In this document: positions 1 to 64,000 of the stretch, one piece after another | How positions within the stretch are numbered: the first letter of the stretch is position 1 | Layout of the letters: each line of letters begins with the position of its first letter | Assembly: GCA_038046625.1 (NCBI GenBank) | Contig: JBBSVV010000003.1 | Coordinates: 8,993-72,992, forward strand | Direction of reading: 5' to 3' | DNA length: 64,000 bases | From: an archaeon | GTDB taxonomy: Archaea > Iainarchaeota > Iainarchaeia > Iainarchaeales > Iainarchaeaceae | Notes under the pieces: generated by a model | The model's database searches: none | Seen by the model: the letters and a program-made list of their open reading frames with translations, nothing else | Told to the model about the DNA's origin: nothing | Program-made: the position numbers and the translations under genes

Positions 1-1353
1 TCCGTTTTCCTCTATTTTTCCCTTTCTTACTCCTACAACGTATTTTGCGCCGGCTTTTTCGGCCGCGTCGAAGAGCCTCTTGGTTATTACTCCGTCAAAG
101 ATTATTGAGTGGGCGTTCTTTATTTTCGCCATTTCCTCGACAAGGTTTTTTACCTCGACTTCCTTGACTTGTTTGTTCTTGTCGTCGAGAATTCTTGCCT
201 TCATTGTTCCCTTGAGCTCGTCAAGTATGGGCCTGTAAACCGACTCTTCGTTCTGTGAGAGCGCTGGCCTTGCGGGGAATTCCTGTATAGGTTCCCTGGG
301 CGCAATTGTTTCGCGCGGCACGAATTCCCTTCTTTCGCGCCTGTCAGGCCTCATGCCGTTGTCGCGGTTGCCCCACCTGCTTGTTGGCCGTGGGTCCCTG
401 TCTCCGTGATCGCGCATCCCTCCCCCGAAGCTTCTTTGGCCGAAGCTTCTTTCCCTGAAGCCGCGTTCGCGGAACGGCCTTTCCTGGAATGTCCTTTCGC
501 GGAATTCCCCTCCTCCGGGAAATTTCCTTTCCGAGAGCTCTTCCTCCGCGGGAACCCTTTTTTTGAGGCTCTGGAGAATTTCTTTTCTCGTGAGTTCCTC
601 GACTTCTTTTCCATCGGGCGCTTTTGCAATGTATGCTATGCGCGCGAGCTGTGCGAGTTTCCTCGCGTTCAGGATCCCTCCTCGGTCGCCGTCAACGAAT
701 GCGGTTATGCTTTTCTTTTTTCCGAGTTCGCTTATTGTGCTTGAGATGTTGGAGCCGTTCATTCCTATTACGTTCTTTATCTGGTTCCTCAGCATGTTCA
801 AAACATCTGCGCGGCCTTCAACAACAATTATTTCTTCGCTTATTTCTATGTCGGGGCCCGCGGGCAGTTTGTCCGGGCCGTACTCGGTTATTTCGGCTGC
901 GCGGACGTTTTCGCGTATCTCGTCCCTCAGGGTTTGTGTTTCGGGGCTTGATTTGTCCATCATTTTTTTGAGCAGTTCTTTTGCGCGGTCCTTTATTTCC
1001 TGCCTTTTCGAGGTTCTCGTATCATCAATGTCATCTATCTCGAACTTTGCCTGGCAGGGCCCAACCTTGTCCACGCTTTCAATGCTTGCCGCGAGCAGGC
1101 TCGTTTCCGCCATGTCCATTGAGCTCGGCACCAAAACCTCGCCCTTTGTTCTTCCCATTGCGGTTGTGTGGTTTATTTCTATGCGCCCGATTTTTCCGTT
1201 CTTCTGGAGCTCCTTCAAATCCATTTCGTCTCCCAAGAGGCCTTCGCTTTGCCCGAAAATCGCGCCAATAATATCCGGCTTGTCAACTATGCCGTCTATT
1301 TCGAATTTCATTTTTATCATGTATTTGACCGTGTTTATGTAGGTCTTCGCCAT
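1..1353 (-). CDS. dnaG: Archaeal DnaG (primase-like, exosome-associated), runs off the window edge
   Basis: Manual translation MAKTYINTVKYMIKMKFEIDGIVDKPDIIGAIFGQSEGLLG matches the archaeal DnaG N-terminus; TOPRIM region followed by APDGKEVEEL; absent from the ORF track because it is truncated. Confidence 0.93.
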   Translation of the reverse strand, partial: MAKTYINTVKYMIKMKFEIDGIVDKPDIIGAIFGQSEGLLGDEMDLKELQKNGKIGRIEINHTTAMGRTKGEVLVPSSMDMAETSLLAASIESVDKVGPCQAKFEIDDIDDTRTSKRQEIKDRAKELLKKMMDKSSPETQTLRDEIRENVRAAEITEYGPDKLPAGPDIEISEEIIVVEGRADVLNMLRNQIKNVIGMNGSNISSTISELGKKKSITAFVDGDRGGILNARKLAQLARIAYIAKAPDGKEVEELTRKEILQSLKKRVPAEEELSERKFPGGGEFRERTFQERPFRERGFRERSFGQRSFGGGMRDHGDRDPRPTSRWGNRDNGMRPDRRERREFVPRETIAPREPIQEFPARPALSQNEESVYRPILDELKGTMKARILDDKNKQVKEVEVKNLVEEMAKIKNAHSIIFDGVITKRLFDAAEKAGAKYVVGVRKGKIEENG

Positions 1354-1402
1354 TTTCCAATCAACTCCTTTTCCATGGCTATTTTGTTTTTTTTCGCGAG
1401 AA

Positions 1403-1717
1403 TTAGTTTTTCGGAAGCTTTTCTCTTTTGAGGAACTTGAGAACAAGGTTTTTTTCCGCTCCTTTGAGGAGCAGTTTTTTCCTTCGGCTTTTTTCGCCGC
1501 TTTTAATTTCAACTCCGCATCCAAGCCTTTTTTTGAGCTCTTTCACGAGCCCTTTGTTGGCTTGGCCTTTGAGTGCCTTTTCCTTAACCTTGATTCTCAA
1601 TGCGTTCGTCCAGGGGTTAAAGCCCAGAATTGCGAACTGTTTTGAATTCGGAATCACTTCCAATTCAATTTCAACATCATTGTTTTCTGCAACTGATTTA
1701 AGGTTCGTCAAAACCAA
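1403..1717 (-). CDS. DUF167/UPF0235 (YggU-like) protein
   Basis: VIPNSK...LRIKVKEKALKGQANKGLVKEL...IKSGEKSRRK pattern; start uncertain. Confidence 0.85.
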   Translation of the reverse strand: MVLTNLKSVAENNDVEIELEVIPNSKQFAILGFNPWTNALRIKVKEKALKGQANKGLVKELKKRLGCGVEIKSGEKSRRKKLLLKGAEKNLVLKFLKREKLPKN

Positions 1718-1895
1718 TTAAACCTCAAATTCCCCAAAAGGACTCGGGCTTCCAAAGCCGCCAATCCTCATAGCAAAACAATAAACTATATACATAAAGC
1801 TCGGTTATGGGTATATTAATGTTAGGGTTCCGTTTGCCCCTTGGTGCTTTGGCACGGATTATATATTCCTCCCAGCCCCTTTTTATTGTACACAC

Positions 1896-2300
1896 ATGGC
1901 TCACTACAACAAGGGCGCTTCGGCGGAGCGCGAGCTCATAAAGCTTCTCTGGAATCTTGGTTTCGTGGCTGCGCGGGTCGCGGGTTCCGGAAAGAACGCC
2001 TTGCCCATGCCTGATTTAATCGCCTTGGGGAAAGGAAAGAGCTTCATTTTTGAGTGCAAGGCATGGCGCGGGAACTATTTGAACATTTCCGCGGAGCAGA
2101 TGGCCGAGCTCCAAAAATGGGGCGAGGTTTCCGGTGCACAGGCTTTCATCGGCTGGAAGTACCCGAACAAGGGCTGGTTTTTCGTGAAGCCGGAGCACTT
2201 CAGGAAGAGCAAGCATTACAACATTTCGATTGCGACAACAATGAAGGTCGGCATTCCATTGGAAGTTGTTGTGGGCGAGCAGCGGCAATTAAAGGTTTAA
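1896..2300 (+). CDS. hjc: Holliday junction resolvase Hjc
   Basis: KGASAEREL, RVAGSG, PDLIA, FECK (PD-(D/E)xK motif). Confidence 0.93.
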   Translation: MAHYNKGASAERELIKLLWNLGFVAARVAGSGKNALPMPDLIALGKGKSFIFECKAWRGNYLNISAEQMAELQKWGEVSGAQAFIGWKYPNKGWFFVKPEHFRKSKHYNISIATTMKVGIPLEVVVGEQRQLKV

Positions 2301-2325
2301 AAAGCCGTCATTGCTTATTTCTTTT

Positions 2326-2451
2326 ATGATTGAGCTTGCCCTGGTTTTGCAGGAGCTTGAGAAGCTTTATGCGAAGGAGAAGAGCCTGCGCAAAAAGAAT
2401 TTCCTTGAAAGCGCGATAACGAACATTAAGGAGTATGAGAAACTTCTCTGA
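2326..2451 (+). CDS. Small hypothetical protein (41 aa)
   Basis: Manual ORF MIELALVLQELEKLYAKEKSLRKKNFLESAITNIKEYEKLL fills the intergenic gap. Confidence 0.5.
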   Translation: MIELALVLQELEKLYAKEKSLRKKNFLESAITNIKEYEKLL

Positions 2452-2470
2452 TTTTTAGGAATTTCCGCGC

Positions 2471-3124
2471 TTAAATCACGGTTGCCACGAACAACATCGT
2501 CACTGAAATCAGCCCCATGATGACCATGAGTATGAGGTTGTCTATTGTGAGTGCCTTGTCGAAGTTCTGGTAAAAGAAGTATAGTACTCCCAGGCCGAAC
2601 ACCAGTCCAAGTATCCACATTGCGTTGCTGATGAGCCCGTTTCTTCCGCCGACTCCTTTCATGTGTGCCTCGTCCATGTCCACCTGCACCTGCCTTACTG
2701 CCTCGCCGAGCTCGTTCAGTTTCACCTTCACCCGTTCGTTGAGGTCATTCACTTTCGCTATGTTGTCGCCGATTTGTTCCTGAAAGGTTTTGCTTTGCCC
2801 CGTAATGTCCCGCTCGTATTGCTTCAAATCGCTTATCACTGCCTTTGTGAGTTCTGTTCTGGATTCATGTGCGCTTGTTACGGCTTCCTCCTCAATGAAT
2901 TTTTTGAGCGTGGGTTTTTGCGTTTCCAATTCGGCCTGCACGATTTTTTTTATTTCGCCGCGCAGCAATGCAAAAGTGTCCGCCTGTCCGAGAAGCAAAA
3001 GCCTTTTTGCCTTGTCCTGTGAAACCCCGAGGTCTTTCAGGGTTTGCACTATTTTTTCTTCGCTTTCGCCTTCGCGAACCATTTTCTCTATTATCTCTAT
3101 TATGCTTGTGTCCGTTTTCGCCAT
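2471..3124 (-). CDS. Coiled-coil protein with two C-terminal TM helices
   Basis: Start MAKTDTS after a GAGGTG RBS; the upstream in-frame extension runs through a repeat element. Confidence 0.75.
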   Translation of the reverse strand: MAKTDTSIIEIIEKMVREGESEEKIVQTLKDLGVSQDKAKRLLLLGQADTFALLRGEIKKIVQAELETQKPTLKKFIEEEAVTSAHESRTELTKAVISDLKQYERDITGQSKTFQEQIGDNIAKVNDLNERVKVKLNELGEAVRQVQVDMDEAHMKGVGGRNGLISNAMWILGLVFGLGVLYFFYQNFDKALTIDNLILMVIMGLISVTMLFVATVI

Positions 3125-3137
3125 TTTTACTGCACCT

Positions 3138-3204
3138 CGCCGTTTTCGACCGGCGGTACCGATTGCCCCGCCTTCGGCGGGACTTGGCTCGCTTTGCTCG
3201 CAAT
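3138..3204 (+). repeat. Two-hairpin dispersed element, copy E1
   Basis: cgccgt-tttcga-ccggcg, gtaccg, then attgc...tc-gc-ttt-gc-tc-gcaat. Confidence 0.7.
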
Positions 3205-3215
3205 ATAGTTGCTCA

Positions 3216-3878
3216 TCATTGCACCGTAACCGTTTGCTGGAACTGGTCCACATTATTTTCCGTGTTTAGGTTAAAATAGATTGTGGTGCCGCCTTTTTGT
3301 ATCGGTATGAGCGAGTAGTCTATCTGCTTGCATTCAACAGCCTTGAGCGTTATCGTGTCTGTTTTGTTCGGCTCGGAAAAGAATCCTTTTTCGTGGTTTT
3401 CCGCTATTTTCACCTGCTTTTCCGTTGCGGTGTTGTTGCATGCTTCCACGCTGAACGCAAAGCTCTTGCCGAAGAGTATGTCGCTTGGAAAGCTCATTGT
3501 CAGGGTTATTTCCTGCTTTGCCCTTAGTACAACGAGCTTTTCGATTGTCGAGTGGAAAGGGCTCTGCACAATTATTGTTGCCTGGTTCGCGCTTATAGAG
3601 CCGGTGTAAATGCGTTGCTCCTCGTTGGGCGCAAGTGAAGCAAACATGTTCAGGTCTTTCGGTTCGCCTTCTTCCTCGCGGTATTTCACGGTTACGTTGT
3701 TGATTTGCCTGTCGGTGGTGTTTTTCAGGTAAATTTCCTTTTGGCCGTTTTCCTCGTTGAATTTTTCCTCGATTGCGAGGCCAGTGTTGAACAAAAAAAG
3801 GTATATGAGCATTATTCCGAATAATGCGTAAACCGCCAGGAAGAAGAATTTCGCTTTTTTCGCTTTTTCCGGCATCAT
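3216..3878 (-). CDS. Membrane-anchored hypothetical protein with Ig/CARDB-like extracellular part
   Basis: N-terminal TM helix, beta-rich remainder with several NxT sequons. Confidence 0.7.
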   Translation of the reverse strand: MMPEKAKKAKFFFLAVYALFGIMLIYLFLFNTGLAIEEKFNEENGQKEIYLKNTTDRQINNVTVKYREEEGEPKDLNMFASLAPNEEQRIYTGSISANQATIIVQSPFHSTIEKLVVLRAKQEITLTMSFPSDILFGKSFAFSVEACNNTATEKQVKIAENHEKGFFSEPNKTDTITLKAVECKQIDYSLIPIQKGGTTIYFNLNTENNVDQFQQTVTVQ

Positions 3879-3933
3879 TGTTTTGCATCCCTCATTTTTG
3901 CGTTTCCGTTCCATAACTTGTTTTTTGTTTATT

Positions 3934-4686
3934 TTAAGTGTTTTGTTTTCTTCTCAAGATTCCGCGCTGGAAATCCGTTATGAGTATCATTGCTGCCGCG
4001 TTCGTGTCGGGTGCGCCGTGCTTGCGGAGCTTTTTGCGTGCGAACGCGATTTTTTCGAGCAGCTCTTCCCCGTCTTTTGCGGTTACCCCGTAGGTGTCGA
4101 GTATTTCCTCTTTTTTTGTTTCAAGCAGCACATCCGCGACATCTATGCCTGTTTCCTCGAGGTTCTTGAGCTGCTGCGCGTTTTTTGCGCAGAGCAGCGC
4201 AATGAGCGTTTCATCGTGCTCGTTGAACGGTATTACTCCCGGAGAGTCAATGAGCATTGTTTGTTTGTTGATTCTCACAAATTGTACGCCTCTTGTGAAT
4301 CCGGCTGTGGGCGAGGTTCTCGCGCTTTTCCTTCCTGAGAGTGCGTTGATGATGCTGCTTTTTCCCGTGTTGGGATAACCAACTACGGCTATCTTGGTTT
4401 CGCCGGAACCGCTGAGTTTTCCAAGGGCTTCCTTGAGCCTCATTATGCCTTTCCTGTTTTTTGCGGAAACAAAAATGCTTCCCGGGAGCATGCTTTTTTC
4501 CTTTTTCATTGTGTTCAGGCTTGTGAGATCAGATTTGTTTATTACGCGGAGCAGCTTTTTTCCCTTTTCTTCAACGAGCCTTTCAAGGTGGATGTTGATG
4601 CTTTTCTGGGGGAAGCGCGCATCCAGGACCTCAATTATAATGTCCGCTTCCTTGACAAGATTTTTCACGATTTCAGAGTAGTTCAT
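3934..4686 (-). CDS. Circularly permuted GTPase, RbgA/YlqF family
   Basis: EVLDARFP, INKSDL, VSAK, GYPNTGKSS, DSPG in G4-G5-G1-G3 order. Confidence 0.92.
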   Translation of the reverse strand: MNYSEIVKNLVKEADIIIEVLDARFPQKSINIHLERLVEEKGKKLLRVINKSDLTSLNTMKKEKSMLPGSIFVSAKNRKGIMRLKEALGKLSGSGETKIAVVGYPNTGKSSIINALSGRKSARTSPTAGFTRGVQFVRINKQTMLIDSPGVIPFNEHDETLIALLCAKNAQQLKNLEETGIDVADVLLETKKEEILDTYGVTAKDGEELLEKIAFARKKLRKHGAPDTNAAAMILITDFQRGILRRKQNT

Positions 4687-4699
4687 CCGCAGGTCACTA

Positions 4700-4762
4700 C
4701 AACAAGAAATTTTGTCCGGTACTGGGCAAGGTCGAATGCATTGTGCTCGCTCCGCCCGCATT
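4700..4762 (+). repeat. Two-hairpin dispersed element, degenerate copy E2
   Basis: Starts caacaag; second stem aatgc...tc-gc-tcc-gc-cc-gcatt. Confidence 0.5.
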
Positions 4763-4768
4763 TTGAGT

Positions 4769-4999
4769 TCATTTAATTGCCCCCTTGATTATGTGTGCCG
4801 CGGCATTGAATAAGTATATGCCGCCGAGGATTATTATTGCGAACACAGCAACCACGCCTATTGGGTTTGCTTCGGAAAACAACCCGTTTTTGAGGAATGA
4901 GTTCTGCATCACGCCGTACAGCGCGAGGAGAATCATGCTTCCGAGAAGTGCGAGCAGCGCTATTGAAACCAAACTTATCTTTTTTGCCTGTTCAAGCAT
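4769..4999 (-). CDS. Small two-TM membrane protein
   Basis: Two hydrophobic helices; sits in an operon downstream of pth2. Confidence 0.7.
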   Translation of the reverse strand: MLEQAKKISLVSIALLALLGSMILLALYGVMQNSFLKNGLFSEANPIGVVAVFAIIILGGIYLFNAAAHIIKGAIK

Positions 5000-5004
5000 G
5001 TTCT

Positions 5005-5355
5005 CTAAAGCAATTTCAGGTCTTTCGTGAATTTATTGATTTCTGCTTCGGGAACAGGCCCTATTGCTATCGCGGTCGGCTCGCCAGCCTCGATTTGTGT
5101 CCTTCCAGCGTCCTTAATCAGTGCCGTGGGGAAGAGCTTTTTGAGTTTCTCGAACATTTCCAATAATTCCTTTTTGGAGTTGACTTTGAGCACAATTTTT
5201 GCCTGCCCGCTTTCCTTCCATTCCTCGACCCACTTTGGTTTTTCGCGCATGGTTTTTTCGTATGCCCCGAGCGAAGCATGTGAGCTCTGTGCGGCAATCT
5301 TCCCTGCGGACATGTTCAGGTCCTTTCGCACGATTATTACCTGCTTATAGTCCAT
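5005..5355 (-). CDS. pth2: Peptidyl-tRNA hydrolase Pth2
   Basis: KQVIIVRKDLNMSAGKIAAQSSHA, GQAKIVLK, IKDAGRTQI, IGP. Confidence 0.96.
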   Translation of the reverse strand: MDYKQVIIVRKDLNMSAGKIAAQSSHASLGAYEKTMREKPKWVEEWKESGQAKIVLKVNSKKELLEMFEKLKKLFPTALIKDAGRTQIEAGEPTAIAIGPVPEAEINKFTKDLKLL

Positions 5356-5433
5356 TCAGAATTCAACGCAAACAAAGAATATATACGTTAGCGTTGAAGG
5401 TATTGGAAAATAGGGTTGTGCTAGTTTTTTTGC

Positions 5434-5790
5434 CTATTGTGCAGAAATTATTTGGTTTATTGTGGTTATGAGTGATTCTAGTTTTGCTTTTTTTATTTTG
5501 CCTATTTTCTTTACGACAAGGGTCTTTTCTATTTTCAGGATGTTTTCGGCTTTTATGCAGCATTTGGAGTATAACTTCCCTTCTTCCAAGTCGGCGTTTA
5601 AAAGGCTTAGCGTATATTTTCCCCTGGAAATGTTTGATGTGATGCCTGCAACAAGGATGTCCTCTGAATGCCCGTTAAAATCCTCGTTGCTTATAACCGT
5701 GACCGGCCTCACCTTGTTTCCGGACTGGTTCGAGAACGGAAACGGCACAAGCAGTAAGTCCCTCTGCATTATCAAAGGTACCGGCTCCAT
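5434..5790 (-). CDS. PemK/MazF family toxin
   Basis: DLLLVPFPFS...KVRPVTVIS...VAGITS; overlaps the upstream antitoxin. Confidence 0.9.
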   Translation of the reverse strand: MEPVPLIMQRDLLLVPFPFSNQSGNKVRPVTVISNEDFNGHSEDILVAGITSNISRGKYTLSLLNADLEEGKLYSKCCIKAENILKIEKTLVVKKIGKIKKAKLESLITTINQIISAQ

Positions 5791-5999
5791 TCTTTATTGT
5801 CCTTTTTGTTATTCCAGATTTTTTCCATGGATTTCTCCGCCATTACCATCCATCCGATTTTTTCCATGCGGTTTCTCTCGAGCTTCTCCATTATCAGGTT
5901 CCTGATGAATTCTGACTTGGACAGGTAATTCTTTTTTTTGATGAAATCCTCGAGTTCTGAGGCTTCATCTTCATGAAGTTTCACAGTTATAGTTTTCAT
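5772..5999 (-). CDS. Ribbon-helix-helix antitoxin
   Basis: MKTITVKL...YLSKSEFIR RHH pattern; acidic/Trp C-terminus (KIWNNKKDNKEW). Confidence 0.85.
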   Translation of the reverse strand: MKTITVKLHEDEASELEDFIKKKNYLSKSEFIRNLIMEKLERNRMEKIGWMVMAEKSMEKIWNNKKDNKEWSRYL

Positions 6000-6029
6000 A
6001 GTAATCTTTGGGGATTACTTATTTAAATA
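6000..6029 (-). promoter_or_regulatory. TA promoter: TATA box plus palindromic operator
   Basis: tatttaaata at 6020-6029; inverted repeat agtaatc-N6-gattact at 6000-6019, directly before the antitoxin ATG. Confidence 0.7.
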
Positions 6030-6041
6030 GCTTTCTAAACT

Positions 6042-6119
6042 CTATTGCTGGTGCGGCGCGATTTTTCCCTTGCCCATTCCGAGGTCGGTGCGCACAATGA
6101 TTACTTGCTTGTAGTCCAT
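6042..6119 (-). pseudogene. Orphan 5' fragment of pth2
   Basis: Translates MDYKQVIIVRTDLGMGKGKIA, then PHQQ-stop; first 10 residues identical to the intact Pth2. Confidence 0.9.
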
Positions 6120-6173
6120 GCAAAAGAATTGCCTGAATGTGAATTTAAGGTTTTGCAGAGCGTAAGCTTCGGA

Positions 6174-6884
6174 TTATTCCAGTTTCCAGTAAATCCTTCT
6201 GTTCTCCGCGCCTTTGTTCTTGAATCCCGTGATTTTGAGTTTCCCGATTTCTTTTGTGTTGTGCACGTGCGTTCCGCCGTCCGCCTGCACGTCAAGAGTT
6301 CCTATTGAAACTATTCTCAGGGTTGGAATGTTTTTCGGCAGAACGTCCTTGAGCCTGAATAATTCAGGGCGCTGCAGCGCCTTTTCGCGTTCCTCATACG
6401 CAAGGGTAATTTCAAGGCTTTTCTGTATCGCTTCATTCGCTTTGTGCTCGAACGTTTTCAATAATTCGCGGTCGAATTCAGGCACGTTGAAATCCATTCT
6501 TGATTCTTCTTCGCCGAGCTGGTTTCCCGTGATGAGTGCGCCGATTTCCCTGTTGATTACAGCCGCCAAAATGTGCGCGGAAGTGTGCATGCGCATGTAC
6601 CTATATCTTTTCTCCCAATCAAGGATGCATTTCACTTTGTCGCCTTCTTTCAATCCGTGCTCCGAAACCTCATGGGAAATTTCTTCGGGGAACTGCTTCG
6701 CAAAAACCATTTCGTATTCCTTTGCGTTGCTGAAGGTTATTTTTCCGGTATCCGAGGGCTGTCCCCCGCCCTGCGGATAGAAAATTGTTTTGTCTAGAAC
6801 AACGAATTTTCCGTCGGTTACTTTGAGCACGGTTGCATCGCATTCTTTCGAGTAGGAATCGTCGAGGTAAATTTTTTGCGTCAT
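6174..6884 (-). CDS. alaX: Alanyl-tRNA editing protein AlaX
   Basis: TIFYPQGGGQPSDTG, MRMHTSAHIL, ADGGTHV. Confidence 0.93.
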   Translation of the reverse strand: MTQKIYLDDSYSKECDATVLKVTDGKFVVLDKTIFYPQGGGQPSDTGKITFSNAKEYEMVFAKQFPEEISHEVSEHGLKEGDKVKCILDWEKRYRYMRMHTSAHILAAVINREIGALITGNQLGEEESRMDFNVPEFDRELLKTFEHKANEAIQKSLEITLAYEEREKALQRPELFRLKDVLPKNIPTLRIVSIGTLDVQADGGTHVHNTKEIGKLKITGFKNKGAENRRIYWKLE

Positions 6885-7327
6885 TTTTTTCTCCTGCGTG
6901 TTATTAGTTTAGGTGCTGGCGGTGTGGGCCCAGGCTTTGTTGGAGGCTTTGGGATTTCCTTTTTCAAATGATTTGTTGTTCTGAGGTACATTTGCCTGAG
7001 TGCGGGATTATATCCCCATTTGTTGATTATTAGCAAAAACTTGTTTGCTATTAGTGGTTTGAGAACTTCCCGGGTTTGGTGAGTCAAGTGCCCGTTTTCA
7101 TGCAATTCCATGATTTTGCCCAGGTAGGCAAATTCGAGGCTTCGTTCCTGGCGTTCGCGGTCTGCTTCTTCTGATTCTTTGATTTTGTCGCGGAGTTCAG
7201 AGTATTTGCCGATAAGTCCCGTGAAATTCGGCACCATGCCATAATCTGTGCCATTGACTATTTGTGGTTTAACTACAGGCGTTCTTCTAAGCTCCCTGAT
7301 TTTCCTGAGGAACTCTGCCCTGTCCAT
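6881..7327 (-). CDS. Hypothetical basic protein
   Basis: ORF overlaps the alaX start; Pro/Lys/Arg-rich tail; no recognisable family. Confidence 0.6.
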   Translation of the reverse strand: MDRAEFLRKIRELRRTPVVKPQIVNGTDYGMVPNFTGLIGKYSELRDKIKESEEADRERQERSLEFAYLGKIMELHENGHLTHQTREVLKPLIANKFLLIINKWGYNPALRQMYLRTTNHLKKEIPKPPTKPGPTPPAPKLITRRRKK

Positions 7328-7369
7328 AAGAATCAGTCGTGGCGGAAAATCAGTTTAAATGAAATGCCT

Positions 7370-7768
7370 TCACTCTTCGCTTCCGTTTGTTTGTATTTCT
7401 ATTTCCCGGGCTTCCTCTTTTGCTTCGCGGGGCTCCGGCGCGGCTATCCCTTTATAGGTGATTATTTTGGTTACTCCCCTTTCACCCCAGAGGTAGGCTA
7501 TGCTTTGCTCTTCGCCCCTGGAAAGGGACAGTGTTTTTCCTTTTGCCTGGTCGTTCCCCTCTTTAAGTGTGAATAGCCTGCTGTACTCGAGCTTTGCGTT
7601 GTCCCCGGCAATGCTCAGGACCTTGAAAACGTGCTCGTGGTTCCCGTTTCCCATTACCTGGTCGAATTCCTCTTCGTTGTCCGCGGTGTAGGAAATTGTC
7701 TCTATTTTCTTTTTGAACGGGGGCCGCCAGTCCGATTCAATGGTTTTTACCTGAAAAACAGCTTTCAT
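7370..7768 (-). CDS. Hypothetical protein
   Basis: Probable start MKAVFQVK; the longer ORF extends through a repeat. Confidence 0.65.
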   Translation of the reverse strand: MKAVFQVKTIESDWRPPFKKKIETISYTADNEEEFDQVMGNGNHEHVFKVLSIAGDNAKLEYSRLFTLKEGNDQAKGKTLSLSRGEEQSIAYLWGERGVTKIITYKGIAAPEPREAKEEAREIEIQTNGSEE

Positions 7769-7823
7769 GCTATTTACTAAGTTCTTCATCGTATAAAAAA
7801 CTTTTGCTGTTTTCGCACCGGCA

Positions 7824-7877
7824 CGCCGGAAACCGCCGGCGGTACGGTGTACTATCTTCGCCTTTGGGCTCGATAGT
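7824..7877 (+). repeat. Two-hairpin dispersed element, copy E3
   Basis: cgccgg-aaaccg-ccggcg, gtacggtgt, actatc-ttc-gcc-tttg-ggc-tc-gatagt; flanked by the direct repeat cgcaccggca (7814-7823, 7886-7895). Confidence 0.85.
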
Positions 7878-7941
7878 CCATGCTCCGCACCGGCAACCAC
7901 CCCCTATATGGTTTTAAAAGCCTCGAAGATTTGCTTCTTTT

Positions 7942-9033
7942 ATGGGCATAACTTCCGTGATTGACGGCGCGGTTCAGGCAATCCATGATACTGAGAAGCG
8001 CAAGGCCCTTGTTTCTGAAAAGCTCCTGCCCCTCAAAAAAGATTCGGTTTCTTTCGAGTCGCATGAAATACCAGAGAAGCGCCTCTCGTTTCCCGTTTCC
8101 AGGTGGGTTCCGAATGGTTTGGTCGGGGGCGTTGACTCTGGCTTTGTTGCGAAGAGGCTTGCTTCGGTTGACCTGGTTTTGATCCGCGCAATGGGCGTGG
8201 TTTTCAGTTACGAGAACGGAATTGTGAAAAAAACCGATTATTTTCCAGGTTATTTCAGGTTTCCAGAGCCTCACTTGAGCAATAATGCTTTGGAGGAGGA
8301 TGAGGCCGAACAGTCAAAGTCACTGATGCGGCTTTATGAGGAAGTGAATGCCACAAAAACAATTATCAAGGAGCACAAGCCGAAGTACTGCTTCATCGAC
8401 GGCTCGATTGTGCCGCAGTACCAGGACAAGCCGCGCAAGGAATCAAAGTTAACAAAAAATTATGTTGACATAATCAAGGAGTTCGAGTCACTGTATGGGC
8501 TCGCGGAGGAAAATAACTGCACTTTGATTGCGACCGTCGAGGATTCGCGTGGCTCGAGGTTTCGCGGAATTATCCAGGATGTTGTTCTCGCGAAAGAGCC
8601 TCTTGTTGAAAAGCGCCAATTGGACGGATTGTTTGATTCCTCTTTGCTGGATTATTTTTTGTCAGTCGGCGAACGCACTTGTGCTTTCACTTACACGCAG
8701 AACATAAAGCAGCATCCCGTGCTTCACGATTTTTCCGAGTCCTGGAGCCACAGGATTTATTGCCTTTACATCAAGCCCACCCCGTTCGACAAGCCTTTGC
8801 GCGTTGAATTCATTTCGAAGGGCGATTTGAAGAAGGAGGCCGATGAGGTTGCTTCGGTTGCGTTTGCCCTGAGTTCTTTGCATCGCGAGTATGCGTATCC
8901 TTCTGTCCTGATTGAGGCGGACTTCCACGCGAAACTGAAGCAGGATGAGATTGAGATTGTTTACAACAAGATAATGGACAAGCTCGGTGCTTCCGTGAAA
9001 TTGAAGATGAGGCGCGACAACAGGCCGTTCTGA
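7942..9033 (+). CDS. nurA: DNA double-strand break repair nuclease NurA
   Basis: GGVDSG, FIDGSI, YAYPSVLIEADFHAK; lies near herA. Confidence 0.9.
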   Translation: MGITSVIDGAVQAIHDTEKRKALVSEKLLPLKKDSVSFESHEIPEKRLSFPVSRWVPNGLVGGVDSGFVAKRLASVDLVLIRAMGVVFSYENGIVKKTDYFPGYFRFPEPHLSNNALEEDEAEQSKSLMRLYEEVNATKTIIKEHKPKYCFIDGSIVPQYQDKPRKESKLTKNYVDIIKEFESLYGLAEENNCTLIATVEDSRGSRFRGIIQDVVLAKEPLVEKRQLDGLFDSSLLDYFLSVGERTCAFTYTQNIKQHPVLHDFSESWSHRIYCLYIKPTPFDKPLRVEFISKGDLKKEADEVASVAFALSSLHREYAYPSVLIEADFHAKLKQDEIEIVYNKIMDKLGASVKLKMRRDNRPF

Positions 9034-9034
9034 G

Positions 9035-9081
9035 GTAAGAAATATATAGTAAAAAGTAAGAAATGTGTATGGTGATGTAAG
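9035..9081 (+). promoter_or_regulatory. Putative vapBC promoter/operator
   Basis: gtaagaaat repeated at 9035 and 9056 around a TATATA box; GGTGA RBS. Confidence 0.5.
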
Positions 9082-9336
9082 ATGGCAAAGACAGTGCTTT
9101 CATCGAAGGGGCAGCTTATTCTTCCTGCGGAATTCAGGGAAAGACGCAAAGTGCTGCCTGGAACTGAGTTTTCGGTTCAGGAACTGCCGGGCGGCGGGTA
9201 CATGTTTATTCCCATTCCAAAGGACCCTATAAAGGCCCTCAGGGGAATTGCAAAACACTTGGATATTTCTTCAAGCGATATAAAAAAGATGAGGCGGGAA
9301 GATGATAGGCGAAGAGAGAAAAAGCTTGGTTTTTGA
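9082..9336 (+). CDS. AbrB/MazE/SpoVT-type antitoxin
   Basis: LSSKGQLILPAEFR swapped-hairpin motif. Confidence 0.9.
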   Translation: MAKTVLSSKGQLILPAEFRERRKVLPGTEFSVQELPGGGYMFIPIPKDPIKALRGIAKHLDISSSDIKKMRREDDRRREKKLGF

Positions 9337-9700
9337 CACATCGGCCATGATAAAGTATGCCAAGGATGAAGAGGGTAGCGCCAAGGTAGGCGAGTTATTC
9401 AAAAAGCATGAGTGCATTGCCAGTTCCATAAGCGCGTTTGAGATAGTCCATAAGATGGGGAGGGAAGACATAAGGGCTGCACTCTTATCAATCGCCTTTT
9501 TCGAGGAATTCTTCATTTTCATCTCTCCTGATTATGGGTTGGCAAAGAGGGCGGCTATTCTAAAATTGAAATATCCTCAGGCAAACCTTTCAATGGCGGA
9601 CGCGATAATAATTCAAACCGCAGCAGAAAGAAATGCCCGCATTGTCACGTGCGACAAAGAATGGAGAGTTGTAAAAGAGGCAGAAATAGAAATAATCTGA
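9302..9700 (+). CDS. vapC: PIN-domain VapC toxin
   Basis: VFDTSA, SAFEI, LSMADAII, IVTCD. Confidence 0.92.
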   Translation: MIGEERKSLVFDTSAMIKYAKDEEGSAKVGELFKKHECIASSISAFEIVHKMGREDIRAALLSIAFFEEFFIFISPDYGLAKRAAILKLKYPQANLSMADAIIIQTAAERNARIVTCDKEWRVVKEAEIEII

Positions 9701-9723
9701 CTTGGTTTTTTTGGTGTGTTGAA

Positions 9724-9837
9724 ATGATTTGCCCGAAGTGCGGTTCAAGCGAGATGGAGAAGATGCTCACAAAGGGAATCCAGTTCCGCTGCAGGGTCTG
9801 CGGTTACAGGGGCCCGATGAGTGGTGATTTTTCGTGA
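9724..9837 (+). CDS. Small zinc-ribbon protein (37 aa)
   Basis: MICPKCGS...FRCRVCGYRGP, two CxxC pairs. Confidence 0.7.
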   Translation: MICPKCGSSEMEKMLTKGIQFRCRVCGYRGPMSGDFS

Positions 9838-10028
9838 AGCGGGATTCAAAGAAGATTGTGAAGTTCTGTTCCCGCTGCGGCTCAACGGATTTGAAGCCGC
9901 TTTATTTCATGGAAGCAATCGACAATAGAATGCAGTGCATGGGCTGCAATGTGATTGAATTCCCTGTTGAGGGCACTGAAAAGTTTCGGAAAGAATTTTT
10001 GGAGGGAAGTAAAAATGCCGGCAAATAA
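9834..10028 (+). CDS. Small zinc-ribbon protein
   Basis: FCSRCGS...QCMGC; GTGA overlap with the previous ORF; GGTGA RBS. Confidence 0.7.
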   Translation: MKRDSKKIVKFCSRCGSTDLKPLYFMEAIDNRMQCMGCNVIEFPVEGTEKFRKEFLEGSKNAGK

Positions 10029-13000
10029 CGAGGAAATCGGCACGGTAATAAGCAGCATGGATGGCCCTTCGCCGAGCGCATTGGATGTTGTTATTTATTC
10101 CGGAAAATTGCACCGCGGCCAGTTCGTTGAATTGGATTACAGTGAAGGAACCCTGGTTGCGCTTGTAACCGATGTAGTGAAAACAAACAGGTATTTTGAG
10201 CGCGTTGAATCCGTGAAGGAGTTCGAGCGTTCCGGCACGAAATTGTTCGAGCAGTTTCCTACTGCGGAGTGGGAATACCTTGTTGCAAAAACAAGGCCGC
10301 TTGGAGTTTATGATAAGGGCTTGATTAAGCGCTCGACTTTTCCGCCTTCACCGGGCACAAAGGTTCGGGTTGCGGAGAAGGAAACGCTTGAAAAGTTTTT
10401 GGGCCTTGACCTTGAAAAGGGTTTGATGCTTGGGGAAATCGAGCACCACGGGGTTTTTGTGAAATTAAATCTCTCCCGCCTTTTCCAGAAGCATCTTGCG
10501 ATTCTCGCAATGAGCGGCGCCGGGAAAAGCTATTTGGTTTCTGTTTTGCTCGAGGAATTGTTGGAGAGGAAGAAGGAGGATGGGCGCCTCGCTGTGATTG
10601 TGATGGACGCGCACGGCGAATACCGTTCTTTTGCCGAGCCTGTTCCCGACAAGAAGCACAGCGATTTTTCCTCAAAATCCAGGTTTGTGCGCGCCTCGGA
10701 AATCCAGATTGGTGTCCCAAAGCTTTCAATCGGTTTGCTTGCCGCGCTGATTCCTGGCCTTTCGGCGCCGCAGAAGCGTGACCTCGCAAGGGTTATTGAA
10801 AGATTGCGCAAGGAAATGAAAGATGGCCTCGGGCCCTTTGACTTCAATGCGGTAAAGGCGGAGATTATGAAGGATTCTGAAATGAAGGAAGTAACAAAGA
10901 TGTCTCTAATTGGGTGGATAATGTCCCTCGAGCAGCTTCACTTGTTTGGCAAGACTGATGCGCCCGGAATCAGCGATTTGGTGAAGCCGGGGCAGCTTAC
11001 AATAATTGATTTGAGCGACGTGATTGACCTTAAGAAGAAGCAGATTATTGTCGCGTATTATGCGCGCAAACTTTTTGATGAGAGGCGCGCAAAGCGTGTT
11101 CCTCCTTTCAGTATTGTTGTCGAGGAAGCGCATCAGTTCGCACCAGAAAGGGTTTCAAAAGAAGGTTCCATCAGCAAGCACGTGATTGAAACCATTGCCA
11201 GAGAAGGAAGGAAGTTCGGTGCGAGCATCTGTCTGATTTCGCAGAGGCCGGTTAACCTTTCAACTACGGCTTTGAGCCAGTGTGTTTCACCAGAAACTCA
11301 AGTGATTCTTTCAGACGGGCAGGAGTGTGCCATATCAGATTTCGAAAATAATTATTCCAAGACAAAATTAACAAGCTGCGATATTGAGAAAGGCAAATTG
11401 GAAGGGGCATATATTTCGCATTATCAAAAAAATAATCCAAAGCAACAGGGGAAAAAATGCTTTGAAATAACTACTGTCGCAGGAAGACAATTAAAATGTA
11501 CAGGCGACCACCCAATTTGGACAAAGGGAAAAGGATGGGTTAATGCGGCGGATTTAACTTTCAGCGATAAGGTGGCTATATTGCCGACAATTAAATCATA
11601 TCCAGGGACTCCTGTTCTTGAAATATCTTCTGACTGCCTATCAGGTCTACTGCCTTCAACAATTAACAAGCAAAGATTGTTTGAAGAATTACAAGAAAAA
11701 GGTTTAATAGATAAAGAAATAGAACCTCAAAAGATATTGGCTTTGGCGAGGCTCATCGGCCATATTTTTGGCGACGGTTCCCTGCATCCGCCTTACAAAA
11801 ACAAACAGGGGCAGCATTCGCTGCGAATTACATTTTCAGGTTCGGAAGAAGATTTGCAGGAAATAAAAAACGATTTGGCATTTCTAGGCTTTAAGTCTGA
11901 TCAAAAAATAAGCAGGCAAGTCAAAACTTCATATTCAAACTTTGTAAATTTTGGAAAAAGAAAAATTCACGGAACCTCAATATGTTTCAAAACTGGCATT
12001 GTAGGGCTTTGGGCTATTTTAAGATTTTTGGGAGCTCCATTAGGGGATAAATCAAACACTAAAGTTTGTATGCCTAAGTGGATTTTAGATTCTCATATTT
12101 CCGTCAAAAGGGAATTCCTCTCATCTTTGTGCGGAAGCGAATGTTCTGCGATAAGGTGGGACGGAAAATATCCTGATAGGCCTATTCTCCCATTTTCCAA
12201 GGTTGAATCGTTAAGCGGGAGCGGGCATTTGTATGCAAATAGTCTTATTTCTATGTTTCAAGATTTTGGAGTCAAGTCAAACTTATATGTAAGAGATTAT
12301 GTGTGGAGAAAAGATGGCGCAAAAAGTCTGCAATTTATTATTTCGATAAATAGGTCGCGAAATAATTTGATTAATTTCTTGTCAAATGTTAACTATCGTT
12401 ATGCTGTTAAAAAAAGAAGTGCGGGTTTGCATGTCTTAGAATATTTAAAATGGCTCAACATAAAACTTAATCAGAAAACAGGGCTGTTCAGCGAAGTAAA
12501 TAAATCTGTCGGCGAAGTTGGTTCCAAGCAAACTTCATTGATTTATAAAATGCATAAGAAAGTTGTTGAAAACTGGGCAAGTATGGGTGTTGAAAAGTTA
12601 CGACTCGCCCCGGCAGATAAAATACCCGCTTATTCGTATTGGATAAAAGAAAAAACAGAGTCTCTTTCGGCTGGTTTAATTTGGGACGATGTAGAATATA
12701 TTGAGCCCATTGTGCTTTCTGACGTAAGAGATATAACTGTTCCAAATCATCATTGTTTTTTTGCTAACGGATTTTTGACCCATAACTGCAACACCCACAT
12801 TATTCTCCGTGTTACTAATCCTTATGATTTGGACCACATCAAGCAGACCAGCGAGGGCATTGACCAAAGGACTGTTGACATGATTACTTCTCTCAGAACA
12901 GGCGAAGCCATAATTGTGGGCGAAGCCGTGAATTATCCCGTGTTTTTCAAGGTGCGCAAAAAAACCGTGCAGGATTCGCGGCACGAAAAGTCCCTCGAGG

Positions 13001-13065
13001 CTTCCGCTCTGGAGTTTGAGGAGAACCGCGAGGAAAGGACAAAAGAACTTGATGATTTGCTGTGA
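10015..13065 (+). CDS. herA: HerA helicase/translocase containing an intein
   Basis: HAS barrel N-terminus, AMSGAGKS, DAHGEY, VEEAHQF, AREGRKFG, SQRP. Confidence 0.93.
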   Translation: MPANNEEIGTVISSMDGPSPSALDVVIYSGKLHRGQFVELDYSEGTLVALVTDVVKTNRYFERVESVKEFERSGTKLFEQFPTAEWEYLVAKTRPLGVYDKGLIKRSTFPPSPGTKVRVAEKETLEKFLGLDLEKGLMLGEIEHHGVFVKLNLSRLFQKHLAILAMSGAGKSYLVSVLLEELLERKKEDGRLAVIVMDAHGEYRSFAEPVPDKKHSDFSSKSRFVRASEIQIGVPKLSIGLLAALIPGLSAPQKRDLARVIERLRKEMKDGLGPFDFNAVKAEIMKDSEMKEVTKMSLIGWIMSLEQLHLFGKTDAPGISDLVKPGQLTIIDLSDVIDLKKKQIIVAYYARKLFDERRAKRVPPFSIVVEEAHQFAPERVSKEGSISKHVIETIAREGRKFGASICLISQRPVNLSTTALSQCVSPETQVILSDGQECAISDFENNYSKTKLTSCDIEKGKLEGAYISHYQKNNPKQQGKKCFEITTVAGRQLKCTGDHPIWTKGKGWVNAADLTFSDKVAILPTIKSYPGTPVLEISSDCLSGLLPSTINKQRLFEELQEKGLIDKEIEPQKILALARLIGHIFGDGSLHPPYKNKQGQHSLRITFSGSEEDLQEIKNDLAFLGFKSDQKISRQVKTSYSNFVNFGKRKIHGTSICFKTGIVGLWAILRFLGAPLGDKSNTKVCMPKWILDSHISVKREFLSSLCGSECSAIRWDGKYPDRPILPFSKVESLSGSGHLYANSLISMFQDFGVKSNLYVRDYVWRKDGAKSLQFIISINRSRNNLINFLSNVNYRYAVKKRSAGLHVLEYLKWLNIKLNQKTGLFSEVNKSVGEVGSKQTSLIYKMHKKVVENWASMGVEKLRLAPADKIPAYSYWIKEKTESLSAGLIWDDVEYIEPIVLSDVRDITVPNHHCFFANGFLTHNCNTHIILRVTNPYDLDHIKQTSEGIDQRTVDMITSLRTGEAIIVGEAVNYPVFFKVRKKTVQDSRHEKSLEASALEFEENREERTKELDDLL
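11281..12786 (+). mobile_element. Intein with LAGLIDADG endonuclease in HerA (502 aa)
   Basis: Starts CVSPET, block B TGDHP, LIGHIFGDG, ends GFLTHN before a +1 Cys; removal restores ALSQ/CNTHII; AT-richer DNA. Confidence 0.95.
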
Positions 13066-13215
13066 TCATCGTTCTGAAGTTTTCTGCCCGGACTTTTTTG
13101 CTGCATAAAATTTATTCATGAATTGAGTTTGTGTGCAACCTGTTGTCCTTCAGCTCCGCACCGGCAATGTGCCCCCCTTCAAAATCGCTTTTAAAGCCGG
13201 AATCCAAACTCCTGT

Positions 13216-14715
13216 ATGCTCCCAATTGGAAAGACTTTCCTGTCCCGCATCACTTACCTTTCGGAAAAGAGGCAGGTTGTTGCGGAGTTCTCGAATTCCT
13301 CGGAAAAAATTTCCAAGCGTTACTCTTTCTTTCCCCGTATGCATTTCCCGATGGAGGGGATTTCACAGGGTTCGCTGAAGGAGGTTTTGTCGCTTTATGA
13401 TTCCAGGCGCTTCAAGGTTGATTTTGAGGAAAACCGTGCCGTGATTTTTGCCGCCACGTTTTCCGACCTGAAAAAAATAAATAATTTGCTTTCGGATTCC
13501 CTGGGCTTTTCCTCGAACCTCATTGAGCCTGAGAGGCAGTTTCTCATTGACAGGGGCTGGAGCTACTTTGATTCTTTCACTTTTTCTGCGGATGAGCCGC
13601 AGAGGGTTTCATCGCTTGATTTTCCTGATGTGGCGCTCGGCTTTCTCTCCGATTCCCTGCCCATGACGATGCGTGACCTCATTTCATCCAACAGGCAGCT
13701 GGCCAGGGAAATCGCGGGCCGCGTTTCCATGTCGAGGGTACTGCGTATCCCCCTATTGTCTTCGGAAATGCACAGGGCCGCTCCGGAGGTTTTTCTGGAG
13801 AATGTTTTTTTCGCTTCAAAAATGCCTGTCCCCATTTCTCCGGAAAAAAAGCAAAGCATTCCGTTGAGGGTTCCGCATAAGACGGAAATAGATTTTTCCG
13901 CGGTTACGCCGCTGCTCTTGTGCAGGCCGTTCTCGAATGCAGGCCCGGAGACAGTGAACTGTGCCTGCTGCAGGCCGGCTTCGCTGAATGATTTCAATGT
14001 CCTTGCGGATACAATTGTGAAGGCGCGTTTTTTGCGCGAGGGCGCGTATTTCAATTCCGCGTCTTCTTTTTGGGCGGAGCAGTTCCACGTTTCAGGCCGG
14101 GACAAGGATGCCAGGTCAAGGAGGCGCGCCGAGTATAATTACCAGTTTTTTCCCGTGGGGCCTTTTTCGCGGAATGAAACGGCGGAAATTCTTTTGGCGG
14201 ATGCCGTTGAGCTGCAGGGGCAGGGCATTGCCGAAATTCTCGGCGTAACGGGGTGGAGCTGGTTTTGTTCACAGAAGGAAAGCGCATTTTCAAGGGAAAC
14301 GAATGCCCTGCGCGAAACCATTTCTTCCCTTGAATCTTCCCTGGATAAGGAGCATACTTCCGTTGTTGCATCAAATGGCCTGTTTTTTTCGCAGGCGCTC
14401 GAGGCGCGGCTGGATTATTTTTATAGGAAGATTTTCCTCGAAACCGCTTCCTCGATTTTGTGTTCGGTTTCCGGCGTGCTTTCCGACAGGTCTTCGGGCT
14501 TTTTCTCCCCAAAAATAGCTGTTCTGCTGGAAGTTGCTTCTTTCCGCATCCTCAAAGGTTTTGAGGAAATATGCTCCTCGAACGGCATTGCAAGGGTTTC
14601 CACGGGACCTTCAAAAGCCTTTGTGGACTCTTCCTCGGTTACGCGCATTTTGAAGGATTTTTCCGAGGCATACAAGTTGAATAGGCCGTTTGTAAGGCTC
14701 AAAACCCGTTTTTAA
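13216..14715 (+). CDS. Degenerate family B DNA polymerase (PolB2-like, probably inactive)
   Basis: EIDFSAVTP...NAGPETVNCACC resembles the PolB2 motif A region (DFxSLYP...NISPETxNCxCC); no YxDTD motif. Confidence 0.7.
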   Translation: MLPIGKTFLSRITYLSEKRQVVAEFSNSSEKISKRYSFFPRMHFPMEGISQGSLKEVLSLYDSRRFKVDFEENRAVIFAATFSDLKKINNLLSDSLGFSSNLIEPERQFLIDRGWSYFDSFTFSADEPQRVSSLDFPDVALGFLSDSLPMTMRDLISSNRQLAREIAGRVSMSRVLRIPLLSSEMHRAAPEVFLENVFFASKMPVPISPEKKQSIPLRVPHKTEIDFSAVTPLLLCRPFSNAGPETVNCACCRPASLNDFNVLADTIVKARFLREGAYFNSASSFWAEQFHVSGRDKDARSRRRAEYNYQFFPVGPFSRNETAEILLADAVELQGQGIAEILGVTGWSWFCSQKESAFSRETNALRETISSLESSLDKEHTSVVASNGLFFSQALEARLDYFYRKIFLETASSILCSVSGVLSDRSSGFFSPKIAVLLEVASFRILKGFEEICSSNGIARVSTGPSKAFVDSSSVTRILKDFSEAYKLNRPFVRLKTRF

Positions 14716-14726
14716 CAACCCTTTCG

Positions 14727-14776
14727 CGCCGGAAACCGCCGGCGGTAGGGCGACTATCTTCGCTTTGCTCGATAGT
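14727..14776 (+). repeat. Two-hairpin dispersed element, copy E4
   Basis: cgccggaaaccgccggcggtagggcg, actatc-ttc-gc-ttt-gc-tc-gatagt. Confidence 0.85.
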
Positions 14777-14860
14777 AAGGTATTACGCTCGGAACTACCT
14801 TTTTTAATTCTTTGCGTAGGAGTATTGGTAGATTAATAACTCGTTTTTTGAGTGTTTTTG

Positions 14861-15067
14861 ATGGCTAAATTAACCCGTTTTGAAGTGACGCGCCTGATTA
14901 GTGCGAGGGCTTTGCAGCTTTCCTTGGGGGCGCCGGCACTCTCTAAATCAGAAAAAGAAGGGACCCCGATTGATATGGCGCGCGATGAGTTCGCGAAGAA
15001 GGTAATTCCTCTCGCGGTTTTGAGGGAGTTTCCCGACGGGCACGTTGAAAGGGTTGAGGTGAACTGA
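14861..15067 (+). CDS. rpoK: RNA polymerase subunit K (Rpo6)
   Basis: LTRFEVTRLISARALQLSLGAP. Confidence 0.96.
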   Translation: MAKLTRFEVTRLISARALQLSLGAPALSKSEKEGTPIDMARDEFAKKVIPLAVLREFPDGHVERVEVN

Positions 15068-15262
15068 ATGGGCAAGGCCGTTCCGAAGAACATCAAGAGC
15101 AAGGCCAACACCTTGATGAGCACTTACCCTGACAAGGTTTCAAAGGATTTTGAGGCCAACAAGGTTTTCATTGATTCTTTCAAGATGCCTTTGAGCAAGG
15201 AGGAGCGCAATTTGGTTGCGGGCTTCATTGCGAGGACGAAAGCCAAGGCGTCAAGCGCCTGA
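15068..15262 (+). CDS. rps17e: 30S ribosomal protein S17e
   Basis: MGK...DFEANK...SKEERNLVAGFI. Confidence 0.9.
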   Translation: MGKAVPKNIKSKANTLMSTYPDKVSKDFEANKVFIDSFKMPLSKEERNLVAGFIARTKAKASSA

Positions 15263-17296
15263 GATTTTTGTTGTCCCGTCATTTTCTTTTTCCCTTTCAA
15301 GCACGTAAAGCTTTCCTGATGCCGCATTCTCCATTTCCTTGTCATGCGTGATAATGAATATCTGCTCAATGAGTTCGGGCAGATGGTTGCGCATCATTTC
15401 GCTTAACTCGTGCACGGCATTCGAATCCAAATTATGAGTGGGCTCATCCAGCATTATCCATCCAAGGTTCTGCGTGAGGACCAGAGAAACCGCTATCCGG
15501 ATTGTTATGGCCGCGGCAGTCCTTTCACCTCCGGAAAGTATTCCCTCGACGCGTATCCACTCGCCGTTCCTTTGCCTCGCCATTATTTCGTAGCTGCCTT
15601 CATCCACAATTATTTTTGCGCTTGTTAAGTCCTTGTAAGGATAAACTTTTTCCCAGATTTCGTCCATTGCGTCGTTTATCGTTTCTATCATTGCGTTCCT
15701 CAGTTCGGCCTGTGTCGCTTTTAGCGCCTGCGTGAAGAGCGCGAGTTTTTCAACCGCGGTTTCGTTTGCCTTTATTGTTTTTTCGAGTTCTTTTGCCTGT
15801 TCAATGCCGCGCTTCATCATTTCCGCATTGTCGCGCATCTGCTTCAGAAGTTCTGAAGCAGCGCTTATTTCCGAGCTTGCTTTTGCCTTTTTTTCCCTGA
15901 GCAAAGCCATTTCTTCCCTTTGCCTGGCCATTTCCTTTTCGTCAAACCCTGTTTTGCGGATCATTTCCAGTGTTTGTTTGAGTTCCTTTTCGAGCGCGCT
16001 TTTCTGCTTTTCCTTTGCCTCCGCCTCTTTCGCGGCCTCGAAGATTTTTTTTGTTTCCTCGAGCTCCTGCTCGGTTTTCTTTTTGGCTTTTTTGTGCGCG
16101 TCTTTTTCCTTTTCGCGTTCCTCGAGCTCCTTTTCGTTCCTTTCGGTCTCTTCCTGAATTTCCCTTATTTTTGCGGTTATTTCGCGCTTTTGCCCCTCTA
16201 GCTCCTTTTCCAGCTTTTTCTTGTCATGCTCTTCCAGCGGCCTTTTGCACACGGGGCACTCGCTTCCCAGTTTTCCAGTTTCCTTTGCTGCCCTTGCGTT
16301 GGATTCGAGCAGGTTTTTTTGGACCGCGAGCCTCTGCCTTGCCTTGGAAATTTTTTCCATTGTTTCTTTCGCGTTTTTTTCCGCCTTCAGGATTTTTTCC
16401 TCAATTTCCGAGTTTTCCTTCTGCTTTTCGCGCAACTCCTTCTCGGTTGCCTTTTTTTCCCCGATTTGTTTTCCAATCCTTTGGATGTCCTCTTTCAGTG
16501 CTTCCGTTCTGGATTTCGTTTTTATTTCGAGTTCTTTAAGGAGGCGGTGTTCTCTTTCCTTTTTTTCCTGCTCCCCGAATTTTTCATCCTTTTGCTTCAG
16601 CTGCTTTTCGGTTTCCCCGAGCGCAACTTTTTTTTCCATGGCTTCTTTTTCCTTTTCCCGGATTTTTGTCTCGCGTTCCGCGAGCTCCTTTTCCGTGTCG
16701 CGCTTTTTGTGTTCCATGAGGAGGCTTTTCCTGTCTTCCGCCATTTTTTTTATCCGGTTTGCCAAAGTAACCGCGTTGGTGCGAACTTTTTCATAGCGGT
16801 CCAGGCCGAGCAGTTCATCGAATTTTTCCTTTCTTTGCGCGGGGCTCAGCTTCAGGAAGAAGTCTATTTGGTTTTGTTCGGAGTATATTGCGCGGCTGAA
16901 CAAATCGTAGTTCACTTCGAGTATTTCCTCTATTTTTTTGGTCACTTCGCTTGTTTTTGGCCCGGCAATTGTTTTGCCGTTTTCCTTTAGGCTTGCCTCG
17001 TTGATGCCGTTCCTTTTCAGCGTCCTTTCCACAAAGTATTCTTTTTTGTTGTAGTCGAACTCCATTTTCACTACGCTTTTTTCCGCCCTGAACGGCTTTG
17101 CCATTATTGTTTCGTCGAGGCTGACCTTGCGCGCGTTAAGGCTCGGGAAGGTGCCGTAAAGTGCGAAGCATATGGCGTCTGTTACCGAGCTTTTTCCCGC
17201 GCCCATTTTTCCCACTATGACGTTCGTTCCCTTCACGAATTCCAAGTGGTTTTGGTGGTGGGTTTTCCAGTTCTCGAGGTAAATGCTTTTTATCAT
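15251..17296 (-). CDS. rad50: Rad50-like SMC ATPase
   Basis: GKMGAGKSS, CPVC zinc hook, LSGGE, LDEPT, IITHD. Confidence 0.92.
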   Translation of the reverse strand: MIKSIYLENWKTHHQNHLEFVKGTNVIVGKMGAGKSSVTDAICFALYGTFPSLNARKVSLDETIMAKPFRAEKSVVKMEFDYNKKEYFVERTLKRNGINEASLKENGKTIAGPKTSEVTKKIEEILEVNYDLFSRAIYSEQNQIDFFLKLSPAQRKEKFDELLGLDRYEKVRTNAVTLANRIKKMAEDRKSLLMEHKKRDTEKELAERETKIREKEKEAMEKKVALGETEKQLKQKDEKFGEQEKKEREHRLLKELEIKTKSRTEALKEDIQRIGKQIGEKKATEKELREKQKENSEIEEKILKAEKNAKETMEKISKARQRLAVQKNLLESNARAAKETGKLGSECPVCKRPLEEHDKKKLEKELEGQKREITAKIREIQEETERNEKELEEREKEKDAHKKAKKKTEQELEETKKIFEAAKEAEAKEKQKSALEKELKQTLEMIRKTGFDEKEMARQREEMALLREKKAKASSEISAASELLKQMRDNAEMMKRGIEQAKELEKTIKANETAVEKLALFTQALKATQAELRNAMIETINDAMDEIWEKVYPYKDLTSAKIIVDEGSYEIMARQRNGEWIRVEGILSGGERTAAAITIRIAVSLVLTQNLGWIMLDEPTHNLDSNAVHELSEMMRNHLPELIEQIFIITHDKEMENAASGKLYVLEREKENDGTTKISGA

Positions 17297-17404
17297 GCGA
17301 AAGAATTAGGTCTGGAAAAAGTTAAAATGGGAGTCTTGTGCCTTTTTGGGATTTATAGCAGGCCAATAAAATATTTTGGCGATATTTTTGGTCTGCTATC
17401 TAGC

Positions 17405-17453
17405 ACCTGGCAGAGCAAAGCTCTGCCGGGCCTCGTACCCTACGGGTAGAAGG
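17405..17453 (-). repeat. Hairpin module B
   Basis: Reverse complement tacccgtagggtacgaggcc-cg-gcagagc-ttt-gctctgc-cagg, nearly identical to 29296-29345. Confidence 0.8.
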
Positions 17454-17495
17454 AACCACATTAAAATGCCGAAAACTTTCGTGGTTTGCTATAAA

Positions 17496-17759
17496 TCAGA
17501 GCAGCGTCATACCCTCTATTTCCGCGTCCTCTACTTCTTTTAGTTTTTTCACTTCTTCAAGAACGCGGTCAATTGCCTTCTCGTCTTTCGAGTTAACCAG
17601 TATGCCGGCTTTTATTACTTCGACGCCGAAGCCTATTGGTTCGCGTTTCACGTCCTTTACTTCGCCGCTTTTTATGCCCTTTACTGCCTTTACCGTTGCG
17701 TCAAGTTTTTCCAGGTCTTTGGCGTTTATTTTGAGAATTAGAAGCGTTTTGTCCGGCAT
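17496..17759 (-). CDS. ef1b: Translation elongation factor 1-beta
   Basis: REPIGFGV motif, size, and position next to the zinc-ribbon gene. Confidence 0.9.
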   Translation of the reverse strand: MPDKTLLILKINAKDLEKLDATVKAVKGIKSGEVKDVKREPIGFGVEVIKAGILVNSKDEKAIDRVLEEVKKLKEVEDAEIEGMTLL

Positions 17760-17786
17760 CTTATCACGGGCTCAAATTAGGGCTGC

Positions 17787-17942
17787 TTACGGGCCTTCGA
17801 ATCCGCATTCTTTGCACTTGTATACGAGGCTTCTTTTGCGCGCATCCAAGCTGCGGTCTATTTTTGTGCCGCATCCAGGGCACTTGAACTCAATGAAATC
17901 GTCCGTGAGAATTTTGTTGGTTGTAATGCATGTTTTTATCAT
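17787..17942 (-). CDS. Zinc-ribbon protein (DUF1610/HVO_2753-like)
   Basis: Manual ORF MIKTCITTNK...FKCPGCG...YKCKECGFEGP, the usual neighbour of aEF-1beta. Confidence 0.88.
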   Translation of the reverse strand: MIKTCITTNKILTDDFIEFKCPGCGTKIDRSLDARKRSLVYKCKECGFEGP

Positions 17943-18127
17943 TGAAAAAACCTTATTTTTAGCGGCATTATTTGTCTAGTATTCTCTATTGAGTTACCTT
18001 TAAAAAGGTTGATTTCAGCCTTTTTCTTTCTTGCGAGAAAGAAAAACGCTGGCGAAAAAGAAAGAGACGGGGCATATTTTTGGCCATAGAACCTTTAATT
18101 AAGTGTTTTTCACCCATTTTTTTGCAC

Positions 18128-18151
18128 GGGCCCGTAGCTCAGCCAGGATAG
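18128..18151 (+). pseudogene. Orphan tRNA 5' fragment (Arg-like)
   Basis: GGGCCCGTAGCTCAGCCAGGATAG is a canonical archaeal acceptor 5' strand plus D-loop, about 30 nt after a tttaatta TATA box; no anticodon or T arm follows. Confidence 0.8.
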
Positions 18152-18154
18152 CGC

Positions 18155-18306
18155 CCACCTCCGCAATCGAATTTTTTCCTAAGACTCGGATTTTCTCGGC
18201 TTAAACCTTTGCACACTTCAACCCCTGCTTTTGGTGCAAAGGGTTTAATGCCTCCAAAACCCGCAAGACGTCTTTCGGAAAAAATTTCATCATTTAGCGG
18301 AGGTGG
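18155..18306. repeat. Long imperfect palindrome (about 150 bp)
   Basis: Nested pairs ccacctccgc/gcggaggtgg, gaattttttcc/ggaaaaaatttc, ttaaacctttgcac/gtgcaaagggtttaa. Confidence 0.85.
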
Positions 18307-18310
18307 TCAA

Positions 18311-18424
18311 ATGGTCGAAATTCCGATTCCAAACAAAGAAGAAATAGATTTAGCAGTAGAGGCTGAAGAGTTGACGGACAGGGAACTGTGGATTCTTAGC
18401 AAGTTTGGAGGTGATTTTGAATGA
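18311..18424 (+). CDS. Small acidic protein (37 aa) coupled to the endonuclease
   Basis: GGAGGTG RBS, MVEIPIPNKEEIDLAVEAEELTDRELWILSKFGGDFE; ATGA overlap with the next gene. Confidence 0.6.
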   Translation: MVEIPIPNKEEIDLAVEAEELTDRELWILSKFGGDFE

Positions 18425-19260
18425 ATCTCGCATCGGCAATCAGCCCTCTAAAATTGTATAATAATGCTTCAGAAGTACCTGCCATTATGGGCTTTGATTT
18501 TTCGTCAGATTTGGCCGAGGTTTGCGGCATCCATGCGGGCGACGGATACCTTCGTAATGACGGAAAAAGAAGGGAGCTAGACATCAGCGGCGGCATTGAT
18601 GAAAAGGAATATTATGATTCGCATGTCGTGCCTCTTTTTGAACGAGTTTTTGGAATAAATATTACTCCAAAATTTTTTCCAAAACGTCATACTTACGGTT
18701 TTGTAATTCGCGACAGAAACATTGTTGAGTTTATGCACTCGCTTGGGTTTCCTTATGGGGCAAAAACTTTCACAGTTTCAGTTCCTGAATTTGTTTCCAA
18801 TTCCAAAAATTTGGATATACTATATAGTTTCATTAGGGGCGCTTTTGACACAGATGGTTGCCTAGCTTTTCAAAAGAAAGTGGGAAGCGGCTATAAAAGT
18901 GAAGTAAAGAGGAAGCACTCCTTTCCTGTAGTTCAGATAAGTATCTGCTCTAAACCATTTTGTGATGGGCTGTGTTCACTTTTCAGGAAAACCGGTTTTA
19001 ACTGCAAAGTTGTCATGCAGAAACCTACTTATGACTATCAACACGTGAAATATGCCTTGTATTTGAGGGGTTATTCTAATCTTAAAAGTTGGATGCGCAA
19101 CATTGGGTTCAAAAATACTTCAAAACTATCGCGCTATGAGGTTTGGGAGAAATTCGGTTTTTGTCCTACTAACATTTCTTTTGAGCAGAGAAAACAAATA
19201 TTAAATAATGAACTTGACCCCAATTCCTTCTATAAGCATGGGCTCGTCGCTAACGGATAA
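18421..19260 (+). CDS. Free-standing two-motif LAGLIDADG homing endonuclease
   Basis: LAEVCGIHAGDG and FIRGAFDTDG; no intein splicing blocks; own GGAGGTGA RBS; AT-rich. Confidence 0.92.
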   Translation: MNLASAISPLKLYNNASEVPAIMGFDFSSDLAEVCGIHAGDGYLRNDGKRRELDISGGIDEKEYYDSHVVPLFERVFGINITPKFFPKRHTYGFVIRDRNIVEFMHSLGFPYGAKTFTVSVPEFVSNSKNLDILYSFIRGAFDTDGCLAFQKKVGSGYKSEVKRKHSFPVVQISICSKPFCDGLCSLFRKTGFNCKVVMQKPTYDYQHVKYALYLRGYSNLKSWMRNIGFKNTSKLSRYEVWEKFGFCPTNISFEQRKQILNNELDPNSFYKHGLVANG

Positions 19261-19310
19261 GCACCCCGCCTTCGAAGCGGGCGATGAGGGTTCGAATCCC
19301 TCCGAGCCCG
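19240..19310 (+). tRNA. tRNA-Arg (TCG), atypical D-arm
   Basis: Acceptor gggctcg/cgagccc, anticodon arm cccgc-cttcgaa-gcggg, T arm gaggg-ttcgaat-ccctc; CCA not encoded. Confidence 0.85.
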
Positions 19311-19488
19311 CTGCACTTTCACGCAGAATCCTTGATTCTGCTGAAACCTGCACTAAAAAGAAAGAGTGCCGGAAAAAGAAAAGACCCCTGTTTCTGGCTC
19401 GGCAAGCCGTGCTTGGCCGGTTTCAATGTGGCCAGGGCTCGCTTTCTTTTAGGCAAGGAATTAATACTCGCAAGTAGTTGTATTTTTG

Positions 19489-19971
19489 ATGAAGCCAAAA
19501 ATATTGCCGCGTGCAAGAAAGTTTTTGAAAAGGCATAAAGGGAAACTAATTATCCCAGTTGGCCTTGGTATTGCGGTTGCGTCCGCTTCTTTTGGCCCGA
19601 AGTTAATTGAGCGCGGTGCAGATTACTTGAACGCGCGCAAGGCGGATGCGATGAGGCAACACAGGCTTGACCTTACCGTTGAGCGGGGGAGGTTTGTTAA
19701 TGAATTTTTTTCAAAGACCGGCGCTGTTCCTGAATCGAGAGAAGATTGCAATGCCCTCTGGGCATATTATTACAATAAAAGCCCCGCCCTGAAAGGCCTT
19801 TGGGAGCCAATTCTCAAAAAAACAAGGGAGGAAAAGCTCCGTGACCGCGTTTTTGTGCAGGAGTTCGGGGATGCAGGCCTGGAGTTTGAATTGGCGGTTG
19901 TGAGGGAAGCGCAACCGGAATTTTTTAAAAAGGCGCTTGCTTTGGACAAAGGCGCAGCGAAAAAGAAATGA
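19489..19971 (+). CDS. Hypothetical protein, basic N-terminus plus one hydrophobic helix
   Basis: ORF composition only. Confidence 0.6.
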   Translation: MKPKILPRARKFLKRHKGKLIIPVGLGIAVASASFGPKLIERGADYLNARKADAMRQHRLDLTVERGRFVNEFFSKTGAVPESREDCNALWAYYYNKSPALKGLWEPILKKTREEKLRDRVFVQEFGDAGLEFELAVVREAQPEFFKKALALDKGAAKKK

Positions 19972-20027
19972 ACAACCCAAAACAATCCACTGCCTTTAGG
20001 CGTGGGTAATTCACTTTTATTGCATGT

Positions 20028-21416
20028 TCAGTAATCCAAAAATTCTTCTTTTCCTTTCAAGTACGCAGTAAGGAACTGCTGGAAACCCTTGTTCTTTTTG
20101 TAAAGCGCGGCGATTTCCTTTTCGCTCATTATTTTCGCGTTTTTTCCGAGTGCTTTTCCCATCGCTTCTTTCTCGGCCCCCCTGAGTTTTTTCAGGAGCT
20201 GCGAAAGGAATGCCTTGAGTTCCGTGTGTTTGCGCTGCACTTCGATTATCCAGCGCCCTTTCTCTATGCGCGGCCCCGCGAGCATTTGTTTGTGTGCGGA
20301 GAGGAACGCTTCGGAATTTTTTTCGTCGAACGCTTCAGGCCCGATTTTTACTTCTGCTTTCTGGAGCTCCGTTGATTCCACCTCGAATAGAATAACCATT
20401 TGCTTTTCCTTTTCCAGCCACTCGGAACTTCGCTTCACTTGGAACCCCCCGAGTTCGGAGAATGTCCTGATTTTGTGCGAGAATCTCCTCAATTGCCCCC
20501 ACATGATGTCCTCAATAACCCCTTTCGGATAGGATAGCGAGATTGCAATTAGCTCGGTTTTTTTCAGGAATTGCTTTAGTTTTGCCTGGCTCCATGCAGA
20601 GTGTTTTTTCGGGAAGAAAAAATTGATTGAGGGCTTTTTCATGAATGCTCTTGATGCCGCTATGAAGCGTGCGTACTGGTTTAATGAAAGTGCCGCGGCA
20701 ACATTCCTGTTCCTGTCCACTGGATCAACCACTGTAAAATGCCAGCCGAATTTTTTTTGGGCATCCCCTTTCGCATAATAGTTTTCGATGTCAATTGCTT
20801 CGCCATTTTTCCAGTGCGCCGCCGCTTCAAGTGCTTTTGCGAATGACCCGTATTTCAGCACAAGCAGTTCAGCAACGTAACCCGGGAAGCTGTTCGAGCT
20901 CAAATCGGCTCCGTAGCACTTTATTCCTTTCATGAATTGCTTCAGCAGGCGCGCCTCTCCTCTATGGCGCTCCTCCATTTTTTTTACCAGGTAATTGTTG
21001 TGCAATACGCTTCTGTCTACTGCGCTCTGCATCAGCGATGAATCGGCAATGTTGTATGATGGCACAATTTCCACCCTGAAGCCGTTTATTTCTCCGCGTA
21101 TGTAGGGGTGTTCTGAATATGCCTTTTCCCACGTGTGCCCCCTGAAAACGGCTTTTCCTATGCGCAGGCCTTCTTCCTCGAATTCTTTGCGCGGAAGCTC
21201 TTTCGGGTAGAGGACAAATATGTCAAGGTCCCGGTCATTCCTCAAATGCGTATTGCGTGCAATGCTGCCGACAATTTCGACTTTTTCGTGGCTGCCCTTC
21301 ATTGCCATTATTTGTGCCGCGATTTTTTGGGCCAGTTTTTTTTCTTTTGCCAGTTCCTGCTTTGCAGGGGTGATTTTTTTGAGGGTTTTGGCAAGAATCT
21401 GCTGCAACGGAATCAC
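20028..21416 (-). CDS. cca: Archaeal class I CCA-adding enzyme
   Basis: VGSIARNTHL...DLDIF, YSEHPY, SAVDRS, DPVDRNRNVAAA. Confidence 0.95.
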   Translation of the reverse strand: MIPLQQILAKTLKKITPAKQELAKEKKLAQKIAAQIMAMKGSHEKVEIVGSIARNTHLRNDRDLDIFVLYPKELPRKEFEEEGLRIGKAVFRGHTWEKAYSEHPYIRGEINGFRVEIVPSYNIADSSLMQSAVDRSVLHNNYLVKKMEERHRGEARLLKQFMKGIKCYGADLSSNSFPGYVAELLVLKYGSFAKALEAAAHWKNGEAIDIENYYAKGDAQKKFGWHFTVVDPVDRNRNVAAALSLNQYARFIAASRAFMKKPSINFFFPKKHSAWSQAKLKQFLKKTELIAISLSYPKGVIEDIMWGQLRRFSHKIRTFSELGGFQVKRSSEWLEKEKQMVILFEVESTELQKAEVKIGPEAFDEKNSEAFLSAHKQMLAGPRIEKGRWIIEVQRKHTELKAFLSQLLKKLRGAEKEAMGKALGKNAKIMSEKEIAALYKKNKGFQQFLTAYLKGKEEFLDY

Positions 21417-21471
21417 CAGTTTTATATACTAATAATTCTTACTATAAATACATTGTTTTTCTGGTGGTTGG

Positions 21472-23040
21472 TTGGCTTCCGAGTTCAAGGAGTTCAGGGG
21501 CCCAAAGATAGATTCCTATGGGGTTGTCGAGATTTATGAGGGCTTCCCGTTTTTCTATTATGACATAAAGGACCCGAGCCTGAATGAGGAGGAAAAAATC
21601 ATCCGTGAATCCCTGGTGCATTTGATTCTCGGCAACTGGAGTTTTGAGGAGGTCACTTCGCAGTTGGGAAAGCTTTTCAGCAAGCGTTTCGTGGACATGT
21701 TCAGGGAGAAGATTATCCAGCCGATTACTTACAATGACGCGCTTGAAACACTTTTGCGGGAAACGGAATTCGAGGCAATGAAGCTGGCGATGATTGCGCT
21801 TTTCACAGAGTTTTTGCCGCCCGTGAAGAGCCATGCCGTCCTTGCGGAAACAATTTTGGGGGACGCGATTGGCTACGCCAAGCTCTCCCCATTGGTTCTT
21901 GATGATAACCTTGAGGAGATAATGGTCAACGGTTACGAGACCTACGTGTTTGTTTTCCATAAGCGTTATGGCGTGTGCAAAACAAGTGTCGAGTATAAGC
22001 ACAAGAAGTCCCTCGATGCTTTGCTGCAGAAGATTGCGAAAACTGTCGGGAAAAAGTTCGATGCCGAGCATCCTTTGCTGGATGCGCGCCTGCCTGACGG
22101 AAACCGCGCTAATGCGACGTTCCCGTTTGTTACTCCGTTCGGGCCGTCACTTACAATACGAAAGTTTTCCGCCGTTCCTTTGAGCGTCATCGACCTTATT
22201 GCCAATAACACGATGTCGAGCGAGCTCGCGGCTTTTTTGTGGGTGATGGTTGAGGGCATGAACATCGAGCCGATGAACATGATTATTACCGGCGGCTCGG
22301 GCTCCGGAAAAACAACCACGCTTAATGCCTTGTCCACTTTCATAAAGTTCCACGAGCGCGTGATTTCAATAGAGGATACTCTCGAGCTTCATCTTGGCAG
22401 CAGGCAGAACTGGGTGCAGATGGAGTCCCGCCCTAAAATGAAGGGCCAGGAAGGGGTTTCGATGGATGATTTGCTGAAAAATGCCATGCGGATGCGCCCC
22501 GACAGGCTAATTGTGGGTGAGGTGCGCGGCAAGGAAGCGGAAACAATGTTTGTTGCAATGGATACCGGGCACAAGGGTGCATTGGGTACGCTGCACAGCA
22601 ATTCCGCAAAGGAAATGCTTTTGCGCCTCAAGGCGGACCCAATGGGGGTTCCCGAGTCATTGATTCCCCTGCTTGACCTGATTCTTGTGCAGTACAGGAT
22701 TTATGTGAAGGGCAAGGGCGTTGAGAGGCGCATAATGCAGGTTACTGAAGTGAGTTCCATGGATAAGCAGGCTTTGCTGAGCAACATTTATGAGTGGGAC
22801 AGGAAAACCGATTCAATCAAGCGCACTAATGTTCCAATGCACCTGATTGAGGTGCTGGCTTCGAAAACCCTTTCAACCAAGAAGGAGGTTGAGCGTGAGA
22901 TTCAAATCAGGAAAAACATCCTTGAGTGGATGCTTCGGAATAACATCCGCGCAAACCCCGAGGTCGAGGTAATAATACAGCGCTACTATTACGACCCCGA
23001 AACTTTGCTGGAGCAGGTTCTTTCGGACAAGGCAAAGTAG
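21472..23040 (+). CDS. CpaF/VirB11 family secretion/pilus ATPase (intein-free paralogue)
   Basis: LDARLPDGNR, TIRKF, GGSGSGKTT, IEDTLEL, MRMRPDRLIVGEVRG, TGH, TLH. Confidence 0.93.
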   Translation: MASEFKEFRGPKIDSYGVVEIYEGFPFFYYDIKDPSLNEEEKIIRESLVHLILGNWSFEEVTSQLGKLFSKRFVDMFREKIIQPITYNDALETLLRETEFEAMKLAMIALFTEFLPPVKSHAVLAETILGDAIGYAKLSPLVLDDNLEEIMVNGYETYVFVFHKRYGVCKTSVEYKHKKSLDALLQKIAKTVGKKFDAEHPLLDARLPDGNRANATFPFVTPFGPSLTIRKFSAVPLSVIDLIANNTMSSELAAFLWVMVEGMNIEPMNMIITGGSGSGKTTTLNALSTFIKFHERVISIEDTLELHLGSRQNWVQMESRPKMKGQEGVSMDDLLKNAMRMRPDRLIVGEVRGKEAETMFVAMDTGHKGALGTLHSNSAKEMLLRLKADPMGVPESLIPLLDLILVQYRIYVKGKGVERRIMQVTEVSSMDKQALLSNIYEWDRKTDSIKRTNVPMHLIEVLASKTLSTKKEVEREIQIRKNILEWMLRNNIRANPEVEVIIQRYYYDPETLLEQVLSDKAK

Positions 23041-23528
23041 CGCGACCCATTTTGCGTGAGAACAGAGCGCATCAGGAAAACGGACTTCACTTCAAATTCC
23101 ATTTCGGGGCTTTCTCCTGAAATGGCATCCATCGCTTCCAGGAATTCTTTTTGTCCCGCGCTTCTGTTCCTCGCGAGCGTAATGTGCGCCGCGAACCTGT
23201 CTGATTTTTCCTCCAGTGCGGCGCAGATTTTTTCTGCGAGCATTGATGCCTCTTCCCCGCCTTTGGAGAACCCGAGCCAGATAACCCTTTTCCCGAACGC
23301 GCCTGTTTTTCCCGTGCGCATCCCGAATGCATCGAACCTTATTGCGTCGAATTTTTTCCTTATGTGAGTTGCCTCTTCATCGCTTTTTTCGCCGAGGAAG
23401 AGCATGGTAACGTGCAGGTTTTCTTTTTTTGTTTTGGAGAATTTTTCCCCGGGGATTTTTTGCAGAATCCTTGCGCTTATTTCGCTTTTGATTTCTTCGG
23501 GAATTTGTATTGCCGCAAACAGCCTCAT
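22989..23528 (-). CDS. thpR: RNA 2',3'-cyclic phosphodiesterase (2H family)
   Basis: MRLFAAI, two HxT motifs (LHVTM, AHITLAR). Confidence 0.92.
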   Translation of the reverse strand: MRLFAAIQIPEEIKSEISARILQKIPGEKFSKTKKENLHVTMLFLGEKSDEEATHIRKKFDAIRFDAFGMRTGKTGAFGKRVIWLGFSKGGEEASMLAEKICAALEEKSDRFAAHITLARNRSAGQKEFLEAMDAISGESPEMEFEVKSVFLMRSVLTQNGSRYFALSERTCSSKVSGS

Positions 23529-23588
23529 TGCTTTTTCACCGACCCAATCCATGCTGGGATCTAAGACCGTAGTTTAAGCGCGGGTGAT

Positions 23589-24185
23589 TCATTTTAGTGT
23601 TTTCCTGAATTCATTTTCGAGTGCGCGGAGCCTCGCGTAATTTTTTTCGAGCAATGGATTCGCCTTTTCGAGCAGCTTTTCAATGAACACCTTTTCTGCC
23701 AGTTGTTTCCCGTTTTCCTTTATTGGCAGGGCCATTGTTTCGGTTCCCTGGAGCTCTATGAGGAACTTGTCCTTCTGTGCCACCATTATGCCGCCCCTTT
23801 TTACCCCTGCTTTTTTCATTGCCTCAAGGACTGAGTTTGCGCCGCGGATGCTTTTGCACCCGATGTGCAGTATGAATGGGTCGAGCTTTAGCCAGAGCAC
23901 TCCGCCTTTGTTTTCCTCCACTCCTTCGATGAGTTCCTTTGCGCTTACTGTTCTGTGCCATTTCCTGTGGAACGCATTCTTGTTTTTTGCTTCCCCGTTT
24001 TTTTCGAGGAGTATTATGCGGCCGCTGCAGCAGCTTGATGTGTAGAACCCCGGTGTTTCCGCAACAAAGGAGCACAGGCCGATCATTTGTTCGTCCATTT
24101 TTCCCTGTTTCAGGGCGTTTCCGAAGGTTTTTCCGTGCCTCTCCTTTATCATCGCAAACCGCGTTTTTCGGCTTTTTTTCCGCAT
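23589..24185 (-). CDS. taw3: tRNA wyosine-derivative methyltransferase Taw3/TYW3
   Basis: YTSSCCSGRI, KWH, PFILHI. Confidence 0.9.
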   Translation of the reverse strand: MRKKSRKTRFAMIKERHGKTFGNALKQGKMDEQMIGLCSFVAETPGFYTSSCCSGRIILLEKNGEAKNKNAFHRKWHRTVSAKELIEGVEENKGGVLWLKLDPFILHIGCKSIRGANSVLEAMKKAGVKRGGIMVAQKDKFLIELQGTETMALPIKENGKQLAEKVFIEKLLEKANPLLEKNYARLRALENEFRKTLK

Positions 24186-24259
24186 TTTGTGGCCCTATAG
24201 GGTTTTGTCCGACCAATCGTTTTTTTATTCTTCTGTTGCTCATTTTTTCAGGTATTCGA

Positions 24260-25066
24260 ATGAAGGGTGCGTTTGTTCTGGCTTTTGTTGTTTTTGCTTC
24301 AGCTTCGGCTTTTGCTTCCATTTCAATGGTTTATCCTTCCCCAACTTTGATTGAGGATGCCTCCGTTGTGCAGCTGGGTTCGGTTGAGCCGGGGCAGGTT
24401 TTCGAGGCCGTTTTTTCCGACAACACCGGTTTCCAGAATACGGAGTGGGATGCCCTTGTAGTTGACCCGCAAACCCTTTCTTTGGGATGGAAAGTTGATT
24501 CCATTGGCAAGACTGACACTTCGCTTGTTGTGCGGGTCAGGGTGCCGCTCAATGCGCAGAGCAATGTGTACAATCTCGGGCTCGATTTTTACAGTTCGCA
24601 TGAGCCTGTGCTTCAGCAGTCATTCGTGATGAGGGTTGTTGTGAAGCAGCCGCTTATTTCAGCGGCTTTCTCCAAGAAATCGGTTGAAAGCATCATAGTA
24701 GTTGACTCGCCCGTTGTTTACGCTGTTTCGCTTTCCAATTCTTCTATTGCAAAGCAGGAAGTTGTTGTTTCCTCGAATTTGCCGCAGAACTGGTTTGCCA
24801 CACAGAGAATTGTGCTTGAGCCGAATTCCTCGAAGGACCTCGTGTTGGTTGTCACTCCAAAGGTTTACGGCCAGAGGACATTTTCCTTCAAGGCGGTTAT
24901 TCCTGAAAAGAGCCTTGTTGTGAAGAGCTTCACTTCGGAGCTGAATGTTAAGCCCACTTTGAAGGGAAAATTTGGTTCCGCATTTTCAGGCTTCCCGTTC
25001 TTCAACTTTGCGCTGCTGCCTTTCCAATTGTTCGATTCTTTCCTTGCGTTCGCGATGCCGAACTAG
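24260..25066 (+). CDS. Secreted/surface protein with signal peptide and C-terminal hydrophobic tail
   Basis: MKGAFVLAFVVFASASAFA signal; beta-rich body. Confidence 0.75.
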   Translation: MKGAFVLAFVVFASASAFASISMVYPSPTLIEDASVVQLGSVEPGQVFEAVFSDNTGFQNTEWDALVVDPQTLSLGWKVDSIGKTDTSLVVRVRVPLNAQSNVYNLGLDFYSSHEPVLQQSFVMRVVVKQPLISAAFSKKSVESIIVVDSPVVYAVSLSNSSIAKQEVVVSSNLPQNWFATQRIVLEPNSSKDLVLVVTPKVYGQRTFSFKAVIPEKSLVVKSFTSELNVKPTLKGKFGSAFSGFPFFNFALLPFQLFDSFLAFAMPN

Positions 25067-26775
25067 ATTTTTTTGGCCATGTAGCGGCCTTCCCTTGTGT
25101 ATCCGAGTTTTTTTGAGTAGTATTCCCTCGCGCCCACGCCGCTGATTACCAGCATTTTTTTTGCGCCGAATTTTTCTGACGCGATTTTTTCCGCCTCTTC
25201 CACAAGCTTTTTTCCGAGGCCTGTGTGCTGCCCACTTTTTTCCGCGCTTTTTTCCCCGAGCGCGAGTGAATTGCCGAACACGTGCAGTTCCCGTATGCAC
25301 GCGGTATTTGAATCGAATTCTTTCCTGAATGGCTCGAAAGGGTTCCTGAGGCGGCAGAACCCGAGCAGCAAATCGTTTTTTTCGTCCTCGAAGGAAATGA
25401 AAACTTCCGTGCCTTTGCTTGCTTCGTATTCCTTTGCGGCGAGCTTCGCTTCCCCTTCAATTTCCCTTCCTTTTACCGCGTTTATTCCGGCTTCCCGGGC
25501 GCGTATTTCCCTTGCGTTGATCCCTTTTTGCAGGATTTTTTTGTCCACTATCTGGCGCAGGTTATTTTTGTCAACTCCGGCCAGCGCGAGCTTTGTCGGT
25601 ATGTCGCGCTGTATCCTGTGTATTCTCGCGTACTCGGGAACGTATCTTTCCGATTCCGCAATTATTTCCGCCGCCTCATCCGTATTCAGGGGCGTGAATT
25701 TCCCGTTTTTGTAGAGCTGTGCAAGTGCAGTTCCCGGCATCACCATGCACGGGTAAATTTTCAGGCCGTCGGGCCTGAAATCAGGGTTCTGGAAAAGCTC
25801 CCTGAACATTTCAATGTCCTTTTCCTTCGAGCTCTTGGGCTGTCCCGGCATGATGTGATAAGTGACCTTCAATCCCGAGTCCTTGAGGAGCCTCGTTGCC
25901 TCAATCGAGTCCTCAACCGTGTGCCCGCGGTTCGTGTACTGAAGCACTTCGTTGTAAATGCTCTGCACTCCCAATTCAACCCTTGTGGTGCCCAGTTCAA
26001 GCATTTGGTTTATGTGCATTTGTTTGCTCCAGTCAGGTTTTGTTTCAATGCACATGGCCACTATCCTGACCGCGGCATTTTCGTTCCGGATGTGTTCCCT
26101 CTCAATGTTTGCAGGTTTTTTCATTGCGAGCATTTTTTCGCGCCGGGCTCCGGAAAATTTTTTGTGCGTTCCTTTTGAGAAGAATTCGTTGAATTTTTTT
26201 GCCGAGAATTTTCCCTGGAAAATGAAGAGTTCTGAGAAGTCGTTTGCGGCCTGGAACGCATTGGAAATGAATTCGTTTTGATATTCCTGCGGGAAGCTCG
26301 GGAAGGTTCCGCCCATGATTATGAGTTCGAGCTTTTGGGGATTGTGTGCGGTTGCGTAGTATTGCGAGAGCCTGTTAATTGTCTGGAGGTAAGCGTCGTA
26401 GGAATTGTTGACTGCCCTCATGGTTGCGGGCTCGTTTCCCGTGTATGATTGCGGCACCGAGCCGAAGAAACTATTCGGGCCGCCCGGGCAGTAAATGCAC
26501 GTGCCGTGGGGGCAGCTTATTGGCTTGGTCATTATGGCTACCGGAGCCACACCTGAAAGTGTCCTTAGCGGCTTTATTGATAGCATTTCGCCGAGCTTTT
26601 GCGAGGGCTCTTCCGCGTACGCGAGTATGTCCGGGTTGGACAGTATTTTTTCCATGCCAAGCCTTTTCCCTTCCGCGAGCTTGAGCCTGTTGAGCTGCTC
26701 TTTTTTCGTTATTTTGCCGGACTCTATGGCGCTTATTATTTTTTCCGCAAATTCCTGCCTTTGCCCCGGAGCCAT
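25063..26775 (-). CDS. elp3: Elp3 tRNA U34 carboxymethyltransferase (radical SAM + KAT)
   Basis: RTLSGVAPVA, CPHGTCIYCPGG, QSYTGNEP, ELHVFG, QHTGLG, ISGVGAREYY. Confidence 0.97.
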   Translation of the reverse strand: MAPGQRQEFAEKIISAIESGKITKKEQLNRLKLAEGKRLGMEKILSNPDILAYAEEPSQKLGEMLSIKPLRTLSGVAPVAIMTKPISCPHGTCIYCPGGPNSFFGSVPQSYTGNEPATMRAVNNSYDAYLQTINRLSQYYATAHNPQKLELIIMGGTFPSFPQEYQNEFISNAFQAANDFSELFIFQGKFSAKKFNEFFSKGTHKKFSGARREKMLAMKKPANIEREHIRNENAAVRIVAMCIETKPDWSKQMHINQMLELGTTRVELGVQSIYNEVLQYTNRGHTVEDSIEATRLLKDSGLKVTYHIMPGQPKSSKEKDIEMFRELFQNPDFRPDGLKIYPCMVMPGTALAQLYKNGKFTPLNTDEAAEIIAESERYVPEYARIHRIQRDIPTKLALAGVDKNNLRQIVDKKILQKGINAREIRAREAGINAVKGREIEGEAKLAAKEYEASKGTEVFISFEDEKNDLLLGFCRLRNPFEPFRKEFDSNTACIRELHVFGNSLALGEKSAEKSGQHTGLGKKLVEEAEKIASEKFGAKKMLVISGVGAREYYSKKLGYTREGRYMAKKI

Positions 26776-26834
26776 ATCCAGAACCCTGCTGCGAAAGGGT
26801 TTTATTTCTGCACAGCCTCCTTTGTGCGGTTGCC

Positions 26835-27143
26835 ATGGATGAGTATGAGGAGTTTGTGCAGTTCCTTGAGAATAATCCGGCGTATTACAAAATAATAAAT
26901 TCCGCGGTTTTCATGAGCCTCCTCACCATACTGAATTCGGCGCCGCGTTCTTTTTCCGAGCTCCTGAGGAGCAACCAAAATATTGAGGAGGAGGATCTTG
27001 AGACGATGCTCGCGGTTCTCGAGGCCCTTGAAATGGTGAAGCAGGCCAAATCGGCCGAAAACAGGGTTTTTTATGCGACCGAAAAAACCAGGGGAATGCT
27101 CTCGAAATTCGAGAAGGTCAAGGGCCGGTTCAGGGTTGCCTAA
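26835..27143 (+). CDS. Winged-helix protein
   Basis: PRSFSELL...LAVLEALEMV...FYATEK wHTH pattern. Confidence 0.7.
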   Translation: MDEYEEFVQFLENNPAYYKIINSAVFMSLLTILNSAPRSFSELLRSNQNIEEEDLETMLAVLEALEMVKQAKSAENRVFYATEKTRGMLSKFEKVKGRFRVA

Positions 27144-27207
27144 TTTCTTGGATTTTCTGCTTGTTTTATAAATATTATAAATATATTATATATTAAGGTT
27201 TTTTTTA

Positions 27208-27558
27208 ATGGGCAAAACGCTTTTGGCTGTTTTGGGCATCGGGAAGGGCACATGGGGGCATGTTGCCCGGCTTATTTCCGAGGAAAAGTTCGACAAGGTA
27301 CTGCTTATTTCCAACGAGTGGGGCAAGGAAAACTTTAAGCCGTTGAAGGAGTGCGACTGGATAATGATTAACAACCGCGCGGGCTTCGAGGTAATAAAGG
27401 AAGAAATCAAATCCAAGTTGCCTGAAAAGGATGATTTGGTGCTCTCGCTGATAAGCGGCTCCGGAAGGGAGCACATGGCTGTCCTTGCTGCCATAAAGGA
27501 CAAGAAGCTCGAATTCAGGATTGTTATCCTTACGGGCGAAGGAACCAAGTACTACTAA
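27208..27558 (+). CDS. Small Rossmann-like hypothetical protein (CARF-like pattern)
   Basis: LLAVLG first strand, DKVLLIS, LSLISGSGREHMA. Confidence 0.65.
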   Translation: MGKTLLAVLGIGKGTWGHVARLISEEKFDKVLLISNEWGKENFKPLKECDWIMINNRAGFEVIKEEIKSKLPEKDDLVLSLISGSGREHMAVLAAIKDKKLEFRIVILTGEGTKYY

Positions 27559-27562
27559 CACC

Positions 27563-27696
27563 TTTTTCTTTTCGTTGACGCGAAAAGAAACCGGGCAGAA
27601 CAAAAGTTCTGCACGGCCACGCAAAATCAAAAGATTTTGCATGGAAGCTGTACCAAAAAGAAAAGTGTAAGGCTGTGCCAAAAAGAAAGAGAACGG
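27563..27696. repeat. Composite palindromic repeat with two module B hairpins
   Basis: tttcttttcg/cgaaaagaaa; ccg-g-gcagaac..gttctgc-a-cgg; cca-c-gcaaaatc..gattttgc-a-tgg; ccaaaaagaaa twice; similar tracts at 18021-18070 and 19355-19390. Confidence 0.65.
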
Positions 27697-27751
27697 CTTT
27701 TGCTGTTTGGCAACAGTAACTATTTTTTATCTGTTCAGTTCCTTTAGTTTC

Positions 27752-28120
27752 ATGGCGGATTTTTTTCTCCTGTTCTTCATTGCGGCATCACTGCTGCTTG
27801 CGGTGCTCGTGTTTTTTCTCATGAAAAGGCTCTCTTCCCTTGAGGGGGTGCTTTCAGAATTGAAGTTTTCAAAGTCCTCGCAGTCAGTGAAGTACGGCAA
27901 AATGACCGAACAGTTTGTTCCCTTTACAAAGGACTTTCCTTTCAATCCGGAAAATTTCCGTTTTCTCGGCAACCCGATTGACGGCATTGTTTTTGAGGAG
28001 AATAAAATAATTTTTGCGGAGTTCAAGGCCGGCTCCTCCCAGCTCTCTGAAAAGCAGAGGCGCGTGAAGGAACTCGTTGAAAAGAAGAAAGTAGAATGGT
28101 TCGAGCACCGCATCGAATAG
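27752..28120 (+). CDS. Membrane-anchored Holliday junction resolvase-like endonuclease
   Basis: N-terminal TM; GKMTEQFVPF, RFLGNPIDGIVF, FAEFKAG, LSEKQ. Confidence 0.88.
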   Translation: MADFFLLFFIAASLLLAVLVFFLMKRLSSLEGVLSELKFSKSSQSVKYGKMTEQFVPFTKDFPFNPENFRFLGNPIDGIVFEENKIIFAEFKAGSSQLSEKQRRVKELVEKKKVEWFEHRIE

Positions 28121-28125
28121 GCGGT

Positions 28126-29166
28126 TCACCACTTCATTTTGTATCTCAAAAGCGCCGCTATTCCGCCGATTCCAGCAATTTTTTTCCCCGCCTCGTTTTT
28201 TTCGTTCACGAAGTGTATTTTCCCGTTTAACCGTTCCACAAGTTCCAGAATTGTTTCCGTTTTTCCGCGGTTTGCGGTCATAAAGTTTTCCTCGACAATT
28301 ATTTCCTGTATTGCTCCCGCTTCCGCGGCTTTCTTCACTTCCTCGGGGCCTATTGCCGCGGCGCCGTTTTTTCCGAGTTCTGAAAAAAGTTTTTCAACGA
28401 CTATTTCCTCCTGCGCCGATTGGAAGTTCCGGACAAGCGCATCTATTTTGCCGCTTTTGATGAGCTCGTTGAGGCCGGTTATCCCCACAGAATTTGTTGA
28501 TTCAAAGCTGGCCGGCAGTTTTACTGATTTGTCCTTGAGGAATTTTTCAAAATTCTGCCTTTCAAATCCCGGGCCCGCAATTACCACTGCATTTGCGCCG
28601 AGTTCCGTGATTTTTTTGAGGAGTTCCTCAAAGTACGGTTTTCCTTTTTCGTTTTGCTGGAACCTCTTGCCTTCCTTGTTTGCGATGATCCTTGCCCTGG
28701 TTTCAAAGCCCGAATCCTTCAGGGAAGCCAGATCAGCGGCTTCGTCATCCATAACAACAATGAGAAGTTTTTTCCTTCCCGCGGTCTCTTTCGCTTTCTC
28801 GAGCCTTTCAATGTGGTAGTTCTTGATGCTTTTTTTCTTTATTTTGAGTGCGGTTCCGGGTTCTGCCTCAATTGTGTGGTGTGATTTCAGTTCCACGAGC
28901 TCTTCAGGCTTTGCCGAAACAACTATGCCCTGTATCCTGAGCTGGTTCGAGGGTTCGTGGAACTCAGCTTTTTCAACTTCTAATTCCACAAACACTTTTT
29001 GCTTGAACGCCTTTTCCCCTTCAGTTTTCGGCTTGATTTTCCTTTCGGAGCTGCCGCTGACCAGGTCGCCCTTCTCTATGAGCCTCTCCAAATGCCAGAG
29101 GTCGTCAAAAGAGTCAGGCACGACCTCGAAATAATTGTTTTTCCTGTCCACTTTTATTATTTTCAT
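28126..29166 (-). CDS. pelA: mRNA surveillance protein Pelota
   Basis: PDSFDDLWHL, HHTI, AGPGF, GGIAALLRY. Confidence 0.95.
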   Translation of the reverse strand: MKIIKVDRKNNYFEVVPDSFDDLWHLERLIEKGDLVSGSSERKIKPKTEGEKAFKQKVFVELEVEKAEFHEPSNQLRIQGIVVSAKPEELVELKSHHTIEAEPGTALKIKKKSIKNYHIERLEKAKETAGRKKLLIVVMDDEAADLASLKDSGFETRARIIANKEGKRFQQNEKGKPYFEELLKKITELGANAVVIAGPGFERQNFEKFLKDKSVKLPASFESTNSVGITGLNELIKSGKIDALVRNFQSAQEEIVVEKLFSELGKNGAAAIGPEEVKKAAEAGAIQEIIVEENFMTANRGKTETILELVERLNGKIHFVNEKNEAGKKIAGIGGIAALLRYKMKW

Positions 29167-29220
29167 ATTAACAGCAATTGCCTATAAAGTGTTAAAAACA
29201 CTTGGAAATCACTTCATTAC

Positions 29221-29260
29221 ATGACAAGAGTCGCTGTTCTCGAGAAGGACCGTTGCATCA
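29221..29260 (+). pseudogene. Duplicate 5' end of ABCE1 (MTRVAVLEKDRCI)
   Basis: 35/40 nt identical to 29430-29469, all five differences synonymous. Confidence 0.9.
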
Positions 29261-29364
29261 CAACAGTTTCGTCTGTTGGGTGCGAGTACTATCTCCTTGT
29301 ACCCGTAGGGTACGAGGCCTCGCAGAATCTTCTGATTCTGCAAGGTCGCTTGGGCTCGATAGTA
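29261..29364 (+). repeat. Two-hairpin dispersed element, copy E5, with nested module B
   Basis: caacag-tttcgt-ctgttg, ggtgcgag, tactatc...[module B]...gc-ttgg-gc-tc-gatagta. Confidence 0.85.
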
Positions 29365-29429
29365 AGTTTGGTTATGGGTGTGAGGCACGATACTTCGCAG
29401 TTGACCTGCTTTGCGTTTGGTGATGTGAA

Positions 29430-31208
29430 ATGACTCGAGTAGCTGTTCTGGAAAAGGACCGTTGCATCAATGGCACGGGCTGTGATTACATATGCGGCCA
29501 CGTGTGTCCAGTGAACCGCGCGGGAAAGGACTGCATTGTTCTAGATGAGGTTACAAACAAGCCCGTCATCAGCGAGGAGTTATGCATCGGCTGCAACATA
29601 TGCGTAATTAAATGCCCCGTGGATTGCATTTACATCGAGAACCTTGTCCAGGAACTGAACGAGAATCCTGTGCATCGCTTCGGCGAGAACGCGTTCAGGT
29701 TCTACAGGCTCCCCACAATAAGGAACGGAGAAGTAGTTGGGTTGATTGGCAGGAACGGAATAGGAAAAAGCACTATCCTGAAAATAATTTCTGGCCAGCT
29801 GGTTCCAAATTTGGGGGATTACAATTCAAAAGGCTCTTACGATTCGGTGATAAATTTTTTCAAGGGGAAGGAATTGCAGCGGCTTTTTTCCTCGCTGAAA
29901 GACAAGCGGATAAAGGTTTCTTACAAGCCGCAGAACATAACTGATTTGCCCAAGGCGGCGAAAGGCACTGTGCGCGAACTCCTGAAAAAAACCGATGAGC
30001 GCAAAAAACTTTCCGAGGTTTCGGAGTTGCTGGGCCTCGGAAAAATTTTGGACAGGGAACTCTCGCACTTGAGCGGAGGAGAATTGCAAAGGGTTGCGAT
30101 TGCCGCGGCCTCATTGAAGGATGCTGATTTGTATGCTTTTGATGAGCCAACTTCTTATTTGGATGTGAGGGAGCGCCTCAATGCCTCCAAGGTTTTGCGC
30201 GGTCTTGCGGAATCCGGAAAGGCGGTTGTTTTGATTGAGCATGACCTCGCGGTTCTTGATTACTTGAGCGATTATGTGCACCTTCTTTACGGAAAAAAAT
30301 CGGTTTACGGAATAGTTTCAAAGCCGAAGAGCGTTCGCAATGGCATTAACGAGTTTTTGGAGGGCTTTGTGAAGGATGAGAATGTTCGGTTCAGGAGCAC
30401 AGAGCTGAAATTTGAGGTCAAGCCTTCCACGGATTTCAGGAAAAAGAAAGTTATTGCTAGCTACCCGGAACTCAAAAAGTCCTTCAAGGGATTTTCCCTC
30501 GAGGCTGAGGCGGGGGATTTGCGCGAGGCCGAGGTTCTGGGAATAATGGGCCCCAATGCAATAGGCAAAACGACTTTCGTGAAGATGCTTGCCTCCGTTG
30601 AGAAGCCAGATTCAGGGAAGATTGATTTTTCCATGCATGTTTCCTACAAGCCACAGTACCTTGTGCCTGAAAAGGGCGTTACTGTTGGTGATTTTATTGA
30701 TTCTCAGGACCTTGATCTCTCGGTTTTCAAGAATGAGGTTGACCGAAGGTTGGCAATTACAGAGCTGGAAAATCACTTGCTTGAGGAATTGAGTGGCGGC
30801 GAGCTCCAGAAGATTGCTGTCGGAGTGGCGCTTTCGCGCACGAATTGCGAGCTCGTTCTTTTGGATGAACCAACCGCTTTTGTTGATGTTGAAGATAGGC
30901 TGAACATGGCTGATGCAATCCGTTCCGTAACAGATGCGAAAAAGAAGATTTGCATGGTTGTTGACCACGACATTTTGTTCCAGGATTATGTTTCTGACAG
31001 GTTGATGGTTTTTTCTGGCGAGCCCTCCGTGAAGGGCTTTGCGGGCGCCGCAATGTCAATGCATGACGGGATGAATTCTTTCCTCAAATCGGTTGGAATT
31101 TCTTTCAGGCGCGACCCGGAAAGTGGAAGGCCGCGTGCAAACAAGTTGCATTCGCAGCTCGACCAGGCGCAGAAGAAGAAAGGTGAGTATTACTATCTCG
31201 TGGATTGA
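29430..31208 (+). CDS. rli: Ribosome recycling ATPase ABCE1 (Rli1)
   Basis: N-terminal FeS cysteines, GRNGIGKS, LSGGELQ twice, GPNAIGKT, RRDPESGRPRANK. Confidence 0.97.
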   Translation: MTRVAVLEKDRCINGTGCDYICGHVCPVNRAGKDCIVLDEVTNKPVISEELCIGCNICVIKCPVDCIYIENLVQELNENPVHRFGENAFRFYRLPTIRNGEVVGLIGRNGIGKSTILKIISGQLVPNLGDYNSKGSYDSVINFFKGKELQRLFSSLKDKRIKVSYKPQNITDLPKAAKGTVRELLKKTDERKKLSEVSELLGLGKILDRELSHLSGGELQRVAIAAASLKDADLYAFDEPTSYLDVRERLNASKVLRGLAESGKAVVLIEHDLAVLDYLSDYVHLLYGKKSVYGIVSKPKSVRNGINEFLEGFVKDENVRFRSTELKFEVKPSTDFRKKKVIASYPELKKSFKGFSLEAEAGDLREAEVLGIMGPNAIGKTTFVKMLASVEKPDSGKIDFSMHVSYKPQYLVPEKGVTVGDFIDSQDLDLSVFKNEVDRRLAITELENHLLEELSGGELQKIAVGVALSRTNCELVLLDEPTAFVDVEDRLNMADAIRSVTDAKKKICMVVDHDILFQDYVSDRLMVFSGEPSVKGFAGAAMSMHDGMNSFLKSVGISFRRDPESGRPRANKLHSQLDQAQKKKGEYYYLVD

Positions 31209-31260
31209 ATTTTTTCTGTTTTGCTTCAGCATTTAAACCTTTCAATGGACAATCACTTTT

Positions 31261-32679
31261 ATGTGCTCAATTGCAGGAGTTTATTCTAGGAAGGGCAAAA
31301 GCGTTTCCAAAGAGGCTTTAACTCTTCTTTCGGCTTTGAGGCACCGGGGCCCGGAAGCCTTTGGCGTTGCTTCTTCCAAGGGGGCTTTTACCTCGAAAAA
31401 TTTTTCTTCGCTCACAATTCCTGAAAGCCCCTTCATTCTTGGGCATTGCCTCCTTTCCACAACAGGCTATTTGGAGCAGCCCGTCACTGTGGGAAATGTT
31501 TCAGTTGCCCACAATGGTCAGGTTTACAATTACCGGGAATTGTTTCCTGAAAACAAATTTGCATCAGATGCGGAGGCTATCGCGCTTTTCCTGGTGAGGG
31601 CTCTTCGCAAAAAAAGCGTTTTGTTTGCGGTAAAGGAGTTCATGCGCAAAGCTATCGGCGAGTATGCCATTGCATTCCTTTACAGGGGAAAATTGTATGC
31701 GTTCCGCGATTTTATCGGGGTTAAGCCGCTCTGGTTTGGCTCGAATGAGTCCGTTCATGCTTTTGCTTCCGAGCCTTCCGCATTGATGAAGATTGACATC
31801 CAGTTTCCACAGCCTTTGCTTCCGGGTCATTTGCTTGTTGTTTCGCAGAAGGGCACAAGAACCTCGAAGGTTTTTGATTTGAGCGATTTCAGGAAAAGCG
31901 TGCCCCACAATTTTTCGCAGGAGCGCCTTGCTTCCGAATTTGACAGAACAATAAAGCTCCAGACTGCCGGAATAAGCAGGGCTGCTGTTCTGTTCAGCGG
32001 CGGCGTTGATTCTTCTCTCATTGCAAAGGCTGTTTCGAATGAACTCGAAAGAACCGAATTGTTTGTTGCTGGCACTCCTGAGAGCAATGATATTTCTTTT
32101 GCGGAGAGGGTTGCTCCAGAGCTCGGACTTCAGCTGCATAAAATTTACCTTGACGAGAAAAAAATCGAGTCGCTTGCTTTCCGCGCAATGAAAGCGCTTT
32201 CCTTTTTCGACGAGATGCAGCTTGGAATTGGTATTCCTGAGCTGGCTTGTTCAGAGGCCATAATGAAAAAGGGTTTTAAGGCCGTGTTTTCCGGGCAGGG
32301 CAGTGACGAGATTTTTGCGGGCTACATGAATTATGCGCGTATCCTCGCCGAGAAGGATTTCAAAGCGGTTGATGATGAAATCTGGTTTTTGCTTTCCAGG
32401 ATGTGGAGCAGGAATTTTTTCAGGGATGATGCCATGGTTTCCGCAAATTCGCTTGAATTGCGCGTTCCTTTCGTTTCAACTAATTTTTTGTGCGAGGCAA
32501 TGGCTTTTCCCGCGAAGGAAAAAATCTTGGCTCCTGATGATAAATTGAGGAAGCATCCTGTAAGGGCTTTGGCTGTGAAATATGGGCTGCCTGAATTCGT
32601 TACGCTGAGGCCGAAGAAGGCGATGCAGTACGGTTCCGGCGTGCAAAAAATAGTTTCAAGGCTCTTCCAAAAAACTTAG
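31261..32679 (+). CDS. asnB: Asparagine synthetase B-like amidotransferase
   Basis: N-terminal MCSIAG, HRGP, HNGQVYN, FSGGVDSS, SGQGSDEIFAGY, KKAMQYGSG. Confidence 0.9.
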   Translation: MCSIAGVYSRKGKSVSKEALTLLSALRHRGPEAFGVASSKGAFTSKNFSSLTIPESPFILGHCLLSTTGYLEQPVTVGNVSVAHNGQVYNYRELFPENKFASDAEAIALFLVRALRKKSVLFAVKEFMRKAIGEYAIAFLYRGKLYAFRDFIGVKPLWFGSNESVHAFASEPSALMKIDIQFPQPLLPGHLLVVSQKGTRTSKVFDLSDFRKSVPHNFSQERLASEFDRTIKLQTAGISRAAVLFSGGVDSSLIAKAVSNELERTELFVAGTPESNDISFAERVAPELGLQLHKIYLDEKKIESLAFRAMKALSFFDEMQLGIGIPELACSEAIMKKGFKAVFSGQGSDEIFAGYMNYARILAEKDFKAVDDEIWFLLSRMWSRNFFRDDAMVSANSLELRVPFVSTNFLCEAMAFPAKEKILAPDDKLRKHPVRALAVKYGLPEFVTLRPKKAMQYGSGVQKIVSRLFQKT

Positions 32680-33191
32680 GTGCAGGAGTAGCTTGGCTGC
32701 TCCGTGCATCCGGAGATTCCGTCTCTTACGCTGCAACTCGGTGGAGAGCCTGAACTTAGTGCTTCCTTTTGGAAGCTGAACTGCCTTGTTTCCTTAACCA
32801 TTACTCCGTTTATTCCTGTGGTGCATTGGACATATCCTTGTGCGGTTAGTTGTCCCTGGTTAAAACTTGGGTTGCTTGTGTTTCCTGAGGCATCAACGAA
32901 CGTGCAGCCCATATTTCCTGCAATTGAATTGAAATATTCTTGCACCTTCGCTGTGCTGTTTGGGTTGCATGCTGGGTTCAGCACGTCATAATATCCGTCG
33001 CTTGTCGCCTTGTCAAGCAGCCTTATCACGTTGTCCGTTTTTATCGCGTTTTCGCGCGCCGCCTGCATTGTGAGGAATGAATTTCCTGAGCTCTCGGATA
33101 TTATGGCGTTGCTTAGCGCGAAAATAACCAGTGCTATCGCTGCGGTAGCTATTATTGCGGTTGCTGTCCCCTTTACCCCAATTTTTCGCAT
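32676..33191 (-). CDS. Pilin-like protein (class III signal peptide)
   Basis: MRKIGVKG followed by a hydrophobic helix; paired cysteines. Confidence 0.7.
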   Translation of the reverse strand: MRKIGVKGTATAIIATAAIALVIFALSNAIISESSGNSFLTMQAARENAIKTDNVIRLLDKATSDGYYDVLNPACNPNSTAKVQEYFNSIAGNMGCTFVDASGNTSNPSFNQGQLTAQGYVQCTTGINGVMVKETRQFSFQKEALSSGSPPSCSVRDGISGCTEQPSYSCT

Positions 33192-33469
33192 TTCTTCACC
33201 CCGTCAGCCAGTGCCCCGTTGTTGCCGTATTTTTTTATTTCACTGCAGTTTGCCTTCAAGGCTTCCGGAGGCGTAGTGTCGGCACCTGTGTCATTCTGGT
33301 AGAACGCCACCAGTGCCTTGTCTGATGCTTTCGTGTAAAGTATGGCCTGCTGCGTTCCTTCTTTTGAGCCCCCGAGGGACGTGAGTGTGATTGCGGAGAA
33401 CAGCACTATCGTGATTGAGAGCGCGAGCGCCGCATCGGTGCTGAATATTATTCCCTTTTTCATTTCCAT
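33173..33469 (-). CDS. Minor pilin-like protein
   Basis: MEMKKG/IIFSTDAALAL. Confidence 0.8.
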   Translation of the reverse strand: MEMKKGIIFSTDAALALSITIVLFSAITLTSLGGSKEGTQQAILYTKASDKALVAFYQNDTGADTTPPEALKANCSEIKKYGNNGALADGVKKCEKLG

Positions 33470-33984
33470 ATTGCCACCTGTAAAACTTTTTTTGCTGGGC
33501 AGATTGCAGGGTTCCCGTTCACGCATTTTTCGTATGTTGTTTTGTCTATTGTTCCGCCTGCGGGGCTGACGAAGTTCCTTTGAATGCTCGTGACATCCTG
33601 TTCCCCGGCTGCCTGGCTGCATTGCCCCATTTGCAGGCTGTTCGAGCCGTCCGGATCGGAAGACCTCACATTGCAGTTTATTCCTTCAGGAATCATCAGG
33701 TCTTGTTTTGTGGCGCCTTGAATGGCGGTGTTGGCATTTGAGCAGCCTTCAAGGCTGTAGCCTTGTGTTTCAAAACCTGTGGGTGTGCACGGCGAATTTT
33801 CAAGTGCCAGGTTGCTTGCCGTGAGTGCTATTGCGTTGAGTTCCGCCTGCACGGAATTTTCTTTTGCCTCGTTGCTTGAGTAATCATAGAAATTCAGGAG
33901 CATCCCCATTGCCAGCACTATCAGCGCCGCGGCTATAACAAAGTCAATGGAAAATATTTGCCCTTTTTCTTTTCCAGATTTCAT
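33460..33984 (-). CDS. Minor pilin-like protein
   Basis: KEKG/QIFSIDFVIA. Confidence 0.82.
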   Translation of the reverse strand: MKSGKEKGQIFSIDFVIAAALIVLAMGMLLNFYDYSSNEAKENSVQAELNAIALTASNLALENSPCTPTGFETQGYSLEGCSNANTAIQGATKQDLMIPEGINCNVRSSDPDGSNSLQMGQCSQAAGEQDVTSIQRNFVSPAGGTIDKTTYEKCVNGNPAICPAKKVLQVAIWK

Positions 33985-34421
33985 GGCGTTATTACCTTTT
34001 GTATTGTCACTGTGCTGCCGCAACTGAATGAAGCGGGCAGGTTCATTTCGTTTATTTGCATGTCACTGAGACCCAAACCGGAGTACATCTCCTGAATCGT
34101 GCTGCCGTCCGGCCGTACCGAGCTTGCAGTTATTGAAGTTTGTGTCACTGTTATGGTGCAGTTCTGCGGGTTCTTGTTTCCCGCGTTTTTGATTGTGGGC
34201 GAGGCGTAGGTTATTTCCTGTCCAAATGCTTTTGCCGCGCCGATTGTGGCGTATGCATCAATGAGTATTGCCTTGAGGCTGTTTCTTGTCGTTGCTTCGC
34301 CTGTTTTTTCCTGGAAACCGCCAGTAAACACAAGGAGGCCCGCAAAAAGCATGAGTATCGCAATGAACGCAAACATCAAATCCAGACTAACCTGCCCTTT
34401 CCGCATCCATTCATTAAGCAT
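33981..34421 (-). CDS. Minor pilin-like protein
   Basis: RKG/QVSLDLMFA. Confidence 0.82.
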   Translation of the reverse strand: MLNEWMRKGQVSLDLMFAFIAILMLFAGLLVFTGGFQEKTGEATTRNSLKAILIDAYATIGAAKAFGQEITYASPTIKNAGNKNPQNCTITVTQTSITASSVRPDGSTIQEMYSGLGLSDMQINEMNLPASFSCGSTVTIQKVITP

Positions 34422-34444
34422 TTTACATGTTATTAAAATTAGCG

Positions 34445-35959
34445 TTAAAATAACGGCTTGCCCGTCATTTCCCTGGGTTTTGCGATGCCCATTATTTTGA
34501 GTATTGTTGGCGCGACATCAATGAGCTGGCCTTTCCTGAGTTTGGCTTTTGAAAGGCTCTTCTCATTTGAAACAAGGATAAGCGGAACAGGGTTTGTAGT
34601 GTGGCTGGCTTTCGGCTTTCCGTCCGGGTATTTTGTTTCCTCCGCATTCCCGTGGTCCGATGTGATTATTAGCGTATAATTGTTTTTTTTCGCTGCCTTA
34701 GCAACCCTTCCGAGGCATTCATCCACTTTTTCAACGGCCCTGACTATTGCCTTGTGGTTTGAGGAATGCCCGACCAAATCCGCATTGGCGAAATTTATTA
34801 GCATGAATCCGTATTTGTTTTTCGCGATTTGTTTCACCGCGTTCTGCGTGATTCCTTCGGCCGACATTTCTGGCGTCTTGTCGTACGAATCGACTTTTTC
34901 CGAAGGCACCATGATTCTGTCCTCGCCCTTGAATGGCTTTTCCACCTGTGAATTGAAGAAGTAAGTAACGTGCGGGTACTTGTCGGTTTCCGCTATGCGC
35001 AGCTGCTTCATGCCTTTTTTGGAAATGTTTTCCCCGAGGTTGTTGCCCGGCACCACGTCACGGAACAGTATTGGGCAATCAACCTTCTTGTCGTATTTTG
35101 TCATTGTTGCCAAGAACGCTTTAGGCTGTTTTTTCCTTTTGAATCCCGAAAATTTTTTGAGGTGCAGTGCCCTCACTATCTGCCTCATCCTGTCGGTCCT
35201 GAAGTTGAAGTCAATGACAACATCGTTGTCCTCTATAAAGCATTTTTCGCCTATGCTCATTGCCGGCAGGTAATAATCGCTTCTCGCGCCCTTTGAGTAA
35301 GCATAATGTATCGCCTTTTGCGTTGTCGGGAAATTTTTTCCTTCTCCTTCCGTTATCAAATAATAGAATTTTTGCGTGCGGTTCCAGTTGTTGTCCCTGT
35401 CCATTGCGTAGAACCTTCCGCAGATGCCCGCAACCCTTCCGCCGTATTTTTTGCACCACCCATTGATTTGTTCCGCGTATTTTTCCGCGGTTTTTATTCC
35501 CACGTCGCGGCCGTCTGCTACAAAATGCAAAACCATTTTTCCGCCGAGTTTTTTGGAGTGCATGAATTCCATTATTGCCCTGAGGTGGTTCACGTGGCTG
35601 TGTATTCCGCCGTCGCTGCACAGGCCGATAAGGTGTATGTGTTTCGCTTTTTTTGCCTTTTCTGCGGCTTTTGCGAGCGTTTTGTTCCTGAAAAAGCTTT
35701 TGTCAGCTATGGAGTTGTTTATCCTGTCAAGCGGCTGCCGCACTATTCTTCCCGCGCCCATGTGGAGGTGCCCGACTTCGGAGTTTCCCTGGCTTCCTTT
35801 CGGCAGGCCGACGCATTCTCCGCTGGCACAGAGGCTTGTGTGCGGGCAGTTTTTCCACAACGAATCATAATTCGGTTTTTTTGCTTCGGCAATTGCGTTG
35901 TATTTTTTTTCCCTGCGCAGCCCGAAGCCATCAATCACAATCAGAATAAGTTTCTTCAT
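34445..35959 (-). CDS. gpmI: 2,3-BPG-independent phosphoglycerate mutase
   Basis: IDGFG, GNSEVGH, GRFYAMDRD, NFRTDR, NADLVGH, SDHGNAE. Confidence 0.97.
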   Translation of the reverse strand: MKKLILIVIDGFGLRREKKYNAIAEAKKPNYDSLWKNCPHTSLCASGECVGLPKGSQGNSEVGHLHMGAGRIVRQPLDRINNSIADKSFFRNKTLAKAAEKAKKAKHIHLIGLCSDGGIHSHVNHLRAIMEFMHSKKLGGKMVLHFVADGRDVGIKTAEKYAEQINGWCKKYGGRVAGICGRFYAMDRDNNWNRTQKFYYLITEGEGKNFPTTQKAIHYAYSKGARSDYYLPAMSIGEKCFIEDNDVVIDFNFRTDRMRQIVRALHLKKFSGFKRKKQPKAFLATMTKYDKKVDCPILFRDVVPGNNLGENISKKGMKQLRIAETDKYPHVTYFFNSQVEKPFKGEDRIMVPSEKVDSYDKTPEMSAEGITQNAVKQIAKNKYGFMLINFANADLVGHSSNHKAIVRAVEKVDECLGRVAKAAKKNNYTLIITSDHGNAEETKYPDGKPKASHTTNPVPLILVSNEKSLSKAKLRKGQLIDVAPTILKIMGIAKPREMTGKPLF

Positions 35960-36318
35960 TCTATCACTTTGAGCCGGACTGTTTTTCCATTATTATCAAA
36001 AGCCCTGATTGTATTTAAATCGTAGGGATAGCTGATGATGATGTGCACTTTTCCGAACTTCCTGAACGACTCCAGGTCGGCTTCGGAAGGGTGGTTGTAT
36101 ATTGAGGGGTGCGAGTGCATTGTCCCTATTATTTCGCGGTCGAAAGGTATCAGGTCTGCGCTGTAGCTTGCAAATCCATCCCCGAAAATTGCGGGCACAA
36201 CCACGAACTCCTCTATTGTGCCACCTTTTTCCCCGAGCAGGCAGAAAAATTCATTAGGGTAAACATTTTTTGATGCCCGGAGAAGCGACTCTATAAGCCC
36301 TTTTTTGATTGAGCGCAT
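35956..36318 (-). CDS. JAB/MPN (Mov34) metalloprotease
   Basis: YPNE, GTMHSHP, PSEADL. Confidence 0.92.
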   Translation of the reverse strand: MRSIKKGLIESLLRASKNVYPNEFFCLLGEKGGTIEEFVVVPAIFGDGFASYSADLIPFDREIIGTMHSHPSIYNHPSEADLESFRKFGKVHIIISYPYDLNTIRAFDNNGKTVRLKVIE

Positions 36319-36343
36319 CCATGAATTGGTTGCTTCTTTGTCC

Positions 36344-37540
36344 TTAAAAACCGAACCCGCCGTAAATCAGGAGCGTCGGCACAATGAGGAAAGCCATGAA
36401 GTTGCTCCTCCTTATTCCCGCCTTTATTCCCGCGATTGCGATGCATGAGGCGCTCAGCATTGCGACAACACCCCATATTCCTGAAAACCAGAGTGAGAGC
36501 AGAAAAAGAAAAGCAAGTATTGCGGTGCTTGCTTTCGGGTAATTTATTTTCTGCACCGCGTCTATAGACACTTCCGAGATTTTTTGCGCGGCAATTGCCG
36601 CGATTCCGAGCGAGGCAACGGAGGCCGCAACAAGAACCAGGAACGTGTGCAAATCTGTATGCACTATCTGCTTCAGCGCAACCGCCATTCCTGTCCGCGT
36701 TTTTTCGATTGTGAAGAACGCCACTATGCTAGCAATGAGGTTCCCCGTGTTCACGCCGCCTATTATTGTGAGGTATTCCCTTGAGCTTAATTTCCCCTTC
36801 AGTTTTTTTGCGATGAATGCCGCCTGGCTTGGGCCTATTGCAGGCACAAGTGAAACGAACGCAGAAATCAGTGCTCCGAGTGCCGCTGCGCCCGTTCTTG
36901 CCCGCGCCTTAAGTTTTTTCGCCTGTTCAGGAATGCCATTCTTGTGTGCCATGGCCTCGAGCAGTGAGGGCACTGCAAAGAATCCTGTTACGAGCGGGAG
37001 TATGGGGTTTTGCATTGCCGATGAAAGCACAACAATTCCCAGGATTCCGGAGAGGGCCATTGTTGCGATTGTTTCTTTCCTGTTTTTTTCGCTGAATATC
37101 ATGCCGATTGCAACGAACAGTATTATCGCGGGTATTGCGGTTGAAAAGTACTGCGAGTAATTTGTTATGAGCGAGTACATGAATGGCATGAGGATTATTA
37201 CGAGCGTTCCGGTTGCGATGCCGCCGAATATTGTGTGGCCTATTGCTTCCATTGCCTTTCCCTTGAGGAGCATTTTGTGCCCCGGGAGTATTGATTCCGC
37301 CATGTCGCTTGATGGTGCGCCGAAGAGGATGCTTGGGATTGCGTCAAGGAATGAATGCGTTATCGCCATTGAAACAACGAATATTGCGAATCCTGTTGTG
37401 CGGTTTTCCGGAAACGAGAGTGCAACGAGGGCTATTGTGTTTGCGTGTATGCCCGGCGCCAGCCCCGTGAATATCCCAGCAATTGTTCCGGCGAAAAGAA
37501 GGGCGAGTTCCTCAATCAATTTCCTCAACCCTTTTGACAA
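36344..37540 (-). CDS. TctA family membrane protein
   Basis: GIFTGLAPGIHAN, IPSILFGAP, LPGHKMLLKG; start uncertain. Confidence 0.88.
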   Translation of the reverse strand: MSKGLRKLIEELALLFAGTIAGIFTGLAPGIHANTIALVALSFPENRTTGFAIFVVSMAITHSFLDAIPSILFGAPSSDMAESILPGHKMLLKGKAMEAIGHTIFGGIATGTLVIILMPFMYSLITNYSQYFSTAIPAIILFVAIGMIFSEKNRKETIATMALSGILGIVVLSSAMQNPILPLVTGFFAVPSLLEAMAHKNGIPEQAKKLKARARTGAAALGALISAFVSLVPAIGPSQAAFIAKKLKGKLSSREYLTIIGGVNTGNLIASIVAFFTIEKTRTGMAVALKQIVHTDLHTFLVLVAASVASLGIAAIAAQKISEVSIDAVQKINYPKASTAILAFLFLLSLWFSGIWGVVAMLSASCIAIAGIKAGIRRSNFMAFLIVPTLLIYGGFGF

Positions 37541-37868
37541 TTATTTCAAGTTTCTCGTTGTACCTCGTTATTTGTCCCGTTGCCTTCACCGCGCTCCCGT
37601 TTTTGAGAATTGAGGCTTGCTCGAGAGTTGGAGAAAAATAGGCCGCGCTTATTATGCCGTTGTTTTCGAGATCGAAGAACGCGTTTCCCGAGCTGATTTT
37701 GAGGTTCGCAATGCTTCCTGACAATGAAACTTTTTCGCCGATTGAGGATTCGTTTATTGCTGCTATTTCAACCTGCCTTTCCTCGGGCAGGAGCAGAATC
37801 AGTGCCGTGATGCCGATTATTGCGAGTATGTACGCGATTTTTTTGGTGTCCGCGAGGTCCAGGTGCAT
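37512..37868 (-). CDS. Membrane-anchored OB-fold protein
   Basis: TM helix, then VSLSGSI...VKATGQITRYNEKLEI. Confidence 0.8.
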   Translation of the reverse strand: MHLDLADTKKIAYILAIIGITALILLLPEERQVEIAAINESSIGEKVSLSGSIANLKISSGNAFFDLENNGIISAAYFSPTLEQASILKNGSAVKATGQITRYNEKLEIIVKRVEEID

Positions 37869-37914
37869 TATTTAAGGTAAAACAAAAAACAATAAAAATA
37901 CGTCGATTGACGAA

Positions 37915-38247
37915 CTATGGGCATTGGGTTCCATTTATAATTAGCTTCTGTATGTTATGCCCGATTTTCGTGGCGCAAATAGTATCCAGGTCGCTTCCGC
38001 TTGGATTTGGCTCTATTTTGAGCTGTATTTTTGTTCCCCCGTCTTCACTGTAATTCAGGTCTTTCACGTAGTATTTGCTGTCCATATCCCCTATTGCATG
38101 TATTAGGTCCTGCCTGTAATTCGCTACGCTGTTGACAGAGCCGCTGACGTCAAAATACTTGAAGACAACCAGCATGGAAATCGCTATCACGAGTGCCGCG
38201 ATTATCGTTATTTCGATGCTTGCCTGCGCCCTCGAGTGCGGGTTCAT
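37915..38247 (-). CDS. Pilin-like protein
   Basis: MNPHSRA/QASIEITII; GGTGA RBS. Confidence 0.82.
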   Translation of the reverse strand: MNPHSRAQASIEITIIAALVIAISMLVVFKYFDVSGSVNSVANYRQDLIHAIGDMDSKYYVKDLNYSEDGGTKIQLKIEPNPSGSDLDTICATKIGHNIQKLIINGTQCP

Positions 38248-38248
38248 T

Positions 38249-38983
38249 TCACCCACTCTGGCCGAATGTGACTTTTGTTTCGGATCCGATTTTGTCCACT
38301 TTTGCAATGAATATGGCGCCCTGCACTCCGGTGTTTACCTCACTCGGCGAGCATGAGAATGAGGCTCCTGCATCGAGCTCTTTCGTGCATTTTTTGTCTG
38401 CATCAGGATCCAAATCCAAGGCCAAGTCATCATCCGCATTGTTTTTGCATTCTTCGGGGACGCGGGCTGAAATCTGTTCAAGCCCCGCATCAAGCGGAAC
38501 AACAAGGTATGAGAAACCTATCCCTGCAAAGTTCGTGGACGGTGGGGCCGCAGGAACGCAGTAAATTTTTGATTGCGGCGGAATAACAATTTCTATGGTC
38601 TGCCTTGTTCCGGCGCCGGATATTGAAACGTATTGTGCCGCGTTCACGAGCTTGTCGGCAGAGGCGCGGAGCTTCGCGAGGTTTGCGGTGTCGTTCATTG
38701 CATTGCTCGCAATGTCCGCGTTCGGCTGTATTATTGCGACTATGTAAAGCAGTGAAACCACGAGTATGAGCAGAAATTCTATGCTCGCCTGCCCCCGCCG
38801 GAAACCGCCGGCGGTATGGTGCCCTATCTTCGGTTTTGGCCTCGATAGGTCTTGCTTCGCAATTTTCCCGTTCAAAATATCAAGTTCCACAACAGTTTCG
38901 GCTGTTGGGTGCGATAGCCCATGCTGTCGCATGGACTTGGCGTTGCTTCGCAACGCAGGCTTATTCAAATAATCAAGTTCCAT
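38249..38983 (-). CDS. Pilin-like protein whose leader runs through two repeat elements
   Basis: RRG/QASIEFLLIL; no in-frame start codon lies between repeat E6a and the cleavage site; true start uncertain. Confidence 0.75.
   Translation of the reverse strand: MELDYLNKPALRSNAKSMRQHGLSHPTAETVVELDILNGKIAKQDLSRPKPKIGHHTAGGFRRGQASIEFLLILVVSLLYIVAIIQPNADIASNAMNDTANLAKLRASADKLVNAAQYVSISGAGTRQTIEIVIPPQSKIYCVPAAPPSTNFAGIGFSYLVVPLDAGLEQISARVPEECKNNADDDLALDLDPDADKKCTKELDAGASFSCSPSEVNTGVQGAIFIAKVDKIGSETKVTFGQSG
38796..38849 (+). repeat. Two-hairpin dispersed element, copy E6a
   Basis: cgccggaaaccgccggcggtatggtgc, cctatc-ttc-gg..cc-tc-gatagg (compensatory change). Confidence 0.85.
38890..38963 (+). repeat. 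Hairpin element copy E6b
   Basis: caacag-tttcgg-ctgttg-ggtgcga, as in E5; flanked by ttcaaaatatcaagttcca / ttcaaataatcaagttcca. Confidence 0.8.
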
Positions 38984-40089
38984 ATCAAGTCTCCCGTAAA
39001 CTGAAGCGCAATGTACGCAATGAGGATTGCGGGAACAAATGCCGCGGTTTTTCTCACGACCAGTTGCTTCGGCGCATTTCCCTGCAAAGCTTTTTTCCTG
39101 AGTTCTTTCGCCGCCTCTTCCGTAAGCCCTCCCGCCTCGCGCGGGCTCGAAAACACGTTCCCAGGGACTTTGTATGCCTTGAGGGCGTTTTCAATTTTAT
39201 TATCCATTAACTGCTTAATAACACTTTTTATGCTCGGCGCCTCGACAGGAATTATTTTCCCTCCTTTTTCCACAAGGTAATAATCCGGAATCATTCCTTC
39301 CGTGATTTTTGCGGTTTCAATTTTTTCCCTGAACGCAAATTCGCGGCTCTCTGCATAAAGTTTCCACAGGAAATAAACGCACACCAGCGGAACCGCTATC
39401 GCTATCGAGTTGAACAAAAGGTTTTGCGCCGAAACCAGCAGGCCGGCAACGGCTGAAATTATTATTGCCGCGTTCCTCGCCTTTTTTGGGATGAAAGCTG
39501 CGGCAACCATTATGGGGAGCACCCAGAACAATTCAATCCCGGATTTTGAAAGAATGGTTTCAACGCCAGCGGCAAAAATTCCGGCGCCGAGAATGCCAGT
39601 TGCTTTTGATGCTACGGCTTTCATCGTCCTCGCGAAAACTTCTTTGTGCTTCAATGAGGCCGTAAGCGCCATCAGGATTCCGAGCGGCAGCATGGAAAAT
39701 ATTGATGCCACTATGAGCGTTACCGCAAAAATCGGCAGCGGGGTTGTTGAAAGCAATTGGCCTTGCAGCCCGAGCGCGTCCCTGAGGATTCCGTAATTTA
39801 CGGGGTTGATTATTGCGAGCGCTGTAACAAGCTTGACATCGCCTCCCGCCCACGCGCCCATCCTGTAGAGCGCGTATGAAACCACAAAGGCAATTGTGGC
39901 AGCGGCGAATGCAAATAATATTGGTTCGATTGCCTGTGCATTCAGCGATTCAAAAATTTTTAGTATTATGCCGGTTCCGGCTATTGTGTAAGTGAGCCTG
40001 TTCGGAACAATCCGTTTCCTGAGGTCGGTATAGGTTGCAATGAGCAGTGTTATGAGTGTTAAAAAAAAGTATAGGGAGGAAAACACCAT
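38965..40089 (-). CDS. Prepilin peptidase (A24, EppA-like long form)
   Basis: TYTDLRKRIVPN, AGGDVKL, extra TM segments, AFVPAIL. Confidence 0.92.
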   Translation of the reverse strand: MVFSSLYFFLTLITLLIATYTDLRKRIVPNRLTYTIAGTGIILKIFESLNAQAIEPILFAFAAATIAFVVSYALYRMGAWAGGDVKLVTALAIINPVNYGILRDALGLQGQLLSTTPLPIFAVTLIVASIFSMLPLGILMALTASLKHKEVFARTMKAVASKATGILGAGIFAAGVETILSKSGIELFWVLPIMVAAAFIPKKARNAAIIISAVAGLLVSAQNLLFNSIAIAVPLVCVYFLWKLYAESREFAFREKIETAKITEGMIPDYYLVEKGGKIIPVEAPSIKSVIKQLMDNKIENALKAYKVPGNVFSSPREAGGLTEEAAKELRKKALQGNAPKQLVVRKTAAFVPAILIAYIALQFTGDLIWNLII

Positions 40090-40090
40090 A

Positions 40091-40261
40091 TCAGCTCATT
40101 AGAGTTGATACGGCCGAGTCCCTGTTTTCAAGCACTTGTGCCTGTGCCTTGTCCGCTATTTGGGAAATGTTGAAGGCGATGATTGTTACCGCAATGACCA
40201 GCATCACCGCAAAAAGGACGGTGAGCAGGTATTCGATTGAAACCTGCGCCTTCTCATCCAT
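40091..40261 (-). CDS. Small pilin (56 aa)
   Basis: Manual ORF MDEKA/QVSIEYLLTVLFAV. Confidence 0.85.
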   Translation of the reverse strand: MDEKAQVSIEYLLTVLFAVMLVIAVTIIAFNISQIADKAQAQVLENRDSAVSTLMS

Positions 40262-40282
40262 CAAATCACATTTATTGTTGGG

Positions 40283-40576
40283 TTATGTTGCCGTTGCAGT
40301 GCAGCTCGGGTATGTTCCGCCGCAGTTGTATGGCCTGCCACCGTTTGCTCCTTGTATGGTGACTTGCCTTGCGCCTCCAGTACTTTTAGTGGCGCAAACC
40401 TGGCCCGAATCAATTGCTGTTGATTGTGTACAAAGAGATGCTGCTGTCGTGTTGCCGGTTTGCCCTGTACCAGTATTAGTTATTCCCAGCAACAGTGTAA
40501 TCACTATCACCGCCACGAGAACCGCGCCTCCAATCAGGAGCAGGTATTCCAGTGCACCTTGTCCTTTCTTTTCCAT
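40283..40576 (-). CDS. Probable major pilin
   Basis: MEKKG/QGALEYLLLIGGAV; strong GGGAGGG RBS; Thr/Gly-rich. Confidence 0.9.
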   Translation of the reverse strand: MEKKGQGALEYLLLIGGAVLVAVIVITLLLGITNTGTGQTGNTTAASLCTQSTAIDSGQVCATKSTGGARQVTIQGANGGRPYNCGGTYPSCTATAT

Positions 40577-40615
40577 TGCTTTTCCCTCCCTTTTTTTAGT
40601 ATCATAAGCTTTTTT

Positions 40616-40756
40616 TCAGCCGATTTTATTGGCTTCGCCGCCAATGCTGCCGACCAGGCTTTTCAGGAAGAAGCCTATCGCGGCCGCAACCACGACCGCA
40701 GCCCCGAGAAGCAAAAGCACTTCTATGGAACTTTGGGCTTTTTCTCCTTCAAGCAT
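40616..40756 (-). CDS. Small pilin (46 aa)
   Basis: Manual ORF MLEGEKA/QSSIEVLLLLGAA. Confidence 0.82.
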   Translation of the reverse strand: MLEGEKAQSSIEVLLLLGAAVVVAAAIGFFLKSLVGSIGGEANKIG

Positions 40757-41709
40757 TATCCGGCACCTCCAACCAACAGGCCTGAGAGTATCTCCGCAGC
40801 TATGTAGGCTGAATATGCGATAAACAAGAGGATTGGGAAGTATATAATACTTTTCCCGGCCTTTCCGTCGCGCATGATGCTTATCATCACGCTTGTGATC
40901 GCCGTTTCAATGAAGATGTACGCTTCTATCGAGATGCTTATTATGCCGAGCGCCTTTATGGCTGAAGCCTGTTCCGCGGCCGAGGCCACTCCTGCTGACG
41001 CGGTGAGGAGTACGTGCGTTATTGTTGAGACAAATCCGAAAATCATGGGTGCGATTGCGCCTCCCGCTGCAAACATGAATATTACCTGCATTGCGGTTCT
41101 CGCCTTTCTGTCCTTGTTTATCCTGAATGCCTCGCGCACATCCTCCGAAATTTCTTCGAGCACTCCAGCAAGGCCCGCCCCTGCCCTCACAGAGTCGATT
41201 ATTATCGTTATTGTCCTCTTCACGAGCCTCGAATCCACGTTTTCGGACAGTGTTTTGAGCGAGTTGTCGAAGTTTTCGCCTTCCTCGAGCTTCCTGAGCA
41301 CTTCGTTCATTTCCTTTTTCAATGGCCCGTATTCTGATGTCGCGATTTCCCTCAATGCATACTCGTATGTTCCCCCTGCCTTTAGGGTGTCCGCCATCTG
41401 CCTCAATGCGTCGGGCAGCGCTTCCTCTATTTCCTCAATTCTTTTTACCGCCATCAGGTATGGGTAACCAATCATGAGGTCGATAACCACGACGAACGCG
41501 AGCACGCCGACCTGTATGTTCCTCGTTATTCCCGCCTGCCCCAAAAAGTACCAAGTGCTCAACCCGATAATTACGGAAGCGAGCACCGAGAGCATTATCC
41601 AGAGCACTGGGTCCACCCTGAATTCCGCGCTTCTCAGGTAGTCCGCATATTTCTGCACGAACTGGATTTTGTTTATCAGCGGTATCTTGCTTGCAAGCCT
41701 TAGGGCCAT
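40756..41709 (-). CDS. TadC/T2SS-F membrane platform protein
   Basis: IEEALPDALRQMADTLKAG, YGPLKKE. Confidence 0.92.
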   Translation of the reverse strand: MALRLASKIPLINKIQFVQKYADYLRSAEFRVDPVLWIMLSVLASVIIGLSTWYFLGQAGITRNIQVGVLAFVVVIDLMIGYPYLMAVKRIEEIEEALPDALRQMADTLKAGGTYEYALREIATSEYGPLKKEMNEVLRKLEEGENFDNSLKTLSENVDSRLVKRTITIIIDSVRAGAGLAGVLEEISEDVREAFRINKDRKARTAMQVIFMFAAGGAIAPMIFGFVSTITHVLLTASAGVASAAEQASAIKALGIISISIEAYIFIETAITSVMISIMRDGKAGKSIIYFPILLFIAYSAYIAAEILSGLLVGGAG

Positions 41710-41728
41710 TTCATCCCCTCCTCCCGCA

Positions 41729-41812
41729 CAATAGTTTCGTCCGAGAATGCGCCTCGGAAGGGTGCCAAGATTGTTGGGTACGACTGCTATCTTCGCCGTG
41801 GGGCTCGATAGT
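41729..41812 (+). repeat. Two-hairpin dispersed element, copy E7
   Basis: caatagtttcgt[insert]attgttgggtacga, gctatc-ttc-gcc-gtgg-ggc-tc-gatagt. Confidence 0.8.
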
Positions 41813-41837
41813 AAAAACATTTGCGTGTGTCATTTTT

Positions 41838-42992
41838 TCATCCCACCTTCGGTTGGGTTATTTTTAAGTAGAACACGAGGAACCCAAGCACAAGCGGCAT
41901 TGCAACCAAATAAATTGCCGCTATTGCTATCGGGGACAATGCAACGCTTCCCACGGAAATCGGTGCATTGGTTATGGAGCCTATTATTCCGATGAAAACC
42001 GGCACCACTATTGCGGCGAAAATGTATATTACTCCGAAGAAGTTCATTTTTTCCGAGAACTCGCGGACCGCAATGCGCATGTCGAAGCTCACGTCCTCGG
42101 CAATTGTGTTCATTATGTCCGAGAGGTTTCCCCCGGTTTTCATTGCGCGTATTATGTGCAGGAGCGCGTTGCGCAGCGCCTTTGACTGTGTCCTTAAAGC
42201 GAAGTGCCTTAGCGCGTCTTTCGTGTCCGTTCCTTCCTCGACCTCGTTTATTGTGCGCGCGAATTCTTCGCTCAGCACGCCGTAATCTGAGGTCGCTATT
42301 GTCTGCAGTGTTTTGTAGAGGCCTATTCCGGACTTTAATTCGGTCGCCATGTGCCTCAATGCGAAGGGCAGCTCCACGCTCATGGCGTCGCCCCTTCTTT
42401 GTGCGTTGCTTTTCGGTACGAGCATCAGCGCTACAAGCGCGAACATTCCCACTGCGCCGGAAATGAGGATTGAGTAAAGCAGGTTCACCTTGTACACGAA
42501 GCTCAGTGCGGCAATGATTGCAAATGAAAATATTCCCGCAAGCGTTGCGGCCGCAAGGGAAAGCGCGAGCCATTGCTGGAGCGAGTACTTCATGTTTGCG
42601 GAGTAAAGGTAATACCGCACATCATTCGCGAGCGGCAATTTTTTTATGAGGCGTGAAACCGGGTCAAGCGGCAGCCTGAGCATCAGGTAAAGTTTTCCAA
42701 GGCTCTTTATCGCAGGGCTCTGGAATTCCTGCAAATCTTCAACGGTCTGGACGTTTATTTTTGCCTGTTCGCCCTCGGCAATTATTCCCCTCAGCTCCCC
42801 AAGCTTTCCCCCGACTTCCTCGAATTCAATGCCCTGTTCACGGTACTTTTTTTTCATGCGGTCGACTATTTTTTCTACCTTGTCCATGTCCACGGTTTCC
42901 TGCGCGTCCTTTCCCGCAGTCGTCTGCTTTTTTTCTTCCTTTTTTTCCTCGATTTTTTTTCTCAGGTCGCTCAAAGTGCTCATGGTGTTCAC
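41838..42992 (-). CDS. TadB/TadC (T2SS-F) membrane platform protein
   Basis: ELPFALRHMATELKSGIGL, YGVLSEEF, TGGNLSD. Confidence 0.92.
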   Translation of the reverse strand: MNTMSTLSDLRKKIEEKKEEKKQTTAGKDAQETVDMDKVEKIVDRMKKKYREQGIEFEEVGGKLGELRGIIAEGEQAKINVQTVEDLQEFQSPAIKSLGKLYLMLRLPLDPVSRLIKKLPLANDVRYYLYSANMKYSLQQWLALSLAAATLAGIFSFAIIAALSFVYKVNLLYSILISGAVGMFALVALMLVPKSNAQRRGDAMSVELPFALRHMATELKSGIGLYKTLQTIATSDYGVLSEEFARTINEVEEGTDTKDALRHFALRTQSKALRNALLHIIRAMKTGGNLSDIMNTIAEDVSFDMRIAVREFSEKMNFFGVIYIFAAIVVPVFIGIIGSITNAPISVGSVALSPIAIAAIYLVAMPLVLGFLVFYLKITQPKVG

Positions 42993-45900
42993 TTTTTTTT
43001 CATTGAGTACTGCTTTACCGCTTCGGAGATTTCTTTCATGCTTCTCCTGTTTTCCTTCACGAGCTTTTCGAGGTATGCCGCCCTGTCCTTGACCTCGTCA
43101 TCAAAGTCCTTTTTGGACATTCCCGCGAGTTCCTGGAGTTTTTGGGCGTAATTTATCTGGGCTTTTGTCCTTTTTAGGGAGTCTGTTACCGGGTCGCGCA
43201 GGTATACGGCTTCGGTTTTCGGCTTGCCTTCAAGGGCGCCGGTCACTTGGGCAATTTCGGTTATTCTCCTTATTGTCCCCATTTTCCTGTCGTGCAGCCT
43301 GTGCTGTACAACTATTATGTCGAGCCCGGAAAGCATTACTTGCGGCACGTTCATCGGCGGGTTTGTCACCCTCACGATTGTTTCCTGTGCCGAGTTTGCG
43401 TGCACTGTTCCGAGTGAATTTCCCACGATTATTCCCTGTGCCACGAAATTATGGGGGTTCCTGCCGGTTTGCCTTTCTTCGCTTACCGTCAGGTCATATA
43501 CAAATCCGTTGTATGGGTATGAGTGTATGGCAATTACCTTATCCCAGAAAATGTCGGATTCCGCGAGCAGCTTAAGCTTTGAGGATTCAATTCCCGCAGA
43601 TTCAAATGCCTTGGCGAGTGCCCCGACTGCACGCCTGCTCGGCGTCCTTTCCCTTCTTTTGTAAAAACTTATTGCTCCTTGTGTTAATCCTGCCATTCTC
43701 GCAATTTCAGAATTGCTGTACCCCTTTTCTTTTTTTGCCGTTTTGAGCAGTTTTATTATGGTGCCGTTGCATTCTATGGTGTCGGTATTCGTGTTGCTTT
43801 CTTTTCCCCTGCCGAGCAGTTCCTCTATTTTCCTTATTTTTTCGGGGAATTTTACCGGGTAGGTTTTGTAGAATTTTTCCACTTGGTCTATTCCATAAAT
43901 ATAGAGCCTGTACCATCTGCTGTTGTGTGCGCGTGACTCGTATTTTCTGGAGGTTATCCCTTCCGTCAATAATGCATAGCGGAAAAAATCTATGTAGTGC
44001 TCGTTTGCGCATGAAATGACGATTGCATTGTTGTTTGCATCAACATGCCCTTCTGCGTCAAAAAAGCCCGCGACAAACCCGCGCAGGGAGTTCGTGTAGT
44101 GTGAATTGGACATTTTTGCTTTCTGCCTGCTTCCCGCGGGGATGTCAAGCATTTCCATAATCTTTGCGGTTTTCTTGAACCCGCTTATGTGCGCTTCATA
44201 GCATTGCTTTTGCGGGCGCGGGTTCACTATTTTCACGTGTGTCCCATCGAGGTTTTCTTTCATGTAATTTATGAATTTCGGGATTATGGTTTCCTCTTCT
44301 GTGTAGAGGTTTATTGAGCCTTCATTGCACAGGTATTGCTTGCCGTTTTTTTTCCTTTGCCTTTTGTAATAGGTTATGTTTCCGTCACCGTGCAGCAGGC
44401 CACTCCAGTATTCGCTCTCGGTTTCTTTTGCGTTTTCTTCCCTGAGCAGCTTTCTCGGGGTTGCAATGTTTTGCCCTTCCTTGAGAGTGTCCGCCCTTGC
44501 CTGTTGAATGTTGTCCGCAAGAGTATAGAATGGGTGGTTTCCCGTGCAGGTTAGTTCGCTGCCGGAAGCAAGCTTTATGTGGTAAACGTTGCCTGTGAAA
44601 GGCCTGCGCCTTGCCTGCACGATTTTTTGCCTGTTCACTTTCCCTTTGCCGTCCACAGAGTTGATGTGCTCATCGCCCACAGTGCACACTTCCCACTCTC
44701 CTTCTTTCCGGCTGCCGTTTTTCTGCAGTTGCTCTTCCGTGAATTGGCCGATTTCGCGTATTCCCGAAGTCAGCGCTATTTTTGCTTCGCCCGTAAGGCA
44801 ACCGTCATGCCCCGTGTTGAATGCCGTGAACAATGAGAACGCCTCATCATGCCTGATTTCGCCGACAATTATCCTGTCAGGGCGCATTCTCAGGGAATTT
44901 TTCGTGAGTATGTCAAGCGTTACCTCTCCGGTTCCTTCAAGCCCAGGCGGCCTTGCTTCCATCCTTATCCAGTGCTTCAAGGGAAGGTTCAGTTCGGCCG
45001 TGTCCTCAATGGAAATTATCCTTTCTGTTTCCGGTATGAATGTTGCGAGCACGTTCAGCGTTGTGGTTTTTCCGGAGCCGGTTCCGCCTGAAATCAGTAT
45101 GTTTGCGGGTTTCGTGCCCAAGCCATCGGTGCATGCCCACAGGAATGCGGCGGTTTCCGCTTCAATGGTTTTGTTTTTTATGAGGTCTATTATTGTGTAA
45201 GGGTCTTCGCGGAACTTTCTTATTGTCAATGTGGAGCCCTGCACCGAAGCGGGGGGAATTGTTGCGTTGACCCTGCTTCCATCAGGGAGTCTCGCATCAA
45301 GGAGCGGGCTGCTGATGTCCACCCTTCTTCCTATTTGCCTTGCAATCCTGTTCACGAGATCCTGTATTTCATTGTCGTTGTAGAACTCGATGTTCGTTAT
45401 CATCATTCCGTATTTCCTGTGGAAAATGTAAACCGGCCTGTTCGGCGCGATGACCATTATTTCCTCGAGCTTGTCATCGTGAATCAGGTCGTCTATTATT
45501 CCGTACCCTATCATTTCCCGTATTACCGTGTTCGCATAAAAATCAAACCGCGTTTTTGGTATGTTGAGTTCCGGGGAGTCGCGGAGAATCTCAAGCACTT
45601 TCTGGTAGTAAACGTTCTTTCTCTGCTCCGGGTCGCGGATCTTGTAAGGCGTAATGCTGATTACCCTTGTCGCGGCCTCCTTGATGGTGTTGATTATTGT
45701 TTTTTCCGCCCCCACAGGCCTTGGCACGGGTATCCAGTAGTAAAGCAGGGGCTGTCCCGGGAGCTCGTAAATTTTGGCGTTTCCATAGGAATCAATGAGC
45801 TTTTTTTCGGATGTTTCCAGTTCCCTTTCCGCGGTGGATTTTTGTTCCTCGGGAACGCTTTCCGGGTTTTGCGGCGCGTTGATATTTTCCTGTGGCGGGA

Positions 45901-46228
45901 GCGTGCTCTTTATTTCCGCTATTTTCTGCTTGGCCAGCATCACTTCTTTGGCGGCTTTCTTCTCTTCATCTTCCTTGTCCTCGCTTTGCGCCTTTTCAGG
46001 TTCTTCGCTGCGCATCTGCTCAAGTATAAGGTTTTTTTTGCCCGGCAATGGCTTCGGTTCCGTGTGCCATGGCTTTTTCCCCTGGGCTTGTTGAATCTGT
46101 GCGGGATTTTTTTTTGCGGGCTCGGGCTTCACGGCTTTTTTTTGCGCGGCGTCTTCCGGCTTTCCGGGTTGTTTTGCGTCTTTTTTTGCCTTTGCCTTTT
46201 CAAATAGCGCGTCGAGATAATCTGGCAT
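42989..46228 (-). CDS. Type IV pilus assembly ATPase (CpaF/VirB11) containing an intein
   Basis: LDARLPDGSRVNA, GGTGSGKTT, RMRPDRIIVGEIR, NTGHDG/SLGTVHANS. Confidence 0.94.
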   Translation of the reverse strand: MPDYLDALFEKAKAKKDAKQPGKPEDAAQKKAVKPEPAKKNPAQIQQAQGKKPWHTEPKPLPGKKNLILEQMRSEEPEKAQSEDKEDEEKKAAKEVMLAKQKIAEIKSTLPPQENINAPQNPESVPEEQKSTAERELETSEKKLIDSYGNAKIYELPGQPLLYYWIPVPRPVGAEKTIINTIKEAATRVISITPYKIRDPEQRKNVYYQKVLEILRDSPELNIPKTRFDFYANTVIREMIGYGIIDDLIHDDKLEEIMVIAPNRPVYIFHRKYGMMITNIEFYNDNEIQDLVNRIARQIGRRVDISSPLLDARLPDGSRVNATIPPASVQGSTLTIRKFREDPYTIIDLIKNKTIEAETAAFLWACTDGLGTKPANILISGGTGSGKTTTLNVLATFIPETERIISIEDTAELNLPLKHWIRMEARPPGLEGTGEVTLDILTKNSLRMRPDRIIVGEIRHDEAFSLFTAFNTGHDGCLTGEAKIALTSGIREIGQFTEEQLQKNGSRKEGEWEVCTVGDEHINSVDGKGKVNRQKIVQARRRPFTGNVYHIKLASGSELTCTGNHPFYTLADNIQQARADTLKEGQNIATPRKLLREENAKETESEYWSGLLHGDGNITYYKRQRKKNGKQYLCNEGSINLYTEEETIIPKFINYMKENLDGTHVKIVNPRPQKQCYEAHISGFKKTAKIMEMLDIPAGSRQKAKMSNSHYTNSLRGFVAGFFDAEGHVDANNNAIVISCANEHYIDFFRYALLTEGITSRKYESRAHNSRWYRLYIYGIDQVEKFYKTYPVKFPEKIRKIEELLGRGKESNTNTDTIECNGTIIKLLKTAKKEKGYSNSEIARMAGLTQGAISFYKRRERTPSRRAVGALAKAFESAGIESSKLKLLAESDIFWDKVIAIHSYPYNGFVYDLTVSEERQTGRNPHNFVAQGIIVGNSLGTVHANSAQETIVRVTNPPMNVPQVMLSGLDIIVVQHRLHDRKMGTIRRITEIAQVTGALEGKPKTEAVYLRDPVTDSLKRTKAQINYAQKLQELAGMSKKDFDDEVKDRAAYLEKLVKENRRSMKEISEAVKQYSMKKK
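43418..44800 (-). mobile_element. Intein with LAGLIDADG endonuclease and HTH (461 aa)
   Basis: Starts CLTGEA, TGNHPF, WSGLLHGDG, FVAGFFDAEG, VYDLTV...HNFVAQGIIVGN, then +1 Ser. Confidence 0.95.
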
Positions 46229-46281
46229 TCGGAATCCTACTAAAGGACAGTTTTCTTTTATATAAATATTACTTTATCGGG

Positions 46282-48189
46282 TCATTTCCTTTGCGCGGTT
46301 TCCTGCATTACCCTTTCCGCGAACTTCTTTAAGGGTATGCCGAACTCGACTTTGCCTGTTCTGTCCCTTACTGCCACGGTTTTGGCTGTTTCTTCCTTTT
46401 CGCCCATATTCACTATGTATGGCACCTTCTGCATCTGCGCCTCGCGCACTTTGAATGAAACGGTTTCTCCGCGCGCATCCAGTTCGCTCCTGATGCCCTG
46501 CGCAACAAGCTCATTATGAACCTTTTCCGCGTAAGAATTGTACTTTTCGCTCACTGAAATGACTCTTGCCTGCACGGGCGCCAACCAAACAGGAAATGCG
46601 CCCGCGTAATGCTCTATCAATATTCCTATGAAGCGTTCCATTGAACCGAATATTGCGCGGTGAATCATTACTGGTTGCGCTTCCTTGTCCCTGCTGTCGA
46701 TATACTTTATTCCGAATTTTTCCGGCATCTGGAAATCCAATTGAACGGTTCCGAGCTGCCAGCTTCTTCCGAGAGAATCCTTGATGTGGAAATCTATTTT
46801 CGGGCCGTAGAATGCGCCATCCCCCTCATTGAGTTTGAATTCTTTTCCGCTCGCCTTCAAGGCATTTTTGAGCGCGGCTTCCGCCTTGTCCCACGTTTCC
46901 TTTGCACCCATTGCCTTTTCAGGCATCGTGCTCAGTTCAATGCGATACTCGAACCCAAATGTTTTGTAGTAATGTTCCGCCAGTTCAAGGGTGCCTTTCA
47001 CTTCGCTTTCAATCTGTTCGGGCGTGCAGAAGATGTGCGCGTCGTCCTGCGTGAATTTTCTCACCCTGAAAAGCCCGTTCAGCACTCCTGATAATTCGTG
47101 CCTGTGCACCAAGCCGAATTCCGCCATCCTTATGGGCAAATCCCTGTATGAGTGCCTTGCGTTCGCGTAAATAAGGATGTGGCCGGGGCAGTTCATGGGC
47201 TTTACAGCATACTCTTCATCGTCTATTTTGGTGAAGTACATGTTGTCCTTGTAGTGGTCCCAGTGCCCGCTCTTGAGCCAGAGCTCTTTTTTGAGTATTA
47301 TCGGCGCAATCACTTCCTGATAGTTCCTTTTCTTCTGCTCCGTGCGCGCGAATTCCTGCAAGGTGTTCCACAATTGCGTTCCCTTTGCGTGGAAGAAAAT
47401 CGTTCCCGGAGCCTCATCCTGCATCGAGAACAGATCGAGCTCCTTGCCGAGCTTCAAATGGTTTCTTTTTTCCGCTTCTTCCTTCTGCTTCAGGTATTCC
47501 TGCAGCATTGATTCTTTTGGGAACGCTATCCCGTAAATTCTTTGGAGCGATTCCCTTTTCGAGTCCCCGCGCCAGTATGAAGCCGAGGTTTTCAGCAATT
47601 TTACCGCCTTGATTTTTTCCGTGTTGGAAACATGGCCGCCTTTGCACAAATCATAGAATTTTTCCTGCCTGTAAATGCTGAGCTTTTTTCCCGCTTCCGC
47701 GAATTCTTCTATGAGTTCCTGCTTGAACTTGTTCTGCGCGAATTTTTCCAATGCTTTTTTCTTGTCCACTTCCTCGCGCTCGATTTTCCTTTTCTCGGAA
47801 ATAATCTGCATCATTTTCTTCTCGATTTTCGCAAGGTCTTCCGGAGTAAAATTTTTCTTCACGAAAAAATCGTAGTAGAATCCCTCTTCAATCGGCGGCC
47901 CTATTGTGGGCTTTGCATCCGGAAATAATGAAGTAACCGCTTCCGCGAGAACATGCGAGGCGGTGTGCCACAGGCTTTTTTTGCCTTCAATGTCTTCCCA
48001 AGTTAGGATTGAGAATTTCCCGTTTTCTTTAATTGGCAAATCGAGTTCGATTATTTTTTCGCCGAGCTTTGCCGAGAGCGCTGCCTGTGCGAGCCTCGGG
48101 CCTATTTTTTCCGCGATTTTTTCCGCTGTGGTTCCGGCTGCAAATTTTTGCTTCGAGCCGTCCGGAAATTCGAGTGTAATTTCGGCCAT
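46282..48189 (-). CDS. thrS: Threonine--tRNA ligase (bacterial-type TGS/editing architecture)
   Basis: TGS domain, HTASH, KPMNCPGH, RHELSG, GAFYGPKID, HRAIFGSMERF. Confidence 0.97.
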   Translation of the reverse strand: MAEITLEFPDGSKQKFAAGTTAEKIAEKIGPRLAQAALSAKLGEKIIELDLPIKENGKFSILTWEDIEGKKSLWHTASHVLAEAVTSLFPDAKPTIGPPIEEGFYYDFFVKKNFTPEDLAKIEKKMMQIISEKRKIEREEVDKKKALEKFAQNKFKQELIEEFAEAGKKLSIYRQEKFYDLCKGGHVSNTEKIKAVKLLKTSASYWRGDSKRESLQRIYGIAFPKESMLQEYLKQKEEAEKRNHLKLGKELDLFSMQDEAPGTIFFHAKGTQLWNTLQEFARTEQKKRNYQEVIAPIILKKELWLKSGHWDHYKDNMYFTKIDDEEYAVKPMNCPGHILIYANARHSYRDLPIRMAEFGLVHRHELSGVLNGLFRVRKFTQDDAHIFCTPEQIESEVKGTLELAEHYYKTFGFEYRIELSTMPEKAMGAKETWDKAEAALKNALKASGKEFKLNEGDGAFYGPKIDFHIKDSLGRSWQLGTVQLDFQMPEKFGIKYIDSRDKEAQPVMIHRAIFGSMERFIGILIEHYAGAFPVWLAPVQARVISVSEKYNSYAEKVHNELVAQGIRSELDARGETVSFKVREAQMQKVPYIVNMGEKEETAKTVAVRDRTGKVEFGIPLKKFAERVMQETAQRK

Positions 48190-48290
48190 TTCAACCAAAC
48201 TGATTTGTTGTGGGTAAAGAATAAGAAGGTTTTCTGCCGGAAAAACGGCGTTTTTTAAGTTATTTAAGACGTTTTGCGCTATTTTTCATT

Positions 48291-49550
48291 ATGAAAATCC
48301 AGATGGGTTCAGTGACTCCAAGCCCCGAGGTTTGCGTGCGCTGCAAGGGAAGGCTTTGGTGCGGGCCGAAATGCTTTATTTTGGAGAGATATGAAAAGAG
48401 GCAGTGGGCTGTTCATTCAGTTCAAAAGCGCGAGCTTCAGAGTGAATCTCCTCCCGGTGTTTTTGTGGGGTGGTATGGTTATCCCAAGATTACTTTGTCG
48501 CCGATGGCTCCTGCGCTTTCCCCTAAAGATTCTTGGATGACTGATGACACTGACAAATGGTTCGGGCTTTCAAGCGAAAAAATAATTGAGTTTAGGGAAA
48601 ATTTGGTTCGCGGTTCAATGCCTGTTGAAGTGCATAAAGCAAGCGACCCTTCGTATCAAGTAAGCGAGATTCAGGAAACGCTTATGGCGAAGAAGTCTGT
48701 TGATATTGAAATGAAATTAAAATCAATTCCCACCGCGCGAGGCCTCTCGTTTTCCGATTTTCACGCTCCAATGGGGCCAAGTGCGGACCTTTCGGAATTC
48801 AGGATGACTGAGAACCCGAGCATTAATCCTAAAATAGATTACTTGGTGTCCGACACCGATGTGAAGGCGAAGGATGCAATGGTCGAGTTGTTTGACGCAG
48901 AAGTGGGCGTAAACCAGTTGCACAAAATCCTGAGTGCGGGGATGCTCGGAGTGAAGAAGAACAGGAAGTTTGTTCCGACGCGTTTCGCAATAACTGCAAT
49001 CGATTCAAACTTATCTGAATATTTTATTGATGAAAAAATCAAATATTATCCGCATATTCAGGAATTCGAATTATATTCCTCTAATTATTTGGAAAACTAT
49101 TTTTACATTTTGTTGGTTCCGAAAGAATGGAGTTACGAACTTATGGAGGTTTGGAAACCAGGTGCATCCTGGAATATTGAATCCAAAGAACCGACTTTTA
49201 TGACTGATTACGAATTTTATGCTGGGAGAAAAGATTATGCTGAGAATACAGCCGGTGGTTACTACGCGGTCAGAATTGCTATTGCCGAGCAGTTGGAAAA
49301 AAGAAAGAAGCAAGCGACCGCATTAGTATTCAGAGAAATTGGTGATGCAGGGACGCCTGCGCTAGGCGTTTGGAAATGTCGTAATACAGTCAGAGCTGCC
49401 TTGGACAAGAAGCCGCTGACTTTTTCAACTGTCAATTTGGCCCTTGATTATATTGCCACAAAACTTACTGTTCCAATAAAATACTACAAAAAGAATAGTA
49501 AAATTCTGGATGTGCTTGCCCATCAAAGGACTTTGCTTGATTTTTCTTAA
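48291..49550 (+). CDS. nreA: Nre family PCNA-interacting DNA repair protein
   Basis: CVRCKGRLWCG, SPPGVFVG..GYP, FVPTR.AITAID, GGYYA, C-terminal PIP box QRTLLDF. Confidence 0.92.
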   Translation: MKIQMGSVTPSPEVCVRCKGRLWCGPKCFILERYEKRQWAVHSVQKRELQSESPPGVFVGWYGYPKITLSPMAPALSPKDSWMTDDTDKWFGLSSEKIIEFRENLVRGSMPVEVHKASDPSYQVSEIQETLMAKKSVDIEMKLKSIPTARGLSFSDFHAPMGPSADLSEFRMTENPSINPKIDYLVSDTDVKAKDAMVELFDAEVGVNQLHKILSAGMLGVKKNRKFVPTRFAITAIDSNLSEYFIDEKIKYYPHIQEFELYSSNYLENYFYILLVPKEWSYELMEVWKPGASWNIESKEPTFMTDYEFYAGRKDYAENTAGGYYAVRIAIAEQLEKRKKQATALVFREIGDAGTPALGVWKCRNTVRAALDKKPLTFSTVNLALDYIATKLTVPIKYYKKNSKILDVLAHQRTLLDFS

Positions 49551-49603
49551 CTGTGAATTTTTCGGTCCGCAATCATTAAAAACTTCATAATAACTCTTAC
49601 TTT

Positions 49604-50098
49604 ATGGCACTGCCACAAAAACCCAGAAAAGGATTTGGCGACCGCGGCCTCATTATCTCAGGCAAAAGGCGCAAGGAAATAATGGAGTTGCGAAAAGAGG
49701 CTTTTGTGGAAATGTATAACAAGCCTCCGGGCAGTGTCACAATCAGGCATTTAGGCAGGGAAGACATATTCATCGGAAGGACAAACTCCGGGACTGTTGT
49801 GCTTAATCATGGTCAAGTCGAAGAATTCAAGGCGCATTTTGGCCAGCTCAAGAAGCGCCCAAGTCTGCCAGATAGGGTGAAAGCCAATGAAATAGCGCTC
49901 AAAGCCCCTATAGGAAAAATAATTTTTTTTAGCGGCGGGGTATTGGTCAGGGCCAAAAATGGCGGAGTATCCGCCTTCTCCGAAGCCCTTTCTAATGAAT
50001 TGGCGCGGTTTATGGCTGCTTCAGGAGAGATAACGTTTTCGTATTCCGGCTGGGTGTTTGAAAAGCGTCTCGACGGAATTTACTTCCTGGAAGATTGA
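49604..50098 (+). CDS. Hypothetical basic protein
   Basis: ORF with upstream TATA-like box; no recognisable family. Confidence 0.6.
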   Translation: MALPQKPRKGFGDRGLIISGKRRKEIMELRKEAFVEMYNKPPGSVTIRHLGREDIFIGRTNSGTVVLNHGQVEEFKAHFGQLKKRPSLPDRVKANEIALKAPIGKIIFFSGGVLVRAKNGGVSAFSEALSNELARFMAASGEITFSYSGWVFEKRLDGIYFLED

Positions 50099-50114
50099 GT
50101 TCTTGATTCGTTCT

Positions 50115-51083
50115 TTACTTCTTGTATTTGGTGAACTGCGCGAGCAGCGCCTCAAGTTGCACGCGCTCGTTTGCGCCCTCGACCATTCTGAAGTTGTATT
50201 CTCCGATTGTGTCAATCAGCTCTATTTTTGTTTTTCCGGGGACTTCCTTCTCGTCCATCGCAATCAGTTCGCGGTGCAGCTGTGTAATCACGTCCTCGCC
50301 GCTCATGCCGTATTCGTAAAGCAGTTTATCGAGCAATGCCCGCGCTTCGAGGAATTTTCCGCTCAAGGCAACTTTGATGAGTTCCTTGACTTCATCCGGC
50401 CTCGCTTTTGCGCTGACCTCGTAGATTGTTTTGTCCGTGATTTTGTGGGCTGTTGTTGCCGAGGCCTGGAGCACGTTGATTGCTTTTCTCAAATCCCCTT
50501 GGCTCACGTAAATTATTGCCTCAATCGCTTCATTGCTCAAATCTATTTTTTCGTTTTCGGCAACCCCTTTCACGCGCTCGCCGATGTCCTTTGAGGAGAG
50601 CTGGTTGAACCTGAAAATGACGCACCTCGATTGTATCGGTTCAATGAGCTTGCTCGAAAAGTTGCAACTGAGTATGAACCTGCACGTGCGTGAGTACATT
50701 TCCATTGTCCTTCTCAGTGCTTGCTGTGCGTCAAAGGTTAGCGCGTCGCTTTCGTCCAGAAAGATTATTTTGAACCCGAAGTTGAATGCGAGTGTTCGCG
50801 CAAAGTTTTTGATGGTGTCCCTGACCACGTCAATGCCCCTTTCATCGCTGGCGTTCAGTTCCAAAAAATTCTGGGAAAAATTTTCCTTGAAGAATTCCTT
50901 GGCCATGGAAACAGCCGCGGAGGTTTTGCCTACTCCCGCGGGTCCTGAAAACATGAGGTTCGGCATCGTGTTGTTCTGCACGTAGGTTTGCAGCCTTTGC
51001 GTGATGTTTTTCTGCCCCACCACCTCGCTCAGTTTTTTTGGCCTGTATTTTTCAATCCAGGGGAGCTCTATGCCTACGTCCAT
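50115..51083 (-). CDS. rfcS: Replication factor C small subunit (no intein)
   Basis: PWIEKYRP, GPAGVGKT, ELNASDERG, AQQALRR, IQSRC. Confidence 0.97.
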   Translation of the reverse strand: MDVGIELPWIEKYRPKKLSEVVGQKNITQRLQTYVQNNTMPNLMFSGPAGVGKTSAAVSMAKEFFKENFSQNFLELNASDERGIDVVRDTIKNFARTLAFNFGFKIIFLDESDALTFDAQQALRRTMEMYSRTCRFILSCNFSSKLIEPIQSRCVIFRFNQLSSKDIGERVKGVAENEKIDLSNEAIEAIIYVSQGDLRKAINVLQASATTAHKITDKTIYEVSAKARPDEVKELIKVALSGKFLEARALLDKLLYEYGMSGEDVITQLHRELIAMDEKEVPGKTKIELIDTIGEYNFRMVEGANERVQLEALLAQFTKYKK

Positions 51084-51143
51084 TATTGGATGTGAAATCA
51101 TAATAGTTTTAAACCGATTCGCACCCCTTTTAGTAGGTTTTTC

Positions 51144-51665
51144 ATGGATTCGAAGCACCTAAAGGTTTTGTTTGTTTTCGCGCTTGTGTATGCCGCGCTT
51201 TATGCGCTTGGAATGATAATCGGGCCCCTGCAGGACTGGAATTTTTCCCTTGATTTTTCGAGGCTTGATTACACGCTTTACTTCCTGCCGATTGCTGGGT
51301 TCTTTTTTGTGTATTTGCTGGTCCCATGGATGCGCGAGGAGCTCGGCTTTGGAAACACCTTCCTGTACATTTTTCCGGCGCTTTTAGCGGTCTTTTCCTA
51401 CATTGCTTTTGTGGTTGCGGTTTACTATTATTTCGGGAACCAGGCCTCGCTTTCCGGGGTCGACATTTCGGTTTTCCGCCTGGATTATTTTTCGCTTTTC
51501 CTCCAGTCCTCTTACATTTACTTTGTGCTTGCCGGAATAGGCGGCTGGGCCGCGCGCATGCTGATTGAGAATTTCGATGAAATGCCCAAGGAAAAAGGTT
51601 CGGGGAAAAAATCCCGCGGCGAAGGCGGGCACGAAATCAGCTCGAAACTTATTACAGGTGATTAA
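51144..51665 (+). CDS. Hypothetical membrane protein
   Basis: About four TM helices. Confidence 0.7.
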   Translation: MDSKHLKVLFVFALVYAALYALGMIIGPLQDWNFSLDFSRLDYTLYFLPIAGFFFVYLLVPWMREELGFGNTFLYIFPALLAVFSYIAFVVAVYYYFGNQASLSGVDISVFRLDYFSLFLQSSYIYFVLAGIGGWAARMLIENFDEMPKEKGSGKKSRGEGGHEISSKLITGD

Positions 51666-51668
51666 CCC

Positions 51669-52958
51669 ATGAGAATTCACGTGGAGGGCTATGGCTGTTC
51701 CATGAATCTCGCGGAAACCGAGATGATTCGCGGCCACGCGAAGGAAAACGGCGCCTCTATTGGCTCTGTTTCGGATTCTGATTTTCTTGTTGTGAACACT
51801 TGCGCTGTGAAGGAGCAGACCGAATTCAAGATGTTGGGCAGGATACGCAAACTCAATCAGGCCGCGGAAAAAAATGGTTCGCAGCTCATTGTTTTCGGGT
51901 GCCTGCCGAAAGTCAGCCCGCATCTGATAGAGGGGATCTCGCCCAACATAATCCAAATGGGCCCGGACCTTGAAAAGCTTTCCCAGGTTCTCGGAATAAA
52001 GGAGGCGCCTTTCTCGCCTTCAATCAATGCTTTGCGTGACAATCCTAACGTAACCATAATGCCGATAAACAGGGGCTGCACAAATTTCTGCACTTTCTGC
52101 GGCACCAAGTTCGCGAGGGGCAACGTGAATAGCTTTCCCATTGAGCATTTGAAGCGGCGTTTTGTTTCTTCGCTTCCTGATTCAAGGGAATTCTGGCTCA
52201 CGAGCCAGGACACGGGCGCCTATGGCCTTGACATTGGAACCTCGCTCCCTGAATTGCTGCGCGGGCTTCTCTTGGTTCAGGGCGAGTACAGGATAAGGAT
52301 AGGGATGATGAATCCGCATCACCTGAGGCGCATTTATGATTCGCTTGTGCCGCTTTTTTCCGATGGCCGCGTTTACAGGTTCCTGCACGTTCCGTTGCAG
52401 GCGGGCTCCAACAGGATACTTGCCTTGATGCGGCGCGGCTACACTGTTGAACAGTACTATGAACTAATTGGGGATCTTCGCAGGGATGTTCCGGACATTA
52501 CCATTGCTACGGATGTGATTGCGGGCTTTCCAACGGAAACGGAGGCGGAATTTTCTGAAACCCTGAAGGCAATAAAGGAAACCTCGCCGGATATCGTGAA
52601 CATTTCCAGGTTCGGCGCGAGGCCCGGAACAATTGCTGCTTCGATGGATGGGCAGCTGCACGGCCGCATAAAGAAGGAGCGGAGCAGGAGGCTTGCCTCG
52701 CTGTGCAGGGCAATTTCTTTCAGGCAGAACGGGCGCATGCTCGGCAAAACTGAAAGGGTTTTTGTGAGCGAGGAAGGGGTAAAGGGCAGGTTTATGGGCA
52801 GGTCCTCAAACTACAAGCCCGTAATCATAAGCGAGGATTTAAGGGGCAAATTTGCTGATGTGGAGATAACCTCGGTTTTTCCCACTTACCTCGAGGCGAA
52901 GGTAATTTCAGCCGAAAGGGAAAAGCCTGTTCTCAGGGGCTTGTTGGCTGCCAAATGA
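51669..52958 (+). CDS. tRNA methylthiotransferase (MtaB/MiaB-like)
   Basis: YGCSMN, NTCAVK, GCTNFCTFC, QDTGAYG, TRAM domain. Confidence 0.93.
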   Translation: MRIHVEGYGCSMNLAETEMIRGHAKENGASIGSVSDSDFLVVNTCAVKEQTEFKMLGRIRKLNQAAEKNGSQLIVFGCLPKVSPHLIEGISPNIIQMGPDLEKLSQVLGIKEAPFSPSINALRDNPNVTIMPINRGCTNFCTFCGTKFARGNVNSFPIEHLKRRFVSSLPDSREFWLTSQDTGAYGLDIGTSLPELLRGLLLVQGEYRIRIGMMNPHHLRRIYDSLVPLFSDGRVYRFLHVPLQAGSNRILALMRRGYTVEQYYELIGDLRRDVPDITIATDVIAGFPTETEAEFSETLKAIKETSPDIVNISRFGARPGTIAASMDGQLHGRIKKERSRRLASLCRAISFRQNGRMLGKTERVFVSEEGVKGRFMGRSSNYKPVIISEDLRGKFADVEITSVFPTYLEAKVISAEREKPVLRGLLAAK

Positions 52959-53026
52959 GCAAATATGCTATAATTTTAGCCTTAAGGATTTATGAGGCAT
53001 CAATGATGCCTCGGCAACCGCTCCTT

Positions 53027-53150
53027 CAACGAATTGAACAATGGGAGAAAAGGCCGCAAATATTCATTTGTTCAATTCGTTGCCGGCGAGCACCCTTCCA
53101 GAACGGAGTTCTGGGGGCCTCGCAAAGCAATTGCTTTGCAAGGTGGCCGG
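53027..53150. repeat. Composite palindromic repeat (modules C and B)
   Basis: Long inverted repeat caacgaattgaacaa/ttgttcaattcgttg, then cct-c-gcaaagc-aatt-gctttgc-a-agg. Confidence 0.75.
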
Positions 53151-53201
53151 GGTGAATGTTTTTAATATCTTCCAAATACACGTATTTCAGGGTTTATTGG
53201 C

Positions 53202-53951
53202 ATGGATTTGCGCGGAGCATTGAACAGGTATCTGAAGAATTTTTCCACTGCATTTTCTTTCGTTTTGCTTTTGGTGTTCGTTCTTCCATTCATTCTTGGC
53301 AAGGAGGGCGAGTTTCTTGCGAGTTCCTTTGTTTCCTCGGCAACCGTTTTCATTGACTATGGGTTCATCAACGAGCCGCTTCTTAACTCGGCCCTTCTTC
53401 TCGCGCTGGCGTTTGTTTTCCTTTTCTGCTACTCCGTGCTTGTCTGCCTAATGGTTCTTGCGGTGAGAGGCGATTTGAGCAACGTGAAGATGAATAATTA
53501 CCTCGCGGAAAAAATCGGGAAGTTCGCTTTCAGGTACTTCAGGTTCCTCGCGCTCTTCACGATTATTGCGTCCATTGCGGGGGCAATTCTCATTGCTTAC
53601 GGTCTGCCTATCTGGGTGCTGAATTTGCTGCTGATGTTTTTGTCGGCTTCGTTCCTTTTCTTGCCCCAGACAATCGTGGTTGATGAGGAAAGCCTGGGCA
53701 GCTCCATTTTCAGGAACTGGGACTTCATTTCGAAGAACATGTTTTCTTTTGTGCAGGTCCTGGCCCTCGGAGTCGTGAGCCTGTTCCTGCTCCAGCTCAT
53801 AGAATTTGCCCTTGATTACTTCTTTTTTGTCGGGAGCTTCGTTTCCCTGCTCATCGGGGTTGTTTTCCTCGTGCCTTTCATCGAGGTGGTGAAGACACAG
53901 ATTTACATGCACCGGTTCGGCCTGATCAAGAGCTATCATCCTTCAGGCTGA
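53202..53951 (+). CDS. Hypothetical polytopic membrane protein
   Basis: About six TM helices. Confidence 0.75.
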   Translation: MDLRGALNRYLKNFSTAFSFVLLLVFVLPFILGKEGEFLASSFVSSATVFIDYGFINEPLLNSALLLALAFVFLFCYSVLVCLMVLAVRGDLSNVKMNNYLAEKIGKFAFRYFRFLALFTIIASIAGAILIAYGLPIWVLNLLLMFLSASFLFLPQTIVVDEESLGSSIFRNWDFISKNMFSFVQVLALGVVSLFLLQLIEFALDYFFFVGSFVSLLIGVVFLVPFIEVVKTQIYMHRFGLIKSYHPSG

Positions 53952-55491
53952 GCTTTACGGCCGGGCAGTCGTTCAGCAATTCAAGCGCCTCCTTCATTGT
54001 TTCGGCCACGTAAACAAACCCGTATTTTCTCTTTTGCCTTGTGCCCCTCATGCTGAACAGCATTTCCTGCACCAGTTTTCTGTCCTCGTGCAGGCCGAAC
54101 CTGCGTTCGGCTTCAGGTTCCGGCATTTCCATTGCGGCCAGGTTGTGCCTGTGAATCAGCGCAATTATGTCGTCCGCGAGCTTCGGCGCGTCCGCAACGC
54201 CCATTGTTTCGGCGCAGCGCTTTATTCCGGCAAGGCTTACAGCGCCAAGGCTTTTCAGGAGCATCCATTCCTCGAAGTAAGGCCTTGCCTTCAGCCCCTC
54301 CTTTTTCTTTTCGCATAATCCTGAAATTTTTTCCGCAATAATCTCCAGCCTTTCAATGAAGCGCTCCTCGTTTCCTGATTCCAAAGCTATTTTTTCCAGG
54401 TTTATTGCGGTGAGCTGAAGTACGCCGTCCGCGTTCCCGGTCAATACTCCAAACTGGTACGCGGTGGTTTTTTCGCTTGAGTTGTTCAGCACCAGTGCGT
54501 TGTTGAGGCCGCTTTTTTCGAGCAGCTTGAGCTGGTACTTGGAGTCGATTGATACGCTAAGTTCGAACTCTTCCGGGTTCGAGGAAAGCAGCATTGCCGC
54601 AATGGCAGTCGCGTTCTCCTTTCTCTTTGAAAGGCCTTCCCATTCGTAGCCGCTGAAGAGCGCAAGTTCGGCGCAGCGCTTCCCCGTAATAGAGAATATT
54701 TTTTCTGTCTCCAAGATTTCTTCGCGGAGTTTCCTCGGGTTCACGGGCTTTTCCGGCGCGATGGAAAAATTGAATGCCTTCAGCGTAACCGGGTTCGTGC
54801 AGAACCTGTCGAGTTTTGCGGCCTCGACAGGCGTCGCATAAGTTTTTTCCCCTGCAAAGAATTTCGAGTGCGCAAAAGTTTTCGTGGAAAAATCTTCGGC
54901 ACCGTAAATGTGTATCGTGCCGTTGAAATGCAGTTCCCTCGCGTCCTTTGTTATGGCTGAGAGCCAGTTGTACTCCCTGAGTATTTCCCTGTCCTCGAAC
55001 AATCCTGCGTTCAGCCTCTTTTTCACCTCGAATACCGGGAGGCCGAGGCGCACGTACTGGCCGTGTATCGGCTCGTGGCCGTATTCAAGCAGCTTCACGT
55101 TCACCATTTCGCGTATTATATGGGTGTTCAGATACCCTATTTTCAGGTCCTTTATCTTGTCCTCCACTTCGCTCCCGATTTTTTCTGCAACGTGCCTGCT
55201 GATGCCTGTTTCCTTGAGCAGCGACTTGATTATGTTGCCGCGGTCGAAAGACTCGAGCTTTTCGCGTGAAGTGAATACCTTGAGTTCCTCGAATGAAATG
55301 AATGTTTTTGCCGCCTCGGGATTGAGCTTTTCGAGCGTTTCCGCGGCCTTTCTCCTGAGCTGCTTTTCCCCGCCTTCAAAAGATTCGAGCTCCTTGATTA
55401 CCTTCACCACTTCCCACTTAGTGGCGCCGCTCTCCTGGCATTCGAACGCTATCCTCTGTATTACTTCGCTGATGGGTTTTTTCTCTTCCAC
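53926..55491 (-). CDS. ATP-cone protein with degenerate class III ribonucleotide reductase (NrdD-like) body
   Basis: VFTSREKLESFDRGNIIKSL...IREMVNVKLLEYG...YVRLGLPV ATP cone; LHFNGTIHI and AINLEKIALE resemble NrdD; GTG start assumed. Confidence 0.75.
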   Translation of the reverse strand: MEEKKPISEVIQRIAFECQESGATKWEVVKVIKELESFEGGEKQLRRKAAETLEKLNPEAAKTFISFEELKVFTSREKLESFDRGNIIKSLLKETGISRHVAEKIGSEVEDKIKDLKIGYLNTHIIREMVNVKLLEYGHEPIHGQYVRLGLPVFEVKKRLNAGLFEDREILREYNWLSAITKDARELHFNGTIHIYGAEDFSTKTFAHSKFFAGEKTYATPVEAAKLDRFCTNPVTLKAFNFSIAPEKPVNPRKLREEILETEKIFSITGKRCAELALFSGYEWEGLSKRKENATAIAAMLLSSNPEEFELSVSIDSKYQLKLLEKSGLNNALVLNNSSEKTTAYQFGVLTGNADGVLQLTAINLEKIALESGNEERFIERLEIIAEKISGLCEKKKEGLKARPYFEEWMLLKSLGAVSLAGIKRCAETMGVADAPKLADDIIALIHRHNLAAMEMPEPEAERRFGLHEDRKLVQEMLFSMRGTRQKRKYGFVYVAETMKEALELLNDCPAVKLSLKDDSS

Positions 55492-55546
55492 AGATGCTTT
55501 TAGTTCAAAAAAGTTCTTTAAATTGCCGCATCCTCTTGTATTTTTT

Positions 55547-55665
55547 ACTATCGAGCCCTCAAAAGGCGAAGATAGTTGCCCCAACGGGTCGGCAGCAAGA
55601 AATGTTGGGCGTATATTCATTTGTCGACCCGTTGTCCGCCGTGGGCCTGCGGCGCGAAACTGTTG
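55547..55665 (-). repeat. Two-hairpin dispersed element, copy E8, with nested module C
   Basis: Reverse complement caacagtttcg[insert]ccgttggggca, actatc-ttc-gcc..ggc-tc-gatagt. Confidence 0.8.
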
Positions 55666-55737
55666 TTCGGAAACTTAACTTTTTAATGCCTTGGGTGTTT
55701 GAATAGTAAATAGGCTGTTTTTGCGGGGGTTTTATTC

Positions 55738-56211
55738 GTGGAGGTGCTTGACAAGATTGACCACAAGATTATCCAGTTGCTTCTCGAGGATGGGCGCGCG
55801 TCGTTCAGCACAATTGCAAAGGACGTGAAGCTCACGGATGTCGCGATAAAGAAGCGTTTCGAGCGCCTCAAGAGGCGCGGCGTGATTACCGCGATTTCCG
55901 CGGATTTGAACCTCAGGGCCCTTGGCTATGAAAACCCGATTTTTGTCCAGATAAGGAGCGAGCTCTCGAAGAACAAGGATGTCGTGAAAAAGCTCAAAGA
56001 GCTGGATTACATACTCGAGCTGCATCAGGTTCTCGGCGAATACAACCTTGTCGCGAAAATTGTTGTTCCCGACCTTGATTCCGCGGAAAAGTTTGTGGAG
56101 CGCCTCGGAACCATTGACGGCGTTCTCGACATCAAAACCCTTGTCGTGATTTCCGAAGTGAAAAAGTCAAAGTCGCTTCCTTCATTTTCATTCCAGAAGA
56201 AGCTCGCGTGA
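55738..56211 (+). CDS. Lrp/AsnC transcriptional regulator
   Basis: LDKIDHKIIQLLLEDGRASFSTIA, VLGEYNL. Confidence 0.93.
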   Translation: MEVLDKIDHKIIQLLLEDGRASFSTIAKDVKLTDVAIKKRFERLKRRGVITAISADLNLRALGYENPIFVQIRSELSKNKDVVKKLKELDYILELHQVLGEYNLVAKIVVPDLDSAEKFVERLGTIDGVLDIKTLVVISEVKKSKSLPSFSFQKKLA

Positions 56212-56289
56212 GATTTTGAATTCAGTTTTTTTGTGGTTCTTTTAAAAATTTGTTGATGCCACAAATCTTCTTTATTTGGGTCGGGGTGA

Positions 56290-58380
56290 TTGGCTTTGCT
56301 GAAAATGATTATTGCGGAAAAGGCAATTGCCGGGCAGACAATTGCCTCGATTCTCGCGGGCAAAAGCGTTGCCGCCTCGAGCGTTGGCTCGGCGCAGGCA
56401 TTCCGGTTCAAGGCAAACGGAAATGACTGCATTGTTTTTCCCCTGCGCGGCCACATAAGCGATGTCGAGTTCCCAAAGAAGTACAGTTACTGGGTCGGCA
56501 CGGATTTGAAGAAGCTGCTTCACGCCGAAATAGAGTACGCGGGAAAGGAAACCGCAATCATTGCCGGCCTGAAGGGCATTGCAAAGGAATGTGATGAGGT
56601 AATTATTGCGACCGATGCCGACCGCGAGGGCGAAAGCATAGGCGTCGAGGCCCTGAATTACCTGAAAGAGGCTAACCCCAAAATAAAATTCAAGCGCGCC
56701 TATTTCTCCGCAATCACAAAGAAGGACATTGACAAGGCATTTTCAAGCCTCTCTGAGGTTGACTATAATTTCGCTGATTCCGCGGACTCGCGGCGCGAAA
56801 TAGATTTGATTTGGGGCGCCGTGCTCACGAGATTCATTTCCCTTGTTTCGGGGAAGCTTGGCAAGGATTATTTGAGTGTTGGCCGCGTCCAGACGCCCAC
56901 GCTTGCAATCATAGTAAATAGGGAGAAGGAGCGCCTTGCATTCAAGGTGAAGCCGTACTGGGAGGTGCTCGCGCACTTCAAAAAGGATTCCATTGCCTTT
57001 GTTGCCGGGCACAAGAACGGGAAGTTCTGGGCAAAGGATGGGGCGGAAAAAATTGCGAAGCTCAAGGTCCGGTTCGGAATTGTAAAATCCATCAAGAGTT
57101 CCAGGCGCACTTTAAGCAGGCCCACTCCTTTCAATACAACTGATTTTCTGAGGCAGGCGACCACACTCGGTTTTTCCGCGAGCCAGGCAATGGAGATTGC
57201 CGAAGGCCTGTACCAGCAGGGCTTCACTTCCTATCCGAGAACGGATAACACGGTTTATTCCGCAACCCTTGACTTAAAGGAAATTCTTTCGGAAATGGCG
57301 AAGGTTCCCGAATTTTCGAAGGATGCAAACGCATTTCTCGCCAAGGGCGTGCTGAATCCTTCGCGCGGAAAAAAGGAAACCACGGACCACCCTCCGATAC
57401 ACCCGGTTACCGCGGCACCGAAATCGAAGCTTAGCGAGAGGCAGTGGAAAATTTATGAATTGATTGTGAGGCGCTTCTTTGCAACTCTTAGTGAAGATGC
57501 GGTCACTGAAAACATGGCCGTTGACATTGATGTTGAGAAAGAGCCGTTTGTTGCGCACGGCCAGAAGATTGTGAAAGCCGGCTGGAAGGACGTTTATCCG
57601 TACTCGGGCATTTCAGAAGTTTTTTTGCCTCCGCTTTCCGAGGGTGAAAAGGTCGGGCTTGAAAAGCTTGATTTGCTTTCAAAGGAAACCCAGCCGCCTT
57701 CACGCTACAGCGAATCAACACTCATAAAGCTGATGGAGGACCTTGGCATTGGCACGAAGAGCACGAGGCACACGATAATACAGAAGCTCTTCGCGAGGCA
57801 TTACATAATGGGGAGCAAGGCAATTGAGCCGAACAAAATAGCGTTTGCGGTTGTGGATGCGCTTGAAAAGAACGAGGTGGCTGCGGTAAAGCCTGAGATG
57901 ACCGCCGAACTGGAAAAGGAAATGGACCAGATTGCGGCGGGCAAGAAAACAAAGGCCGAGGTGGTAGAGGGATCGCGGGAACTTTTGGGAAAAATACTTG
58001 AAAGGATGCTTGAGAACAAGGATAAAATCGGTTCGCATTTGAGGGAAGCGTTGCGTGAGGACTCGATTGTCGGCAAGTGTGACAAATGCGGCGGCCAATT
58101 GAGGATGCTAATGAGCAGGAACAAGAAGCGCTTCCTCGGCTGCACTAATTATCCGAAGTGCACGAACACTTATCCGTTGCCGCAGAAGGGGAAAATTGTT
58201 CCCACAAGCAACTTGTGCGGGAAATGCGGAACCCCGGTCATAAAGGTTTTTGGGCAAAGGTACCGGTTTGAAATGTGCGTGAACCCGAACTGTGAAACCA
58301 AGGCACAGTGGAAGGCGCAGAAGGAAAAGGCTGCGGCAGCAAAAGAAAATAAAATCGAGGGTGCGCAAACTGTTTCGTGA
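56290..58380 (+). CDS. topA: Type IA DNA topoisomerase
   Basis: IAEK, ATDADREGE, SVGRVQTPTL, SYPRTD, GIGTKSTR, C-terminal zinc ribbons. Confidence 0.96.
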   Translation: MALLKMIIAEKAIAGQTIASILAGKSVAASSVGSAQAFRFKANGNDCIVFPLRGHISDVEFPKKYSYWVGTDLKKLLHAEIEYAGKETAIIAGLKGIAKECDEVIIATDADREGESIGVEALNYLKEANPKIKFKRAYFSAITKKDIDKAFSSLSEVDYNFADSADSRREIDLIWGAVLTRFISLVSGKLGKDYLSVGRVQTPTLAIIVNREKERLAFKVKPYWEVLAHFKKDSIAFVAGHKNGKFWAKDGAEKIAKLKVRFGIVKSIKSSRRTLSRPTPFNTTDFLRQATTLGFSASQAMEIAEGLYQQGFTSYPRTDNTVYSATLDLKEILSEMAKVPEFSKDANAFLAKGVLNPSRGKKETTDHPPIHPVTAAPKSKLSERQWKIYELIVRRFFATLSEDAVTENMAVDIDVEKEPFVAHGQKIVKAGWKDVYPYSGISEVFLPPLSEGEKVGLEKLDLLSKETQPPSRYSESTLIKLMEDLGIGTKSTRHTIIQKLFARHYIMGSKAIEPNKIAFAVVDALEKNEVAAVKPEMTAELEKEMDQIAAGKKTKAEVVEGSRELLGKILERMLENKDKIGSHLREALREDSIVGKCDKCGGQLRMLMSRNKKRFLGCTNYPKCTNTYPLPQKGKIVPTSNLCGKCGTPVIKVFGQRYRFEMCVNPNCETKAQWKAQKEKAAAAKENKIEGAQTVS

Positions 58381-58744
58381 ACAACCAAAAATAATCTGCT
58401 GCCTTCATGCGTGGGCAATTCACATAAAAATTTTTATTGCAGCAAACCAATAAAGTAATTCGGCGGATTTTCAGCGTGTACCTTATTTCTGAAAAATCGG
58501 TTTCTGCAAAATCTTTTTTAGGATTGGAGTTGGGAACGGGGTTCTTTTTTTCTTCAATTAGCTTGGTGAGCCTAACCCCGCTCCAAACTTGTTTGGTTGG
58601 ATTCACTTTTTAGGATTGGATCCCCCCGGATTTTCTGTCCAAACTAATAAGGTGCCGTCCAGCTTTTTATAAATTCGTTGAATTTGGCTGTGAGTTTTGT
58701 ATACTGATTATTAAATTGAATGTACTTTTGGTATATTGTTGTTC

Positions 58745-59293
58745 ATGTCTTCTGTAATGCGCTTGGATGATGAAATCAGGCTCAAAATTCTCTCCGCCCT
58801 GCTCAAACAAAATTCGGTTTCCCCGAACATCAGGCAGCTGCAGCGCTACACGGGCTACCACAAGGCAACCATAAAGTCCTCGCTGGATTTCCTTTCGAAG
58901 GAGGGCTTGCTCATGGGCTTTGGGCCTAAATTTGATTTCCAGAAGTTCGGGTACAGGCTCGAGGTGCTGAGCTTTTTCCAGGCCGACCTCACTCAGAAGG
59001 GGCTTTTCGCAAAATTTTTGGCGGAGGCAAAGAAAGACCCGAACATTTACTTCCTTTCAGGAGTTGTCGGCTCGGGCAACTGGAACATAATGGCGAGGCA
59101 CATGTACAGGGACATCGAGTCTTATCACAGGGAGGTGAACGCAAAGTACTTTGAAAAGATTCCCGGCATGCACGACCTCATGAAGGGAAGGGAAATTTTT
59201 TACGTGACCGAACCGTTCTACAAGCTCGCCTCGAGAACTGATTCGCTGGTTGAGCTGGTGAGAAAATCCAAGGGTGTTGAAAATGAGGGTTGA
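58745..59293 (+). CDS. Divergent Lrp/AsnC-like regulator
   Basis: LDDEIRLKILSALL HTH, FQKFGY, VGSGNWNI RAM-like domain. Confidence 0.8.
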   Translation: MSSVMRLDDEIRLKILSALLKQNSVSPNIRQLQRYTGYHKATIKSSLDFLSKEGLLMGFGPKFDFQKFGYRLEVLSFFQADLTQKGLFAKFLAEAKKDPNIYFLSGVVGSGNWNIMARHMYRDIESYHREVNAKYFEKIPGMHDLMKGREIFYVTEPFYKLASRTDSLVELVRKSKGVENEG

Positions 59294-60083
59294 AATAAGC
59301 ATGGGCAAAACAATCCGCGAAAATGCCGACTCTTATTATGAGCTCGCAAAAAAGGCCAGGAAAAAACTGGCTGGGCTGGGCAAGGGCGAGCAGGAACTGC
59401 GCAAAAAAATACTTGCGGGAAAGGCCTCTGCCACGGAAAAAAAAGTCGCGCATGCGAGGAAAAGGGAAAAGAAGTGGTTTGAAAAGTTTCACTGGTTTTT
59501 CACGAGCGAAGGTTTCCTTGTGATCGGCGGGAGGGACGCCAAGAGCAACGAGGTCGTGGTGAAAAAGAATGCGGAGAAGAACGACGTTTATTTTCATGCC
59601 GACATTCACGGCGCGCCGCATGTTGTTCTGAAAACCGCGGGAAAAAAGCCGGGTGAAAAGTCTTTGGCGGAATCCGCGGTTTTTGCGGCGGTTTTTTCCA
59701 AGGCGTGGGATTCGCAATTGGCTGCGGTTGACGTTTACTCGGCATCCCCGGAACAGGTTTCCAAGAGCGCGCCCTCGGGTGAATCAATTGGCACGGGCGC
59801 TTTCATGGTTTATGGCGAGAGGAAGTGGTTCAGGAAAACCCCGCTGAAATTTGCGGTCGGGGCAAAAAAAGGGGCGGATTCTTTCGGGCTTATTTCCGGG
59901 CCTTTGGATGCGGTGAAAGCCAATTCTGATTTTTTTGTGGAAATTGTTTTCGGCGCCCTTTCGAAAGGTGATGCGGGAAAAATGCTGAAGAAGCGCTTTG
60001 AGGCGCGGTTCGGGGTTTCTGTTTCCCTTGATGAAATAGTTTCTTTGCTGCCGAACGGCACAATGCGTTTGGCCACACCTTAG
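59283..60083 (+). CDS. NFACT RNA-binding domain protein (C-terminal part of Rqc2/RqcH)
   Basis: [48 protein letters not shown]. Confidence 0.9.
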
Positions 60084-60129
60084 CGGCGACGAGATAGCTT
60101 ATTATTTGTTTCATAAGATTTTTTCTTGT

Positions 60130-63100
60130 ATGATCAGCAAGCCCAAAAAGCAGATTTCGCTGCGCGTTGAGGATCCTGACCCTTCACATGTCGGCAGGAA
60201 CATCATTACCCTGGACAGGAAGAGCAAGGAGGAACTTGGCGTTACTTCAGGTGACATTGTGGAGGTTCAGGGTTCGCAAAAAACCGCCGCGGTCATCTGG
60301 CCTGCACGCCAGGAGGATGAGGAAAAGGGCCTGATAAGGATGGATAATCTCATCAGGCGGAATGCCGGCGTTGCTTTGGGCGACAAGGTTCTCGTGCGCA
60401 GGGCGGAGTTTGCCGAGGCAAAGCGCGTTGTCCTGGCGCCGACGCAGGACGTGCGCATAATAGCTTCCGGTTACGACAGGATACTCAAAAAGAATTTCAT
60501 AGGGAGGCCCCTGACAAAAGGGGATAGTGTGTGGATAAGCGTTTTCGGTTCGGGATTTGTTTACCAGGTTGTTGATACCAATCCCCGCGGAATAGTCAAG
60601 GTCACGGATTTCACGCAGTTCATTCTGCGCGAGGAGCCCGTCAAGGACGGGGTTTCGGGAATTCCAAAAATCGCGTACGAGGACATCGGGGGAATGGATG
60701 AGGAGATCAGGAGGGTGAGGGAAATGATTGAGCATCCGATGAAGCATCCGGAGATTTTTAGGAAGCTCGGCATCAATCCCCCGAAAGGCGTGCTGCTTTA
60801 TGGCCCCCCGGGAACCGGAAAAACTTTGCTTGCAAAGGCGGTTGCCAACGAAACCCAGGCCCATTTCATTCCCATCTCTTCGCCTTCCATTATGAGCAAG
60901 TTTGTGGGCGAGGCGGAGGAACGCATCCGCGAAGTTTTCAAGGAGGCGGAGAAGAATGCGCCTTCAATAATTTTCTTTGACGAGATTGATGCAATCGCGC
61001 CTAAAAGGGACGAGGTTGTGGGCGAGGTTGAGAGGCGCGTTGTTGCGCAGATTCTCAGTGCAATGGATGGCATGGAGGCGCGCGGGCAGGTTATTGTAAT
61101 CGGCGCAACGAACCGCGTGAACAGCATTGATGAGGCATTGAGAAGGCCGGGCCGCTTTGACAGGGAAATCGAGATTGGGGTTCCTTCAAAAGAGGGCCGG
61201 CTCAAGATTCTGCAGATTCACACGCGCGGAATGCCGATTAGCCCTCCGATGGATTACCTGCAGATTGACAAGGCAATAAAAAATCTCAAGGGCAATGAGG
61301 GTGCCGTGAGGAAAATCAGGGAAATTCTGGCTAGGCTGCAGGAAGTAAAGTCCGAAGAGCGGCAGAAGTGGCTTTCCAATCTTGCCGAAAACGAGCGCAA
61401 TGAAGTGATTAGCGTGATGCTGAACCTTTTTCTTGATGACCTGGCCAGCAAGCTGCACGGTTTTGTTGGCGCGGACCTGGAGGCGCTTGCAAAGGAATCT
61501 GCAATGAAGGCGCTCAGGCGTTACTCGGACGAAATAGACTGGGAAGAGGAGACCATTCCTGCCGAAGTTCTTGAGCGGCTCGAGGTGAATAAAGACGATT
61601 TTTTTGACGCCATGAAGGACGTGCATCCTTCCGCCCTGCGTGAGGTTGCAATCGAGGTGCCGAACATAAAGTGGAGTGACATCGGTGGCCTTGAGAAGCT
61701 CAAGGAGGAGCTGAAGCAGGCTGTAGAGTGGCCGTTGAGGAATCCCGAGAGCTTCCAGAAGATGGGCATCAGGCCTCCGCGTGGCATTCTGCTTTATGGG
61801 CCTCCGGGCTGCGGAAAGACCGCGATTGCGAAGGCCATTGCGACGGAATCCGAGGCGAATTTCATCAGCATCAAAGGGCCGCAATTAGTCAGCATGTGGG
61901 TGGGCGAAAGCCTGCCTTATGATGAGGAACTGCTTGTCTTTGATGGCAAAAACATTTTCAGGGAAAAAATAGGCAGGATTGTCGAGGAAAGGCTTGACCT
62001 TAAGGTAGTGACTTTCGACGCTGATGGAAAGGCCCTGTTTTCCGAAATAAAAGATTTCATGAAGCATAAGCTTCACGGAAAGATGCTTGAAGTGAAAACT
62101 AGGACTGGTAGGAACATAAGGGTCACTGACAAGCACTCGTTGTTTACTCTTGTGGATTCTGAAATACAGTCCGTTGCAACAGCCAATCTCATTCCAGGCG
62201 AAAGCGTCATTGCCATTCCCTCAAAGATACCGAACATCGATTCGAACCTCACAGAAATAAATTTGTTCGATTTTTTCAGTGAAGACCACGGTTATGTACT
62301 GCATAACGTTTCCGCCAACCTTGCAAAAGCCGTTGAGGAGTTTGGTTTGGGCGAGGTTTCTTCCATGCTAAAAATTTCAAAAAAATATTTGTCAGATATA
62401 CGCGGAAAAAACCTTTCCATTTCAGCAAAAAGTTTCCGTTCATTGATTGATAAGGGGTTCAAGCAGGATTTCTCCGGTGTAACCATTGGAGTCAAGGGTG
62501 CGAGAAATCGCCTGCCAATCATAATAAATGTTGATGCTGCTTTCTGCAGGCTGCTGGGGTTGTTCATTGCGGAAGGCGACTTCAATAGGGAGGTCGTGAG
62601 AATAACAAATGCGAATGAGGAAATAAGGAAAGACATTGCAAAAACCCTTTTCTGTTTGGGGCTGCCGGCAACTTTCACCGACACTACTATTGTGGTTAAC
62701 TCCTACATTTTCAAGCGGGTACTGGAAAAAGTGTTCGGCCTCGAGACTGGCGCTTTCAACAAAAAGGTTCCGCGTTTCCTATTTTCAGGCTCCAATGCAC
62801 AGGCATGCGGCTTCCTCAAGGGTTATTTCAGCGGCGACGGCTCGATAAGCAGAAGCGAGAGAAGGTATGTGATTGAGGCTTCTACTGTAAGCGTGGAACT
62901 CGCCAATGACCTGCTTTACCTGCTGCTCAAGCTTGGCATCGTTGCCTCGCACGGGGAAAAGAAAGAATGGAGTGGCAGCACAAGCCACAGAATCCAAATT
63001 TTCGGCGTGGATAACTTCAGGAAATTCCTTTCCATAGGTTTCATTGACTCAAGAAGAGATTCATTGGTCTCCAAATACATTGGGGAAAAGGCCTGGTCCC

Positions 63101-63975
63101 GCAGCAACACAATCCCGATTAATGATAAAATACAAAACGCCCTTACACAGGCTTTCGGCTCCTATCCAAAGAACGCCTCTATCGGCATAAGGAAGCTCGG
63201 GGAAGCCCTGAGCATTGTCGATGTTTCCAAAACGAAGTACGCTTCACTCTGGAGGCTCATTGAATCCGATATTTACTGGGACGTGGTTGAGGAAATAAAT
63301 GAATTGAATCATGAAGGTGCTGTTTATGATATTGCGGTGGAGCCATGCCAGAATTTTGTCGCCGGCTTCGGCGGGATATTTGCGCATAACAGCGAACGCG
63401 GAATAAGGAAGGTTTTCCAGCGCGCCCGCCAGGTTTCCCCTGTAATAGTTTTCTTTGACGAGATTGACAGCATTGCCTCGAGAAGGGGTGCGAACGGAGA
63501 TTCGGGAGTGAACGAGCGCATGGTTAACCAGCTGCTTACCGAGCTTGACGGAATCGAGGAGTTGAAGGGCGTTGTTTTCATTGCCGCAACCAACAGGCCC
63601 GACCTTCTTGACCCGGCGCTTCTGAGGCCCGGCAGGATAGACAAGATAATTAAGGTTCCTGCCCCTGACGTTGAAGCGAGAAAGGCGATATTGAGGATTC
63701 ACTCCAGGAACGTTCCTCTCGCGAAGAGCGTTTCCTTGGATGATATTGCGCACAAGACCGAGGGATATAGCGGCGCGGATCTCGAGGCGCTGATAAGGGA
63801 GAGCGCTTTGATTGCCTTGGCGGAATCCAATTTCAAGGCTTCGGAGATAAGGCTTTTGCACATTGAGGAAGCAATGAAGAAGATGGTGCCTTCGGTTACC
63901 AAGGAAACCAACGAGGCTTATGATGCGTTCAGGAATTCGATTTCACAGGTGTTCAGGCCTTCGTATGTGCGATGA
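60130..63975 (+). CDS. cdc48: CDC48/VCP AAA+ ATPase containing an intein
   Basis: Two AAA domains ([28 protein letters not shown]). Confidence 0.96.
61909..63390 (+). mobile_element. Intein with LAGLIDADG endonuclease in CDC48 D2 (494 aa)
   Basis: Starts [32 protein letters not shown], ends GIFAHN before a +1 Ser; removal restores WVGE/SER. Confidence 0.95.
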
Positions 63976-64000
63976 TAGCATAACTATTGAGCAGCAGCGA

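Follow-up and report, generated by a model that had tools for sequence, protein, structure and literature searches.

Two-hairpin elements without open reading frames in a class of DPANN-type archaea, and their probable entry together with a foreign right-hand flank

In the stretch of archaeal DNA analysed here (64,000 nucleotides, hereafter the window, from a genome termed G000), a structured element of 55-120 bases recurs at the ends of genes and tRNAs. It is composed of two hairpins and a pseudoknot, and reads on one strand as hairpin 1, a linker and hairpin 2; the loop of hairpin 1 and the linker pair over 4 bp to form the pseudoknot. Hairpin 2 contains an almost invariant internal loop (CTATC-TTC..CTC-GATAG), and further hairpins may nest in the loop of either hairpin. 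We trained a covariance model, R1, on 11 canonical copies, three of them from the window, and scanned the window with filters off. Eight matches were obtained at E ≤ 0.012 (starting at 7822, 38794, 14725, 41764, 55543 on the minus strand, 29259, 38888 and 3136), and the next-best match had E = 0.91. A preliminary description of this DNA had proposed the family and counted about nine copies with one common layout. The family as a whole was confirmed, and eight of the nine copies are matched by R1, the exception being a copy at 4700. The common layout holds for six of them (E3, E4, E5, E6a, E7 and E8), in which a 6-bp stem with a 6-nt loop and a linker are followed by ACTATC / TTC / GCC..GGC / TC / GATAGT. 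E1 and E6b have the hairpin 1 and linker of the family, but their second domain differs.

E3 (7824..7877, plus strand; 78.7 bits with R1) is a canonical copy, with hairpin 1 at 7824-7841, hairpin 2 at 7851-7877 and a pseudoknot between 7832-7835 and 7845-7848. Ten nucleotides directly to its left (7814..7823) reappear exactly at 7886-7895. E4 (14727..14776, plus) is preceded by half of a further hairpin 1 (CAACCCTTTCG, 14716-14726), and in a sister genome that is 88-96% identical to G000 (termed G001) its hairpin 2 is longer by about 84 nt inside. E5, E7 and E8 hold additional hairpins within the canonical frame. In E5 (29261..29363, plus; fold z = -5.25), hairpin 1 at 29261-29278 is followed by a hairpin 2 at 29288-29363 with two extra long hairpins. 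E7 (41729..41812, plus) has a 30-nt hairpin (about 41739-41768) nested in its hairpin-1 loop, after TTTC, that is missing from G001. E8 (55547..55670), the sole minus-strand copy of the window, consists of half a hairpin 1, a CGCCGC-type hairpin, a long extra hairpin and hairpin 2, in that order; it is also present in G001, there with different inner modules. E6a (38796..38868, plus) carries a small trailing hairpin and is closely followed by E6b (38890..38958, plus; R1 23.5 bits, E = 0.0013; fold z = -5.26), in which hairpin 1 and the linker precede two other hairpins. In E1 (3137..3209, plus; R1 match 3136-3185, 19.2 bits, E = 0.012) they precede ATTGC..GCAAT around a UUCG-type hairpin. The claimed copy E2 (4700..4773, plus) is unsupported as a member: it has no R1 match, and its DNA fold is no better than that of shuffled sequences (z = +0.52). 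Its sequence also occurs in G001 at about 90% identity, and if related at all, it is an old and degenerate relation of the E1 type.

The preliminary description had held that the stems covary while pairing is kept, which is borne out by an alignment of 86 copies that represent at least 20 genomes. In this alignment, which was fitted to R1's own structure and contains mutually related copies, 96.8% of stem cells are paired and 14 of the 15 stem pairs are changed on both sides (211 cells); none of 500 shuffles reached the observed values, and slid controls were 20-42% paired. (Kinship among copies inflates every p-value of this analysis.) The covarying pseudoknot is an addition to the earlier description. 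Its pairing is absent from the R1 model, and 87.9% of its cells are paired overall: pair 13-67 is GC in 33 copies, UA in 21 and AU in 15; pair 14-66 is CG in 78; pair 15-65 is GC in 35, CG in 26 and UA in 11; and pair 16-63 is CG in 24, UG in 12, UA in 11 and GC in 7. A classical pseudoknot geometry would be tight here, as a 3-nt loop would have to cross a 6-bp stem. On the plus strand of the element, G-T cells exceed A-C cells (34 versus 14; p = 0.0055), so folding appears to occur on one strand. Exonuclease-resistant RNAs of viruses (xrRNAs) are likewise pseudoknotted, their hairpin loop pairing with a stretch just 3′ and the end coinciding precisely with the 5′ base of the fold; the likeness would be one of topology only, and the end of our element is seen in DNA.

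R1 found 28 matches at E < 1e-3 in the whole 986-kb genome, as well as matches in 18 of 22 other genomes of the same family and in 33 of 151 genomes of a sample drawn from the class, which is the scan of genome and relatives that the preliminary description had proposed. Copy number varies from 0 to 30 within the one family. No Rfam family matches the element, and our literature search found no paper describing it. In our best reading, which on balance we consider somewhat probable, these are non-autonomous mobile elements, free of ORFs, of a DPANN-type archaeal class.

Mobility, as the preliminary description had supposed, is apparent from the comparison with G001. Four window copies at three loci (E1, E5, E6a and E6b) are missing from the syntenic sites of G001, which thus provides empty-site alleles, and of the 30 copies in G001 at least six (L022, L023, L030, L037, L040 and L049) are missing from G000 or replaced there. 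Copies are therefore gained and lost among genomes with 88-96% identity. At E5, the stretch 29261-29429 is missing as a whole; this empty site could also come from deletion between two 40-nt copies, in which case the polarity described below would still stand, but the event may have gone either way.

Some copies are flanked by a duplication that ends at hairpin 1. The four that had been named beforehand are all present: the 10 bp at E3; TGCACC on both sides of E1, together with V-Q-stop; 19 nt with two mismatches at E6b (38871..38889 and 38964..38982); and 40 nt at E5, amounting to 13 codons with five differences, every one synonymous. Duplications scoring at least 10 and ending 0-2 nt before hairpin 1 were found at 18 of 82 copies (length 10-41 nt; slack 0 in 14 of the 18) and were lacking at the other 64. 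When left and right flanks were taken from different loci as a control, 3 of 482 were positive (Fisher p = 1e-13). The proposed precise joint at hairpin 1 is thereby upheld: incoming DNA always begins at the first base of hairpin 1. The joint appears to follow C-A or C-G with a weak preference, and in 6 of 86 copies the resident end is at one fixed spot in a hairpin-1 loop, after TTTCG. Considering all duplications, length ranges from 6 to 41 nt and the right-hand spacer from 0 to 62 nt.

The two sides of the joint differ in origin. To its left lies the resident's own sequence, often a now-redundant gene or tRNA end. To its right, foreign-type sequence covers the element, a spacer and the neighbouring gene over its first 15-45 nt, and then merges back into resident sequence. 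Differences of the far-side copy from the sister's allele are clustered. At E1, the left copy (3131..3136, plus) is identical to G001 and belongs to an old gene end on the minus strand (V-Q-stop, matching CAG-TAA of the sister's allele, then the ATG of the next gene), and the right copy with its foreign-type tract (3220..3240, plus) forms the new end of the minus-strand gene 3216-3914; relative to G001, the right side has five mismatches over the first 30 aligned nucleotides, then two in 198. At E6b, the left copy holds the old end (W-N-L-I-F-stop, minus strand) and the right copy the working end (W-N-L-I-I-stop) of a Peptidase_A24 gene (38965-40089, minus strand). At E5, the left copy (29221..29260) consists of the old first 13 codons of an abce1-like gene and is identical at 40 of 40 positions to the only copy in G001. 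The right copy (29430-29469) is the working start of the gene, preceded by a spacer (29364-29429) with GGTGAT five bases upstream of the ATG; it has five synonymous changes and resembles alleles of another genus. Another genome, G003, has a copy at the same abce1 site. In a further one, G007, a 24-nt left copy of abce1 is identical at 23 positions to the empty sister G002, and the right copy has seven synonymous changes in 17 codons.

Over the nearest 30 nt at eight polymorphic loci, the right side has 28 mismatches in 240 positions, the left 7 in 240 and the far flanks 81 in 2318 (p = 3e-4 for right versus left; second p = 3e-7), so that the right flank is 3-4 times more diverged. The greater divergence, with the abce1 changes all synonymous, argues that the right flank comes from another lineage, and agrees with the earlier suggestion that the far side carries a donor allele. 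At L037, left and right copies are equally diverged (1 in 30 for each, with an additional indel on the left), and at L040 both 23-nt copies are identical; a local or same-population donor and a true target duplication fit these two loci equally well.

An ordinary miniature transposon with target-site duplication, the foreign-looking right flanks being due to later unrelated recombination or local mutation, would account for near-perfect duplications that abut both ends (e.g., 34/34, 33/33 and 40/41 nt) with the right copy beginning 0-7 nt past hairpin 2. We nevertheless think this improbable, as the lengths of duplication and spacer vary as given above, the element lacks terminal inverted repeats, and the excess divergence occurs at young insertions, on the right side only and beside the element. 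At abce1, moreover, the excess is purely synonymous, which is not expected from error-prone repair.

The interpretation that we favour, with slightly better than even confidence, is that an ORF-less element, folded as a single strand, enters with its right-hand flank by one-sided homology, the joint at hairpin 1 being made without homology. The donor would be a single-stranded piece from another allele or lineage, with the folded element as its 5′ end. Its 3′ flank would recombine by homology, and the structured 5′ end would be joined without homology to a resident 3′ end, weakly preferring C-A or C-G. Where the resident end lies beyond the start of the flank homology, the intervening stretch would become duplicated and both neighbouring genes would stay whole. 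The end is probably made or joined by a trans-acting protein that recognises the invariant portion of hairpin 2. Homology-facilitated illegitimate recombination, reportedly described in naturally transformable bacteria by de Vries and Wackernagel in 2002, is similar in having a homology anchor on one side and a short-microhomology joint on the other, where the position of the second joint decides between insertion with deletion and insertion with duplication. The donor joint is arbitrary in that process, whereas here it is always the first base of the folded element. The element points to an undescribed route by which ORF-less DNA spreads.

A fixed 5′ end, a variable flank, a variable duplication and an RNA-like fold would also follow if insertion proceeded via an RNA copy. 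As in the 3′ transduction known from LINEs, a read-through transcript would take the right flank along, and a promoter, self-cleavage of the fold or the halting of an exonuclease at hairpin 1 would define its 5′ end. This account is close to refuted. Reverse transcriptase (RVT_1) was found in none of the 23 family genomes, G000 included, while control genomes were matched. The flank is sometimes a gene start and sometimes the end of an opposite-strand gene, so no single transcript type fits, and foreign-type flanks would require transfer of RNA between lineages.

Alternatively, the host might maintain the element as a functional RNA or a cis-regulatory module, for example for end protection of mRNA or tRNA precursors or for gene-to-gene hand-over of ribosomes; not being mobile in its own right, it would be exchanged passively along with adjacent genes. 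The covarying pseudoknot and the tolerance of G-U pairs are both typical of RNA, hairpin 1 adjoins the 5′ end of a tRNA gene in four cases, and the reading frame that begins at the old abce1 ATG continues across E5 without a stop and runs up to the new start, which it overlaps by ATGA (in G007 it stops 5 nt short of the new ATG). Yet orientation is unrelated to the adjacent genes (left neighbours: 13 away, 14 toward; right neighbours: 15 toward, 10 away). The lack of an Rfam match, the variation in copy number and in presence between close relatives, and the old gene ends left behind likewise make us doubt this explanation strongly. Neighbouring non-tandem copies do share their direction, in 22 of 25 pairs (p = 8e-5; counted manually from the R1 match rows of the genome, family and class scans), and such regionally uniform orientation fits a replication-linked single-strand step.

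We found no enzyme whose presence tracks the element among the 23 family genomes. The preliminary description had proposed examining co-occurrence with Y1, GIY-YIG and reverse transcriptase genes; the last were not found, as noted, and the first two are patchy. GIY-YIG was found in 16 of the 23 genomes (not in G001), TnpB exceeded the cut-off in three, and Y1_Tnp was found in nine (not in the G000 assembly). The earlier version of the mechanism departs from our best reading only by naming the enzyme class: an HUH-type enzyme would nick the base of hairpin 1, stay on the 5′ end and perform a one-ended, rolling-circle-like transfer to a C-A or C-G site, after which the run-on flank recombines. 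The enzyme would be an IS200/IS605-like Y1 protein, or the Rep of a virus or plasmid missing from the bins. All four element-free family genomes are also without Y1, and G001 has seven Y1_Tnp matches, one of them separated from a copy of the element by 360 nt. Contig C6 of G000 stops exactly where G001 has that Y1-bearing IS, so Y1 copies may be unassembled in G000. The resident ends after TTTCG suggest a site-specific nick, and one-strand folding and regionally uniform orientation are also properties of IS608. On the other hand, 10 of the 19 element-bearing genomes show no Y1 (incompleteness may explain some), only 1 of 19 Y1 matches lies no farther than 500 nt from a listed R1 match, element and Y1 counts correlate with rho = 0.36 (p = 0.09), and the end hairpins of the Y1-bearing IS are unlike hairpins 1 and 2. 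To our knowledge, known Y1 elements insert after a fixed 4-5-nt target without duplication; our element has no fixed target, and its flanks are duplicated. We therefore regard an HUH enzyme as a possible but unlikely agent. REP/REPIN sequences with their RAYTs and other palindromes derived from IS200/IS605 resemble our element as dispersed intergenic hairpins with structure-preserving substitutions on one strand, a possible link to replication direction, and Y1 genes in some genomes. They differ in that REPINs are inverted doublets, in contrast to two dissimilar hairpins and a pseudoknot, and no single-copy Y1 gene flanked by elements exists here.

The statement that the window encodes no cognate enzyme is qualified by two LAGLIDADG_3 domains (43865-44086 and 62803-63033), which are probably inteins because both are inside long ORFs. 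Inteins of the LAGLIDADG type and free-standing endonuclease genes abound in these genomes. LAGLIDADG_3 was found in 21 of the 23 family genomes, with 19 matches in G000, and its count correlates with that of the element (rho = 0.63, p = 0.0013, uncorrected for phylogeny). Elements could accordingly be by-products of homing-endonuclease traffic, in which breaks are repaired from foreign alleles and the hairpins are passengers, or stops of repair synthesis that mark the tract edge. However, each endonuclease has one long site and elements occupy dozens of unrelated loci, no LAGLIDADG gene adjoins the polymorphic copies studied, and the correlation may reflect only general mobile-DNA load or rate of DNA exchange. 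The covarying pseudoknot and the invariant hairpin 2 are also left unexplained, and we give this scenario little credence. Mobile endonuclease ORFs (Allomyces atp6 and similar cases of intron-less homing) carry a replacement gene end. As with our element, the insert supplies the end of the interrupted gene, the resident remnant stays and the new end is of foreign type, but those ORFs encode an endonuclease that cuts the target.

The mitochondrial hairpin elements (the double-hairpin elements of Allomyces, and the GC clusters and repetitive hairpin-forming elements of fungi and sponges) are also short and ORF-less, with stems kept and loops free. Their modular units can fuse with or nest in one another and line up in tandem arrays. 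Their distribution among close relatives is patchy, and many homing endonucleases occur alongside. Passages of two papers (PMC4478555, PMC2800124) indicate that GC clusters spread between species through homologous recombination in conserved flanks, and report no pseudoknot for such elements. GC clusters have 2-3-nt flanking repeats, and Allomyces elements are said to be without flank duplications (PMC2800124, citing Paquin et al. 2000). In contrast, our element lies on an archaeal chromosome rather than in an organelle, and its duplications extend over 6-41 nt, stop at one fixed end of the element and include a right copy of foreign type.

The element is a repeat of 50-125 nt without an ORF, in which hairpin 1, a linker, a pseudoknot and hairpin 2 are all read on one strand, here called the plus strand. 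The assembly of this genome comprises 986 kb in 57 contigs (~48% G+C, 84.6% complete), and the archaeal-type genes recognised in the window by Pfam encode an ABCE1-like protein, NurA, a prepilin peptidase and a T2SSF pilus protein. A plain search for the second-hairpin pattern CTATCYYC..CTCGATAG found 18 sites genome-wide, 7 of them on the contig that holds the window (C3, of which the window spans 8993-72992), and a scan with a generic hairpin regular expression yielded nothing useful. We built a covariance model, R1, which has 15 base pairs and is derived from 11 aligned canonical copies, three of them from the window. In this genome R1 has 28 matches with E < 1e-3, and the number rises to 47 when E <= 1 is allowed.

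The preliminary description had listed nine copies in the window. With filters off, R1 matches eight of these, namely those at 3138 (E1), 7824 (E3), 14727 (E4), 29261 (E5), 38796 (E6a), 38890 (E6b), 41729 (E7) and, on the minus strand, 55665 (E8, 55547-55670); the weakest has E = 0.012, and the next best match in the window has E = 0.91. The ninth, at 4700, has no R1 match, folds no better than its shuffles (z = +0.52) and has a ~90% identical counterpart in a sister genome (G001) that belongs to the same genus; the ninth copy is at best an old relative of the E1 type. The common layout attributed to all copies holds for six, while E1 and E6b keep hairpin 1 and the linker and differ in the second domain. 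The element corresponds to no described RNA family in Rfam 15: at gathering thresholds only a tRNA-Arg was matched in the window, and at E <= 1 the sole matches in 20 element loci were adjoining tRNAs.

The stems were said to covary while pairing is kept, and this is borne out by a set of 86 matches, drawn from the window, fetched stretches of the same genome, the sister genome and 40 copies from 15 other genomes. In an alignment that was fitted to the tested structure and whose copies are mutually related, 96.8% of cells are paired, and 14 of the 15 pairs have changed on both sides (211 cells). None of 500 shuffles reaches the observed pairing and covariation, and slid registers are 20-42% paired. 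Cells with G-T outnumber those with A-C on the plus strand (34 versus 14, p = 0.0055), and therefore the plus strand is the one that appears to be selected for folding.

The alignment shows a further complementarity, present in every subfamily, between linker bases 4-7 and the final four bases of the hairpin-1 loop (ACCG/CGGT, GCCC/GGGC, GCTC/GAGC, ACCT/AGGT, GCCT/AGGC, GCTT/AAGC, TCG/CGA and GCG/CGC are examples). The four resulting pairs are absent from R1; by alignment count 87.9% of their cells are paired, with many pair types. Pair 13-67 is GC in 33 cases, UA in 21 and AU in 15; pair 14-66 is CG in 78; pair 15-65 is GC in 35, CG in 26 and UA in 11; and pair 16-63 is CG in 24, UG in 12, UA in 11 and GC in 7. 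The predicted structure is an H-type pseudoknot in which a 2-nt loop lies between stems of 6 bp and 4 bp and the return loop, of 3 nt, is tight. Alternatively, the same pairing could form while hairpin 1 is open.

Unlike hairpin 1, hairpin 2 has a stem and internal loop (CTATC-TTC..CTC-GATAG) that hardly vary within the class, which suggests that a protein reads hairpin 2. The hairpins are also modular. E7 has a nested hairpin in the hairpin-1 loop, a 30-nt insert that is missing from the sister genome, and nested hairpins occur within hairpin 2 of E5, of E8 and of the sister's E4. In 6 of the 86 copies, the first half of a CAACNG-type hairpin 1 precedes a CGCCGN-type hairpin 1, with a single cut point after TTTCG. 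Several known folds were considered and discarded. Reading hairpin 2 on the minus strand as a K-turn was ruled out because the register that covaries is plain Watson-Crick, and a bulge-helix-bulge intron, a group II intron remnant, a hammerhead and a pistol-like fold were ruled out by inspection and the absence of an Rfam match.

We compared the sites of the element between genomes. The sister genome is syntenic with the window and 88-96% identical to it, and three of the window's sites are empty there. For E1 it has no counterpart of 3137-3219 and one TGCACC at the site; for E5 it has no counterpart of 29261-29429, and a single 40-nt abce1 start remains; for E6a and E6b together it has 8 nt in place of 167 nt. 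E3, E4, E7 and E8 are common to both genomes, with inner modules that differ in three of the four. In the opposite direction, six of 30 copies in the sister genome are absent or replaced in the genome under study (loci L022, L023, L030, L037, L040 and L049); among the remaining ones, four have no syntenic flank as long as 150 nt, L039 gives partial matches only, and the others are occupied at the site. Within the family, the element is found in 18 of 22 genomes with 0 to 30 R1 matches per genome, and in a class-level sample it is found in 33 of 151 genomes at E <= 1e-4, representing 10 of 29 families. Given this variable presence and copy number, the copies are not fixed in the manner of ordinary terminators, in line with what had been proposed. 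Contigs from four sequencing runs covering 28501-42500 break within E5 and E7, with no joint spanning an empty site, and are uninformative on polymorphism or expression.

The host sequence before hairpin 1 was also said to reappear after the element. Taking the base that precedes hairpin 1 as the anchor, we looked for repeats with a score of at least 10 in the 200 nt that follow hairpin 2. A direct duplication of 10-41 nt was found in 18 of 82 copies, as against 3 of 482 controls in which the left flank of one locus was paired with the right flank of another (p = 1e-13); anchors shifted by 12-20 nt are invalid as a control because they still lie inside long duplications. The duplication ends directly at hairpin 1 (0 nt before it) in 14 of the 18 copies and 1-2 nt before it in the others, and the right copy starts -4 to 62 nt after hairpin 2. 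No anchored duplication was found in 64 of the 82 copies. L022 and L030, young insertions in the sister genome without a duplication, have replaced 26-28 resident bases. Overall, duplications range from 6 to 41 nt. The sole base preference is a C at position -2, present in 52 of 86 copies; the 17 best-scoring left copies among the 18 anchored ones were read by eye, and seven of these end in CA and three in CG.

The two flanks appear to have different histories at the eight loci that are polymorphic between the two sister genomes, as expected from the earlier proposal that the far side carries a donor allele. In the nearest 30 aligned bases, there are 7 mismatches in 240 on the left and 28 in 240 on the right, compared with 81 in 2318 in the far flanks. 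The right thus differs from the left (p = 3e-4) and from the far flanks (p = 3e-7), and the left does not differ from the far flanks (p = 0.85): the left is of the resident type, and the right is diverged. A classical transposon that duplicates its target leaves these one-sided foreign flanks unexplained. There are two exceptions: L037, where left and right are equally diverged and the left copy has an indel, and L040, where the 23-nt copies are identical.

Individual genes illustrate the same polarity. A foreign gene end together with a leftover resident end is found at E1, E5, E6b, L049 and the abce1 locus of G007, a relative from another genus. At E1, the remnant at hairpin 1 retains the sister's CAG-TAA, and the working gene ends in T-V-T-V-Q-stop where the sister has A-I-T-V-Q-stop. 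At E5, which lies at the start of abce1, the left copy is identical to the sister genome in 40 of 40 positions, and the right, working copy has 5 differences in its first 25 nt, all synonymous, and is identical beyond. The first eight codons of this right copy are closer to the alleles of another genus than to those of its own genus. The empty E5 site could in principle have arisen by deletion between the two repeats; such a deletion would not change the apparent polarity, with a resident-type left and a foreign-type right. The abce1 start is also hit in other genera, although it was read at five of nine loci tried, the other four being outside the start-motif pattern. G003 has an element at the matching site, with a decayed left copy (ATA for ATG) and a TATA-like box before the new start. 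In G007, the 24-nt left copy is identical in 23 of 24 positions to G002, an empty sister, and over 17 codons the right copy has 7 differences from G002, all synonymous. As a separate observation, the frame from the old abce1 ATG is open through the whole element both at 29221-29432 and in G007 (L058). It ends in a TGA overlapping the new ATG (ATGA) in the former and 5 nt before the new ATG in the latter, and this could reflect translational coupling or chance.

These comparisons show that the donor-derived DNA has its end fixed at hairpin 1, that transfer is confined to one side, foreign-type sequence being found to the right and not to the left, that the length duplicated or replaced is variable, and that turnover between close genomes is recent. 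The mechanism that we infer from this pattern is a homology-facilitated form of illegitimate recombination in which the donor end is programmed. The donor would be a single-stranded piece whose 5′ end is capped by the fold; its 3′ flank would be integrated by homologous recombination, and the cap end would be joined non-homologously or via 1-2 nt of microhomology. Such a mechanism would account for the survival of essential genes, for the hybrid joints between element types that have a common hairpin 2, and for tandem arrays of flank plus element, which occur at G002:C116:1243-2749 (L069 and L076) with a unit of a 34-nt flank and a 58-nt element. A bolder version, to which we give little credence at present, is that the element is selfish DNA without its own transposase. 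Here, the pseudoknotted cap would block 5′-3′ exonucleases and flap nucleases and so determine precisely where the element ends, the stretch of host gene next to it would act as a homing arm, spread between lineages would depend on host recombination alone, and the cost would be repaid by an intact replacement gene end.

The end could instead be made by a dedicated HUH-type nickase, which would fit the fixed, nick-like positions. Y1_Tnp (PF01797) is present in 9 of 23 genomes of the family, with no match in the assembly under study and seven in the sister genome, several of them at contig ends, as would be expected of an IS. As contig C6 of the present assembly ends exactly at the border of an IS of the sister genome, unassembled Y1 IS copies may exist here. 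Across the family, counts of the element and of Y1 are weakly correlated (rho 0.36, p = 0.09, raw and with phylogeny ignored), and 1 of 19 Y1 matches lies within 500 nt of an R1 match among those listed, at a distance of 360 nt. In REP/REPIN-RAYT systems, a single-copy Y1 (RAYT) gene is flanked by repeats, and each repeat is an imperfect palindrome that mostly occurs as inverted pairs. In contrast, no single-copy Y1 gene is framed by copies of the element, which combines hairpin 1, a pseudoknot and an unlike hairpin 2 on one strand. IS200/IS605 elements insert on the 3′ side of a target of 4-5 nt that is fixed and not duplicated, whereas the present element has duplications of variable length and, as its sole target preference, a C at -2. 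Moreover, in the one IS copy compared, an IS200-type Y1 transposase gene at G001:C12:1463-1957 (L049), the GC-rich end hairpins are unlike hairpins 1 and 2; this is the IS that lies 360 nt from an element and at whose border contig C6 ends.

Other enzymes were sought in the same 23 genomes. An RNA route is unlikely: reverse transcriptase (PF00078) was found in none of them, with control genomes positive, and this also distinguishes the element from non-LTR or SINE-like retroelements. GIY-YIG (PF01541) occurs in 16 genomes as a single gene of ~90 aa (97 aa in the genome under study, C7:6237-6446) and was not found in the sister genome, and TnpB (PF07282) is above cut-off in three. LAGLIDADG_3 (PF14528) occurs in 21 genomes, with 0 to 30 matches per genome across the family, and its counts correlate with those of the element (rho 0.63, p = 0.0013, again raw and ignoring phylogeny). 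The genome under study has 19 matches, most within very long ORFs (inteins). The two domains in the window are probably inteins as well, judging from their positions at 43865-44086 (minus strand) within an ORF of 1079 aa (42989-46228) and at 62803-63033 (plus strand) within one of 1289 aa (60106-63975).

Classical MITEs, mobilised by DDE transposases, have terminal inverted repeats and a fixed-length target duplication, but the ends of this element are unlike each other and its duplications vary in length. REP/RAYT systems, IS200/IS605 derivatives and classical MITEs each fail in at least one defining feature tested. Endonuclease mORFs encode a homing endonuclease, bring in a foreign gene end and leave the resident end as a remnant; the element resembles them in the latter two respects but encodes no homing endonuclease. 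The nearest described systems are mitochondrial double-hairpin elements and GC clusters, modular hairpin repeats amid homing endonucleases that cross species via recombination in conserved flanks and whose flank repeats, where there are any, span 2-3 nt (PMC2800124, PMC4478555). They are short, modular, mobile and ORF-less like the element, a likeness of kind and not homology, and their flank repeats contrast with the 10-41-nt duplications that 18 of the 82 copies have here. We found no prior description of the family in the literature searched or in Rfam 15. The element appears to belong to a known kind, the small, structured, non-autonomous mobile element, and its mode of insertion may be new.

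If the reading given above is correct, DPANN-type archaea with genomes of ~1 Mb host an active, class-wide mobile element without a gene of its own, which lands in overlapping gene junctions without killing either gene. The foreign-type flanks would then be direct sequence evidence that lineages often exchange DNA, in a group whose gene transfer is hard to study, and the fixed end at a covarying pseudoknot would tie nucleic-acid folding to recombination end-points in a testable manner. For annotation, the elements create decoy starts and stops, and gene ends that are duplicated and recoded could be misread as paralogues or as errors of assembly. The longest ORFs at 38249-38983, 40756-41820 and 2471-3253 run through elements and are over-long, and therefore naive start-codon calls are too far upstream; 41709 and 3124 are examples of better starts.

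With a crude ORF-based gene call, the element has no preferred orientation towards neighbouring genes: 13 left neighbours point away and 14 toward it, and 15 right neighbours point toward it and 10 away. Adjacent non-tandem copies on one contig, counted by hand from the R1 matches listed in fragmented assemblies and leaving out the sister genome because it is syntenic, have the same direction in 22 of 25 pairs (9 of 11 in the genome under study, 13 of 14 in other genera), with a p of 8e-5 that is overstated if local copying made the neighbours. This regional orientation would fit a dependence on replication direction, a trait of IS200/IS605 elements; GC skew reflects gene strand too strongly to reveal the leading strand.

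In six cases, the first base of hairpin 1 is 0-2 nt from a mature tRNA end. It is the 5′ end at L064, L065, L072 and a tRNA-Ser on contig C36, and the 3′ end at a tRNA-His and a tRNA-Arg(gcg) on contig C7. The four cases in which hairpin 1 faces the 5′ end leave no space for the usual promoter. In L064, L065 and L072, GATAGTA is ~30 nt away from the 5′ end of the tRNA, and we considered hairpin 2 as a TATA/BRE promoter of the abutting tRNAs. This reading was dropped because the tRNA-Ser copy is a variant without GATAGTA and because the elements are not oriented towards genes.

Other repeats were observed in the window. A second family, at 17354-17493, is ~140 nt long with inverted ends TTTATAGCA..TGCTATAAA and has at least 8 copies in the sister genome. 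It contains a GTACCC..GGGTAC hairpin module that is also present, in opposite orientation, inside hairpin 2 of E5. The stretch 18151-19435, with an ORF at 18421-19260 (no Pfam match at 1e-3) and a tRNA-Arg(tcg), is missing at this place in the sister genome, which has 45 nt instead. A third hairpin type, CTTTTCTTTT..AAAAGAAAAG, occurs at 18025-18075 and 19355-19385 and, by eye, on one or both sides of ~12 of 25 tRNAs across the genome.

Follow-up and report, generated by a model that had tools for sequence, protein, structure and literature searches.

The window analyzed here is a 64,000-nt stretch from the genome of a tiny groundwater archaeon of a DPANN lineage with a genome of ~1 Mb; the assembly (G000) comprises 986 kb and is 85% complete. 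On the minus strand, the locus reads, in order, alaX, a promoter-like stretch, an orphan 21-codon start of pth2, an RHH antitoxin gene, a MazF/PemK toxin gene, a hairpin holding a TATA box, and the intact pth2 gene (Table 1). This arrangement, with an operator accompanying the toxin-antitoxin (TA) pair and a TATATA box within the hairpin, had been proposed in an earlier, sequence-only reading of the window, and its coordinates were confirmed.

Table 1. Features of the alaX-pth2 locus, in window coordinates
Feature	Position	Strand	Details
alaX (AlaX-type editing protein), upstream neighbor of pth2	6174..6884	-	236 aa; PF07973 1e-14, PF01411 1.5e-11
pth2 promoter remnant of the cassette-free type ("class B")	6120..6173	-	TTAAATT at 6148-6142, ~25 nt before the orphan ATG
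Orphan pth2 start, codons 1-21	6057..6119	-	ATG at 6119; ORF continues to TAG at 6044-6042
Truncated left frame of the cassette	6019..6056	-	CCGCACCAGCAA motif, 17-nt spacer, TTTAAATA box (6027-6020)
Inverted repeat GTAATC-N6-GATTAC, predicted RHH operator	6001..6018	-	18-nt palindrome between the TTTAAATA box and the RHH ATG
RHH (CopG-type) antitoxin	5772..5999	-	75 aa; PF01402 22.9 bits (cutoff, 20.5); DUF6290 27.2 bits
MazF/PemK-type toxin	5434..5790	-	118 aa; PF02452 48.4 bits (cutoff, 23.1), covering 106 of 118 aa
Left part (L) of the repeat, cassette linked	5399..5440	-	Aligns with the L part of the G010 repeat copies
Repeat core (O), with TATA box for pth2	5377..5398	-	TTCAACGCTAACGTATATATTC; 22 nt; pattern search and nhmmer
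Terminal right half (Rt) of the repeat	5356..5376	-	pth2 ATG 21 nt after the core
Intact pth2	5005..5355	-	116 aa; PF01981 E = 2e-43; divergent patch at 5266-5310 (codons 16-30)

One contig from each of two public runs, belonging to different studies, covered positions 4900 to 6400; the numbers of differences were 0 for the first run, possibly the source sample itself, and 5 for the second. An assembly artefact, which the sequence-only reading had raised against itself, was rejected because these independent contigs carried the whole arrangement, and the repeat of the pth2 start is hence real. As had also been claimed, no integrase or transposase ORF was detected between positions 3000 and 8500, either in the ORF list or by Pfam, and the single tyrosine recombinase match (PF00589) of this genome was located on another contig. 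No Rfam match was obtained within 4700 to 7000, and two loci elsewhere (L036 and L071) gave only a subthreshold snoRNA match.

The alaX product was 87% identical in amino acid sequence to that of a genome of the same genus (G001), and, among 29 loci from relatives, a check of synteny found 9 with alaX upstream of pth2 at a distance of at most 1.5 kb. The last 60 nt of alaX held 10 mismatches and the adjoining 60 nt held 1, with a rise to 7 to 10 per 30 nt at the 5′ end; this patchy density defined no tract, and an imported tract on the alaX side was rejected.

The TA cassette and the repeat upstream of pth2

The RHH and MazF genes overlapped by 19 nt, and the pair presented, by sequence, the marks of a type II TA system, namely a PemK/MazF toxin, a co-oriented antitoxin gene upstream of it and a palindrome in the promoter. 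The products were 84% (antitoxin) and 81% (toxin) identical to those of a related genome, G010, in whose cassette the palindrome was conserved, and this palindrome is probably the RHH operator. With its own TATA box and predicted operator, the pair appears to form a self-contained, putative type II TA cassette. The same pair, with adjacent genes and 56 to 84% identity, was found in seven other DPANN assemblies (L036 to L042) but never beside pth2, which supports its interpretation as mobile cargo.

The left end of the cassette was defined by a short conserved frame. A CGCACCGGCAA motif was located 15 to 17 nt before the cassette TATA box at the four left ends that were read, marked the left ends of the three unrelated TA cassettes that G001, G011 and G007 carry at this locus, and was also found after internal repeat copies in G002 and G010. 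The GCCGCAC sequence at the end of the orphan was part of this CGCACCGGCAA frame and not of pth2. A left end at the TTTTAGAAAG stretch of the repeat was considered and rejected, as the alignment with G010 pointed to the CGCACCGGCAA frame. Homology between the G000 and G010 cassettes was limited to ~6056 to 5377 and ended inside the repeat core, a boundary at odds with the earlier proposal that the TA element had brought a replacement promoter and 5′ end to pth2.

The repeat between the toxin gene and pth2 could be aligned across the pth2 promoters of eight genomes and four array copies in G010. In G000, hairpin arms of 12 nt (5362 to 5373 and 5387 to 5398; 92% complementary) enclosed the TATATA box, with a folding energy of −9.0 kcal/mol compared with −0.8 to −5.0 kcal/mol in most other copies. 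A pattern search yielded 37 matches in 10 of the 196 genomes of the order, representing 4 of 73 genera, and none in a reversed control. These matches corresponded to 35 unique sites, divided into 15 terminal, 10 internal and 10 other sites. The terminal form, with a right half of TTTGTTTGCGTTGAA..., was located before the start codons of housekeeping genes (an ATG followed after 20 to 23 nt at 11 of 15 sites), while the internal form, with a right half of ...GTTGAAGGGAG followed by a T-run, formed a long hairpin between cassettes in arrays. From its position and its TATA box, we infer that the terminal repeat most likely serves as the promoter of the downstream gene, in this case pth2; a TATA box of its own preceded pth2 in every arrangement seen. 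An nhmmer search of G000 detected only the copy at pth2 (E = 1.5e-12), the next match having an E value of 0.23 and being near a contig end, while G002, whose assembly is 92% complete, held 13 copies. A survey of PF00589 proteins yielded no recombinase that tracked the repeat; G000 and G002 each had one Xer-like match, of a kind present in 37 of 41 genomes.

The sequence-only reading had suggested looking for other cargo at this site, and different cassettes were indeed present there in relatives. Of 30 loci (G000 and 29 relatives), 8 had a TA pair directly upstream of pth2 and co-oriented with it, with toxins of the PIN (six loci), PemK (one locus) and ParE-like (one locus, below the cutoff) types. 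The terminal form preceded pth2 in at least seven genomes (G000, G001, G002, G003, G007, G010 and G014), and the cargo before it consisted of an AbrB-PIN pair, a ParE-like pair or a zinc-ribbon gene, with RHH-MazF being found in G000 only. As this form precedes pth2 in these genomes with differing upstream cargo, the promoter and the pth2 start are, on sequence grounds, assigned to the locus, and the TA cassette ends inside the repeat. While G000 itself had one cassette at one site, arrays in relatives consisted of small cassettes, many of them TA pairs, parted by the repeat: G010 carried a PIN cassette, a pair, RHH-MazF and a further pair with a repeat after each, G003 had a zinc-ribbon cassette between internal and terminal copies before pth2, and in G002 a full internal copy and two or more pairs came after alaX.

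Breakpoints within the population were detected in metagenomes. Unitigs ended at 6176, at 5399 (run X8) and at 5312 to 5316 (runs X7 and X8), and one metagenome contig joined 5312 to 5399, with 0 differences, to an inverted and diverged RHH-like gene. The 5961 to 6037 segment was common to many other contigs in two metagenomes, with depths of 171 and 89 compared with 3 to 9 elsewhere.

The two starts of pth2

The orphan reads MDYKQVIIVRTDLGMGKGKIA, then PHQQ and then a stop, and was free of frameshifts and stops through its 21 codons. Its start was 764 nt from that of the intact gene, as had been stated in the sequence-only reading, and a repeat finder paired 5318 to 5361 with 6082 to 6125 (44 nt; 80% identity). 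Also borne out was the claim that the first 10 codons differ at five positions, all silent: 5 of 30 bases differed between the orphan and the intact gene, the codon pairs being TAC/TAT, CAA/CAG, ATC/ATA, ATT/ATC and CGC/CGA. Over 66 nt, 44 positions were identical (67%), and the longest exact shared run was 8 nt. Codons 1 to 21 of the orphan showed 10 synonymous differences and 4 replacements relative to the intact copy; at the 4 replacement sites, the orphan held residues common in relatives. The sequences upstream of the two copies were unrelated promoter types. The 10 silent versus 4 replacement differences, the undecayed state of the orphan and the unrelated promoters suggest that the duplicated starts derive from different lineages, each having evolved as a working gene.

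The stretch before the orphan resembled the pth2 promoters of cassette-free loci, a ttaaatt(c) box being present ~30 nt before the pth2 ATG in L008, L010, L015, L017 to L021, L023 and L025. The nearest match to the promoter remnant and orphan was the promoter and pth2 start of G013 (79% over 89 nt); no closer allele or further orphan was found, and a Pth2 scan of metagenomes gave nothing above 79% (the family holds 23 genomes). Apart from the intact gene, the 986-kb assembly gave one pth2-like match, the orphan (E = 9.9e-5), which was specific to G000 among 35 loci, of which 30 were pth2 loci, and 11 metagenome loci. Eight genomes had the repeat site before pth2, with the orphan in G000 only, and no relative had two pth2 copies at the locus, the finding that would have pointed to simple duplication and decay.

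Comparison with G001, which carries a different TA pair (AbrB-PIN) and no orphan, located the limits of the shared sequence. Homology ended at 5399 to 5401; the segment from 5311 to 5399, spanning the core, the right half and pth2 codons 1 to 15, had 6 mismatches in 89 nt (93% identity). A mosaic structure of the intact gene near the GKIA motif, suggested earlier as a check, was observed in the form of a 45-nt patch (5266 to 5310) with 21 mismatches, located between stretches of 93% and ~85% identity. In the first 30 nt, 27 positions of the orphan and 28 of the intact gene matched G001, and in the next 36 nt, 23 and 22 positions, respectively; the two starts were about equally distant from G001, and hence neither was marked as the imported side. 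At the joint (~6056/6057), the orphan meets the truncated left frame of the cassette, and this frame resembles pth2 codons 18 to 23. The frame of the G007 cassette (GGGAAAATGGCTCCGCAC) matched these codons at 14 of 18 positions, in a hand count against a composite of relatives' sequences, a similarity that is short and possibly due to chance.

Origin of the arrangement

The explanation that we consider best, and regard as somewhat probable, is that a TA cassette occupies a repeat-defined slot before pth2 and that the orphan is a scar of recombination between alleles. The slot, directly upstream of pth2, would be set by a lineage-specific repeat consisting of part L, the 22-nt core O and a right half, and cassettes would be swapped by recombination within or at this repeat; site-specific exchange is a candidate, and plain homologous recombination between copies of ~60 nt would also fit. 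The orphan would lie outside this cassette system, belonging instead with the pth2 promoter of the older type that lacks a cassette. In the most likely course of events, an allele of alaX, promoter and pth2 with no cassette recombined with a cassette-bearing one, through this short homology on one side and ordinary homology on the other, and the orphan is probably the scar left by the short-homology event.

Two routes, as we infer them, would yield the same product. A cassette with its repeat promoter and pth2 start may have entered a cassette-free genome, the entering DNA being either linear or a looped-out circle that underwent Campbell-type integration; alternatively, an incoming cassette-free allele may have crossed over prematurely in the cassette frame. 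As G001 and G011 share an orphan-free left end, the ancestor of the genus would have been cassette bearing, and the first route would need an earlier replacement of the allele. Against both routes, the 45-nt divergent patch in pth2 is explained by neither without a further event or a mosaic donor.

Taken literally, the sequence-only reading implies a discrete mobile element in which the TA pair travels together with a promoter and a start of pth2; it would insert site-specifically inside pth2 and replace the start there, and the same process would act at abce1 and tRNA-Arg. The topology matches this model, as there is an orphan start, a cargo and a new promoter with a new start, and the intact pth2 is mosaic near the joint. 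Its extension to other genes held in part: the start of abce1 in the window is present twice, over 40 nt and at a spacing of 209 nt, with 88% identity and silent differences only, but one repeat search of 18000 to 19400 (seed, 8; minimum, 20 nt) detected no stub at tRNA-Arg. We consider the model unlikely, since elsewhere the cassette stops at the repeat core, with different sequence on its right, the promoter and codons 1 to 15 are 93% shared with G001 despite a different cargo and no orphan, and this promoter form precedes pth2 in seven other genomes that have no orphan; furthermore, there is no nearby integrase and no long identical core between the copies (44 of 66 nt). A long target-site or tandem duplication of the pth2 start in situ, followed by decay of the upstream copy, would likewise produce a direct repeat flanking an insert. 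Such a duplication is very improbable, because copies that are only 67% identical over 66 nt would have to include one still free of frameshifts and stops in 21 codons, because the silent differences in codons 1 to 10 and the retention of family residues are the pattern of two working alleles, and because the promoters upstream are unrelated and relatives lack a second copy at the locus.

Retention of TA pairs before pth2 for functional reasons was also considered, whereby toxins that stall translation raise the need for peptidyl-tRNA hydrolase and read-through coregulates the genes. The TA pairs that precede pth2, at 8 of the 30 loci, are of at least four kinds, the repeat is absent from four of these genomes (G008, G013, G022 and G031), and the site is strongly enriched for TA genes, as G000 has only ~14 such toxin genes in 986 kb. 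This coupling is nevertheless distinctly unlikely as an explanation: a cyclase, membrane proteins and a zinc-ribbon gene are also found as non-TA cargo in the slot, no arrangement lacks a TATA box belonging to pth2 itself, and related genomes are not independent samples. A chimeric assembly of two strains, one cassette free and one cassette bearing, might be suspected because the sampled aquifer seems to harbor alleles of both kinds, with unitig branch points at 6176, 5399 and 5312, but is exceedingly unlikely given the independent contigs of two runs that span the stretch with 0 and 5 differences (the first possibly from the source sample) and an exact overlap at the joint that is far below the word length of any assembler.

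Recombination of alleles at a cassette slot can be extended to a broader and doubtful proposal, in which this DPANN lineage would possess a cassette system lacking an integrase. A repeat of ~60 to 100 nt would act at once as terminator-like hairpin in its internal form, promoter of essential genes including pth2 in its terminal form, and joint for swapping TA and other small cassettes; a unit of cassette, promoter and gene start would loop out via the pth2-like 18-mer in the cassette frame and reenter cassette-free genomes by Campbell-type recombination, always rebuilding the gene and leaving a stub that differs at silent sites only. A footprint of this kind is present at abce1 in the window. 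If the proposal is true, selfish cassettes would have at their disposal a general, recombinase-free means of invading essential genes at their starts.

The locus shows how accessory genes can be parked and exchanged directly before an essential translation gene in a ~1-Mb genome without disabling that gene, and a clade-specific repeat appears to serve as promoter, as boundary of cassettes and as joint for recombination. Should the short-homology route prove general, it would explain the recurrent duplications of gene starts with silent differences in this genome and would offer a testable model of how cassettes can spread when no dedicated integrase is at hand. Across the order, TA pairs are strongly enriched before pth2, which suggests a link, open to testing, between toxins that target translation and the recycling of peptidyl-tRNA.

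Comparison with known systems

Integrative elements that target gene ends, such as those of archaea and those of bacteria with tRNA-gene integrases, carry a replacement copy of the target end. The pth2 locus resembles them in that an incomplete target copy flanks the insert on one side and an intact end flanks it on the other, which keeps the target functional, but differs in having no integrase and no identical att core (44 of 66 nt), in involving the 5′ rather than the 3′ end, and in that the "supplied" end is linked in relatives to the locus and not to the element. The pdif modules of Acinetobacter plasmids are moved by host Xer recombinases. As in that system, small modules that include TA pairs are located between putative recombination sites and only a housekeeping Xer is present, whereas the core has no recognizable 11-6-11 dif-like layout and the sites are in direct orientation. 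The putative TA system resembles MazEF/PemIK type II systems in having a PemK-fold toxin after a small overlapping antitoxin gene and a promoter palindrome, but its antitoxin is of the RHH rather than the AbrB/MazE fold.

Integron arrays and CALINs, including those of archaeal metagenome-assembled genomes, share several features with the arrays described here, according to the portion of the report of Ghaly et al. (2022, PMC9668308) drawn on here: small cassettes on the same strand, often TA pairs with their own promoters, conserved imperfect inverted repeats between cassettes, an integrase that is often not nearby, and sites that are more alike within a lineage than between lineages. Cassettes on the same strand parted by repeat sites were present in G010 and G002. 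In contrast to integron attC sites, ~60 nt are conserved here in sequence rather than as a structure with R″/L″-L′/R′ boxes; of the attC architecture (R″-L″...L′-R′, GTTRRRY, 57 to 141 nt), only outer arms of TTCAAC/GTTGAA with a 25-nt spacer were found. The point at which the terminal form departs from the internal one lies 9 nt ahead of the GTTGAA arm, and the joint hence seems to be central and not at G|TT as in integrons. Also unlike integrons, the terminal repeat is predicted to double as the promoter of a housekeeping gene, and the recombinase seen in G000 and G002 (assemblies 85% and 92% complete) was Xer-like, with no IntI-type gene. In the literature searched, no description of such a DPANN repeat was found beyond this integron report, whose site lists, outside the portion drawn on here, could include these genomes.

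Parallels are also offered by homology-facilitated illegitimate recombination and by displacement events that orphan gene ends, as with Rhs C termini and the effector-immunity arrays of the Vibrio type VI secretion system (T6SS). In the part of the account of Kirchberger et al. (2017, PMC5361080) considered here, a homologous anchor is combined with a short-homology joint, and incoming modules leave orphaned pieces of the resident gene that differ from the working copy as alleles of separate lineages do. The pth2 case differs from that account in involving the 5′ start and promoter of an essential single-copy gene instead of the 3′ end of a toxin gene, and in taking place in an archaeon, at a repeat-defined cassette slot.

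Anatomy and cargo of the alaX-pth2 interval

In the genome under study (G000), the peptidyl-tRNA hydrolase gene pth2 is preceded by a toxin-antitoxin (TA) pair and an orphan copy of its own start (see the table). The starts of the two pth2 copies lie 764 nt apart; their first 30 bases differ at five positions, all silent, and overall identity is 44/66. The orphan is the sole other pth2-like stretch in the assembly (986 kb, 57 contigs, 85% complete). Six public runs from two studies contained 96% or more of the words sampled from 4900-6400, and in two runs of different studies a single contig covered this entire interval, with 0 differences in one and 5 in the other (the first run may be the source sample), indicating that the arrangement is real DNA. 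The orphan, TA pair and intact gene described in the sequence-only reading were thus borne out by the gene order, the Pfam matches and the spanning contigs.

Features between alaX and pth2 (window positions)
Feature	Position	Strand	Evidence
alaX	6884..6174	minus	AlaX domains by Pfam
Spacer with TTAAATT box	54 nt, between alaX and orphan	minus	
Orphan open frame	start 6119; MDYKQVIIVRTDLGMGKGKIA, then PHQQ and stop	minus	
TTTAAATA box, then 18-nt palindrome	between orphan and RHH gene	minus	
RHH antitoxin gene	5999..5772	minus	Pfam RHH_1, 22.9 bits
MazF/PemK toxin gene	5790..5434	minus	Pfam PemK, 48.4 bits
Inverted repeat, 12-nt arms, around TATATA box	5398-5362	minus	
Intact pth2	5355..5005	minus	Pfam, 2e-43

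Of 41 related genomes, 40 contained Pth2, and the loci of the best 30 were retrieved. alaX lay within 1.5 kb upstream of pth2 in nine relatives, with gaps of 66, 656, 672, 678, 687, 690, 727, 915 and 1039 nt; the 66-nt gap, in genome G005, is the empty state of the site. The same-genus genome G001, whose Pth2 is 91% identical, lacks the orphan and, in place of RHH-MazF, carries a PIN toxin with an antitoxin of the AbrB/MazE type. Small two-gene pairs were found directly upstream of pth2, on the same strand, in 8 of the 30 loci, the toxins being PemK in one (G000), PIN in six (G001, G011, G008, G022, G031 and G013) and ParE-like in one (G007, scoring below the Pfam cut-off). As the whole G000 assembly contains only 11 PIN and 3 PemK matches, TA pairs are strongly enriched at this single intergenic site; the related genomes are not independent and represent perhaps four or five acquisitions. 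Other genomes carry a cyclase, a zinc-ribbon protein or membrane proteins before pth2. In loci L018, L019 and L023, from three genomes of one genus, the space between alaX and pth2 is taken up by a 205-aa putative cyclase (PF04199, 7.5e-29). No second Pth2 start was detected outside G000 in a six-frame motif scan of 35 loci and 11 metagenome loci.

Two further genes were observed nearby. A 148-aa protein encoded beside alaX (6881-7327, minus strand), with no Pfam match, is 36% identical between G000 and G001, compared with 87% for the neighbouring alaX and 96.6% for a neighbouring 176-aa protein; its gene is either hypervariable or replaced. A PIN-domain gene (57.5 bits) is located on the plus strand at 9329-9676 (C3:18321-18668), ~3.5 kb from the pth2 site.

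Repeat family and cassette boundaries

Across the fetched loci, the 130 nt before pth2 sorted into two promoter types. One, with a ttaaatt(c) box ~30 nt ahead of the ATG, occurs in most genera and ahead of the G000 orphan; the other, found ahead of the intact G000 gene, is common to G001, G002, G003, G007, G010 and G014 and degenerate in G011. A G010 contig (L036), identified with a MazF query, carries a PIN gene, two small pairs and, between these, an RHH-MazF pair (81% and 84% identical to that of G000); each is followed by the same ~60-nt repeat as in the second promoter type. This recurrence of the RHH-MazF cassette, and the differing cargo before pth2 in relatives, upheld the claim that the TA pair is mobile. 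On G000 contig C31 (~9000-10500, L002) there is another RHH-MazF-like pair (29-36% identical); the small pair after it resembles the flanking pairs of the G010 array and has no repeat.

The repeat consists of a left part, a 22-nt core containing a TATA box, and a right half. The core pattern had 37 matches in 10 of 196 genomes of the order (reversed control, 0), all within four genera of one family, with from 1 (G000, G001) to 13 (G002) copies per genome. When 35 unique repeat sites in the fetched loci were classified by right half, 15 had a terminal, TTTGTTTGCGTTGAA-like half, with an ATG 20-23 nt past the core in 11 of these; 10 had an internal half, which pairs with the left part in an 8-13-bp stem with a ~25-nt loop, followed by a T-run; and 10 were degenerate or different. 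The repeat thus exists in two forms, one terminal and promoter-like, the other internal and hairpin-forming. Seven genomes had pth2 after the terminal form, and two had a cytidylyltransferase-like gene. In the latter (L052, G007 contig C25; L069, G002 contig C103) the repeat lies 22 nt before the gene (MT.VLAFGTFDLLHPGH...), with no upstream cassettes. The hairpin around the TATA box, singled out by the sequence-only reading, is strong at G000 pth2 (-9.0 kcal/mol) but weak (-0.8 to -5.0) in most of the other terminal copies, and is one member of this family. No Rfam match to the repeat region was found. Two relatives had complete slots: in G003 the order is internal copy, zinc-ribbon gene, terminal copy, pth2; in G002 an internal copy lies ~130 nt from alaX and is followed by two or more pairs, and another contig ends with pth2 and the terminal copy. 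The putative promoter and the pth2 start therefore belong to a conserved, repeat-defined cassette slot.

The G000 and G010 cassettes are homologous between the CCGCAC motif (~6056) and the core end (5377), a stretch that includes the TATA box, the operator and the two genes (68-75 identical per 90 columns); neither flank aligns. The region homologous to G001 takes in the downstream genes, pth2 and, of the repeat, the right half and core, and stops at 5399-5401. These opposite extents indicate that the left part of the repeat moves with the cassette, while the core, right half and pth2 start stay with the locus. Unitigs in two metagenomes ended at 6176 (the alaX stop), 5399 and 5312-5316. In public run X8, contig record 25 matches 5312-5399 with 0 differences and continues, after 65 nt, into an inverted, diverged RHH-like gene (5877-6035, 35 differences); it represents a co-occurring strain in which other cargo sits at this joint. 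In two groundwater runs, the segment 5961-6037 (promoter, operator and first codons of the RHH gene) had matches in many other contigs, which diverge just upstream of the TATA box; the summed depth of 171 and 89, against 3-9 elsewhere, indicates that this module is common to many more abundant organisms there.

At the left ends of the G001, G011 and G007 cassettes, the motif CGCACCGGCAA lies 15-17 nt before the TATA box. It also follows internal repeat copies in G002 and G010 (spacers read, 17 and 21 nt), and the G000 version is CCGCACCAGCAA. Given this recurrence, GCCGCAC at the orphan end, previously read as pth2 codons 22-24, belongs to this cassette frame, leaving 21 pth2-derived codons (6119-6057). 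The left ends of G000, G001 and G011 lack the preceding repeat core and the first ~60 nt of the internal right half, whereas G007 keeps a degenerate but complete copy. The frame adjoins the alaX stop codon in G001 and G011 and the orphan in G000. In G007 (L009, between alaX and the antitoxin) it reads GGGAAAATGGCTCCGCAC, agreeing with pth2 codons 18-23 (GGG AAA ATC GCG GCG CAG) at 14/18 positions in a hand count against a composite of relatives, a short similarity that may have arisen by chance, and the G000 joint falls inside this pth2-like 18-nt stretch. The 18-mer occurs in the frame at the pth2 locus (also at 6040-6075); frames elsewhere (G002 contig C29, G010 contig C58) keep only the CGCACCGGCAA part.

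Origin of the orphan

The orphan contains no frameshift or stop. Compared with the intact copy it shows 10 silent changes and 4 replacements, and at the latter it has the residues usual in relatives. Together with its upstream cassette-free promoter, it is 79% identical over 89 nt to the G013 promoter and pth2 start. This is the signature of two alleles with separate histories as functional genes. Duplication of the pth2 start in situ was made unlikely by the silent-biased differences, the undecayed orphan and the cassette-free promoter type upstream.

The orphan is most likely a one-off recombination scar. In the simplest reading, a cassette-free allele (alaX, promoter, pth2) would have recombined with a cassette-bearing one, with one joint in the short frame/pth2-like stretch and the other an ordinary homologous crossover. 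A linear fragment carrying frame, cassette, repeat and pth2 start might have entered a cassette-free genome, anchored in pth2 (a), as in the homology-facilitated illegitimate recombination outlined in PMC5361080; recombination across the 18-nt similarity might have released the same segment as a circle, which then entered the pth2 start by a single Campbell-type crossover (b); or a cassette-free allele might have entered a cassette-bearing genome, with a left-hand crossover in alaX and a premature right-hand one in the pth2-like frame (c). All three yield the same product, and different observations favor different routes. The orphan-free left end shared by G001 and G011 implies that the genus ancestor already had a cassette, favoring (c). 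A 45-nt patch of intact pth2 (5266-5310, codons 16-30) has 21 mismatches to G001, compared with 6/89 upstream and ~15% downstream; this points to foreign DNA in the intact start, favoring (a) or (b), and agrees with the prediction that this start is a mosaic. In a 36-nt segment of pth2 (nt 30-66), which coincides with the patch only partially, the nearest sequences to G000 come from two genomes of a different genus (identities 0.83 and 0.78; G001, 0.61; all other relatives, 0.47-0.69). The orphan and intact start are equally distant from G001, and identity to G001 in alaX is patchy, so that no imported tract was defined there.

The proposal of a TA pair bringing along a new promoter and start would fit (a) and (b), but promoter and start are locus-linked and (c) reverses the direction. 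Its extension to other genes held in part. The first 40 nt of abce1 occur twice, at 29221-29260 and 29430-29469 (209 nt apart, 88% identity), with five differences, all synonymous by our own reading, and the last 16 nt identical; the tRNA-Arg stub was not recovered in a single repeat search.

Cassette movement and known systems

No integrase or transposase was found near the pth2 site. G000 and G002 have one tyrosine recombinase match each, of a type present in 37 of 41 genomes; exchange could, therefore, be due to this Xer-like enzyme, to an enzyme acting in trans or to homologous recombination between the ~60-nt repeat copies. The more interesting results are that a repeat-bounded, promoter-embedded slot precedes pth2 and that TA pairs are enriched at this site. 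Integron arrays and CALINs, described in archaeal MAGs in PMC9668308, with TA proteins put at 10.5% of the cassette proteins with a functional prediction, are similar systems, but the present one fails the attC architecture and IntI tests. Cassette arrays and short-homology recombination scars are both known kinds, and the pth2 slot with its probable scar is a variant of these.

Follow-up and report, generated by a model that had tools for sequence, protein, structure and literature searches.

The usual account of how homing endonuclease genes persist is that they hide in introns or inteins that splice themselves out. The nuclease gene described here appears to persist in a single-copy essential RNA gene by means of a replacement gene. 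In that respect it would be a natural counterpart of the synthetic cleave-and-rescue and home-and-rescue drives, engineered Cas9 systems in insects in which the nuclease targets an essential gene and a recoded copy of it is carried along. This likeness lies in the logic and is conceptual only. In the archaeal enzymes I-Tsp061I, I-DmoI, PI-PfuI and the TliVMA intein nuclease, the same two-domain fold and conserved acidic residues are found. However, those enzymes travel in introns or inteins that remove themselves, whereas the present nuclease is free-standing and would avoid harm by carrying a replacement gene.

Among natural systems, the mORFs of fungal mitochondria (atp6 of Allomyces macrogynus; atp6, atp9, cox2 and nad3 of Glomus) are free-standing endonuclease ORFs inside genes, of the LAGLIDADG family in Glomus atp6, and their mobility was attributed to the endonuclease in the parts of the article used here (PMC3630166). 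According to the same parts, a foreign, diverged gene end is carried and used while the native end is left as a stub (PMC3630166). An endonuclease ORF, a foreign, diverged copy in the functional position and a native stub were all found at our locus, the foreign copy being an entire gene. As far as these excerpts go, mORFs replace the 3' (C-terminal) end of organelle protein-coding genes, whereas an archaeal chromosomal RNA gene was invaded here from its 5' side; moreover, the cassette brought a promoter, an entire gene and a trailer, and part of the native gene was deleted. A locus with the same layout is tRNA-Thr(GGU) of Caldiarchaeum subterraneum, where, in the sections consulted, an insertion of 1,868 bp begins after a 5' tRNA fragment and extends to nt 27 of the functional tRNA (Sugahara et al., 2012; PMC3293823). 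Within that insertion lie an ORF of 813 bp ('b'), which adjoins the tRNA on the same strand, and a region 'a' that is repeated, and the heterogeneous population includes an uninterrupted allele. The authors read the locus as driven by an integrase or a transposable element, their text does not use the word 'homing', and the only class that SVMProt gave to ORF 'b' was DNA-binding/recombination (PMC3293823). In phage T4, the free-standing endonuclease gene segB lies among tRNA genes, and SegB promotes the inheritance of itself and the flanking tRNA region; it differs in being a phage enzyme of the GIY-YIG family, and a stub, a tRNA overlap or a rescue copy are not described in the abstract (PMC2330249).

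The tRNA-Arg(TCG) locus and its empty counterpart

All coordinates refer to the stretch of 64,000 nt that was analysed (the window, from genome G000), and all features lie on its forward (+) strand. The preliminary description of this DNA, made from the letters alone, had listed a 24-nt tRNA 5' fragment ending after the D-loop, a palindrome of about 150 bp, a 37-aa ORF and a two-motif LAGLIDADG gene that ends in 21 nt shared with the start of a complete tRNA-Arg(TCG) of different 5' sequence; each of these was recovered. It had also predicted that relatives lacking the cassette would have one intact tRNA-Arg at the upstream promoter. By homology comparison this was the case in the sister genome G001 (aEF-1beta 98% identical to that of G000), which has the 130-nt upstream region and the downstream flank in common with the window and one intact tRNA-Arg(TCG) between them, at the same promoter. 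The putative promoter of the resident gene is the TATA box TTTAATTAA (18094..18102), found at equal distance ahead of the intact tRNA in G001 and now standing before the stub and the cassette. The stub itself (18128..18151), 25 nt 3' of this box, corresponds to nt 1-24 of the resident (type A) tRNA, ending in the D-loop after GGATAG, and was identical to the G001 tRNA at 23 of the 24 positions. No other tRNA in the assembly had 20 nt or more in common with it.

The left block of homology to G001 terminates exactly at 18151 and the right block begins at 19435, corresponding to nt 69 of the tRNA that ARAGORN called in G001. Between them, a cassette of 1,283 nt (18152..19434) stands in place of nt 25-68 of the resident tRNA, and these 44 nt are missing from the window. 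The homology resumes with the last 8 nt of the resident gene region (GGGCTCGC, 19435..19442), a 3' stub that had previously been overlooked. The resident tRNA-Arg gene was destroyed, and of it only 24 nt at the 5' end and 8 nt at the 3' end survive as stubs. The order within the cassette is a hairpin, the 37-aa ORF, the LAGLIDADG gene, a complete tRNA-Arg(TCG) and a 124-nt trailer. This tRNA (19240..19310) was found by ARAGORN, as the only tRNA-Arg(TCG) in the assembly, and by Rfam (52.7 bits, E 4.7e-10), and the nuclease ORF runs 21 nt into it (19240-19260). It was the sole Rfam match at E <= 10 over 17900-19600, with neither a partial tRNA at the stub nor a group I intron.

The nuclease gene, its relatives and its decay

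The open frame of the LAGLIDADG gene (18421..19260) has 279 aa, and translation probably starts at ATG 18487, giving 257 aa, because residues 1-22 are disordered and overlie a promoter motif. AF2 modelled a two-domain protein (pLDDT 90.3, pTM 0.86), and together with Foldseek the model gave the two-domain alpha-beta-beta-alpha-beta-beta-alpha fold with two LAGLIDADG helices at the interface. Foldseek returned 140 PDB matches at E <= 0.001, headed by the TliVMA intein nuclease, I-Tsp061I, PI-PfuI, PI-SceI and I-DmoI; matches to known homing enzymes had E values of 1e-10 to 3e-7 and TM scores of 0.73-0.79 normalised to I-DmoI and I-Tsp061I. The transcription factor WhiA, which has a LAGLIDADG fold, was also among the matches. 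Acidic residues are present in both motifs (G40-D41-G42 and D143/D145-G146, invariant across 40 aligned homologues), and we take D41 and D143/D145 to be the metal ligands of the LAGLIDADG family. The protein itself scored 12.5 bits against Pfam PF14528 (LAGLIDADG_3), below the cut-off of 22.5; many homologues carry this domain, and six other free-standing copies in the window genome passed the cut-off. Furthermore, the family profile matched an intein nuclease (E 4e-7). We infer that the protein, a LAGLIDADG-fold endonuclease homologue, would cleave DNA and home.

The dN/dS ratio against the orthologue in G012 was 0.08 over 249 codons, and 331 homologues at 45% identity or more were found, almost always at a tRNA. 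Such strong purifying selection and very wide conservation are also compatible with a domesticated host function. The gene has a putative promoter of its own within the open frame (18429..18464), consisting of the motif CGCATCGGCAA..CCC and a TATA-like box (18457-18464) 22 nt before ATG 18487. Thirteen exact copies of the 11-mer CGCACCGGCAA are present in the genome; accompanied by a TATA box, it is found ahead of radA, mcm, a recJ-like gene, nurA and the other LAGLIDADG genes. The motif common to the nuclease and radA, mcm and nurA suggests a way for a selfish nuclease to follow the timing of host repair.

Relatives in metagenomes were obtained by an alignment-based search of metagenome contigs; a single-protein search of such contigs found none, and a search of genome contigs gave 2 loci only. 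A search for LAGLIDADG ORFs overlapping tRNA 5' ends had been proposed, and such overlaps were the rule in this family: a same-strand tRNA stood at the ORF end in 52 of the 63 metagenome loci with room for one (32 called Arg-TCG), and the nuclease stop codon fell inside the tRNA in 35 of the 52. TATA-like hexamers started at -40..-31 in 33/52 and at -30..-21 in 21/52, with 1-8 in the other bins. An orphan tRNA 5' stub lay upstream on the same strand at 11 of 71 loci and on the opposite strand at 4 of 71. Ten of the 11 same-strand stubs were 40-250 nt before the nuclease gene and nine of these ten ended in the D loop; the stub of locus L174 ended near nt 31, and the stub junctions clustered at tRNA nt 19-24. 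Judged by sequence, the cassette layout recurs at many tRNA genes in related microbes and is general.

Within the family, the syntenic tRNA-Arg locus could be compared in 22 genomes. Full or near-full nuclease genes were present in three (G000, G012 and G018) and remnants in five, and none was detected in 14, several of these loci being rearranged or interrupted by contig ends. In all five remnants, what is left is the tRNA-proximal C-terminal end alone (residues 141-249, 208-252, 229-257, 236-253 and 225-253 of 257), and the paralogue at tRNA-Glu in G001 is likewise a C-terminal remnant (residues 318-358 of 365). The tRNA presumably depends on the TATA-like box TTAAATAA (19201..19208), which lies within the nuclease ORF 31 nt before the tRNA +1 and is conserved in all orthologues, decayed copies included. 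Since the promoter and the first bases of the tRNA are embedded in the coding end, decay can strike only that part of the nuclease gene which lies away from the tRNA. The idea that the overlap ties the endonuclease to an essential RNA thereby gained support, in a more specific form in which the promoter too belongs to the 3' end of the ORF.

We consider it probable that a mobile cassette driven by this free-standing LAGLIDADG homing endonuclease overwrote the resident tRNA-Arg(TCG) gene. Of the rival accounts, the one that survives best is that the DNA arrived by ordinary recombination or horizontal transfer without any part played by nuclease activity, and that the LAGLIDADG protein, rather than being an active homing enzyme, has been domesticated and stays stably linked to tRNAs, for instance as a DNA-binding regulator. 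The low dN/dS, the homologues kept at tRNAs, the promoter motif common to host repair genes and the Foldseek match to WhiA would all suit domestication, and ordinary recombination is favoured by the junctions, at which no homology that would account for a clean homing event was seen. However, a domesticated gene would hardly be so patchy and so often decayed among close relatives, nor missing from the homologous sites of the sister species at two loci, tRNA-Arg and tRNA-Leu, that are filled in G000. The invariant acidic residues in both motifs, the best fold matches being bona fide homing enzymes, and the recurrence of orphan stubs at one tRNA position speak against it as well. On balance we regard this account as unlikely.

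The rescue tRNA and the remaining explanations

The model proposed for the Caldiarchaeum tRNA-Thr locus (PMC3293823), a remnant of an integrase-type element (pNOB8/SSV-like) integrated into a tRNA gene, finds an echo here in the partial duplication of a tRNA end, the hallmark of such integrations. However, the supported ORFs of at least 60 aa in the 1,283-nt insert were the frame of the small ORF and the LAGLIDADG gene, with no tyrosine or serine recombinase gene and no att direct repeats; no integrase was present in any inspected cassette, the new 5' end does not repeat the stub exactly, and the tRNA interior was deleted. An integrase origin is thus very unlikely for this locus.

The preliminary description had the cassette inserted at nt 24/25, with nothing but a recoded 5' end supplied and the 3' part of the tRNA still that of the resident gene. 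The way stub, ORF and overlap are arranged fits this, and the element-borne D arm does differ in sequence from the displaced one, as had been described. However, the complete tRNA (type B) differs from the resident type over its full length: it was identical at 66/72 positions to the tRNA of G015 and at 66/71 to that of G008, against 55/78 for the sister G001, that is, about 92% like the tRNAs of other genera and 71% like that of the sister. In its pair 5:68, both bases differ from those of other type B genes. Furthermore, a non-native trailer of 124 nt (19311..19434), absent from the empty site in G001, arrived with the tRNA and separates it from the native flank, and resident nt 25-68 are gone. 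The comparison indicates that a whole foreign-type rescue tRNA was supplied, and we consider the 5'-end version highly improbable at tRNA-Arg. It comes closer to what was found at tRNA-Leu(TAG) of the window genome, where a resident stub of 20 nt, 2.3 kb of inserted DNA and a rewritten tRNA occupy a site empty in G001; nt 9-46 of this tRNA were replaced, and from nt 47 the sequence is identical to that of the sister. Co-conversion of flanking target-gene sequence, a feature of homing endonuclease genes, took in the entire tRNA-Arg at one locus and nt 9-46 of tRNA-Leu at the other. The tRNA-Gly(TCC) locus was uninformative because the sister has a different gene in the nuclease's place and no stub. 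A suspected nuclease remnant before tRNA-Leu(GAG) on contig C15 was not confirmed by tblastn.

In its first 50-60 nt the trailer matched that of another stable-RNA gene (on C11 of G000 and C39 of G001) at 91-96% identity, and the last ~60 nt had no match in 41 relatives. The trailer search did not reveal the donor of the cassette; the closest cassette is that of G012, whose nuclease is only 76% identical. The rescue tRNA may be a cleavage-resistant allele, but tRNA type does not track the presence of the nuclease: type A and type B genes each occur both with and without it, and in G018 a near-canonical D arm stands beside a nearly full nuclease gene.

Could the upstream fragment be an exon of a bulge-helix-bulge (BHB) intron or of a split tRNA? 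These lineages are rich in tRNA introns, the D arm included, and archaeal rRNA introns carry LAGLIDADG genes that appear among the Foldseek matches. However, the downstream tRNA is complete by itself, the stub would set C5 opposite A68, and pairing across the junctions (-25.1 kcal/mol) equalled the shuffle mean (-25.0 kcal/mol; 99 of 200 shuffles as good). The full cassette of G012 has no stub, and in the window the Rfam search of the locus gave neither a group I intron nor any family besides the complete tRNA. With 44 nt of the old gene lost and no BHB pairing, the locus is not an intron, and we attach next to no probability to that reading; the non-splicing LAGLIDADG cassette within a former tRNA-Arg gene, as originally proposed, stands. 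As for an assembly chimera of two strains, conceivable in a metagenome-assembled draft of 57 contigs with repeats in the region where Logan contigs break, it is extremely improbable, and the insertion is not a misassembly, because independent Logan contigs from runs X1 and X2 (two studies, another assembler, possibly the source samples themselves) bridge both junctions (18151/18152 and 19434/19435) with 0 differences and no k-mer common to the two sides of either junction could cause a false join.

Proposed spread of the cassette

In the homing reading that we favour, the nuclease would cut tRNA-Arg genes that lack the cassette, within the D arm or close to it, as suggested by the clustering of orphan-stub junctions there. 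Repair of the break would copy the cassette from the carrier allele, and the cell would survive because the cassette carries a rescue tRNA, whose differently written D arm is presumably left uncut. Deletion of the 3' end of the ORF would cost the cell this tRNA, because its TATA box and first 21 nt sit there. The nuclease's own motif-bearing promoter could time expression with replication and recombination. The first insertion may have been an illegitimate end-joining, since the junctions are without homology, and its link to the window's nuclease is circumstantial.

Disruption of tRNA genes in archaea has long been debated. We tentatively propose, at somewhat less than even confidence, that DPANN archaea harbour a large, undescribed class of natural cut-and-rescue drives, in which each LAGLIDADG lineage would be dedicated to one tRNA gene, cut its D arm, overwrite it with a rewritten tRNA under its own promoter, hijack the orphaned promoter and be wired to the host recombination/replication regulon. 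Orphan fragments, tRNA turnover and perhaps selection for D-arm introns would be by-products, and the class would hence be a driver of tRNA gene disruption in archaea. Such cassettes would offer a concrete source for orphan tRNA fragments and for abrupt replacement of tRNA sequences between close relatives, and possibly also for non-canonical tRNA introns. They would also provide a large collection of LAGLIDADG enzymes whose tRNA-gene targets can be predicted.

The orphaned resident promoter is positioned such that it could transcribe the stub, the hairpin and the small ORF. At the base of the conserved structured hairpin (18155..18306), the anti-SD-like CCACCTCC is predicted to pair with the Shine-Dalgarno sequence GGAGGTGG of the small ORF and would thereby sequester its ribosome-binding site. 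As the 3' end of 16S rRNA was not found in the assembly, the Shine-Dalgarno reading draws on the motif itself together with a modest enrichment, in 99 of 891 ORFs vs 29 of 891 in a control window. The small ORF (18311..18424) encodes an acidic peptide of 37 aa with the motif ..TDRELWIL..FGGD.., and its stop overlaps ATG 18421. It matched no Pfam family, gave no usable Atlas hit and was kept in 22 of 32 related loci. The hairpin folds at -62.6 kcal/mol (z = -3.5), a value equalled by 0 of 200 shuffles, and 16 of its 30 consensus pairs showed compensatory changes in 24 copies, in all of which GGAGG was invariant. Four copies of the hairpin were found in the window genome, and it was present in 17 of the 22 other family genomes.

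Filled and empty tRNA-Arg(TCG) sites

The window is part of a draft assembly (G000) of about 0.99 Mb in 57 contigs, with a completeness of 85%; the organism is a DPANN archaeon, and the homologues of its nuclease bear the source names Diapherotrites or Iainarchaeum. All elements named in the preliminary description were found at the locus: a TATA box (18094-18102), a 24-nt tRNA 5' fragment or stub (18128-18151), a 152-nt hairpin (18155-18306; fold z = -3.5), a small ORF of 37 aa (18311-18424), a LAGLIDADG open frame of 279 codons (18421-19260) and a complete tRNA-Arg(TCG) (19240-19310; ARAGORN; Rfam 52.7 bits). The final 21 nt of the LAGLIDADG ORF are the initial 21 nt of this tRNA. Throughout the family, the genes for aEF-1beta and a zinc-ribbon protein on the minus strand are followed by a promoter and then by tRNA-Arg(TCG), a synteny located in 22 of 23 genomes. 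In the sister species (G001), whose aEF-1beta is 98% identical to that of G000, the same 130-nt upstream region leads directly into an intact tRNA-Arg(TCG), and the downstream flank is shared as well, as had been predicted for a relative without the cassette. Pairwise BLAST revealed that homology between the window and G001 ends at 18151, which is nt 24 of the tRNA (23/24 identical), and restarts at 19435, at the final 8 nt of the tRNA. Therefore, nt 25-68 of the resident gene are missing and 1,283 nt (18152-19434) stand in their place.

The preliminary interpretation held only in part. It had proposed that the cassette supplies a new 5' end to the native 3' part of the tRNA, and this does not apply here: the inserted tRNA-Arg(TCG) is a rescue gene of foreign type (66/72 identical to G015 and 66/71 to G008, both of another genus, and only 55/78 to G001), resident nt 25-68 are gone, and the 124 nt after the inserted tRNA are absent from the empty site. 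The element carried in an entire replacement tRNA gene. The new tRNA-Arg and another stable-RNA gene have in common, at 91-96% identity, a trailer of about 50-60 nt that contains an 8-bp hairpin (window 19311-19370; G000 C11:11860-11926; G001 C39:13059-13110).

The reading of the insert as an intron was rejected, since pairing between the would-be splice junctions was no better than that of shuffled sequences (-25.1 kcal/mol, with a shuffle mean of -25.0; 99 of 200 shuffles did equally well), C5 of the stub would oppose A68 in the downstream tRNA, and the old gene lacks 44 of its nucleotides; neither a group I intron nor another RNA family was detected at the locus by Rfam. Misassembly was rejected as well, since Logan contigs from two sequencing runs (X1 and X2, which belong to two studies and may represent the source samples), built with an assembler different from that of the genome, cover 17950-18257, 18230-19374 (to 19319 in X2) and 19345-19650 with 0 differences and therefore bridge both junctions.

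The nuclease and its decay among relatives

The AF2 model of the nuclease was confident (pLDDT 90.3), with disorder in residues 1-22 and the final five, which are those encoded by the tRNA overlap. Its Foldseek neighbours were the TliVMA intein nuclease, I-Tsp061I, PI-PfuI, PI-SceI and I-DmoI. The window nuclease itself scored under the Pfam cut-off, and a 40-sequence profile matched the TliVMA intein (E 4e-7). Acidic residues are invariant in both LAGLIDADG motifs, and dN/dS against the orthologue in G012 was 0.08 (249 codons compared; dS close to saturation). Translation likely starts at ATG 18487, and the 66 nt 5' of it contain the motif CGCATCGGCAA..CCC and a TATA-like box.

Among 22 family loci at tRNA-Arg(TCG), a full or near-full nuclease gene was present in three (G000, G012 and G018) and only a remnant in five (G004, G015, G020, G002 and G007), while none was detected in 14, several of which are rearranged or cut by a contig end (G021, G009, G016, G019, G017 and G010). 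All five remnants retain the tRNA-proximal C-terminal end (residues 141-249, 208-252, 229-257, 236-253 and 225-253 of 257). Similarly, the tRNA-Glu(CTC) paralogue is a full cassette in G000, and G001 keeps only residues 318-358 of 365, beside the tRNA. The C-terminal end of the ORF contains a conserved TTAAATAA box 29-31 nt ahead of tRNA +1, which we read as the promoter of the linked tRNA; its position there would explain why this end is always retained. In genus g2, the remainder of the nuclease gene was swapped for two unrelated small genes. These encode ORFs of 70 aa and 150 aa, the latter with a DSGAT motif (retropepsin-like by eye), and have ahead of them the promoter motif of the nuclease genes (about 1960-2700 of loci L067, L068 and L070 from G020, G002 and G007). 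Furthermore, G012 has a full cassette at the same place without a 5' stub, and tRNA sequence type does not follow nuclease presence; both observations caution against a simple resistant/susceptible reading.

Recurrence at other tRNA genes

The design recurs. G000 contains at least eight free-standing LAGLIDADG genes, six of which adjoin a same-strand tRNA (Arg-TCG, Gly-TCC, Gly-CCC, Leu-TAG, Glu-CTC and Ala on C41). For example, the tRNA-Leu(TAG) site is empty in G001, and in G000 the first 20 nt of the resident gene are followed by a 2.3-kb insert and then by a tRNA that departs from the G001 sequence at nt 9-46 and matches it fully from nt 47. Within this insert lies a 292-aa ORF of no assigned function (L011:562-1440; G000 C7, minus strand), the 3' end of which overlaps the orphan tRNA-Leu stub.

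An alignment-based scan of metagenomes gave 80 loci, 63 with at least 150 nt past the match. A same-strand tRNA started at -40 to +260 nt of the match in 52 of the 63, including 32 calls of Arg-TCG and nine of 'SeC', the latter probably miscalled intron-bearing genes; the other 11 loci may hold intron-rich tRNAs beyond ARAGORN. The nuclease stop codon lies within the tRNA in 35 of the 52, so the anticipated class of LAGLIDADG ORFs overlapping tRNA 5' ends was indeed recovered. TATA-like hexamers started at -40..-31 in 33/52 and at -30..-21 in 21/52, versus 1-8 in other 10-nt bins. Of the 71 loci in which 300 nt or more lie upstream, 11 had a same-strand orphan tRNA 5' stub, against 4/71 in the opposite-strand control, three of which are one complete tRNA in three near-identical loci. 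On inspection, ten of the 11 stubs lie 40-250 nt ahead of the nuclease gene; nine of these ten end in the D loop, and that of L174 ends near nt 31. L172 and L180 are almost identical to each other, and L113 is a doubtful case. When the two G000 events are added, every stub junction except that of L174 lies at tRNA nt 19-24.

Several further features of tRNA genes were observed. The nuclease-linked tRNA genes in two Woesearchaeota records (L072:3232-3353 and L073:2509-2620) appear to have an extra intron in the D loop immediately 3' of GGATAG/GGAT, where the stub junctions also lie. ARAGORN missed plain tRNAs visible by eye (Gly-CCC and another, G000 C41:29213-29284 and C41:14497-14572) and called intron-bearing Arg genes SeC or Gly; therefore its count of 24 tRNAs for G000 is too low. 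Directly ahead of tRNA-Leu(GAG), G000 C15:13293-13373 has a promoter-motif variant and encodes a peptide similar to the C-terminus of LAGLIDADG proteins (..QRRQILKGLLSPSSFYS), a possible nuclease remnant for which tblastn gave no confirmation. The long introns of tRNA-Tyr, tRNA-Ala and tRNA-Ser (G000 C7:8582-8823, C7:20707-20914 and C21:6825-6994) are full of CTTTTTCTTTC...GAAAGAAAAAG-type hairpin repeats, which also lie beside many tRNA genes, e.g. at window 18022-18050.

Proposed mode of spread and shared putative regulatory sequences

The enzyme would cut empty tRNA genes near the D arm and break repair would copy the cassette, whilst the carrier would be protected by its rewritten D arm and split target. 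As no homology is shared between the cassette junctions, the first insertion at the tRNA-Arg site may have occurred by illegitimate joining; for subsequent transfer between close relatives, the long native flanks could serve. In concept, the nearest parallel is the mORF of fungal mitochondria, an endonuclease ORF that brings along a foreign gene end (PMC3630166). The closest published locus is the tRNA-Thr(GGU) of Caldiarchaeum, with the same layout of stub, repeat, ORF and tRNA; that paper interpreted the insertion as integrase-type, and its text does not use the word 'homing' (PMC3293823). T4 SegB is reported to be a nuclease whose free-standing gene lies amid tRNA genes (PMC2330249). No title or abstract found by full-text search on LAGLIDADG or homing endonucleases, tRNA genes and DPANN archaea describes the cassette design, with subscription journals outside this search. 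The cassette is probably an mORF-like free-standing homing-endonuclease element, one directed at tRNA genes of archaea, which it enters from the 5' side and for which it brings a rescue gene with a promoter.

The locus would comprise three transcription units. The hairpin and small ORF form a module with four copies in G000, and 17 of 22 other genomes of the family have it too; the small ORF could be recognised in 22/32 loci, and a LAGLIDADG gene of some subfamily comes next in 21/32. In the hairpin, compensatory changes occur in 16 of the 30 consensus pairs. In the outermost stem, CCACCTCC-like bases pair with an invariant GGAGG 5-8 nt ahead of the small-ORF ATG, and the bases past this stem co-vary from copy to copy. 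The hairpin would occlude translation of the small ORF. Every hairpin inspected has a TATA box 25-45 nt 5' of it, which in the window is the orphaned tRNA promoter. Pfam and Atlas searches assigned no function to the small-ORF peptide.

The 11-mer CGCACCGGCAA has 13 exact matches in about 1 Mb, with an estimated chance expectation below 1. As the promoter-proximal CGCACCGGCAA(n4)CCC with a TATA box 10-20 nt later, it lies ahead of radA, mcm, nurA, a recJ-like DHH gene, a Bro-N gene, an RHH gene, a gene of 499 aa in the herA-nurA cluster and the free-standing, tRNA-linked LAGLIDADG genes (sites at window 7886-7900, 13157-13175 and 18429-18446, and on G000 C13, C32, C44, C2 and others). The motif looks like a replication/repair regulon signal, and the nuclease may thus share its regulation with genes for recombination and replication. 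The radA, mcm and recJ-like genes (G000 C13:7499-9979, C32:14361-18047 and C44:8478-11405) each bear a LAGLIDADG-domain intein (Pfam Intein_splicing and LAGLIDADG_3). A short ORF at the contig end (G000 C49:1-200, minus strand), 3' of the LAGLIDADG cassette on C49, ends in ..ILVHNS. This motif resembles an intein C-terminus, and the ORF may be the C-half of a gene that is split or has an intein.
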